Below are positions 1-26,547 of a stretch of DNA of 26,547 nt, piece by piece; within the stretch, counting starts at the first letter, position 1, and each line of letters starts with the position of its first letter. The position numbers and the translations under genes were made by a program. The DNA is from Burkholderiales bacterium (GTDB lineage Bacteria > Pseudomonadota > Gammaproteobacteria > Burkholderiales > SG8-41): the NCBI GenBank assembly GCA_044346435.1, contig JBIIZE010000001.1, positions 1 through 26,547 on the forward strand, written 5' to 3'. A model generated the notes under the pieces. That model did not search any database, was not told the origin of the DNA, and saw only the letters and a program-made list of their open reading frames with translations.

Positions 1-1
1 C

Positions 2-739
2 GCCGGCAAGGTCGCGCTGATTACCGGCGGCGCGCGCAATATCGGCCGCGCCATTTCGCGATCACTCGCGGCGGGCGGCGCTAAGGTGATGATCAACGCC
101 AACACTTCGCGCGAAGCCGGCGAGGAAACCGTGGCGATGATCGAGAAGGCCGGCGGCAAGGCCGCGCTGTGCATGGGCGACGTCACCGACCCGGATTCGG
201 TTAAACATCTGGTGGATGAAACCATCAAGCAGTTCGGCCGCATCGACATGGTGGTCAGCAACGCCGCGATCCGCGCCGAAACGCCTTTTGAAAAAATTTC
301 CTTTGAAGAATGGAAGCGTGTGATCTCGACGGTGCTCGACGGCGCCTTCCTGGTATCGCAGGCGGCGCTGCCGCACCTGATCAAGTCGGGTGGCGGCACG
401 CTGATTTACACCGGCGGCCTGACCGGCCACAAAGGTGCCTTGCACCGCTCGCACGTGGTTGCCGCCAAAGGCGGTCTTGCCGCGATGACCAAGGCCGTGG
501 CCAACGACCTCGCTGAATACAACATCACGGTGAACTGCGTGGTGCCGGGGCCGATCGACACCGTGCGCGGCCTGCCCGGTGCGCCGGAGCGCCCGGATTT
601 CCGCAAGACGCTGCCGCTGGTCGGCCGTCGCGGCCAGCCCCAGGAAATCGCGGCGATGGTTCGCATGCTGTGCGGACCCGACGCGCGTTACATCACCGGT
701 CAATCCATTCACGTCAACGGCGGAGTACTGATGCCATGA
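2..739 (+). CDS. SDR-family oxidoreductase (5' partial; atypical active site)
   Basis: The frame is open from position 2 and reads AGKVALITGGARNIGRAIS (Rossmann TGxxxxIG motif), so the true start lies upstream of the window, not at 86. Also shows VVSNAA (NNAG-like), VNCVVPGPIDT and the C-terminal YITGQSIHVNGG. Its stop overlaps the next start (ATGA, 736-739). Confidence 0.92.
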   Translation, partial: AGKVALITGGARNIGRAISRSLAAGGAKVMINANTSREAGEETVAMIEKAGGKAALCMGDVTDPDSVKHLVDETIKQFGRIDMVVSNAAIRAETPFEKISFEEWKRVISTVLDGAFLVSQAALPHLIKSGGGTLIYTGGLTGHKGALHRSHVVAAKGGLAAMTKAVANDLAEYNITVNCVVPGPIDTVRGLPGAPERPDFRKTLPLVGRRGQPQEIAAMVRMLCGPDARYITGQSIHVNGGVLMP

Positions 740-2142
740 GCAAGAAATCGAAAAGCAATTCCAAAACAACCGTGTCGCCGCTGATGAAGACACTGGCCAC
801 CTACATGGCCGGTGCCGCGAAAAAGCCGCTGCCCAAAGCAGTCGCGGAAAAAACCAAGCACCATCTGCTCGACACCATTGCCGCGATGGTTTCCGGTTCG
901 CGTCTGCTGCCGGGTACCAAGGCGATTGCCTATGCCAAAACCCTCGGCGGCGCGCCGCAGGCGCTGGTGATCGGCTCAAAGATCGTCACCAATGCCGAGC
1001 AGGCCGCTCACATCAACGGCATGCTTGCGCACGCCGACGAAACCGATGATTCGCACGCACCGTCGCTGTCGCATCCGGGCTGCGCCATTGTTCCCGCCGC
1101 GATGGCGATGGGCGAACGTGAAAAGACCAACGGCACGCAACTGCTGCGCGCCGTCGCGCTGGGTTATGACCTCTGCGCGCGCATCAATCTGTCGCTGCAT
1201 CCCTATGATTTCCGTCAGGCCGGCCATTCCACGCACAGCTTCGGCCCCAGCTTTGGTGCGGCCGCTGCAGCCTCGCTGCTCGCCGGACTGGATTACAACG
1301 GCATGCGCCATGCGCTGTCGTACACCGCGCAGCAGTGTTCGGGCATTTCCTGCTGGATGCGCGATGAAGAACACATCGAAAAAGCCTTCGACTTCGGCGG
1401 CATGCCCGCACGCAACGGCACCGCGGCGGCATCCATGGTCGCCTCCGGTTTCACCGCGGTGGAAGACGTGTTCTCGGGCGAGCGCAATTTCTATGTCGCC
1501 TATGACGAGACCCGCCGCATCGGCAAGGCACCGCAGCCGCAACGCCTGATCAAGGATCTGGGCAAGGTCTACGAGATCATGAACACCAACATCAAGCGCT
1601 GGTCGGTCGGCTCGCCGATCCAGGCGCCGCTTGACGGCCTGCTCGAACTGATCCGCGACCACGGCATCAAAGCCGCCGACGTCGACAAGCTGGTCATTCG
1701 CGTCGCCCACCAGGCCGCAAACACCACGGACAACCGCAACATGCCCGACATCTGCATGCAGCATATGTGCGCGGTGATGCTGATTGACGGCATCGTCACC
1801 TTCAAGTCCTCGCACGACGAAAAGCGCATGACCGACAAGAAAGTACTCGATCTGCGCAATCGCATTACGCTCTACGGCGACGATGCACTGACCGCAGCGA
1901 TGCCGTCACGCCAGGGCATCCTCGAGCTCAAACTGAAAGACGGCCGCATGCTGCGCAAACACGTCAAGGCGGTGCTTGGCACGGCGCAGAATCCGATGAC
2001 ACGCGCCCAGGTCGACGAGAAGTGTTACCACCTGATGGCGCCGATCCTCGGCGCTTCACGCTCCCGCAAGCTTTGCGATGCGGTGTGGAGTCTCGAAAAA
2101 GTCGGCAACGTCACCAAGCTGCGCACTCTGCTGACGGCCTGA
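736..2142 (+). CDS. MmgE/PrpD family protein (paralog 1)
   Basis: Motifs NGMLAHADETDD-x6-HPGCAIVP and G..QNPM..AQVDEK are typical of the family. Start placed at ATG 736, coupled to the SDR stop, rather than at the ORF-track start of 670. Confidence 0.9.
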   Translation: MSKKSKSNSKTTVSPLMKTLATYMAGAAKKPLPKAVAEKTKHHLLDTIAAMVSGSRLLPGTKAIAYAKTLGGAPQALVIGSKIVTNAEQAAHINGMLAHADETDDSHAPSLSHPGCAIVPAAMAMGEREKTNGTQLLRAVALGYDLCARINLSLHPYDFRQAGHSTHSFGPSFGAAAAASLLAGLDYNGMRHALSYTAQQCSGISCWMRDEEHIEKAFDFGGMPARNGTAAASMVASGFTAVEDVFSGERNFYVAYDETRRIGKAPQPQRLIKDLGKVYEIMNTNIKRWSVGSPIQAPLDGLLELIRDHGIKAADVDKLVIRVAHQAANTTDNRNMPDICMQHMCAVMLIDGIVTFKSSHDEKRMTDKKVLDLRNRITLYGDDALTAAMPSRQGILELKLKDGRMLRKHVKAVLGTAQNPMTRAQVDEKCYHLMAPILGASRSRKLCDAVWSLEKVGNVTKLRTLLTA

Positions 2143-2156
2143 TCGTTTGAAGACCA

Positions 2157-2182
2157 CCCTCTCCTTCTGACGAGGGAGAGGG
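2157..2182. repeat. GC-rich intergenic stem-loop, REP-like (CCCTCTCC...GGAGAGGG)
   Basis: CCCTCTCCTTC-TGAC-GAGGGAGAGGG forms an 11-bp stem with one G.U pair and has no U-tract. It resembles the CCCTCTCCC/GGGAGAGGG extragenic palindromes of Proteobacteria. Confidence 0.5.
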
Positions 2183-2214
2183 AATATGGGACGGTTGGAC
2201 GGGGGAGAACACTG

Positions 2215-3117
2215 ATGTCGTGGACATTCGAGCTGCTGAAAAAGCCGGACGGGCTGCCGATTACCGAAGGCCCGGTGTGGGATGGTGAATACCTGTATTT
2301 CACCCATATTCACGCCAACACGATTTTCCGCTTCGATCCGAAGACCAACGCGATTACGCCGTGGCGCACCGGACTGGACCGCGTCAACGGACTGGCCTTC
2401 GATGCCGAGGGCCGGCTGTTCGGCTGTTGCCAGGGTGGACGCAGCGTGATGCGCTTTGATCCCGACGGCAAAAACGTGGTGATTGCCGACAAATTCGAAG
2501 GCAAGCGCCTCAATACGCCGAACGACCTCGCGATTGATCGCAAGGGCCGCATCTGGTTCACCAATCCCTGGAACGACGGCAACGTCGACAAGACGGAAAA
2601 GCAGGAACTGGAAGACCGTTCGGTTTACCGCCTCGATCCGCAGAAGGACGGCACGTATTCGATCACCCGCGTCGTCTTCGATACTACGCAGCCCAACGGC
2701 ATCCTGGTGTCGCAGGACCAGAGCACGCTGTATGTCGCCGAAAGCAGTTTCACCGCCGGTATCACGCGCGAACTGCGCGCTTACCCGATTCGCGATGACG
2801 GCAGCCTTGGCCCCTACAAGACGCTGTTTACCTGGGGTGAGGACTATCGCGACATCCATCGCGGCATCGACGGCATGACGCTGGATAGGGACGGCAACAT
2901 CGTCGCGACTGCGGGCTGGGAAGTCGCCGGCGCCGGACCGATGATTTATGTGTTCTCGCCGACCGGCCGCGTACTTGAAACACATCCGGTTCCCGCAATC
3001 CGTCCGACCAACTGCTGTTTCGGCGGTCCGGACATGAAAACGCTGTTTGTCACCACCACGCAGGGCCATTTCTTCCGCGCGGAGACCAACCGCACCGGCT
3101 GGGCGATGTATCCCTGA
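2215..3117 (+). CDS. SMP-30/gluconolactonase/LRE family protein (beta-propeller lactonase)
   Basis: Motifs ITEGPVWD, NTPNDLAID.KGRIWFT, PNGILVS.D..TLYVAES, DGMTLD.DGNI and PTNCCFGG. SD GGAG upstream. No signal peptide. Confidence 0.92.
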   Translation: MSWTFELLKKPDGLPITEGPVWDGEYLYFTHIHANTIFRFDPKTNAITPWRTGLDRVNGLAFDAEGRLFGCCQGGRSVMRFDPDGKNVVIADKFEGKRLNTPNDLAIDRKGRIWFTNPWNDGNVDKTEKQELEDRSVYRLDPQKDGTYSITRVVFDTTQPNGILVSQDQSTLYVAESSFTAGITRELRAYPIRDDGSLGPYKTLFTWGEDYRDIHRGIDGMTLDRDGNIVATAGWEVAGAGPMIYVFSPTGRVLETHPVPAIRPTNCCFGGPDMKTLFVTTTQGHFFRAETNRTGWAMYP

Positions 3118-3193
3118 GCCTGAGCGGCCAAAAACCGTGCAAGCGGTTTCATATTTGTTGCATTTTTCCATGATACGGATTCGCCCCGGTGTA

Positions 3194-3222
3194 CTGACTC
3201 ACAGGGCGCCGGGCGGTAAAAT
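3194..3222 (+). promoter_or_regulatory. Putative sigma70 promoter for the acyl-CoA dehydrogenase unit
   Basis: CTGACT (3194-3199), a 17-bp spacer and TAAAAT (3217-3222) lie in a 135-bp intergenic gap. Palindromes AAACCG-N6-CGGTTT (3132-3149) and GGGGTTTCCCC (3224-3234) flank it. Confidence 0.45.
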
Positions 3223-3252
3223 CGGGGTTTCCCCAACCTGCGATTTCAGATC

Positions 3253-4407
3253 ATGGATTTTCACTTTACCCCCGAACAGGAACAGTTCCGCGACGCCGTG
3301 CGCGGATTTGCCGAGCGCCATCTGCGCGACGGTGCGCTGAAGCGCGCGCATCAGGAAGAACATCCCTGGGATGTCGCCAAGCTGATGGCCGAACAGGGCC
3401 TGATGGGCATCACCATGAAGGAAGAAGACGGCGGCCAGGGCGGCTCGCTGATGGACGCGATCATCGCCATCGAAACCATCGCGTCGATCTGCCCGCGCAG
3501 CGCCGACGTGATCCAGGCCGGCAACTTCGGCCCGGTTCGGGTGCTTGCCGAATACGGCACGCCGGACCAGAAAAAACGTTATCTCGACAAGATTCTCGCC
3601 GGTGAATCGGTGATCACCGTCGGCATGACCGAACCGGAAGCGGGTTCGGCCGTCACTGATCTCAAAACCAGCGCAACACCGGACGGCGAGGGTTATCGCA
3701 TCAACGGTGTGAAAGTATTCCAGACGCATGCGTCGTACGCCGACGTGATGTTGACCTATGTGCGTTTCGGTCCCGGCGTCGGCGGCATCGGCTCGGTGCT
3801 GATCCCGCGGGATGCGGAAGGATTCAAGCAAGGCGCACCGTCGAAATTTCTCAACGGTGAAGAGTGGGTGCAGACCTATCTCGACAACGTCTATGTCGGC
3901 CCCGAAAACGTCATGCTGAAAGAAGGCGGCTTCAAGAAGCAGATCGCCGGCTTCAACGTCGAGCGCATCGGCAACACCGCACGTTCGCTGGCTTTCGGCC
4001 GTTACGCCTACAACATCGCCCGCGAATGGGCGCTGCAGCGCAAACAGTTCGGACGCCTGTTGTGCGAATTCCAGGGCCTGCAGTGGAAATTCGCCGACAT
4101 GAAGATGAAGCTCGATGCCGGCCAGTTGCTGCTGTATCGGGCCGCCGTAAATGCCGACAACGGAATTCCCTCGGCCGATGACACCGCGATAGCCAAGGCC
4201 TTCTGCAACCAGGCCGGCTTCGACATCTGCAATGAAGCGATGCAGATCATGGGCGGCATGGGTTATACCGATGAATCGCTGGTGGAATACTGCTTCCGCA
4301 AATGCCGCGGCTGGATGATTGCCGGCGGCTCGATCGAAATTCTGAAAAACCGCATTGCCGAAGGCATTTTCGAGCGCAGCTTCTCACAGCGCCCGCCCAA
4401 GGCCTGA
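3253..4407 (+). CDS. Acyl-CoA dehydrogenase family protein
   Basis: Motifs GMTEPEAGSAV, INGVKVF, R.QFGR.L.EFQGLQW..ADM and AMQIMGGMGY; 384 aa. Confidence 0.95.
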   Translation: MDFHFTPEQEQFRDAVRGFAERHLRDGALKRAHQEEHPWDVAKLMAEQGLMGITMKEEDGGQGGSLMDAIIAIETIASICPRSADVIQAGNFGPVRVLAEYGTPDQKKRYLDKILAGESVITVGMTEPEAGSAVTDLKTSATPDGEGYRINGVKVFQTHASYADVMLTYVRFGPGVGGIGSVLIPRDAEGFKQGAPSKFLNGEEWVQTYLDNVYVGPENVMLKEGGFKKQIAGFNVERIGNTARSLAFGRYAYNIAREWALQRKQFGRLLCEFQGLQWKFADMKMKLDAGQLLLYRAAVNADNGIPSADDTAIAKAFCNQAGFDICNEAMQIMGGMGYTDESLVEYCFRKCRGWMIAGGSIEILKNRIAEGIFERSFSQRPPKA

Positions 4408-4422
4408 TCTGACCGACAACCC

Positions 4423-4452
4423 TGCCGCGCCCCGTGCGCGGCAATTTTTATT
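4423..4452 (+). terminator. Intrinsic terminator-like hairpin
   Basis: TGCCGCGC-CCCGT-GCGCGGCA is a perfect 8-bp stem, followed by ATTTTTATT, 15 bp after the ACAD stop. Confidence 0.5.
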
Positions 4453-4457
4453 GCGCC

Positions 4458-6533
4458 ATGTCCAACAACAAACTCTATCAAGCCGTATTTGATCCCCGCT
4501 CCATCGCGCTGATCGGCGCGTCGAGCGACGAAAAGAAAAACACTTCACGCCCGCAGCGTTATCTCAAGCGCCACGGCTACCAGGGCCAGCTGATTCCGGT
4601 GAACCCGGCACGTGCGGAGATTTTCGGTGACAAGGCTTATCCGGATGTCACCTCCATCCCCGGCGAAGTCGACCATGCTTTTGTGATGGTCCCGGCCAAG
4701 GCTGTGCCGGAAGCGGTGAAGCAATGCGTTGCGAAAAAAATCCCTGTGGTCACGGTGTATAGCGACGGCTTCGCTGAAACCGGCGCGGAAGGTCGCATCA
4801 AGCAGCTGGAACTGAACGAGATCATCCGCGGCAGCAATACGCGGCTTGTCGGCCCCAACTGCATCGGCCTGATGAGCACGCAGACCCATCTCGCGCTGTC
4901 GGTCAACGCCGTGCTGGAAAAACTCGACATCACCCCCGGCGGCCTGGCGATTGTGTCGCAGTCCGGCAGCATGATGGGCGGTCTGATGTCGCGCGGCCTC
5001 GGGCGCGGCGTCGGCTTCTCGAAACTGATTTCAGTCGGCAACGAAGCCGACCTCGGCGTCGGTGAACTGGCCGGTCTGCTGGTCGATGATCCGCATACCG
5101 ACGCGATCCTGCTGTTCATGGAAACCATCCGCGACGCCAAACATCTGGCGGATGCCGCACGCCGCGCCTATGACGCCAACAAGCCGGTGATCGTCTACAA
5201 GCTCGGCCGCTCGGAAGTGGGACAGGACCTCGCCGCTTCACACACCGGCGCGATGGCCGGCACCGATGAAGCGGTGGATGCCTTCTTCAAGGCCCATGCG
5301 ATGCTGCGCGTCGATACGCTGGAAGCGCTGTTCGAACTGCCGGCGCTGGTGAAAGGCCGCAAGCCGAACAAAAAACACCGCGTGGCGGCGATGACCACCA
5401 CCGGCGGCGGAGCCGCCTGCGTGGTCGACCGCATCGGCACCTATGGTGTTGACGTCGTCGGTCCGACCGATGCCCTGGTGGCTGCACTGGCGAAGAACAA
5501 CATCACCATCAACAAGTCGCGCATCACCGACCTGACGCTGGCCGGCGCGAAAAAGGAAATCTACGGCGGCGTGCTCAATGCGCTGCTGGCTTCCGACCAT
5601 TGCGACCTCGTGCTCGCAGTGGCCGGCAGCTCGGCGCAGTTCCAGCCGCAGATCGCCGTCGAACCGCTGGTCGAAGCCGACCGCGGCGACAAGGCGCTGG
5701 CGGTGTTCCTCGCGCCGCATGCCGAAGCTTCGCTGAAACTGCTGGCCAGCGCCGGCGTCGCCGGTTTCCGCACGCCGGAGTCCTGCGCGGATTCGATTCG
5801 CGCCTGGAAACAATGGGTTCCGCCGCTGGCCATTCCGGCAGCCGATGCCAAACGTACGGCGGCAGCCGATGCCTTGCTGAAGGCGGCGCCGGGCAAACAG
5901 CTCAATGAACAACAGGCCTGTGGCGTCTTCGGCGCGCTGGGCGTGCCGCAGGCGCAGACTGCGGTGATGGCCGATGCCGGCGCCAAGGTTGATATCGGTT
6001 ATCCGGTGGTCGCCAAGATTCTGTCTCCGGACATCGCGCACAAAACCGATGCCGGCGGTGTGGTGCTGAACATCGCCGATGCTGTGGCGCTGAAACAGGC
6101 GGCAACCGACATCTTCACCCGCGTCAAAGCCAAACATCCGCAGGCCAAACTGAACGGCATCCTGGTGCAGCGCATGGAGCGCGGCCTTGCCGAAGTGATC
6201 GTCGGTTACAAGCGCGACCCGCAGGTCGGCCCGCTGGTGGTGATCGGGGTCGGCGGCGTCCTCGCCGAGATCTACAAGGATTTTGCGATGCGTCTGGCGC
6301 CGGTCACACCGGAAACCGCGCTGCAGATGATTGAAGAAGTCAAAGGCCTCGCGGTGATCCGCGGTTACCGGGGCATGACCAAAGGCGACTGCAAGGCGCT
6401 GGCGGACGCGGTGGCGGCATTCTCGCAACTGGCCGCCTTCGATGACATCGCCGAAGCTGAAATCAATCCGCTGATCGTCCGCAAAGAAGGCGACGGCGTG
6501 GTGGCGGTGGACGGCTTGATCGTACGCCAATAA
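4458..6533 (+). CDS. Acyl-CoA synthetase (ADP/NDP-forming), fused alpha-beta; acetate-CoA ligase family
   Basis: N-terminal CoA-binding domain (PRSIALIGAS, GPNCIG), SQSG, phospho-His motif ASHTGA, and a C-terminal ATP-grasp region (KILSPDIAHKTDAGGVVL, EAEINPL). Start placed at ATG 4458; no SD is visible. Confidence 0.92.
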   Translation: MSNNKLYQAVFDPRSIALIGASSDEKKNTSRPQRYLKRHGYQGQLIPVNPARAEIFGDKAYPDVTSIPGEVDHAFVMVPAKAVPEAVKQCVAKKIPVVTVYSDGFAETGAEGRIKQLELNEIIRGSNTRLVGPNCIGLMSTQTHLALSVNAVLEKLDITPGGLAIVSQSGSMMGGLMSRGLGRGVGFSKLISVGNEADLGVGELAGLLVDDPHTDAILLFMETIRDAKHLADAARRAYDANKPVIVYKLGRSEVGQDLAASHTGAMAGTDEAVDAFFKAHAMLRVDTLEALFELPALVKGRKPNKKHRVAAMTTTGGGAACVVDRIGTYGVDVVGPTDALVAALAKNNITINKSRITDLTLAGAKKEIYGGVLNALLASDHCDLVLAVAGSSAQFQPQIAVEPLVEADRGDKALAVFLAPHAEASLKLLASAGVAGFRTPESCADSIRAWKQWVPPLAIPAADAKRTAAADALLKAAPGKQLNEQQACGVFGALGVPQAQTAVMADAGAKVDIGYPVVAKILSPDIAHKTDAGGVVLNIADAVALKQAATDIFTRVKAKHPQAKLNGILVQRMERGLAEVIVGYKRDPQVGPLVVIGVGGVLAEIYKDFAMRLAPVTPETALQMIEEVKGLAVIRGYRGMTKGDCKALADAVAAFSQLAAFDDIAEAEINPLIVRKEGDGVVAVDGLIVRQ

Positions 6534-6545
6534 AAGCATTAAGCA

Positions 6546-6567
6546 GCCGGGTCGCCCGCGACCCGGC
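6546..6567. other. Strong GC stem-loop immediately upstream of the redoxin RBS
   Basis: GCCGGGTCGC-CC-GCGACCCGGC is a perfect 10-bp inverted repeat with no U-tract, directly abutting the SD GGAGGAG (6568-6574). Confidence 0.6.
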
Positions 6568-6582
6568 GGAGGAGCGTGACAC

Positions 6583-7101
6583 GTGGCACAAAGTCTGGGC
6601 AACAAACTGGACACGGGAGACCGTTTTCCCGATCTGGATCTGTCGCTGGTCGGCGGCGGGTCACAACGCATTTCGGCGCTGGCCGGTAACGGCTGGAGCG
6701 TCGTGCTCTTGTACCGCGGCGACTGGTGAAGATACTGCCGTCAGCAGTTGGCTGACTACCAGACCTGGCTCCCCGACCTGAAACAGCTCGGCATCACCGT
6801 CATCGCCGCATCCGTGGATATGCCGGAGGCTGCGCTCCAGTCCGTACGCGTGAACAAACTCGCCTTTCCGGTCGCTCACAGCCTGGATTACCAGGAGATC
6901 AGTCGCCGCACTGGCGCGTTCATCGAGCATGAGCGCAAAATCCTGCAAGCCACGGGATTTCTGCTTAAACCCGATCTGACTGTACATGTCGCCACTTATT
7001 CAACCGGCCCCATCGGTCGCCTCACGCCCAACGACGTGAGTTCGATCGTGCGACTGAACCTCGCGAAAACAACAGCACCCCAAGGAGAAAAAACATGTTG
7101 A
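6583..7101 (+). CDS. AhpC/TSA (peroxiredoxin-like) redoxin, probable selenoprotein (Sec49, UxxC)
   Basis: SD GGAGGAG, 8-nt spacer, GTG at 6583. The frame reads MAQSLGNKLDTGDRFPDLDLSLVGGGSQRISALAGNGWSVVLLYRGDW-TGA(6727-6729)-RYCRQQLADYQ and continues in frame with the 6748..7101 ORF. The TGA aligns to the first Cys of the family motif YRGxWCxxC. A SECIS-like hairpin follows. 172 aa if read through. Confidence 0.85.
6735..6762 (+). promoter_or_regulatory. Bacterial SECIS-like element
   Basis: Upper stem GTCAGC/GCTGAC (6740-6745/6751-6756) with apical loop AGTTG (G at loop position 2, followed by U). The loop begins 16 nt after the UGA. Possible lower stem CTG/CAG. Confidence 0.65.
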
Positions 7102-8453
7102 TGGAACAACTCGCCGACTACGCCATCCGCGAACAGACTTCGAAACTGCCGCCGCAGGTGATCCACCACGCCAAACGCGCGGTGATCGACTGGTACGCTG
7201 CGCTGCTGCCGGGCAGCATCGTCAATCCGGCCGTTCTGATGGAAGAAGCGTTTGCCGAGGATCTGGATCGCGGTCGTGCCCGTCTGGCCACCGGCCGTCG
7301 CGCCACCCTGCGCGCCGCCGCGCTGATCAACGGTGCGGCTTCGCACTCGGTCGAGTTTGATGACATCTACCGCGATGCCGGTTACCACCCGGGCAGCCCG
7401 ACGATTTCGGCGGCGCTGGCCGCGGCACAGGCGTCCGGTGCCTCTGGTGACCGTTTCCTGCGCGGCGTCATCGTCGGCTATGAAATCTCCACGCGTATCG
7501 GCGAAGCGGTGATGCCTTCGCATTACAAGTATTGGCACACCACCGGCACCGTCGGCGCTTTCGGCGCGGCCGCTGCAGCAGCCACCATCCTCGGCGCCAA
7601 CAAGGAACAGTTCATGCACGCGATGGCAACGGTCGGCAGTTTTGCTTCCGGCCTGCAGCAGGCCTTCCGTTCGCAGGCGATGACCAAGCCGCTGCATGGC
7701 GGTCACGCTGCGGACGCCGGCTGCTGGGCGGCAATGGCGGCAATGAAGGGCCTCACCGGCGCGCTCGACATGCTCGAAGGCGAAGTCGGTTTCGGCAATG
7801 CGATGAGCGTGAATCCGGACTGGAGCAAGGCCACAAAGGGACTGGGCGTGGATTACCACATCAACCAGATGACCTTCAAAAACCACGGCTGCTGCGGCCA
7901 TACCTTCCCGTCGATTGACGGCGCGCTGCATCTGCAAAATCAGCACGGCTTCACCCACAAGGATGTGAAACACATCAAGCTGCACACCTACAAGGCCGGA
8001 CTCAACATCATCGACAACAACAATCCCGAAGGCGAGTACCAGGCCAAGTTCAGCATCCAGTACACGGTTGCCCACGCGCTGGTGCGCGGCAGCGTGCGAC
8101 TCAATGCTTTCGATCCCGATCACCTCAGTGATCCCGACGTGCGCGCGCTGCTGAAAAAGATCGAGCCGATCGCCGACCCCGAGATTTCCGCGGGTTATCC
8201 GAACCGCCGCGAATCACGGGTGGAAATCGAATTGAACGACGGTCGCAAGTTCGAACACTTCCAGCCCTATCGCAAGGGTGATCCGGAGCTGCCGCTGACC
8301 GACGATGAGCTGAACGGCAAGTTCACCGAACTCGCCGAGCCGGTGATCGGCAAGGCCGCTGCAGCCTCGCTGCTGAAACAGCTGTGGGATACCGAAAAGC
8401 TGGCCAACGTCGATTACGACACCGGCAGCGGATCGAAGCGCGCTGCGGGCTGA
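7095..8453 (+). CDS. MmgE/PrpD family protein (paralog 2)
   Basis: Motifs NGAASHSVEFDD-x6-HPG, WHTTGTVG, KPLHGGHAA, FKNHGCCGH, AKFSIQY and KGDPELPL. SD AGGAG at 7083-7087. The start overlaps the redoxin stop by 7 nt. Confidence 0.92.
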   Translation: MLMEQLADYAIREQTSKLPPQVIHHAKRAVIDWYAALLPGSIVNPAVLMEEAFAEDLDRGRARLATGRRATLRAAALINGAASHSVEFDDIYRDAGYHPGSPTISAALAAAQASGASGDRFLRGVIVGYEISTRIGEAVMPSHYKYWHTTGTVGAFGAAAAAATILGANKEQFMHAMATVGSFASGLQQAFRSQAMTKPLHGGHAADAGCWAAMAAMKGLTGALDMLEGEVGFGNAMSVNPDWSKATKGLGVDYHINQMTFKNHGCCGHTFPSIDGALHLQNQHGFTHKDVKHIKLHTYKAGLNIIDNNNPEGEYQAKFSIQYTVAHALVRGSVRLNAFDPDHLSDPDVRALLKKIEPIADPEISAGYPNRRESRVEIELNDGRKFEHFQPYRKGDPELPLTDDELNGKFTELAEPVIGKAAAASLLKQLWDTEKLANVDYDTGSGSKRAAG

Positions 8454-8490
8454 TATTCGCGATCACTCAAAACACGCCGGAGGAGCGCCC

Positions 8491-9453
8491 ATGAAAAAAA
8501 CCCTGATGCTGCTGACGCTTGCCGCGATGGTTTCACCGGCAGGGGCAGCAGAATCGTTTCCGGTGCGCCCGATCCGCGTCATCGTGCCCTATGCGCCCGG
8601 CGGCAATGTCGACATTTCGGCACGCATCATCGCGCCGCCGCTGGGTGAAGCTCTCGGACAGACCGTCGTGGTGGACAACCGTCCGGGCGCCGGTGGCAAT
8701 CTTGGCGCTTCATTGGTGGCCAAAGCCACGCCCGACGGTTACACACTGCTCGTCGGATCGAGCGGTCCGCTGTCAGTGAATCCGGTGATTTTCAAAAGCC
8801 TGCCCTATGACACGTTGAAGGATTTCGCGCCGGTCTCGACCGTGCAGGCGGTGCCTCTGGTTGTGCTCGCCGGGCCGAAATCGAATATCAATTCGATTGC
8901 CGACATCATTGCCGCCGCCAAGGCGCGTCCGGGCAAGCTGACAATGGCTTCGGCCGGCGCCGGCACCACCAATCATTTCGCGATTGAACTGTTCGCGCAC
9001 ATGGCCAATGTGAAACTGCTGCATGTGCCGTACAAAGGCAGCGGTCCTGCGCTGTCGGAGCTGCTCGGCGGACAGGTTGAAACCATGATCGATCAACTGG
9101 CGGCCTCCATCGGTTATGTACGCGACGGCCGTCTCAAGGTACTGGCAGTGACCACGCAACAACGTGCGGCAGCGCTGCCGAATGTACCGACACTGGAAGA
9201 ACTGGGTTACAAGGGTTATCAGGCAGCGACACTGCTGGGCCTGCTGGCCCCCGCCGGCACACCCAAACCGGTCGTGGCAAAACTCAATGCCGGCGTACGC
9301 AAGATCATGGAAAACAATGCTGTGGCGGAACGTTTCCGCGGGCTCGGCGCCAACCCCGGCGCGAGTTCTCCCGAGGAGTTCACCACCCGCATCCGCGATG
9401 AACTGGAACAGTGGCGGACGCTGGTCAAACAGCTCAACCTGAAATTCGAATAA
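8491..9453 (+). CDS. Bug/TctC family tripartite tricarboxylate transporter substrate-binding protein
   Basis: Signal peptide; motifs PIRVIVPYAPGGNVD, VVDNRPGAGG, PDGYTLL and HVPYKGSGPA. SD GGAGGAG. Confidence 0.95.
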   Translation: MKKTLMLLTLAAMVSPAGAAESFPVRPIRVIVPYAPGGNVDISARIIAPPLGEALGQTVVVDNRPGAGGNLGASLVAKATPDGYTLLVGSSGPLSVNPVIFKSLPYDTLKDFAPVSTVQAVPLVVLAGPKSNINSIADIIAAAKARPGKLTMASAGAGTTNHFAIELFAHMANVKLLHVPYKGSGPALSELLGGQVETMIDQLAASIGYVRDGRLKVLAVTTQQRAAALPNVPTLEELGYKGYQAATLLGLLAPAGTPKPVVAKLNAGVRKIMENNAVAERFRGLGANPGASSPEEFTTRIRDELEQWRTLVKQLNLKFE

Positions 9454-9471
9454 CCGTTTGAGGAATCCCTG

Positions 9472-10377
9472 ATGAGCAAGATTATCCTGCGTCAAACTGC
9501 AAAGCTGCGCGAGCTGCTGGCGCGCCCCGGCTGTATCGTCGCCCCCGGCGTCGCCGACGCCTTCGGTGCGCGACTGGTAAAGATGGAAGGTTTTGATGCG
9601 GTGTACATGACCGGCTTCGGCACCAGCCTGACGCGGCTGGGCATGCCCGACGTCGGCCTGCTCACCGCAACCGAGATGATCGACAACGCCAGCCGCATCG
9701 CCGAAGCCTCGGAGCTGCCGGTCATCGCCGACGCTGACACCGGTTACGGCAATCCGATCAACACGCGACGCACCATCCGCGATTACGAAAAAGCCGGTGT
9801 CGCCGGCGTGCACCTTGAAGACCAGGCCTGGCCCAAACGCTGCGGCCACCTCGCCGGCAAACGCGTGATCCCGACCGCGGAAATGGTCGCCAAGATCAAG
9901 GCGGCTTGCGATGCACGGCGCGACGATGATTTCGTCATCATCACCCGCACCGACGCGATTGCCATTGAAGGCCTGGATGCCGCACTGGAGCGCGGTGAAC
10001 GTTACCGTGAAGCCGGCGCCGACGTGCTGTTCATCGAAGCGCCGGTGGGGCGCGAGCAGGTCGAGATCGTATCGAAACGCTTCAAGGGCGTGCCGTTGCT
10101 CTACAACATGGCCGCCAGCGGCAAGACGCCGGATCTGCCTGCGGACGAACTCGCCAAGCTGGGCTTCAAACTGGCGATTTATCCGAACTGGATGCTGCTG
10201 GCCGCAATCCCGGCGATGCAGAACCTGCTGCGCGAACTGAAAAAGACCGGCTCCATCGCCCATATGCGCGACAAGGTCGCGAACTTCAAACAGTTCACCG
10301 ACATCGCCGGCCTGCCCGAAATCCAGGAACTCGAAAACCGCTACGGCCTGCCTGAAGACCAGCGCGCCGGGCTCTGA
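9472..10377 (+). CDS. Isocitrate lyase/PEP mutase family protein (C-C lyase type: methylisocitrate/dimethylmalate lyase- or oxaloacetate hydrolase-like)
   Basis: Motifs YMTGFG, PVIADADTGYG, HLEDQ..PKRCGHLAGK and ITRTDA. SD GAGG. Confidence 0.92.
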   Translation: MSKIILRQTAKLRELLARPGCIVAPGVADAFGARLVKMEGFDAVYMTGFGTSLTRLGMPDVGLLTATEMIDNASRIAEASELPVIADADTGYGNPINTRRTIRDYEKAGVAGVHLEDQAWPKRCGHLAGKRVIPTAEMVAKIKAACDARRDDDFVIITRTDAIAIEGLDAALERGERYREAGADVLFIEAPVGREQVEIVSKRFKGVPLLYNMAASGKTPDLPADELAKLGFKLAIYPNWMLLAAIPAMQNLLRELKKTGSIAHMRDKVANFKQFTDIAGLPEIQELENRYGLPEDQRAGL

Positions 10378-10387
10378 TGCACGTGGC

Positions 10388-12145
10388 ATGACGTTCACCG
10401 CGCGGCGCTTTTCCCTGCTGGCCGTCGCGGCCGCGCTGTGGGCTGCGTCGAGCCTGCCCTTGCAGGCGCAGACCGACCGGCCCTCACAGCCGGAACCGGC
10501 CGGCAGCCGCAGCGAGAAACAACTCGCGCACGCCTCGCGTTACATGGTTGCTGCCGCGCATCCGCTCGCGGTGGATGCAGGCCTGCAAATGCTTGAGGCC
10601 GGCGGCACGGCTGTAGATGCCATGATTGCGGTGCAACTGGTGCTGAACCTGGTTGAACCGCATGCCTCGGGGCTGGGCGGCGGCGCTTTCCTGCTGCACT
10701 TTGATGCACGCACCCGCGATGTGCGCGCTTACGACGGCCGCGAAACCGCACCCGCTGCGGCATCACCTGAATTGTTCTTGCGTGACGGCAGCCCCATGGC
10801 CTTCCGCGATGCCGTCAGCGGCGGTCGCTCGGTGGGCACGCCGGGTGTTGCCCGCCTGCTTGAAACCGCACATCGCAAACACGGCCGCTTGCCCTGGGCT
10901 TCCCTGTTTCAGCCTGCGATCGCGCTCGCCGAAAATGGATTTCCGCTGTCTGCGCGTGTACATACCTTGCTGCTGCGCGACCGTGCCATCGTTGGCGAGG
11001 CCGCAGCCCGCAACTATTTCCTGCAGACGGATGGAAGCCCCAAACCCGCCGGCACCCTGCTGCGCAATCCTGAATTCGCGCGCACGCTGCGTGCGATTGC
11101 AGCCGGCGGCGCCGATGTGTTCTATCGTGGTGACATCGCCCGCGCGATGGTCACGGCGGTGCGCGGCCATGCCGCCAATCCCGGCCTGTTGAGTGAAGCC
11201 GATCTTGCCGCGTATCAAATACGGGAGGTCGACGCACTGTGCGGACCGTACCGCGCCTACCGCATCTGCGGCATGCCACCGTCGTCATCCGGCGGCATCG
11301 CCGTGCTGCAGATGCTGGGCCTGCTGTCGGCACAGAATCTGTCTGGCGTTAAACCCGGTTCCACGCAGGCGGTTCATCTGCTGGCCGAGGCGGGACGCCT
11401 TGCCTATGCCGACCGTAACCGCTGGGTGGCCGATGATCGTTTTGTCGAAGTACCGGTGCGCGGCCTGCTCGACCCGGCGTATCTCGCAGCGCGGGCGCGG
11501 CTGATTCAGCCCGACCGTTCCATGGGCAGGGCTGAAGCAGGCCGGCCGCCGGGCGCTGCGCTGGTCTATGCCGATGATCCGGTCGAGGAAGTCGCCGGCA
11601 CCAGCCATGTCGCCATTGTCGACGGCGACGGCAATGCGGTATCGCTGACCACGACCATCGAAAACTTTTTCGGCAGCCGGATCATGGTCGGCGGTTTTCT
11701 GCTGAACAACCAGCTCACCGACTTCAATTTCAATCCGGTCGAATCAGGGCGGCCTGTGGCCAATGCGGTGGCGCCGGGCAAACGGCCACGCAGCTCGATG
11801 GCGCCGACACTGGTGTTCCGCGACAACGGCGAGCTGCATCTGGTGCTGGGTTCGCCGGGCGGCAGCCGGATCATCAATTACGTGGCGAAGACGCTGATTG
11901 CAACCCTGGACTGGAATCTCGACATTCAGGCGGCAATCGCCCTGCCGAACACCGGTAGTCGCAACGGTCCGACGGAAATCGAGCGCGGCACCGAAGCCGA
12001 AACGCTGGCGGCGCCGCTGCGTGCCATGGGACACATCGTGGAAATTTCCGACATGACCAGCGGTCTGCACGGCATCATGCGGGATGGCAAGGGTTGGCAG
12101 GGCGGCGCAGATCCGCGCCGCGAAGGTATCGCGAAGGGACGGTAA
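10388..12145 (+). CDS. ggt: Gamma-glutamyltransferase (periplasmic, Ntn hydrolase)
   Basis: Signal peptide; motifs GGTAVDA, EPHASGLGGG, DGRETAP, autocleavage Thr in TSHVAIVD, TTTIE..FGS, NNQLTDF, KRPRSSMAPT and GSPGGSRI. Confidence 0.95.
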   Translation: MTFTARRFSLLAVAAALWAASSLPLQAQTDRPSQPEPAGSRSEKQLAHASRYMVAAAHPLAVDAGLQMLEAGGTAVDAMIAVQLVLNLVEPHASGLGGGAFLLHFDARTRDVRAYDGRETAPAAASPELFLRDGSPMAFRDAVSGGRSVGTPGVARLLETAHRKHGRLPWASLFQPAIALAENGFPLSARVHTLLLRDRAIVGEAAARNYFLQTDGSPKPAGTLLRNPEFARTLRAIAAGGADVFYRGDIARAMVTAVRGHAANPGLLSEADLAAYQIREVDALCGPYRAYRICGMPPSSSGGIAVLQMLGLLSAQNLSGVKPGSTQAVHLLAEAGRLAYADRNRWVADDRFVEVPVRGLLDPAYLAARARLIQPDRSMGRAEAGRPPGAALVYADDPVEEVAGTSHVAIVDGDGNAVSLTTTIENFFGSRIMVGGFLLNNQLTDFNFNPVESGRPVANAVAPGKRPRSSMAPTLVFRDNGELHLVLGSPGGSRIINYVAKTLIATLDWNLDIQAAIALPNTGSRNGPTEIERGTEAETLAAPLRAMGHIVEISDMTSGLHGIMRDGKGWQGGADPRREGIAKGR

Positions 12146-12175
12146 CACTGAAATGCATGACATGAGGACACTGCA

Positions 12176-13588
12176 ATGGCATTGACGATGTTCGACAAAA
12201 TCTGGAACAGCCACGTCATCCTGGAAAAACCGGGTGGCGACGCGCTGCTGCACATCGACCGCAACTTTGTGCACGAAGGCTCCTTCCATGCCTTCGGCGC
12301 GCTGGCCAAGGAAGGCCGCAAGGTGCGCAAGCCGCGGCAGAACTTCGCCGTGGCCGATCACTATGTGCCGACCGTCGGCCGCGAACGCGGTGTCGAAGCC
12401 GCAGAAGATGCCGATGCGCGCAACATGATCCGGCTGCTCGAGGAAAACTGCCGCGTCAACGACATCGCCCATTACGGCATTGACGACGAACGCCAGGGCA
12501 TCGTTCATGTCATCGGCCCGGAACTCGGCCTCACCCAGCCCGGACTGACCATCACCTGCGGCGATTCGCACACCTCGACACACGGCGCGCTGGGCGCTTA
12601 CGCCTTCGGCACCGGGGCATCGCAGCTGAAACAGATTCTCGCGACGCAGTGCCTGTGGCTGAAGCGGCCGAAAACCCTGCGTATCGTCGTCAACGGCCGG
12701 CTCGCGCCGGGCGTCACCGGCAAGGATGTGGTGCTGGCGATCATCGCAAAAATCGGCACTGCCGGCGCCACCGGCCATGTCATCGAATTCGCGGGATCGG
12801 CGATCAGCAGCCTGACGGTCGAAGGCCGGCTGACCGTGTGCAACATGGCGATCGAAGCCGGCGGTCGCGCCGGCATGATCGCGCCCGATGACAAGGTCTA
12901 TGAATATCTGCACGGCCGCGAGTTCTCGCCCAAGGGCGCTGATTGGGACCGCGCGCTGGCGCAATGGCGCACCCTGCCCTCGGATGACGGCGCACGCTTC
13001 GACCGCGAAGTCACGCTCGACGGCGCCAAACTCGAACCGATGCTGACCTGGGGCACCAGCCCCGAGGAAGCACTGCCGGTCAGCGGCCGCATTCCCGATC
13101 CGAAATCGCTGGGGGACGCCAACCAGCGCGCACACGCCGAGCAGGCGCTGGCCTATATGGACTTGAAGCCCGGCATGGCACTGACCGACATCAAGATCGA
13201 TCGCGCCTTCATCGGCAGCTGCACCAATGGCCGCATTGAAGACCTGCGCGCCGCCGCCGCGGTGCTCAAAGGCCGCAAAGCGGTCATTCAAGCCTGGGTG
13301 TCTCCGGGTTCCACCGCGCTGAAACGCCAGGCCGAGGCCGAAGGTCTGGACAAGATCTTCCTCGATGCCGGTGTCGAATGGCGCGCCTCCGGCTGCTCCA
13401 GCTGTGCGGCAATGAACGGCGACAAGGTGCCGCCGGGCATGCGCAGTGCATCGACATCCAACCGCAATTTCGAAGGCCGCCAAGGCAAGGGCGCGCGCAC
13501 CCACCTGATGAGCCCGGCGATGACGGCGGCCGCCATCGTCACCGGCCGCGTCACCGACGTACGCACGCTTGCCGCGGGGAAACATTGA
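12176..13588 (+). CDS. leuC: 3-isopropylmalate dehydratase large subunit-like (divergent LeuC paralog; aconitase family 4Fe-4S hydratase)
   Basis: Motifs GIVHVIGPE, CGDSHTSTHG, FIGSCTNGRIEDLR, GCSSCAAMN and STSNRNFEGRQG. Three cluster Cys are present. Probably not the biosynthetic copy (see findings). Confidence 0.88.
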   Translation: MALTMFDKIWNSHVILEKPGGDALLHIDRNFVHEGSFHAFGALAKEGRKVRKPRQNFAVADHYVPTVGRERGVEAAEDADARNMIRLLEENCRVNDIAHYGIDDERQGIVHVIGPELGLTQPGLTITCGDSHTSTHGALGAYAFGTGASQLKQILATQCLWLKRPKTLRIVVNGRLAPGVTGKDVVLAIIAKIGTAGATGHVIEFAGSAISSLTVEGRLTVCNMAIEAGGRAGMIAPDDKVYEYLHGREFSPKGADWDRALAQWRTLPSDDGARFDREVTLDGAKLEPMLTWGTSPEEALPVSGRIPDPKSLGDANQRAHAEQALAYMDLKPGMALTDIKIDRAFIGSCTNGRIEDLRAAAAVLKGRKAVIQAWVSPGSTALKRQAEAEGLDKIFLDAGVEWRASGCSSCAAMNGDKVPPGMRSASTSNRNFEGRQGKGARTHLMSPAMTAAAIVTGRVTDVRTLAAGKH

Positions 13589-13656
13589 ATCCTTCTTGAA
13601 GAATGACAAAAACATGCCTCTGACGAGGCTGTCATATTTTTGGAAAATTGACTCTC

Positions 13657-14271
13657 ATGAAACCGTTCACCACACTGACCGCCGTCGCCGCCCCCATCGA
13701 AATGGCGAATATCGACACCGACCGCGTGATCCCCGTGCGTTTCCTACGCAAGCTGCGCAGCGACAAGGCGGGTTACGACCCTTATCTGTTCCATGACATG
13801 CGTTTTGACAACGATGGCAAGGAAAAACCGGACTTCATACTCAACCAGCCGGCCTACCGCAAGGCCGGTATCCTCGTCGCCGGCGCCAATTTCGGCTGCG
13901 GCTCTTCGCGCGAAGGCGCGGTGTACGCGCTGCTCGACTACGGCATCCGCGCGGTGATTGCCCCGTCTTTCGGCGACATTCATTACGCCAACGAGCTGCA
14001 GAACGGCATGCTGCCGGTGATCCTGCCCGAGGAAATCTGCCGCGGGCTGCGCGACCAGCTGCGCGCCAAACCCGGCGCCACGCTGGCGATCGACCTGCCC
14101 GCACAAACCGTCATCGACACCGAGGGTACTGCCCACCCCTTTACCATCGACCCGGTCTACAAGGAACGCCTGCTCAAAGGTCTGGACGACATTGGCCTGG
14201 TGCTGGAAAACAAGCCGGCCATCGAAAGCTTCGAGCACGATTACCACGCCCAGCGGCCCTGGCTGGCCTGA
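13657..14271 (+). CDS. leuD: 3-isopropylmalate dehydratase small subunit-like (divergent LeuD paralog)
   Basis: Motifs NIDTD..IP..FL, NFGCGSSRE, IAPSFGDI...N...NG.LP and L.GLDDIGL. Start placed at ATG 13657. Confidence 0.88.
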   Translation: MKPFTTLTAVAAPIEMANIDTDRVIPVRFLRKLRSDKAGYDPYLFHDMRFDNDGKEKPDFILNQPAYRKAGILVAGANFGCGSSREGAVYALLDYGIRAVIAPSFGDIHYANELQNGMLPVILPEEICRGLRDQLRAKPGATLAIDLPAQTVIDTEGTAHPFTIDPVYKERLLKGLDDIGLVLENKPAIESFEHDYHAQRPWLA

Positions 14272-14297
14272 GCGGAGGCGGGTCAATCCGCATCCGC
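14272..14297. other. GC-rich stem-loop between leuD-like gene and corA
   Basis: GCGGAG-GCGGG-TCAA-TCCGC-ATCCGC forms about 10 bp with one mismatch and one G.U pair, and has no U-tract. It may mark the end of the catabolic transcript. Confidence 0.35.
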
Positions 14298-14328
14298 TGC
14301 GTTATCATCGGCGCGAAGGAGAACGGAC

Positions 14329-15294
14329 ATGCTGGTCAACAGCGTTGCATATCGGGACGGCAAAAAAATCGCGGACATCACCCGCGATGAAATCAGTACG
14401 TACCTCGATCGCAACGACTGCATCGTCTGGGTCGCGGTGCGCGACCCCGAACCGCATGAACTTGATCTGCTTGAAGAAGAATTCAAGCTGCACCCGCTGG
14501 CGATTGAAGATGCGCGCCACGGTCATCAACGGCCGAAATTCGAGGAATACGGCGACTCGCTGTTTTTCGTGATGCACATGATCGAACCCGATGGCGACGA
14601 GTTGCGCGTCGGTGAGGTCGAGGTTTTTGTCGCAAAAAATTACGTGCTGTCGGTACGCAGCCGCAGCGAACGGAACTTCGCCGATGTACGCGCGCGCTGC
14701 GAGCGTGAACCCGAACTGCTGCAACACGGCACCGGCTACATCCTTTACGCGCTGATGGATGCGGTGGTTGACCGCTATTTCCCGATCCTCGACAGCATCG
14801 AAACCCAACTCGAGAACATCGAGGACCGCATCTTTGCCGGCACGTCCCCCAAGGCGAACATCGAGGCGCTGTACGGCATCAAGCAGGATCTGGTCACGCT
14901 GAAACACGCCACCGCGCCGCTGCTGGAGGCCGTGGGCAAGCTGCACGGCGGACGCGTGCCGCATCTGTGCACCGGCCTCGGCGATTATTTCCGCGACGTC
15001 TCCGACCATCTGGGGCGCATCAACCAGAGCATTGACGCCGCGCGCGACATGATCACCACCGCGATCTCGGTCAATCTGTCGCTGATCACACTGCAGGAAA
15101 ACGAAGTCACCAAACGCCTGGCAGGTTACGCCGCCCTGGTTGCCGTGCCGACGCTGATCGCCGGCATCTACGGCATGAACTTCGATCACATGCCGGAGCT
15201 GCGCTGGCAATGGGGCTACCCGCTGTCGCTGGCGGCGATGGTGATCATCGACGGTTATCTGTTCTGGCGCTTCCGCAAGGCCAAGTGGCTTTAG
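14329..15294 (+). CDS. corA: CorA family Mg2+/Co2+ transporter
   Basis: Motifs HPLAIEDA....QRPKFEEY, LMDAVVDRYFP and the signature GIYGMNF..MPEL.W.WGYP, with two C-terminal TM helices. SD AAGGAG. Confidence 0.95.
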   Translation: MLVNSVAYRDGKKIADITRDEISTYLDRNDCIVWVAVRDPEPHELDLLEEEFKLHPLAIEDARHGHQRPKFEEYGDSLFFVMHMIEPDGDELRVGEVEVFVAKNYVLSVRSRSERNFADVRARCEREPELLQHGTGYILYALMDAVVDRYFPILDSIETQLENIEDRIFAGTSPKANIEALYGIKQDLVTLKHATAPLLEAVGKLHGGRVPHLCTGLGDYFRDVSDHLGRINQSIDAARDMITTAISVNLSLITLQENEVTKRLAGYAALVAVPTLIAGIYGMNFDHMPELRWQWGYPLSLAAMVIIDGYLFWRFRKAKWL

Positions 15295-16526
15295 CCGCAC
15301 CCGCGGCGGTCGTGATCGGCGGCGGTCCCGCCGGCCTGATGGCCGCCGAAGTCCTGCTCGCCGGCGGCATGACCGTCGATCTCTACGATGCCATGCCCTC
15401 GGTCGGCCGCAAATTCCTGCTCGCCGGCAAGGGCGGCCTGAACATCACCCATGCCGATCCACCGGAAAAATTCCTGACCCGCTATGGCGCGCGCAGGTCC
15501 GCACTCGAATCCATGCTGAATGCCTTTGGTGCGTCGCCATTGCAGGATTGGGTGCACGGTCTCGGCGTCGCAACCTTCGTCGGCACTTCGCAGCGCGTGT
15601 TTCCCAAGGAAATGAAAGCCGCGCCGCTGCTGCGTGCCTGGCTGCACCGCTTGCGCGGCGCGGGACTGCGCATCCATGTCCGCCACCGCTGGACCGGCTG
15701 GAACCCGGACGGCGCGCTGGTTTTTTCAACGCCGCAGGGTGAAAACACGGTCGCTGCAAACTGCACCGTATTCGCGCTGGGCGGCGGCAGCTGGGCGCGG
15801 CTGGGTTCTGATGGCGCCTGGGTGCCGCTGTTCGAAGCGCGCGGTGTTCCGGTCGTACCGCTGAAGCCTGCCAACTGCGGCTTTGAAGTGGCGTGGAGCG
15901 CGCATCTGCGCGAACGTTACTCGGGACAACCCGTGAAGGCCGTGGTGGCATCGGTAACGGATGCCAACGGCGTAATCCATCAGCGCAACGGCGAATTCGT
16001 AGTCAGCGACTATGGCGTCGAAGGCAGTTTGATATACGCGCTGTCGGCGCCGCTGCGCGACACCATCGCGGCACAGGGTCATGCAACGCTGCATCTCGAT
16101 CTGCTGCCCGATCATGATGCCGCCCGGGTCCTGGCTGAGGTTTCCCATCCGCGCGGATCGCGCTCGCTGACCACCCATCTGCAAAGCCGTCTCGGCCTCA
16201 AAGGTATCAAGGCCGTTTTGCTGCGCGAAGCACTGTCTGCCGCGGAAATGAACGATGCACAGAAGCTCGCCGCAGCCATCAAATCGCTACCGCTGACCCT
16301 GACCGCCGCTCGACCGATTGATGAAGCCATCAGCAGTGCCGGCGGCGTACCGTTCGAAGCGCTGGATGAACAGCTGATGGTCAAAGAACTGCCCGGCGTA
16401 TTCTGCGCCGGGGAAATGCTCGACTGGGAAGCGCCGACCGGCGGTTATCTGCTGACGGCGTGTTTTGCCAGCGGTCGGGCCGCCGGTGAAGGCGCCTTGC
16501 GCTGGTCAGCGCTTCAGCAGCACTAA
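15285..16526 (+). CDS. HI0933/YhiN-like NAD(P)/FAD-dependent flavoprotein (TIGR03862-like)
   Basis: Motifs [54 protein letters not shown] and [16 protein letters not shown]. Start probably GTG 15285, overlapping the corA stop; start uncertain. Confidence 0.88.
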
Positions 16527-17642
16527 ATCGAGAATACGCCGGTAGATTTTCTGCAGCGGCTCGACTTCAGCCACTGGCAGACATTCATTGACCTTGTGAA
16601 TGGTCGCGTTGGTCGGGCCGAACTCGATGACCTGCGGACAGATGTCGGCAATGAAACGGCCGTCCGAGGTACCGCCGGTGGTCGATAGTTCGGTATCAAC
16701 ACCGGTGACTTCCTTGATGGCCTTGGTCACCACATCAACCAGATCACCACGCGCAGTCAGGAAGGGGCGTCCGTCCTGCCGCCACTCCAGATCGTATTTC
16801 AGATCGTGCTTGTCGAGAATGCCATGCACCTGCGTCTGCAATGATTCGACGGTGCTCGCCGTGGAGAAACGGAAATTGAACTGCACGCGCGCAGTCCCGG
16901 GGATGACGTTGTTGGCACCGGTGCCCGCGGTGAAATTGGAAATCTGCCAGGTGGTCGGCGGAAAATATTCATTGCCGCGGTCCCATTCGGTGGCAGCCAG
17001 TTCCGCAATGGCGGGCGCGACGTCGTGAATCGGGTTTTTCGCCATATGCGGATAAGCGACGTGGCCCTGCACGCCCTGTACGGTGAGAATGCCGGTCAGT
17101 GAACCGCGACGGCCGTTCTTGATCATGTCGCCGAACTGCTTGACCGAGGTCGGTTCACCGACAATGCAGTAGTCGAGTTTTTCGCCGCGTTTCGCCAGCG
17201 CTTCAACCACTTTCACGGTACCGTCAAGCGCCGGACCCTCTTCGTCCGAGGTGAACATCACTGCGATGGAACCCGGATGATCTTCATTCGCCCGGACAAA
17301 CTCGCGGATTGCCACGACAAACGCGGCAATCGAGGTTTTCATGTCGGAGGCGCCGCGGCCATAGAGAATGCCGTCCTTGATCGTCGGTGTGAACGGATCG
17401 ATGTTCCAGTTTTCGAGGGGGCCGGTCGGCACCACGTCGGTATGCCCGGCAAAACAGATCAGCGGTGCCGCACGTCCGCGGCGCGCCCACAGATTCGTTG
17501 TGCCGTTGGCAGCGATGATTTCGCATTCGAATCCCAGCGGCTTCAACTCGGCGATGACCAGTTCGAGGCAGCCGGCGTCTTCGGGCGACACCGAAGGGCG
17601 CGCGATAAGTTGCCGGGTCAGTTCCAGGGTGTTCTTTTCCAT
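16506..17642 (-). CDS. dapE: Succinyl-diaminopimelate desuccinylase
   Basis: Motifs [55 protein letters not shown] and [12 protein letters not shown]. 378 aa from ATG 17642, compared with the over-long ORF-track start at 18005. Confidence 0.96.
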
Positions 17643-17754
17643 TGAATGGACTTTCATGGTCGGTAGGCCGTTTTGCACTGCGGCTGAGCGTCGCATGGTA
17701 GCAAAGAGCGGGTAAAATCTCCCTCCCGCGTCGTTGCCATTCCCTGATCCGTCC

Positions 17755-18753
17755 ATGACCACTTTGCTGGTTTCAAACCGCCTGCATGCCGAGCGCGGCG
17801 CTGACCTTGCCGCGCAGGCGAAACGCCTCGGGCTGCCCCTGGAACTGGTTGTGCTCCCTGCCGACCCTGAAGGCCGGCTGAGTGATGCCGATTGTGCACG
17901 TCTGGATTTGGCGTTTTTTTCATCCGACGTGTTTCCGCAGTTCTCGCGGCAGTTTTTTTCGACGGTGCGCAAAGCGCCCGCGCTGCAATGGCTGCATGTG
18001 TTCAATGCCGGGGTCGACCACCCGATCTATAGCGAAATGCTGCAGGGGGGCGTGCGTCTGACGACTTCCGCCGGCACGACCGCCGTACCGATCGCGCAAA
18101 CCGCAATCACCGGTCTGCTGATGCTGGCGCGCAATTTTCCGCGCTGGCTGTCCGCCCAGCGTGAGCACCGTTGGGACCCGGCAAGGATGCCGCATTTCCC
18201 GCGAGACCTGCCCGGGCAAACCATGCTGATAGTCGGCCTGGGCAGCATCGGCGCTGAGATCGCCCGCCTCGCCCGGGTGCTGGGCCTGAAGGTGATCGGT
18301 GTGCGGCGCAGTCCGCTAAAACCCGGTGACCCGGTGGATGAACTGCACCAGCCGCAACAGCTCGCGGGGTTGCTGCCCCGAGCCGACTGGCTGGTGATCG
18401 CCAGCCCGCTGACCGCGGAAACCCGCGGCCTGATCAATGCCGACATGCTCGCGCGGCTGCCGCAAGGTGCGCGTATCATCAATATCGGTCGCGGTGAAAT
18501 CATCGACGAGACGGCGATGATCGAGGCTCTGCGTTCGGGTCATCTCGCCGGGGCCTATCTCGATGTTTTCGAAAAGGAACCGCTGCCAGCAGAATCTCCG
18601 CTGTGGAATCTGCCCAATGTGCTCATTTCACCGCACAATTCAGCGGCAGCATCCGGCAACGACGAACGGGTTTATCAGTTGTTCGTCGCCAATCTGGAAA
18701 ACTGGCATCGCAAGCAAGCACTCACCAATGAAGTGCAGAATATCACCTCATAA
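17755..18753 (+). CDS. D-2-hydroxyacid dehydrogenase family protein (NAD-binding)
   Basis: Motifs [22 protein letters not shown] and ISPHNS, giving the Arg/Glu/His catalytic set. Start ATG 17755 (alternative TTG 17734). Confidence 0.92.
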
Positions 18754-18770
18754 TAAGTTCGGAGGAAATG

Positions 18771-19739
18771 ATGAATAAAATCAATTACTTATATGCAGTT
18801 GCCGCGCTGGCGCTGATCACTCAGCCTGTGCTGGCACAGCAAAACTGGCCGACCCGCGCAGTGCGCGTGATCGTGCCTTATGCCGCCGGCGGCAACACCG
18901 ATTTCACTGCACGGACCGTCGGCGCCAAATTGAGCGAAATGTGGGGCCAGCAGGTGATTGTCGATAACCGTCCCGGCGGCGGCACCAATATCGGATCGGA
19001 ACTCGCGGCCAAAGCCGCACCTGACGGCTACGTACTGTTCATGGGCGGCGCATCCAATGCCGTCAACATGACCCTGTATGCCAAACCGCCTTACAACACC
19101 CTGCGCGATTTCGCGCCGGTGGCCTGGTGTGTGCAGGGCGCGGCTTTATTGGCAGCCCATCCGTCGCTGCCCGCAAAAAATGTGAAGGAACTGGTCGCCC
19201 TCGCCAAATCGCGGCCGGGCCAGCTCAACTACGGCCACGCCGGGCTCGGCAGCTCAAACCACATGGCCGGCGAATTGCTCAAGGTCATGACCGGCATCAA
19301 CATCCTGCATGTCCCGTACAAGGGCAATACGCCATCCATTACCGATGCAATCTCGGGCAATGTGGAAATGGTATTCAGTGGCGTGCCGGCGCTGGTTCCG
19401 CACATCAAGTCCGGCCGTCTGCGCGGGATTGCCATCAGCAGCCTGGAACGTTTTGCCGCGGTCCCGGATGTCCCGACCTTCGACGAATCCGGCGTCAAGG
19501 GTTACGAAGCCAGCAACTGGTTCGGTCTGATGGCGCCGATCAAGACGCCGCGCGAAATCATTACCAAGGTCAATGCCGATACCAACAAGGTGCTGGCCAT
19601 GCCTGACGTCAAGAACCGGTTTGAGTCCGAAGGGGTGGTTCCGAAAGGCGGCAGCACGGACTATTTCGACAAATTCATCCGCTCGGAGATTGTCAAATAC
19701 GAGCAGGTCATCAAAAAAGCCAATATTGAACGCCAGTAA
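18771..19739 (+). CDS. Bug/TctC family substrate-binding protein
   Basis: Signal peptide; motifs VIVPYAAGGNTD, VDNRPGGG, APDGY and HVPYKG. The spacing of SD GGAGG favours the second ATG (18771). Confidence 0.95.
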   Translation: MNKINYLYAVAALALITQPVLAQQNWPTRAVRVIVPYAAGGNTDFTARTVGAKLSEMWGQQVIVDNRPGGGTNIGSELAAKAAPDGYVLFMGGASNAVNMTLYAKPPYNTLRDFAPVAWCVQGAALLAAHPSLPAKNVKELVALAKSRPGQLNYGHAGLGSSNHMAGELLKVMTGINILHVPYKGNTPSITDAISGNVEMVFSGVPALVPHIKSGRLRGIAISSLERFAAVPDVPTFDESGVKGYEASNWFGLMAPIKTPREIITKVNADTNKVLAMPDVKNRFESEGVVPKGGSTDYFDKFIRSEIVKYEQVIKKANIERQ

Positions 19740-19768
19740 GCTCTCTAATTGATACCGGAGGAATACCC

Positions 19769-20749
19769 ATGAAAAACCTGACTTGTCTTCTGATCGCCGC
19801 CATGTTGGCGATCGCCCTGCCGGCCCAGGCCCAGAAAACCTGGTCGCCGTCGCGCAACGTTGAAATCGTTGTCGGCTCCGCACCCGGCGGCAGCAATGAC
19901 AAGACTGCACGCTCGGTGGAAAAAGCCATCGTCGAGGCCAAATTGATCCCGACCTCGCTGACGGTGGTCAACCGGCCCGGCGGCGGCAGCACCATCGCCT
20001 TCGCCTATGTGCGCCAGAAAAAGGCCGATCCGCACACGCTGCTGATCGGCACCACGGCGCTGCTGTCGAACCACATCGTCGGCACCAGCACCATCAGCTA
20101 CGACGACTTCACGCCGATTGCGTCGCTGTTCAACGATTACGTGGTGTTTGCGGTCAACGCCAATTCGCCGATCAAGACCGGCAAGGACCTGATCGCCAAA
20201 CTGAAGGAAAACCCGCAATCGGTTTCCATCGGCTTCGCCACCACGCTGGGCAGCCACAATCACATCGCCGCCGGTCTGCTCGCCAAGAGCATCGGCGTCA
20301 ATGCGCGCCAACTGAAAGCGATCGCCTTCAAAGGTTCGGCCGAGGCCATCACGCAGGTGATGGGTGGCCATATTGACCTGGTCACCACGGCGGCCGGCAA
20401 TGTAGCCAACCACGTTGCTGAAGGCCGTCTGCGCGTGATCGGCGTGTCGTCACCGAAACGTTTCCCCGGCGCGCTCGCCACCGTGCCGACCTGGAAGGAA
20501 CAGGGCGCCAATCTGGTTTATGGCGGCTGGCGCGCGATCATGGCCCCGCGCGAGATCACCCCGCAACAGATCGCCTACTGGGAAGGCGTGATGCGCAAAG
20601 TCACCGAAACCAAGGAATGGAAAGAAGACCTCGAACGCAATTACTGGGCGGACGATTTCCTCGGCAGCGCGCAATTCCGCAAGGAGCTCGCCAAGAACTA
20701 CACCGACATGAAGTCTGTTCTGGTCGACATCGGTCTCGCCAAACCCTGA
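19769..20749 (+). CDS. Bug/TctC family substrate-binding protein (more TctC-like)
   Basis: Signal peptide; motifs IVVGSAPGGSND, VVNRPGGGS, FKGSAEA...VMGGHID and VPTWKEQG. SD GGAGG. Confidence 0.93.
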   Translation: MKNLTCLLIAAMLAIALPAQAQKTWSPSRNVEIVVGSAPGGSNDKTARSVEKAIVEAKLIPTSLTVVNRPGGGSTIAFAYVRQKKADPHTLLIGTTALLSNHIVGTSTISYDDFTPIASLFNDYVVFAVNANSPIKTGKDLIAKLKENPQSVSIGFATTLGSHNHIAAGLLAKSIGVNARQLKAIAFKGSAEAITQVMGGHIDLVTTAAGNVANHVAEGRLRVIGVSSPKRFPGALATVPTWKEQGANLVYGGWRAIMAPREITPQQIAYWEGVMRKVTETKEWKEDLERNYWADDFLGSAQFRKELAKNYTDMKSVLVDIGLAKP

Positions 20750-20784
20750 GCGCATTTACGAATCAATTTGACCAAGGAATCTTC

Positions 20785-21561
20785 ATGAGCGCAGCTGCCG
20801 TCATCACCGAACGCCCCGCCGAAGGCGTTGGCCTGATCCGCATCAACCGACCGGACGCGCGCAATGCGCTGAACATGGAAGTACGCCGGCTGATTGGCCA
20901 GTATCTGACCGAGATGGCCGATGACGAGTCGGTGCGCTGCATCGTGCTCACCGGCAACGATAAGGCCTTTGCGGCAGGCGCCGACATCAAGGAAATGGCC
21001 AATGCCGGCAGCATCGAGATGCTGCAGCGGGGCACGCAGAAGCTCTGGCGCATCATCTACGGTTGCCCGAAACCGGTAATCGCCGCGGTCAGCGGCTTTG
21101 CGCTGGGCGGCGGCTGCGAACTGGCGATGACCTGCGACATTCTCATTGCCGGTGAATCGGCCAAGTTCGGCCAGCCTGAAGTCAAAATCGGCATCATCCC
21201 GGGCGGCGGCGGCACCCAGCGTTTCCCGCGCACCGTCGGCAAATACAAGGCCATGCGTTACGTGTTGACCGGTGACATCTTCGGTGCGAAGGAAGCCTTC
21301 GACATGAACCTCGTCAGCGAAATCGTGCCCGATGCCGAAGTCGAAAAACGCGCCGTCGCCATGGCCGCCCAGATCGCCGAACTGCCGCCGATCGCCATCC
21401 AGCAAGCCAAGGAATCGATCATCCGCGGCATGGATGCCTCCCTGGAAACCGGCCTGACGCTGGAAACGCGCACGCTGCAGATGCTGTTTGCATCGCAGGA
21501 CCAGAAGGAAGGCATGGCGGCCTTCATCGAGAAGCGCAAGCCGAAGTTTGTCGGCAAGTAA
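20785..21561 (+). CDS. Enoyl-CoA hydratase/isomerase (crotonase; both catalytic Glu present)
   Basis: Motifs INRPDARNAL, AFAAGADIKEM, GGGCELAM and QPEVKIGIIPGGGGTQR. SD AAGGA. 258 aa from ATG 20785. Confidence 0.95.
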   Translation: MSAAAVITERPAEGVGLIRINRPDARNALNMEVRRLIGQYLTEMADDESVRCIVLTGNDKAFAAGADIKEMANAGSIEMLQRGTQKLWRIIYGCPKPVIAAVSGFALGGGCELAMTCDILIAGESAKFGQPEVKIGIIPGGGGTQRFPRTVGKYKAMRYVLTGDIFGAKEAFDMNLVSEIVPDAEVEKRAVAMAAQIAELPPIAIQQAKESIIRGMDASLETGLTLETRTLQMLFASQDQKEGMAAFIEKRKPKFVGK

Positions 21562-22015
21562 CGCTGCGTCATCCGGCGAACGACGGCCGCTTCCCCTGGC
21601 TGTCGTCCTGCTGTTCGGCCCCGCTTTTTTCGCCATGGGCCTGCTGGTGGCCGGTTTGCTGACCGGACATGTGCCGGCCAAACCGGACGCTTTGCGTGTG
21701 CCGGCCGCCGTGCTGTGGCTGACGGCCATCCTGTTCTGCAGTGGCGGGCTGGGCCTGATGCTGTCGCGCTGGCTGCCGAAACCGGCGGTATTCTGCGGCG
21801 TGATCGGCTTCTGCTTTTTTGTGGGCATCTTCAACTGGATCGCCTTCGGCCCCGGCGAGCGCGAGTTCACGCGCGGCAAATCGGGATCGGTGGGGGCGCC
21901 CGTTTCGGAAAGCGAAGGCCGGCTGGTGTTCGGCCTGTTCGCCGGCGCACTTGATGCCCTGATTCTCTATGGCATTTACCGCAGCCTGAAACACCGCAAC
22001 GGTAACAAAGCATGA
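21548..22015 (+). CDS. Hypothetical integral membrane protein (about 4 TM)
   Basis: Four hydrophobic segments and a WIAFGPGER..GR..FG pattern. The stop is coupled (ATGA) to the next gene. Start uncertain (TTG 21548 or ATG 21635). Confidence 0.7.
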   Translation: MSASNAASSGERRPLPLAVVLLFGPAFFAMGLLVAGLLTGHVPAKPDALRVPAAVLWLTAILFCSGGLGLMLSRWLPKPAVFCGVIGFCFFVGIFNWIAFGPGEREFTRGKSGSVGAPVSESEGRLVFGLFAGALDALILYGIYRSLKHRNGNKA

Positions 22016-22911
22016 CCGCACCGCGCGCAACACCGCCAGACTGGCTCGCGCTCGCCGCGCTGTTCGCCGGCGCCACCGCGATCGCCACAGCGCCGCTGTT
22101 CGTCAAGGTCAGCGAAACCGGCCCCGTCGCCACCGCATTCTGGCGCGTCTTCCTCGCGCTGCCGCTGCTCTGGGCCTGGGCCGCCTCTACGCAGGGCGGA
22201 GCATTGCTTCAGCAGGCGCGCAGCCACCGCAAGATGCTCTTCGCCGCGGGATTTTTCTTTGCCGGCGACCTCGCGGTCTGGCACTGGTCGATCCTGCTCA
22301 CCTCGGTCGCCAACACCACGCTGCTGGCCAACCTCGCGCCGATTTTCGTCACCGCGGTGACCTGGTTTCTGTTCCGCGAAACACCGCGGCGGCTGTTCCT
22401 CGCCGGGCTTGCAGCATCGATCAGCGGTACCCTGCTGCTGATCGGCGCCAACTTCGGCGGCAGTGGCGGCGCCATGCTCGGCGACGCGCTCGGAGTCATC
22501 ACCGCGATGTTCTACGCTGCGTACCAATTGACCGTTTCCCGGCTGCGCACCAGCGTACCCACCGCCAGCGTGATGGCCATCAGCAGCACGGTGATGGCGA
22601 TCCTGCTGCTGCCGATCTCCTGGGCTTCCGGCGAACAGCTCCTGCCGCTGACGGATGCCGGCTGGCTGAAACTGATCGGCATCGCACTGTTTGCACAGGT
22701 CATCGGGCAGAGCCTGATCGCCTGGGCGATGGCTCACCTGACGGCGACCTTTTCTTCGGTGGGACTGTTATTGCAACCAGTGATGGCGACGCTGTTCGCC
22801 TGGATGTTGCTGGGCGAAACCGTCGGACCGCTGCAGTTCGCCGGCGGTGTTTTTGTGCTGGCCGGTATCATGCTGGCCCGGCAGGGTTCGGATCACCGAA
22901 ATCGTGGTTGA
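22012..22911 (+). CDS. DMT/EamA family transporter
   Basis: About 10 TM segments in two EamA-like repeats, with motifs SVANTTLLANLAPIFV, GDALG...AMFYAAY and LLQPVMATLFAW.LLGE. Confidence 0.92.
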   Translation: MTAPRATPPDWLALAALFAGATAIATAPLFVKVSETGPVATAFWRVFLALPLLWAWAASTQGGALLQQARSHRKMLFAAGFFFAGDLAVWHWSILLTSVANTTLLANLAPIFVTAVTWFLFRETPRRLFLAGLAASISGTLLLIGANFGGSGGAMLGDALGVITAMFYAAYQLTVSRLRTSVPTASVMAISSTVMAILLLPISWASGEQLLPLTDAGWLKLIGIALFAQVIGQSLIAWAMAHLTATFSSVGLLLQPVMATLFAWMLLGETVGPLQFAGGVFVLAGIMLARQGSDHRNRG

Positions 22912-22974
22912 ACGCTGCTTCGGTGCCATAGTCTCTTGAACCCAGGGCAGGGGTTTGAAGTCAAACGGCTCATG

Positions 22975-23499
22975 CTATCGCCGGGCATCCGGATTTTGCG
23001 CGTGCTGTTGGGTGCTTAGAAGAACTTCCCTGATTTTTTCCATTCCAATTGCCCGTACCAGCTCGGCCGCCAGGCAATAGAAAAACAGGCCGCCAAGGAC
23101 CCACAGCGTCAGAATAACGAATAAAGGCCAAGACACCTCTGCGGACATAGCCTGTATGGCAGATGCCGGGCTATTGTGCTTCGATAAAAACGGAATGAGT
23201 TCTTCAACGAAGCGGAAAACCAGCACCACCACGCCATACATCAGAGTCTTCCAAATGACCCGGTAAATCCGGCTCGTTGAAGAAAGCCGTGATATCGGAA
23301 GTGCATCCACGAGAAGTATCGCTTTGGCCACAAGCAAAGCACCCAACGTGGCGCCCGCAGAACGAAGCGCGGTGAAACTATAGTCTTCGAGTACGGCGTC
23401 TTTGGTGAGACCAATCATGTGAAACAGGAAAATGAAAAAAATGGTTGCCGGCAAAGCTTCGCGGATCTCTTTTGCAACAATCACACCGATCCTGCCCAT
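22975..23499 (-). CDS. Hypothetical membrane protein (about 4 TM), lower GC
   Basis: SD GAGGAG lies 8 nt upstream of ATG 23499. Hydrophobic helices are present. My hand count over 23041-23460 gives about 51% GC. Confidence 0.78.
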   Translation of the reverse strand: MGRIGVIVAKEIREALPATIFFIFLFHMIGLTKDAVLEDYSFTALRSAGATLGALLVAKAILLVDALPISRLSSTSRIYRVIWKTLMYGVVVLVFRFVEELIPFLSKHNSPASAIQAMSAEVSWPLFVILTLWVLGGLFFYCLAAELVRAIGMEKIREVLLSTQQHAQNPDARR

Positions 23500-23608
23500 C
23501 TTTCCCACTCCTCATCAAATATGACTTTCCGGATTGCCACGGAATACCGTTTCGCCTGTGGCCGCAATGGCGCCATCAATGCTCACATTTTCCGACTGCC
23601 ATCGTGCC

Positions 23609-24664
23609 TCAAAACTCGATACCGATGTTGACGGAATAAAACTTCTGCTTGCCGCCGCCGCCCAGCGGCGTATAAAACTCTTCGCTGCGCCGGATCTGCG
23701 TAACCGATACGCGCAAAGCATTGATGCGCATCGACACCCCCGTCAGCAGGTCATACACATAGTCGCGGGTTGCGACACTGGGACCGCTGCGGAACAGCGA
23801 ACCGTCGAGTGATGTGTTGTGCCCCATCAGCCGTCCGTCGGCACCGGCAAATACAAACCACTCGTAGGGCTGGCCTCGCCCCGGATCCTGCTGACGGCGG
23901 GTGTTTTTCAGCATGGCGCCGCCCGGCTCAATGCCGTCGGGGCCGAAACCGGTCATGTTCTGCCCTACACGCAGCAAAGCGCCGGCACGCGCAAACGTGG
24001 CGACCGTACCGAGGCTGGCGCCGATATGCGGCACCAGCTGCACGCCGCTGATCTCGCCATAACGGCGTTTGTGCAGATAGGTCAGCAGAATGCCGGGCTC
24101 GGTGCGGATCTGGTTATCCCAACCCTTGGGTTCGGGCGCATCAACCAGTTTGTGCGACGCCGTCTGCACCTGCCGGCCCAGTGCCGGCGGACCGACAACG
24201 CCGATGTCAAATTCGACGGTATGCAGGTGATCGTTCTTGACGCTTTGCGCTACCACGCCGACATAAAGCCAGGCCGCCCAGGGCCGGTCATTCGGCTGCG
24301 GCGCGGCCACGGTGATGTCGCGGGGCGTGTACATGTTCTGCCCGAAGAACAGGCCAAAGTTGTTGCTGGCGCCGTCGGTAATGGCATCCAGCAACGCATT
24401 GGGCGGGCGGCTAAACAGTTTGCCGACCTTGTCGGCAGGGACCCCGCCGCCGATCTTGATGCCGTTGGTGTAGTACTGGTCGGAGCTGCCGAAGGAGTCG
24501 TTCTCAATGAAGATCTGGATCTCGCTACCGCGCAGGTCGACCGGCGGAGCCGGTGTTTCCATCGCGCGCGCCGACCCCGCCAACAGCGCAATCAGCGTCA
24601 GGGCGCCTGCTGCAGTGGTTCTTGTGTGAGCACCTACAAACTCTATGGTTTTAAAAAATACCAT
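23609..24664 (-). CDS. Lipid A 3'-O-deacylase LpxR family (DUF2219-like) outer-membrane beta-barrel protein
   Basis: Motifs ENDSF...DQYYTNG, GQNMYTP.DI and DRPWAAWLY. Signal peptide ending A-R-A and a C-terminal Phe (IGIEF). Start uncertain. Confidence 0.85.
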   Translation of the reverse strand: MVFFKTIEFVGAHTRTTAAGALTLIALLAGSARAMETPAPPVDLRGSEIQIFIENDSFGSSDQYYTNGIKIGGGVPADKVGKLFSRPPNALLDAITDGASNNFGLFFGQNMYTPRDITVAAPQPNDRPWAAWLYVGVVAQSVKNDHLHTVEFDIGVVGPPALGRQVQTASHKLVDAPEPKGWDNQIRTEPGILLTYLHKRRYGEISGVQLVPHIGASLGTVATFARAGALLRVGQNMTGFGPDGIEPGGAMLKNTRRQQDPGRGQPYEWFVFAGADGRLMGHNTSLDGSLFRSGPSVATRDYVYDLLTGVSMRINALRVSVTQIRRSEEFYTPLGGGGKQKFYSVNIGIEF

Positions 24665-24728
24665 TAATAAACAATGCTTTATAAAACCATCCCGGCGCTA
24701 CTCATGGTTGGATAGCAGCAAACCACGA

Positions 24729-24751
24729 CGGTTTCCGCAACGCGGAAACCG
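24729..24751 (-). terminator. Terminator-like hairpin downstream of the MliC-like gene
   Basis: CGGTTTCCGC-AAC-GCGGAAACCG is a perfect 10-bp stem, with only a weak U-tail on the minus strand. Confidence 0.4.
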
Positions 24752-24773
24752 CGGGATTGATGTCAGCTGACCG

Positions 24774-25130
24774 CTAGCGGTAACGCTCGGTCTTGGGCAG
24801 GGGGCCGGTGACACAGGGCCCGAAAAGAACGCGGCTGTTTTCTTCGAGGACGGCGCGCTCACCCTCGAGATACAAGGTCAGATTGCCGTTACTGTACTTT
24901 TCCTGGGCGGCGCTGTCCGCCCGTTGCAGAACCACCGGTTTGCCATCGATAAGCACCGCTGCAGCACGGGCATCCGGCGCACGCTGCACCTGGAGCACGC
25001 GGTTCTGGGCACACTGGTAGTCAATGCGTACCGGCAGCACCGTGACCTCAGTACCCGGACCAACACAGCCCGCCAGCAGGATCATGCAGCCGACAACAGA
25101 ACCGCTTCGCACCAGGTTCAATGCATTCAT
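24774..25130 (-). CDS. MliC/PliC-like lipoprotein (divergent)
   Basis: Lipobox LAGC, YxC near the N-terminus, a second Cys near the C-terminus, and a L.R..SA..EKY segment. SD GGAG lies 8 nt upstream. Confidence 0.72.
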   Translation of the reverse strand: MNALNLVRSGSVVGCMILLAGCVGPGTEVTVLPVRIDYQCAQNRVLQVQRAPDARAAAVLIDGKPVVLQRADSAAQEKYSNGNLTLYLEGERAVLEENSRVLFGPCVTGPLPKTERYR

Positions 25131-25206
25131 CCGGAAGACTCCACAACAGAATTCAGGTTAATGGGCGGGCAGTGCCGGTGCCGGGCGGCACTCTGCCTCG
25201 ACACCG

Positions 25207-26322
25207 TCAGGCATCCACCCGGTATTTTTTCAGTTTACGCGCATCCAGGGACATGCCGATGCCCGGACCCGCAGGCAACTGCAGCATGCCGTTTTTGATC
25301 ACGGGGTCTTCATTGGCGACATGGTCCTTCGCATCGATGAAGCTGGAAAACTCGTGGGCATGCGGCGTGAGGTAGGTACTGGCAAAGTGCGCGGCCGCCA
25401 CGCAGCCGATCTGCATGTCGGCCTGGGTGCCATTGTGGACCGGCGTGTAGTAAGACTGCGCCAGAGCAAGAATCTGCCGAGACCTGGTGTAGCCGGTGCG
25501 CGCGCACTTGATCACCACTGACCGGATCGCTCCCAGCTTGAGTTCGTGCAGCACGTCATCCGGGGTCATGCAGGAGTCGTCACCCGAAATCGGGATGATG
25601 GTACGTTCGGCACAGAAACGTTTGCCGGGGCCGTCACGGGCGGGAATCGGCTCCTCGATCAACGCGACATTGACCTCTTCAAAGTACGGTGAGGTTTCCA
25701 GCAGATCCTGCGAGGAGTAACCCTGATTGCAGTCGATGGTGATCTCGTGATCATCACCGACCAGCTTGCGCAAGGCACGCAGCAGGGTGATGTCGCGCTT
25801 TTTATCGATGCCGCATTTGACCTTCCAGGCCTTGAAGCCGTAACGCTTGATCATGCGCTCGGCCTCGGCCAGCATTTCCTTGTTCGAACCCAGCATCAGC
25901 CGGCGGTTGACCGGCAGCGCCTTGGGCGTGCCGCCGAGCAGCTCGGCACAGGTGATGCCGAGGTGTTTGGCCTGGGCGTCGAATATCGCCATGTCGATCG
26001 CTGACTTGGCCGCCGGGTTGCCGGCGAACTGGTCAAACACCGCCCATACCGCGGTCAGGTCGAATACATTCAGCCCCGTCAGTTTCGGCGCAAGGTGGTC
26101 GCGCACGATGGTGGTGATCGACTGCTGGGTTTCCCCGTAAATCGTCGGCCGCGGCGGCGCATCGGCAATACCCTCGGTGCCGTCGGACAGCGTGACGATG
26201 ATGATGACGTTGTCGATGTCCTTGATTTCGCCACGCGCCCATTTGATGGGTTGCAGCAACGGCACAACGACGGGGATGGCTTCGATGGAGCGGATGGTGA
26301 GCTGGCTGTCTTTGGATTTCAT
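25207..26322 (-). CDS. Mandelate racemase/muconate lactonizing enzyme family (enolase superfamily, MLE subgroup)
   Basis: KxK motif (WKVKCG), metal ligands DCN / EEP / GDD, the sixth-strand Lys (VIK), and the C-terminal LP.GPGIG. Confidence 0.92.
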   Translation of the reverse strand: MKSKDSQLTIRSIEAIPVVVPLLQPIKWARGEIKDIDNVIIIVTLSDGTEGIADAPPRPTIYGETQQSITTIVRDHLAPKLTGLNVFDLTAVWAVFDQFAGNPAAKSAIDMAIFDAQAKHLGITCAELLGGTPKALPVNRRLMLGSNKEMLAEAERMIKRYGFKAWKVKCGIDKKRDITLLRALRKLVGDDHEITIDCNQGYSSQDLLETSPYFEEVNVALIEEPIPARDGPGKRFCAERTIIPISGDDSCMTPDDVLHELKLGAIRSVVIKCARTGYTRSRQILALAQSYYTPVHNGTQADMQIGCVAAAHFASTYLTPHAHEFSSFIDAKDHVANEDPVIKNGMLQLPAGPGIGMSLDARKLKKYRVDA

Positions 26323-26398
26323 TTTGGTTCTTCGGTGTAAACGGAGTAAAGGTGTGCTTTGAACCGTCGGGGCAAGCCTGGCGATTTTGCAGAGATGA

Positions 26399-26545
26399 TC
26401 AGTAGCTCGTCGGCCAGGTGCGCATCAGATGCTGCCCGACGCCATTGCTCATGCGCATGCGATGTATGTCGAGCATACGAATCAACCAGCTGCGGGTGTC
26501 GCGGGGATCAATCACGTCCTGAGCCGTGTAGATCGCGGCCATGTC
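26399..26545 (-). CDS. 3' end of an acyl-CoA carboxylase carboxyltransferase (beta) subunit (partial)
   Basis: The minus strand reads DMAAIYTAQDVIDPRDTRSWLIRMLDIHRMRMSNGVGQHLMRTWPTSY*. D.VIDPRxTR is the typical carboxyltransferase C-terminal motif. Not in the ORF track. Confidence 0.7.
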   Translation of the reverse strand, partial: DMAAIYTAQDVIDPRDTRSWLIRMLDIHRMRMSNGVGQHLMRTWPTSY

Positions 26546-26547
26546 AT

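Follow-up and report, generated by a model that had tools for sequence, protein, structure and literature searches.

A conserved gene cluster for organic acid catabolism, of which we found no description in the literature searched, is present in an uncultured freshwater Burkholderiales bacterium. It does not correspond to any known route; the organism's own leuCD-leuB set, PrpB, and an orthologue of methylsuccinate isomerase (Msi) are encoded elsewhere in the genome. The original prediction of an organic acid catabolic cluster matching no recognized pathway is borne out. With moderate confidence, we suggest that it is a composite operon, assembled from two reusable modules, for the catabolism of a branched (2-substituted) dicarboxylate of the succinate type. 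Module A would comprise an MmgE/PrpD-family protein (P2), an ADP-forming acyl-CoA synthetase (LIG), and an acyl-CoA dehydrogenase (ACAD), and module B would comprise a LeuCD-like hydratase and a C-C lyase (LY) similar to petal death protein (PDP) and 2,3-dimethylmalate lyase (DML).

Gene organization and synteny

The window, i.e., the whole stretch of DNA that was analyzed (26,547 nucleotides), is an entire contig, and therefore the 5' end of the cluster is missing. The twelve co-directional genes of the original prediction were found on the plus strand at or near the positions proposed, with strong Pfam or NCBIfam matches. Their spacing ranges from overlap to 72 bp, except for a 135-bp gap at positions 3118 to 3252, and, again as predicted, no prpC or acnD/prpF gene lies within the window. 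There is no linked regulatory gene. The first gene encodes an SDR oxidoreductase (2 to 739; Pfam adh_short_C2, 187 bits) and is truncated at its 5' end by the contig start. It is followed by the gene for MmgE/PrpD-family protein 1 (P1; 736 to 2142; Pfam MmgE_PrpD_N and _C), whose likely start, ATG 736, overlaps the SDR stop codon as ATGA, and by that for an SMP-30/gluconolactonase-type lactonase (SGL; 2215 to 3117; Pfam SGL, 160 bits), the solved relatives of which are gluconolactonases. The 135-bp spacer contains a terminator-like hairpin (3132 to 3149) and a sigma-70-like site (3194 to 3222) that is the only one in 16.6 kb, and in relatives a TctC or Fic-domain gene is inserted at this position. 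The spacer is probably the boundary of two transcription units, SDR-P1-SGL and ACAD to LeuD. Within the latter, all gaps are 59 bp or less or are overlaps.

The synteny is far above chance, and the same gene order occurs in dozens of species-level genomes. Among 78 related loci, the core that is kept consists of P1, ACAD, LIG, P2, the PrpB/DML-like LY, and the LeuCD-like hydratase, while other genes come and go. The order P1-ACAD-LIG-P2-(TctC or CoA-transferase)-LY-LeuC-LeuD is retained down to 66 to 70% P2 identity, and the stretch from ACAD to LeuD remains unbroken between 100% and about 70% P2 identity even as the neighboring genes change. P1 was found in 37 loci (down to 67 to 70% P2 identity), and LIG adjoins P2 in most loci. 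The semiconserved SDR gene is often absent (present in 21 of 78 loci). The genes for SGL, a gamma-glutamyltransferase (GGT), and a selenocysteine-containing redoxin are sporadic accessories, SGL being confined to loci with at least 81% P2 identity. The gene for a TctC/Bug periplasmic solute-binding protein (8491 to 9453; Pfam TctC, 262 bits; closest solved structure, Bug27) varies in number and position. Many relatives carry a family III CoA-transferase gene, which separates either P2 from LY or LIG from ACAD and which in distant loci occupies the place of TctC. Upstream of the cluster, relatives have a TctC gene and a divergent purE-purK-purC set. Conservation of the latter shows that some of the synteny simply reflects collinear chromosomes.

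Predicted functions of the core proteins

Both MmgE/PrpD-family proteins group with the epimerase-type members of the family, IDS epimerase and Msi, and are distant relatives of true PrpD at best (35 bits or no match against 1SZQ; 42 bits against TIGR02330, for which the cutoff is 458). The nearest characterized relative of P2 (7095 to 8453) is Pseudomonas aeruginosa Msi (35% identity, 209 bits), compared with 157 bits for IDS epimerase and 35 bits for true PrpD. The catalytic and binding residues named for Msi are H88, E91, H102, Y148, H152, K202, and K266 (PMC12290011). In our alignment, all seven are retained in P2 of the window, five orthologues, and three cultured homologues, and we predict that P2 epimerizes a 2-substituted succinate by a two-base mechanism. 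P1 is closest to IDS epimerase among solved structures (97 bits) and has no match to true PrpD. It retains the H/E/H/H/K/K residues and has Phe at the position of Msi Tyr148, both in the window and in four aligned orthologues, and is predicted to be a one-base enzyme of the dehydratase, isomerase, or decarboxylase type.

The ACAD (3253 to 4407; Pfam ACAD N, M, and C domains) lacks the YEG glutamate, having "IAGGS" there, and carries a Glu in "FNVER" at the base position of the isovaleryl-CoA dehydrogenase type. P. aeruginosa Mcd is alike in both respects, with an "N-x-E-R" glutamate and the YEG glutamate missing. The nearest NCBIfam model is 3-sulfinopropanoyl-CoA desulfinase, whose substrate is a succinyl-CoA analogue (259 bits; cutoff, 600). 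ACAD is a predicted substituted-succinyl-CoA dehydrogenase. The fused ADP-forming (NDP-forming) LIG (4434 to 6533; Pfam CoA_binding_2, Succ_CoA_lig, and ATP-grasp_5) has ADP-forming 4-hydroxybutyrate-CoA and 3-hydroxypropionate-CoA ligases as its best solved relatives.

LY (9472 to 10377), a member of the ICL/PEP-mutase superfamily with a KRCGH loop, matches petal death protein (223 bits) and 2,3-dimethylmalate lyase (204 bits) better than methylisocitrate lyases (at most 195 bits), and we predict it to be an alkylmalate lyase. The LeuC-like large subunit (12176 to 13588; TIGR00170) and LeuD-like small subunit (13648 to 14271; Pfam Aconitase_C), core in the window's family as is LY, form a nonhousekeeping paralogue of the leuCD-leuB-asd set on contig C39. 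LeuC scores 645 bits versus 767 for the housekeeping copy, to which it is 56% identical, and LeuD scores 202 versus 274 bits on TIGR00171. Several further LeuC paralogues (55 to 59% identity) exist in the congeners searched. The analogy, drawn in the original prediction, to dimethylmaleate hydratase plus 2,3-dimethylmalate lyase therefore holds.

Proposed pathway

From the gene families, conserved residues, synteny, and modularity observed, we infer the reactions, their order, and the substrate, our best guess for the last being methyl-, ethyl-, or isopropylsuccinate or a similar acid. P2 would interconvert the enantiomers of the free acid by a His/Tyr two-base enolate mechanism, as in Msi; LIG would form the CoA thioester; and ACAD, with its Glu placed as in Mcd, would desaturate it to a substituted fumaryl- or maleyl-CoA. 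CoA would then be recovered, freeing the unsaturated diacid, which the LeuCD-like enzyme may hydrate from alkylmaleate to alkylmalate. LY would finally cleave the alkylmalate in a retro-aldol reaction, releasing a short carboxylate together with pyruvate or glyoxylate as the 2-oxo acid. In the window's genus, a lactone or hydroxy precursor would enter this route through SDR and SGL.

Two steps need comment. (i) The family III CoA-transferase encoded at the two positions given above in many relatives fits release of the free unsaturated acid, and it could perform this step in distant relatives. The cluster of the window's genus contains no thioesterase or CoA-transferase gene, and thus CoA release there depends on an assumed reversibility of the ADP-forming ligase. 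(ii) ACADs normally give trans products, whereas LeuCD-type enzymes take cis-alkylmaleates. P1, which lacks the second catalytic base, may catalyze a dehydration or isomerize a double bond (cis/trans or delta), and it is our guess that as an isomerase it would resolve this mismatch.

Modularity and alternative explanations

The trio of P2, LIG, and ACAD stays linked in shuffled order. Of 31 loci, 13 have the order P2-LIG-ACAD, and these all belong to other Burkholderiales families; the two window-family loci that hold all three genes have ACAD-LIG-P2 (ACAD identity, 66 to 86% in these 15 loci). The trio is also on plasmids of the cultured Comamonas endophytica and Acinetobacter sp. LoGeW2-3. 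Overall, ACAD identity is 78 to 100% across the window's family and 61 to 78% in other families and on plasmids. In most other families, module A exists without module B, and hence the modules could serve different substrates and be neighbors only in the window's family. This leads to a possible, if less probable, explanation: a mosaic in which SDR-P1-SGL, ACAD-LIG-P2, and LY-LeuCD are independent Bug-linked modules, each with its own substrate and adjacent only because the lineage packs small catabolic cassettes and TctC genes into collinear regions. In the 2.46-Mb genome, TctC queries gave at least 139 tblastn matches, and there are 13 MmgE/PrpD matches as well as paralogous cassettes on contigs C319 (LIG-TctC-PrpD-EtfBA) and C272 (a P1 paralogue with lactonases, near an SGL gene). 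The terminator- and promoter-like sites in the spacer, the genes inserted between modules in relatives, and the purEKC collinearity point in the same direction. However, the tight spacing from ACAD to LeuD and its persistence amid neighbor turnover argue against such a mosaic, as do independent clusters in which the gene for an LY-type lyase is once more found together with a PrpD-like gene and one for a succinate-type dehydrogenase. In Rhizobium rhizoryzae, LeuCD (60% and 44%) and LY (60%) are clustered together beside genes for a flavocytochrome-c/TcuA-like (fumarate reductase-type) FAD dehydrogenase, an Asp/Glu-racemase-family (maleate isomerase-like) protein, and a PrpD-like protein; this cluster would follow the same logic, from succinate type to fumarate/maleate type to malate type to cleavage, without CoA. 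In Haladaptatus halobius, an LY-like gene is paired with a PrpD-like gene and TcuA.

It is unlikely that the two modules act in the reverse order, with a TTT-imported tricarboxylate or alkyl(iso)citrate isomerized by LeuCD and cleaved by LY to a 2-oxo acid and a chiral substituted succinate, which would be epimerized by P2, activated by LIG, oxidized by ACAD, and passed to enzymes encoded elsewhere. TctC is nominally a tricarboxylate receptor, ICL-family lyases yield succinate-type products, module A alone is a complete small operon in other families, and Ich-like hydratases elsewhere in the genome (46% and 42% identity to P. aeruginosa Ich) could carry the enoyl-CoA onward. However, further unlinked enzymes would be needed, LY is nearer to alkylmalate lyases than to (methyl)isocitrate lyases, LeuCD is much nearer to isopropylmalate isomerase than to tricarboxylate-handling aconitases, and the CoA-transferase between P2 and LY better fits release of the free acid.

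A sulfur-linked (e.g., glutathione conjugate) substrate, raised in the original prediction, is highly improbable. On a route like that of 3-sulfinopropionate, LIG would activate the substrate and ACAD would act as a desulfinase on the CoA ester, with methylcitrate-type enzymes taking over from there; the sulfur moiety would be processed by GGT and the selenoredoxin. Besides the presence of these two accessories in the window, the best NCBIfam model of ACAD and the "AGG" motif that ACAD shares with the desulfinase (PMC8360864) favor such a route, as does the Advenella DTDP cluster, which also joins genes for a CoA-transferase, Acd, an AhpD-like protein, TctC proteins, and methylcitrate enzymes (PMC5373536). 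However, the desulfinase model is matched far below its cutoff, the cluster has no linked dioxygenase or PrpC gene, and PrpB is encoded elsewhere. GGT (10388 to 12145; TIGR00066, 408 bits; cutoff, 358) has a signal peptide and is periplasmic, and it was found in 16 of the 78 loci, all with at least 86% P2 identity and often with an extra TctC gene; the redoxin was found in 18. Both lie outside the conserved core and are optional additions. Furthermore, ACAD has Glu and Asp at the positions of Gln246 and Arg84, residues that Schurmann and colleagues reportedly described in 2015 as marking 3-sulfinopropionyl-CoA desulfinase.

Least probable, and largely refuted, is the other analogy of the original prediction, a modified methylcitrate cycle acting on propionyl-CoA (with a PrpD-like dehydratase, LeuCD as 2-methylaconitate hydratase, and LY as 2-methylisocitrate lyase): despite the family-level resemblance, P1 and P2 are remote from PrpD, LY stays below the cutoff of the prpB model (TIGR02317; 280 versus 354 bits), a true PrpB (431 bits) is encoded on contig C359, and a PrpC-type synthase above cutoff was detected only in four near-complete congeners, away from the cluster.

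The accessory redoxin gene (AhpC/TSA-like; 6583 to 7101) encodes a UxxC motif with an in-frame TGA at 6727 to 6729. Read through this codon, the product matches AhpC-TSA with 61.8 bits over profile positions 2 to 121 of 124. Of 18 orthologues, 17 share the TGA and one has TGC (Cys) instead, and a tRNA-Sec is encoded on contig C374.

Gene content and conservation of the cluster

The 26.5-kb window is an entire contig (C370) of a 2.46-Mb metagenome-assembled genome of about 75% completeness; the record titles of related genomes give uncultured lake and groundwater Burkholderiales. Pfam and NCBIfam matches bore out each of the twelve genes listed in the original prediction, which encode, in order, an SDR, a first MmgE/PrpD protein (P1), an SMP-30 lactonase, an acyl-CoA dehydrogenase family protein (ACAD), a fused ADP-forming CoA ligase (LIG), a redoxin, a second MmgE/PrpD protein (P2), a TctC/Bug protein, an ICL/PEP-mutase-family lyase (LY), GGT, and LeuC-like and LeuD-like proteins. 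We compared three sets of loci by tblastn: 10 regions from relatives, 78 loci from a scan for P2 in species-representative genomes, and 31 loci obtained by sampling the order evenly (400 genomes). The first two sets were also analyzed with a codon-usage gene caller and clustering. Greedy calling of the longest ORFs had produced antisense shadow ORFs in this GC-rich DNA and was replaced by a log-odds caller based on codon usage, for which the window served as the training set.

The array P1-ACAD-LIG-P2-(TctC)-LY-LeuC-LeuD is kept in the window's family from 100% down to about 66 to 70% P2 identity. The lactonase occurs only in loci with at least 81% P2 identity, and GGT is present in 16 of the 78 loci, every one of them with at least 86%; the redoxin and the SDR are found in 18 and 21 of these loci, respectively. 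Junctions of the array carry insertions in various genomes (extra TctC genes, a Fic gene, an RpiR/MBL/phosphatase/MgtC block, or a cassette of a small ORF, TctC, and GGT), and a family III CoA-transferase lies between P2 and LY in more distant loci. Because a divergent purE-purK-purC set is located upstream of the array in many loci, part of the conservation is plain chromosomal collinearity.

The most likely start of P1 is the ATG at 736, which overlaps the SDR stop codon as ATGA and has GGAG 5' of it. The 135-bp spacer at 3118-3252 contains a terminator-like hairpin and the sole sigma-70-like site in 16.6 kb, and SDR-P1-lactonase and ACAD through LeuD are therefore probably separate transcription units. 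A strong GC-rich hairpin at 4423-4443 (8 bp, of which 7 are G-C, followed by a T-run) lies between ACAD and LIG and overlaps the annotated GTG start of LIG. Possible roles of this hairpin are internal attenuation and control of mRNA stability; alternatively, LIG may start slightly downstream.

Two MmgE/PrpD proteins with different active sites

About one-fifth of prokaryotic species have MmgE/PrpD proteins, the majority of which have not been assigned a function (PMC12290011). The best characterized relative of P2 is the methylsuccinate isomerase (Msi) of Pseudomonas aeruginosa (35% identity, 209 bits), and the nearest solved structure to both P1 and P2 is IDS epimerase. In P. aeruginosa numbering, the catalytic and binding residues of Msi are His88, Glu91, His102, Tyr148, His152, Lys202, and Lys266; the two bases of the epimerase mechanism are a His and a Tyr, and the substrates of the family are free 1,4-dicarboxylates with a substituent at C2 or C3 (PMC12290011). 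The P. aeruginosa reference cluster was recovered from its annotated record (MaoC hydratase, ACAD, VOC, MmgE/PrpD, CoA-transferase, and CoA-ester lyase), and its MmgE/PrpD protein shows exactly the residues and numbering of PMC12290011. The sequence at these positions is H E H Y H K K in P2, in five orthologs, and in three homologs from cultured bacteria. P1 (the window copy and four aligned orthologs) keeps the carboxylate-binding set and has Phe at Msi position 148, the site of the Tyr. From this substitution we infer a one-base reaction for P1, that is, dehydration, decarboxylation, or double-bond migration.

The known system that comes closest is the itaconate/methylsuccinate cluster, a six-gene set with PA0879 and PA0881 in P. 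aeruginosa that is also present in Cupriavidus necator and comprises Msi, methylsuccinyl-CoA dehydrogenase (Mcd), Ict, Ich, and Ccl (Gonner et al. 2025, PMC12290011; de Witt et al. 2023, PMC9875883). There, too, an epimerase-type MmgE/PrpD protein adjoins an ACAD and a CoA-activating enzyme; P2 has seven of the seven Msi residues, the window ACAD has an Mcd-type placement of its glutamate, and the window's distant relatives encode a family III CoA-transferase. The betaproteobacterial lineage and a nearby TctC gene are shared with the C. necator cluster. Unlike these clusters, however, the window activates by an ADP-forming ligase, encodes a second MmgE/PrpD protein without the Tyr base, and has no linked Ich or Ccl; instead, it has a LeuCD-type hydratase and an ICL-family lyase that would act on free acids. 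By the orthology test, P2 is not the counterpart of the characterized Msi, and the Msi ortholog of the window genome is another gene (contig C427, 65% identical). Msi genes always adjoin a (RS)-methylsuccinyl-C4-CoA dehydrogenase gene (PMC12290011), whereas P2 neighbors an ACAD that, at only 28% identity to P. aeruginosa Mcd, was rejected as an Mcd; the best Mcd match in the window genome (45%) is on contig C181.

Against the PrpD equivalog models TIGR02330 and NF006943, P2 scored 42 and 49 bits, below both cut-offs (458 and 575), and P1 gave no match; P1 scored 44 bits on NF042438, for which the cut-off is 950. The true PrpD structure 1SZQ was matched by P2 with 35 bits and not by P1.

The window genome holds 13 MmgE/PrpD matches. 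A P1 paralog (54%) on its contig C272 is accompanied by an SMP-30 lactonase, an Amidohydro_2 protein, an alpha/beta (dienelactone-type) hydrolase, a GFO/IDH/MocA oxidoreductase, several TctC genes, and an AMP-binding ligase; judging from this company, lactone-hydrolyzing enzymes seem to be associates of P1-type proteins. Two genomes of another Burkholderiales family (G303 and G377) have a P2 ortholog (54 to 55%) followed by a MaoC gene and a family III CoA-transferase in place of ACAD. This MaoC gene is itaconyl-CoA-hydratase-like (40% to P. aeruginosa Ich), and the P2 match of each locus contains one in-frame TGA.

The dehydrogenase, the ligase, and their mobility

The window ACAD lacks the YEG glutamate and reads IAGGS at that site. 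Active acyl-CoA dehydrogenases carry the catalytic glutamate at the YEG or the IVD-type position, and an AGG variant is listed for sulfinopropionyl-CoA desulfinase (PMC8360864). The Glu of the ACAD motif FNVER occupies the base position of isovaleryl-CoA dehydrogenase and is kept in the six orthologs, three cultured homologs, and one paralog aligned; P. aeruginosa Mcd has the same layout, with LNAER and no YEG. In view of this Glu and the Mcd-like layout, we read ACAD as an active dehydrogenase, predicted to act on a succinyl-CoA-like thioester.

The AGG motif also recalls the 3-sulfinopropionate module of Advenella mimigardefordensis (SucCD or Act with the Acd desulfinase), in which activation by a member of the succinyl-CoA-synthetase superfamily likewise precedes an ACAD-fold enzyme, with TctC genes and a peroxidase-like protein nearby. 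In contrast to that module, the window has no 3-mercaptopropionate dioxygenase, and its ACAD has Glu at the Gln246 position and no Arg84. Both residues reportedly have roles in the desulfinase that were described by Schurmann and colleagues in 2015. Desulfinase 5AF7 reads NAQR at the IVD-type base position, where the window ACAD reads NVER, and the Arg84 column is Asp in the window. ACAD as a 3-sulfinopropanoyl-CoA desulfinase was rejected on these two substitutions and on a score of 259 bits against the NF042439 cut-off of 600.

LIG is a fused ADP-forming acyl-CoA synthetase; among solved structures, the thaumarchaeal 4-hydroxybutyrate-CoA and 3-hydroxypropionate-CoA ligases are nearest to it. 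Of the 31 loci in the order-wide sample, 15 contain P2, LIG, and ACAD together (here, module A). The gene order is P2-LIG-(TctC or CoA-transferase)-ACAD in 13 of them, all from other families, and ACAD-LIG-P2 in the two from the window's family; in the 13, ACAD is 66 to 78% identical to the window protein, and P2 and LIG are about 50% identical. The linkage of the trio thus outlasts the reshuffling of gene order, which speaks for a common function.

Module A is a mobile unit. The trio is present on plasmids of two cultured bacteria, Comamonas endophytica, where it is accompanied by a LysR regulator, a TctC gene, and an alpha/beta hydrolase, and Acinetobacter sp. LoGeW2-3, where its partners are a LysR regulator, an MFS transporter, a second ACAD, a FadB-like enzyme, a thioesterase, a 3-oxoadipyl-CoA-thiolase-like gene, and ETF-QO. 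P2-LIG pairs were found in C. metallidurans CH34 and in one further genome (G037). The records of C. metallidurans CH34 and of Rhizobium rhizoryzae (see below) are without annotation in the plasmid collection used, and their genes were read by tblastn and Pfam. A P2-LIG fusion in G037, considered because of an open frame of 1085 aa, was discarded: the ORFs merely overlap by 4 nt (ATGA) and are translationally coupled. P2 represents a well-conserved MmgE/PrpD subfamily with two fixed partners, a ligase of the ADP-forming type and an ACAD that is highly conserved, and is tied, in one lineage, to a hydratase-lyase pair. A paralogous cassette on contig C319 of the window genome (L123:581-6948) again pairs a ligase with a PrpD-type protein and has its own electron-transfer flavoprotein (ADP-forming ligase with 51% identity to LIG, TctC, MmgE/PrpD paralog, EtfB, and EtfA).

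The LeuCD-like hydratase and the lyase

The LeuC-like and LeuD-like proteins score 645 bits on TIGR00170 (cut-off 560) and 202 bits on TIGR00171 (cut-off 116). The housekeeping leuC (767 bits on TIGR00170) is found with leuD, leuB, and asd on contig C39, and the window proteins are 56% identical to this LeuC and 42% identical to this LeuD, so the window copy is not the leucine-pathway set. Several more LeuC paralogs (55 to 59% identity) exist in the congeners searched.

The best solved relatives of LY are the petal death protein (PDP) 1ZLP with 223 bits and 2,3-dimethylmalate lyase (DML) 3FA3 with 204 bits, followed by methylisocitrate lyases with at most 195 bits; the margins are small. The LY loop KRCGH aligns with KKCGH of PDP. 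K-[KR]-C-G-H is the gating-loop motif of ICL/PEP-mutase C-C lyases and bears the catalytic Cys. Plant PDP is a 2-alkylmalate lyase, and the nicotinate fermentation of Eubacterium barkeri combines DmdAB, a LeuCD-like dimethylmaleate hydratase, with DML. The window likewise pairs a LeuCD-family hydratase with an ICL/PEP-mutase-family lyase (here, module B), the likeness to DmdAB being at the family level. Unlike the fermentation cluster, the window contains no other genes of that pathway, and its LeuCD is of the bacterial LeuC/LeuD type; the organism looks aerobic because its ACAD is ETF-linked.

With the methylcitrate cycle (PrpC-PrpD-Acn-PrpB), the cluster shares three superfamilies (MmgE/PrpD, aconitase, and ICL-family lyase) and the logic of dehydration, rehydration, and cleavage. 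It differs in that PrpC is not linked in the window, the PrpD-like proteins are epimerase-type and remote, and LY, with 280 bits on the PrpB model TIGR02317, remains under the cut-off of 354; a canonical PrpB (431 bits) is on contig C359. A PrpC-type synthase above the cut-off is encoded elsewhere in four near-complete congeners, and the incomplete window genome shows only a weak citrate-synthase match. A paper on isoprene and Variovorax mentions only a standard methylcitrate cluster (PMC9804861).

Homologs of LeuC (60%), LeuD (44%), and LY (60%) form a cluster in R. rhizoryzae, together with a Liv-type ABC importer, a flavocytochrome-c/TcuA-like FAD dehydrogenase, an Asp/Glu-racemase-family gene, and a divergent PrpD-like gene. 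Maleate isomerase is a member of the Asp/Glu-racemase family. In Haladaptatus halobius, an LY-like gene adjoins a PrpD-like gene and TcuA. By analogy, these independent clusters suggest a common chemistry in which a substituted succinate would be converted to a substituted fumarate or maleate and then to a substituted malate, which would be cleaved. TcuA (tricarballylate) and soluble fumarate-reductase-type dehydrogenases also turn a substituted succinate into an unsaturated acid that can be hydrated by an aconitase-family enzyme. Unlike TcuA, a free-acid flavoenzyme, the window relies on a CoA-dependent ligase and ACAD, and the first step in the window's family would proceed via CoA, through LIG and ACAD.

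A candidate route for branched dicarboxylates

The cluster most likely serves a version of branched-dicarboxylate catabolism put together from enzyme families that are already known. In the proposed route, each step of which we infer, P2 would epimerize the substrate, LIG would form the thioester, and ACAD would desaturate it. CoA would be recovered by the CoA-transferase where present and otherwise perhaps by the reversible ligase. P1 would then adjust cis/trans geometry or the delta position, or dehydrate; the LeuCD-like enzyme would hydrate the product, and LY would cleave it in a retro-aldol reaction to pyruvate or glyoxylate and a short carboxylate. In the window's genus, the SDR and the lactonase might convert a hydroxy or lactone precursor. 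The route has three weak points: the absence of a thioesterase or CoA-transferase from the cluster in the window's genus, the cis/trans geometry, and the occurrence of module A without module B in other families.

The original prediction had proposed a pathway that matches no known route, and this part of its interpretation stands, as does the observation of the gene cluster. Its idea of a glutathione-conjugate substrate is unsupported, since GGT is sporadic and bears a signal peptide and the redoxin is optional.

A bolder reading, which we consider unlikely, is an aerobic "CoA-shuttle" pathway for alkyl-substituted succinates, in which the acid would be placed on CoA, by an Msi-like epimerase together with an ADP-forming ligase, just for desaturation by ACAD, CoA would be recovered with energy conserved, the Tyr-less MmgE/PrpD protein would be a new kind of double-bond isomerase or dehydratase, and breakdown to pyruvate or glyoxylate and a short acid would be completed by an isomerase recruited from the leucine pathway and an alkylmalate lyase. 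Such a pathway would amount to leucine/citramalate chain elongation run in reverse. Possible sources of substrate would be methyl-, ethyl-, or isopropylsuccinate, fumarate-addition metabolites leaking from anoxic hydrocarbon degradation, and terpene-derived acids or lactones.

If true, the proposed route would be a second, mechanistically different use of branched dicarboxylates, would give functions to several large groups of "family proteins," and would help to explain the diet of very Bug-rich freshwater Burkholderiales. The hypothesis is directly testable because homologs of the trio are carried on plasmids of cultured Comamonas and Acinetobacter.

Accessory and neighboring genes

GGT scores 408 bits on TIGR00066 (cut-off 358) and has a signal-peptide-like N terminus. 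Given this and its sporadic occurrence, GGT lies outside the conserved pathway and cannot act on cytoplasmic CoA esters. The redoxin ORF starts at GTG 6583 and reads through TGA 6727-6729; the read-through product matches AhpC/TSA from end to end with 61.8 bits, versus 22 bits for the downstream ORF alone. At the UxxC position, 17 of 18 orthologs have TGA and one has TGC, and a tRNA-Sec is encoded on contig C374. The redoxin is a genuine Sec/Cys pair family that is optional to the cluster. The tRNA-Sec gene (anticodon TCA, C374:1623-1717) is directly upstream of another MmgE/PrpD paralog.

With the window's TctC proteins as queries, tblastn gave at least 139 matches in the window genome; orphan TTT receptors and PrpD-family enzymes are unusually dense there. 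The PDB matches of the window TctC (Bug27, TphC, BugD, and others) have similar scores and give no clue to the ligand.

Downstream, 16506-22911 comprises a divergent M20 peptidase gene (minus strand), followed by genes for a D-2-hydroxyacid dehydrogenase, two TctC proteins, an enoyl-CoA hydratase, and an EamA exporter. In the loci of more distant relatives, the block comes directly after LeuD or the P2-CoA-transferase pair, without the intervening CorA and HI0933-like genes of the window. It may therefore be functionally linked to the cluster, and its hydratase could use the ACAD product. The minus-strand genes beyond it are neighbors unrelated to the cluster: an ORF of 177 aa with no family match (22975-23508), an LpxR-like outer-membrane lipid A deacylase (23609-24664), an MliC-like lysozyme inhibitor (24774-25130), and a mandelate-racemase/enolase-superfamily enzyme (25207-26322).

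Follow-up and report, generated by a model that had tools for sequence, protein, structure and literature searches.

A peroxiredoxin-like redoxin gene with a predicted in-frame selenocysteine codon in a catabolic operon of a Burkholderiales bacterium

In the window analysed here (the whole stretch of DNA, 26,547 nucleotides), an in-frame TGA codon at 6727–6729 of the forward strand raises the question of whether it ends a short open reading frame (ORF) or is read as an amino acid within one longer gene. A Shine–Dalgarno sequence, GGAGGAG (6568–6574, + strand), read directly from the DNA, stands 8 nt before a GTG start codon at 6583, 48 sense codons run from this GTG to the TGA, and the frame is then open up to a TGA stop at 7099–7101. 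The ORF listing (translation table 11) cuts the region into 6583–6729 (48 amino acids) and 6748–7101 (117 amino acids, TTG start), the layout that the first-pass annotation had described and that the reading of the sequence confirmed. Read across the TGA, the region is one gene of 172 codons with the AhpC/TSA fold (6583–7101, + strand), running from the GTG to the TGA stop, and its read-through product contains LLYRGDW-U-RYCRQQLADY. The interrupting TGA falls on the first position of the redox motif W-U-R-Y-C, as predicted U49, in a column that is conserved among relatives, and its partner Cys52 is encoded at 6736–6738 (+). Considering the results of the present analysis, we regard it as highly probable, at a probability of about 0.93, that 6583–7101 is a single gene whose UGA at codon 49 is a genuine selenocysteine (Sec) codon; judged from sequence comparison, the active-site residue is almost certainly selenocysteine.

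Within the order, 22 other genomes carry the TGA in the same column, in proteins that share 32–93% identity with that of the window, and all 23 Sec-form genes carry TGA at column 49, never TAA or TAG. The six-frame search of 40 relatives returned 12 same-genus orthologues (66–93% identity) with exactly one in-frame TGA each, together with several more distant matches (32–38%) that have an in-frame TGA too. Ten distant Sec forms from other families of the order (32–47% identity) also keep the TGA, and in the 400-genome sample of the order, 14 genomes had a match with E < 1e-15, 12 of which carried the TGA. Members of the genus clade have YRGDW-TGA-RYC as the surrounding motif, those of the second clade YRGHW-TGA-(P/A)YC. 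A conserved Shine–Dalgarno sequence and start codon lie exactly 48 or 44 codons before the TGA, with ATG in place of GTG in several relatives, and all genus orthologues have the same Shine–Dalgarno sequence and start position. Pairwise dN/dS (Nei–Gojobori) was 0.13–0.43 over the 47 codons before the TGA and 0.10–0.25 over the 99 codons after it; since both are below 1, purifying selection acts on both parts, and both are translated in this frame.

Sec alternates with Cys at this column. Full-length database relatives of 75–79% identity (P0002–P0004) have Cys at the position of Sec49, and the DNA of syntenic orthologues (P0002 and P0003; syntenic Cys loci L025 and L027) shows TGC at codon 49, consistent with the earlier proposal that the TGA occupies the place of the first Cys in the redox motif. 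The gene order around P0002 and P0003 is that of the window, namely CoA ligase, redoxin, MmgE/PrpD, TctC and ICL-family lyase. Distant homologues (P0063–P0065, L020, and L036–L037) also have Cys at column 49, and 385 loci in other phyla, including Chloroflexota, Deinococcota, Actinomycetota, Alphaproteobacteria and others, matched YRG[HD]WC[RP][YF]C in the contig scan, for which the pattern of alignment A3 was back-translated with Cys codons and which therefore yields Cys forms only. In the maximum-likelihood tree, the three close Cys forms were placed singly within the Sec genus clade, which suggests repeated Sec-to-Cys replacement with at least three separate switches within this clade, and at least five Sec/Cys state changes occur across the whole tree.

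Two further observations concern the Sec forms. In all 13 clade-A Sec forms, the UGA is directly followed by AGA or AGG (6730–6732 in the window), codons that each make up only about 1% of the window's Arg codons, and CGC stands there in one close Cys orthologue; AGA or AGG after the UGA may exert a context effect on termination versus Sec insertion. Furthermore, a second, paralogous Sec redoxin, 32–36% identical and with the motif YRGHW-U-PYC (L018 in G013, L019 in G022, and G004:C392:4738–5157), is present in some same-genus genomes as well as in further families of the order, its gene neighbourhoods being unrelated; no copy was found in the assembly that contains the window.

The genome assembly, which consists of 445 contigs and is 75% complete, contains a complete selA (TIGR00474, 574 bits), directly downstream of it the first 281 residues of selB (TIGR00475, 346 bits), cut by the contig end, and a tRNA-Sec with anticodon UCA on contig C374. 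Of the expected sel genes, selA, the N-terminal half of selB and tRNA-Sec were thus recovered, and selD was not found: the NCBIfam search of the 75%-complete assembly for selD gave nothing above cut-off, and tblastn with the SelD of a relative returned just a 25%-identical paralogue on contig C67. The Pfam SelB-wing_3 search of the genome for the SECIS-binding C-terminal half of SelB likewise gave nothing above cut-off. We read the missing selD and SelB-wing_3 as assembly incompleteness rather than absence; selD is present in 27 of 30 other genus genomes, including all 20 that are at least 90% complete. The selD of the genus mostly carries an in-frame TGA of its own, in the motif GGG-U-GCK (L040, G423:C7, approximately 1560–1600, and 20 other genomes), and a few genus members have no stop in selD at that site and presumably encode Cys forms. 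The search of the genome for FdhA as a second selenoprotein (TIGR01553) returned only sub-threshold molybdopterin-enzyme fragments with no in-frame TGA and was uninformative. Reassignment of TGA to Trp or Gly is excluded because TGA is the commonest ordinary stop in the genome, ending 390 of 659 long ORFs.

A predicted bacterial SECIS hairpin, GUCAGC/AGUUG/GCUGAC, lies at 6740–6756 (+), with a 6-bp stem (6740–6745/6751–6756) and a 5-nt apical loop (6746–6750). The first-pass annotation had let this hairpin start 16 nt downstream of the UGA; the 6-bp stem and the AGUUG loop are real, but 16 nt is the distance to the apical loop, and the stem starts 10 nt after the UGA. Within the loop stands the TTG (Leu56, 6748–6750, +) that gene callers wrongly take as the start of the 117-amino-acid ORF, a length that also occurs among the truncated database entries. 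Taken by itself, the hairpin has a folding energy of −9.3 kcal/mol (z = −2.3), and 6 of 200 shuffles fold equally well, so that it is only modestly better than chance, suggestive but not decisive, and the comparative data give it significance. The bacterial SECIS consensus model of Zhang and Gladyshev (2005), as summarised in PMC13188914, has a loop of 3–9 nt, a stem of 4–16 bp, a G in the first two loop positions, a spacing of 16–37 nt from the UGA and a minimum free energy of at most −7.5 kcal/mol (PMC13188914). The hairpin agrees with this model in loop, stem and energy, in the G at loop position 2, and in its UGA-to-loop spacing, which at 16 nt is the lower bound of the published range. 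Like the SECIS elements of Escherichia coli fdhF/fdnG, it follows the UGA directly inside the ORF, and its small apical loop has G followed by U close to the start; it differs from them and from the bacterial consensus in its minimal 6-bp stem, in having no bulged U and in the spacing at the lower limit. The Rfam scan of 6400–7300 gave chance-level matches only and no bacterial SECIS family.

Among the 23 Sec forms (alignment A2, 48 nt from the UGA), the six proposed pairs were formed in 100% of cells, with double compensatory changes at three of the six pairs (U-A to C-G or G-C, A-U to G-C, and G-C to A-U). The covariation score was reached by none of 500 column shuffles of this alignment, a control that overstates significance because the genomes are related and not independent. 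When the 3′ arm was shifted by 1 to 3 nt, pairing fell to 1–51%, and RNAalifold independently predicted the same helix. Loop bases 1–4 (AGUU) and the spacing are invariant, the loop and spacing being common to both Sec clades, and at the last loop base 22 sequences have G and one has A. In the metagenome scan, for which the pattern W-UGA-x-[YF]-C-R-x-Q-L left bases 2–6 of the 3′ arm unconstrained, at least 120 DNA stretches were found, giving at least 118 usable copies; among the matches listed, all six pairs form in 95 of 118 and five in a further 18, with many distinct stems (such as GUCAAC/GUUGAC, GCCGUC/GACGGC and GGCGGC/GCCGCC) and an upstream peptide that is mostly FYRGHW. The motif W-U-x-[YF]-C is conserved in all Sec forms.

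The synonymous sites of the hairpin are constrained in the Sec forms. Codons +4 to +9 (CGT CAG CAG TTG GCT GAC) are identical in 12 of 12 genus orthologues; of the 64 degenerate codons outside the hairpin whose amino acid is invariant, only 14 are frozen (Fisher p = 0.0015, which overstates significance since the sequences are related). Leu56 is encoded by TTG in 22 and TTA in one of the 23 Sec forms, and by CTG in the close Cys orthologues. In the window, TTG accounts for approximately 7.5% and CTG for approximately 66% of Leu codons, and CGT for approximately 14% of Arg codons, these shares being approximate values from long high-GC3 ORFs, some shadow ORFs included; the earlier remark that the TTG in the loop departs from the dominant CTG is thus upheld. 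The Cys orthologues encode the same RQQLAD by way of CGC, CAA or CAG, CTG and GAT, which leaves a C-A mismatch and an altered loop, and they fold best into another, weaker hairpin of 5 bp. Conservation of the hairpin, which had been named as a check on the Sec reading, was thus found with compensatory changes in the Sec forms, and its loss in the Cys forms.

At the protein level, the read-through product matched Pfam PF00578 (AhpC-TSA) over residues 12–134, a match that spans the TGA (62.2 bits against a cut-off of 26, 5.8e-17). The AlphaFold2 model built from alignment A3 had a mean pLDDT of 91.5, and solved peroxiredoxins matched it at TM 0.77–0.79. The central strand 38–44 lies upstream of the UGA, and neither half could thus fold alone. 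In the model, Sec49 stands just before helix 50–61, at its N-terminal cap, three residues ahead of Cys52, which is invariant in alignment A3. The nearest solved chain by sequence was ResA (4nmu), in which W-C-K-P-C aligned with W-U-R-Y-C in the HMMER alignment. In the HMMER alignment to AhpC (1we0), Cys52 fell on the peroxidatic Cys (F-V-C-P) and Sec49 on the Thr/Ser position, and the catalytic Arg of AhpC (ADRGTF) aligned with Ala123, which is conserved among close relatives; this alignment is of low identity and moderate certainty. On that low-identity alignment, the peroxidatic Cys is present and two of the three residues of the peroxiredoxin triad (Thr/Ser and Arg) are absent, which makes a thiol:disulfide oxidoreductase likelier than a classical peroxidase. 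The most likely chemistry would be thiol:disulfide exchange through a Sec49–Cys52 selenenylsulfide; the selenolate may possibly reduce peroxide as well. The N-terminus, MAQSLGNKLD, contains no hydrophobic segment, and the protein is thus probably cytoplasmic.

Three other explanations of the locus were weighed against Sec insertion. Selenium-free read-through, by which, for example, a near-cognate Trp or Cys would be inserted at the UGA while the hairpin did no more than slow the ribosome or impede release factor 2, appears very unlikely. Structure-stimulated stop-codon read-through does exist in bacteria, Cys works at position 49 in the orthologues, and selD was not found in this assembly; the genome nevertheless invests in selA, selB and tRNA-Sec, and a UGA at a redox Cys position is the classic Sec/Cys pair. 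The hairpin, moreover, has the features of a SelB-type element, with an invariant A-G-U-U loop start, a G at position 2 and a spacing fixed at 16 nt in both Sec clades and, among the matches listed, in 118 metagenome copies, and the lineages that left the UGA moved to TGC and let the hairpin decay.

A genuine stop, arising from a nonsense mutation, a pseudogene or a sequencing error and leaving a 48-residue peptide and perhaps a 117-residue fragment from TTG 6748, is scarcely credible. Gene callers do annotate the locus in this way, and 58 of 65 database relatives are fragments of 95–123 amino acids that begin after the TGA, as had been predicted for automated annotation. The NCBIfam selenoprotein-related models all stayed under their cut-offs for this protein (PrxU NF040737, 20.9 of 270 bits; SelL-related NF040769, 21.6 of 120 bits; WAxxUGC NF041054, 18.9 of 300 bits), and the lack of a selenoprotein model at cut-off explains the truncation in public annotation. 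TGA is also the usual stop of this genome, and one Sec-form copy (L030, G079:C221) carries an extra TAG 34 codons past the TGA, which may reflect gene decay, a frameshift or a faulty assembly. However, TGA, and never TAA or TAG, recurs in the 22 other genomes, which span several families, dN/dS stays below 1 before and after it, an error cannot recur across independent assemblies, the TTG start of the fragment has no Shine–Dalgarno sequence and lies inside the hairpin loop, and the fold requires strands from both halves. That the hairpin is a by-product of the conserved R-Q-Q-L-A-D with no RNA function has next to no probability and was rejected, because, although every member of the genus clade, Cys forms included, keeps the peptide RYCRQQLADYQTW unchanged, the Cys orthologues break the stem and change the loop with synonymous codons for the same peptide, the second Sec clade encodes R-R-Q-L-V-G or R-R-Q-L-A-A and keeps the six pairs by compensatory changes, and the non-preferred CGT and TTG codons are fixed in 12 of 12 orthologues. 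The Sec49 reading, as first put forward in the first-pass annotation, is supported by the conserved TGA (12 genus and 10 distant forms), the TGC of syntenic orthologues, the covarying hairpin and the Sec machinery, and none of the refutation tests named in that annotation went against it.

Taken as a Sec protein, the redoxin would belong, by its PF00578 domain and U-x-x-C motif, to the predicted class of Prx-like thiol:disulfide oxidoreductases, a long-known class that the first-pass annotation had also named. The first prediction of this class (PF00578, UxxC/UxxU) is credited to Kryukov and Gladyshev (2004) in PMC9312934 and PMC13188914, and the class has the status 'predicted with high confidence', without experimental verification (PMC2398784, PMC9312934, PMC13188914). 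Under the name 'Prx-like 1', it was represented in GOS by 225 Sec and 2,740 Cys sequences (PMC2398784), and the class was counted in 28 organisms in 2016 (PMC5029168). In Betaproteobacteria, FdhA was the only selenoprotein family credited in 2006 (PMC1794560). The present protein resembles the class in its AhpC/TSA domain, in Sec as the first residue of U-x-x-C, in the SECIS directly downstream within the coding region, and in Cys homologues that far outnumber the Sec forms; the class representative is WP_010940744.1 (Geobacter), and the likeness here is one of domain and motif. The published Prx-like lists consulted here are mainly of Deltaproteobacteria, Clostridia and marine metagenomes, whereas the gene described here is from a Burkholderiales-like metagenome-assembled genome and stands in a catabolic operon.

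Canonical peroxiredoxins (AhpC and BCP/PrxQ; PDB 1we0, 3hjp and 5iox) have the same fold (TM 0.77–0.79), with Cys52 on the peroxidatic Cys, but their catalytic Arg position is Ala123 here according to the low-identity alignment. In Sec-containing Prx (TxxU), Sec replaces the peroxidatic Cys, whereas here Sec stands three residues earlier, at the catalytic Thr/Ser position. The W-C-x-x-C of ResA/TlpA-type oxidoreductases (PDB 4nmu and 1st9), the best match among solved structures, aligns exactly with W-U-R-Y-C, and this ResA-like motif suggests the same dithiol/disulfide exchange chemistry. ResA and TlpA are, however, membrane-anchored and extracytoplasmic, unlike the redoxin here with no hydrophobic N-terminal segment, and the NCBIfam ResA model NF002854 gave 32.5 bits against a cut-off of 170.

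The redoxin gene is embedded among genes for organic acid catabolism. Its upstream neighbour encodes an ADP-forming acyl-CoA synthetase (4434–6533), and the ATG of the MmgE/PrpD-family gene downstream (7095–8453) overlaps its final codons by 7 nt (ATGTTGA, 7095–7101, +). The operon also contains a second MmgE/PrpD gene and genes for an SMP-30-type lactonase, an acyl-CoA dehydrogenase, TctC, a PrpB-like lyase, GGT and a LeuC-like dehydratase. The order CoA ligase, redoxin and MmgE/PrpD is kept in the Cys forms and in all genus orthologues whose loci include neighbours. None of the window's flanking genes is present in the neighbourhoods of the second Sec clade (L017–L035), and the link to the operon is thus specific to the genus clade. 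Local novelty is limited to the fixed place of the gene in this organic-acid catabolic operon.

Several features of the locus stand beside these results. Across the genus orthologues (4434–8453 compared with L006–L016), the redoxin shares 66–93% identity and the flanking enzymes 86–99%, the redoxin diverging faster. The spacer from the stop of the CoA ligase gene to the Shine–Dalgarno sequence of the redoxin is filled by a GC-rich 9-bp hairpin with a 4-nt loop (6546–6567, approximately −20 kcal/mol in context), and a hairpin of differing sequence stands at the same place in most genus orthologues, Sec and Cys forms alike. As no T-run follows, it is not a typical terminator, and it may be an element of mRNA stability, processing or translation control. 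The final residue of the redoxin, Cys172 (TGT), overlaps the ATG of the MmgE/PrpD gene (7093–7101, ACATGTTGA), and a C-terminal Cys is retained in most genus forms, again in both Sec and Cys forms; Cys172 could be a third redox residue or a mere by-product of the gene overlap. The best NCBIfam match of the acyl-CoA dehydrogenase (3253–4407) was 3-sulfinopropanoyl-CoA desulfinase, at 259 bits far under the 600-bit cut-off, which we take as a weak lead to organosulfur acid metabolism and not as a membership call.

Considering these results, we propose the following scenario for the expression and function of the gene. The product would be a 172-residue cytoplasmic redoxin of peroxiredoxin fold in which UGA 49 is read as selenocysteine. 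By analogy with the established mechanism of E. coli, the mRNA hairpin at 6740–6756 would present its AGUUG loop 16 nt past the UGA, and SelB-GTP carrying Sec-tRNA(Sec) would bind the hairpin and bring Sec to the ribosome, competing there with release factor 2. Because Sec49 caps helix 50–61 three residues before Cys52, the U-x-x-C pair would act like the C-x-x-C centre of thioredoxin or ResA: the selenolate may attack a disulfide, possibly a peroxide, and Cys52 may resolve the intermediate as a selenenylsulfide. What the data show is selection on a single frame, conservation of the UGA, alternation of Sec and Cys, covariation in the hairpin, the Sec machinery and the fold; actual selenium insertion, the chemistry and the substrate are what we infer. 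A role of the selenoredoxin as a dedicated part of the conserved catabolic operon, rather than as a general antioxidant, is a tentative and rather unlikely proposal, with which two features are compatible: the redoxin keeps an invariant position throughout the genus orthologues, and its gene overlaps the following one by 7 nt. In such a role, it could reduce a disulfide or an organosulfur substrate or intermediate, or it could keep the overlapping MmgE/PrpD enzyme reduced.

The present analysis adds nothing new to the mechanism of Sec decoding and amounts to an annotation correction within a known kind of selenoprotein. The gene is systematically mis-annotated, and the correction concerns an entire clade of uncultured Burkholderiales-like bacteria as well as at least 118 contigs from metagenomes. 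Furthermore, the Sec and Cys orthologues, which at 75–79% identity share the same peptide while only the Sec forms freeze the synonymous sites, provide a natural experiment on SECIS constraint. The job of a selenoredoxin inside a catabolic operon is the mildly novel question that this locus poses for the biology of these bacteria.
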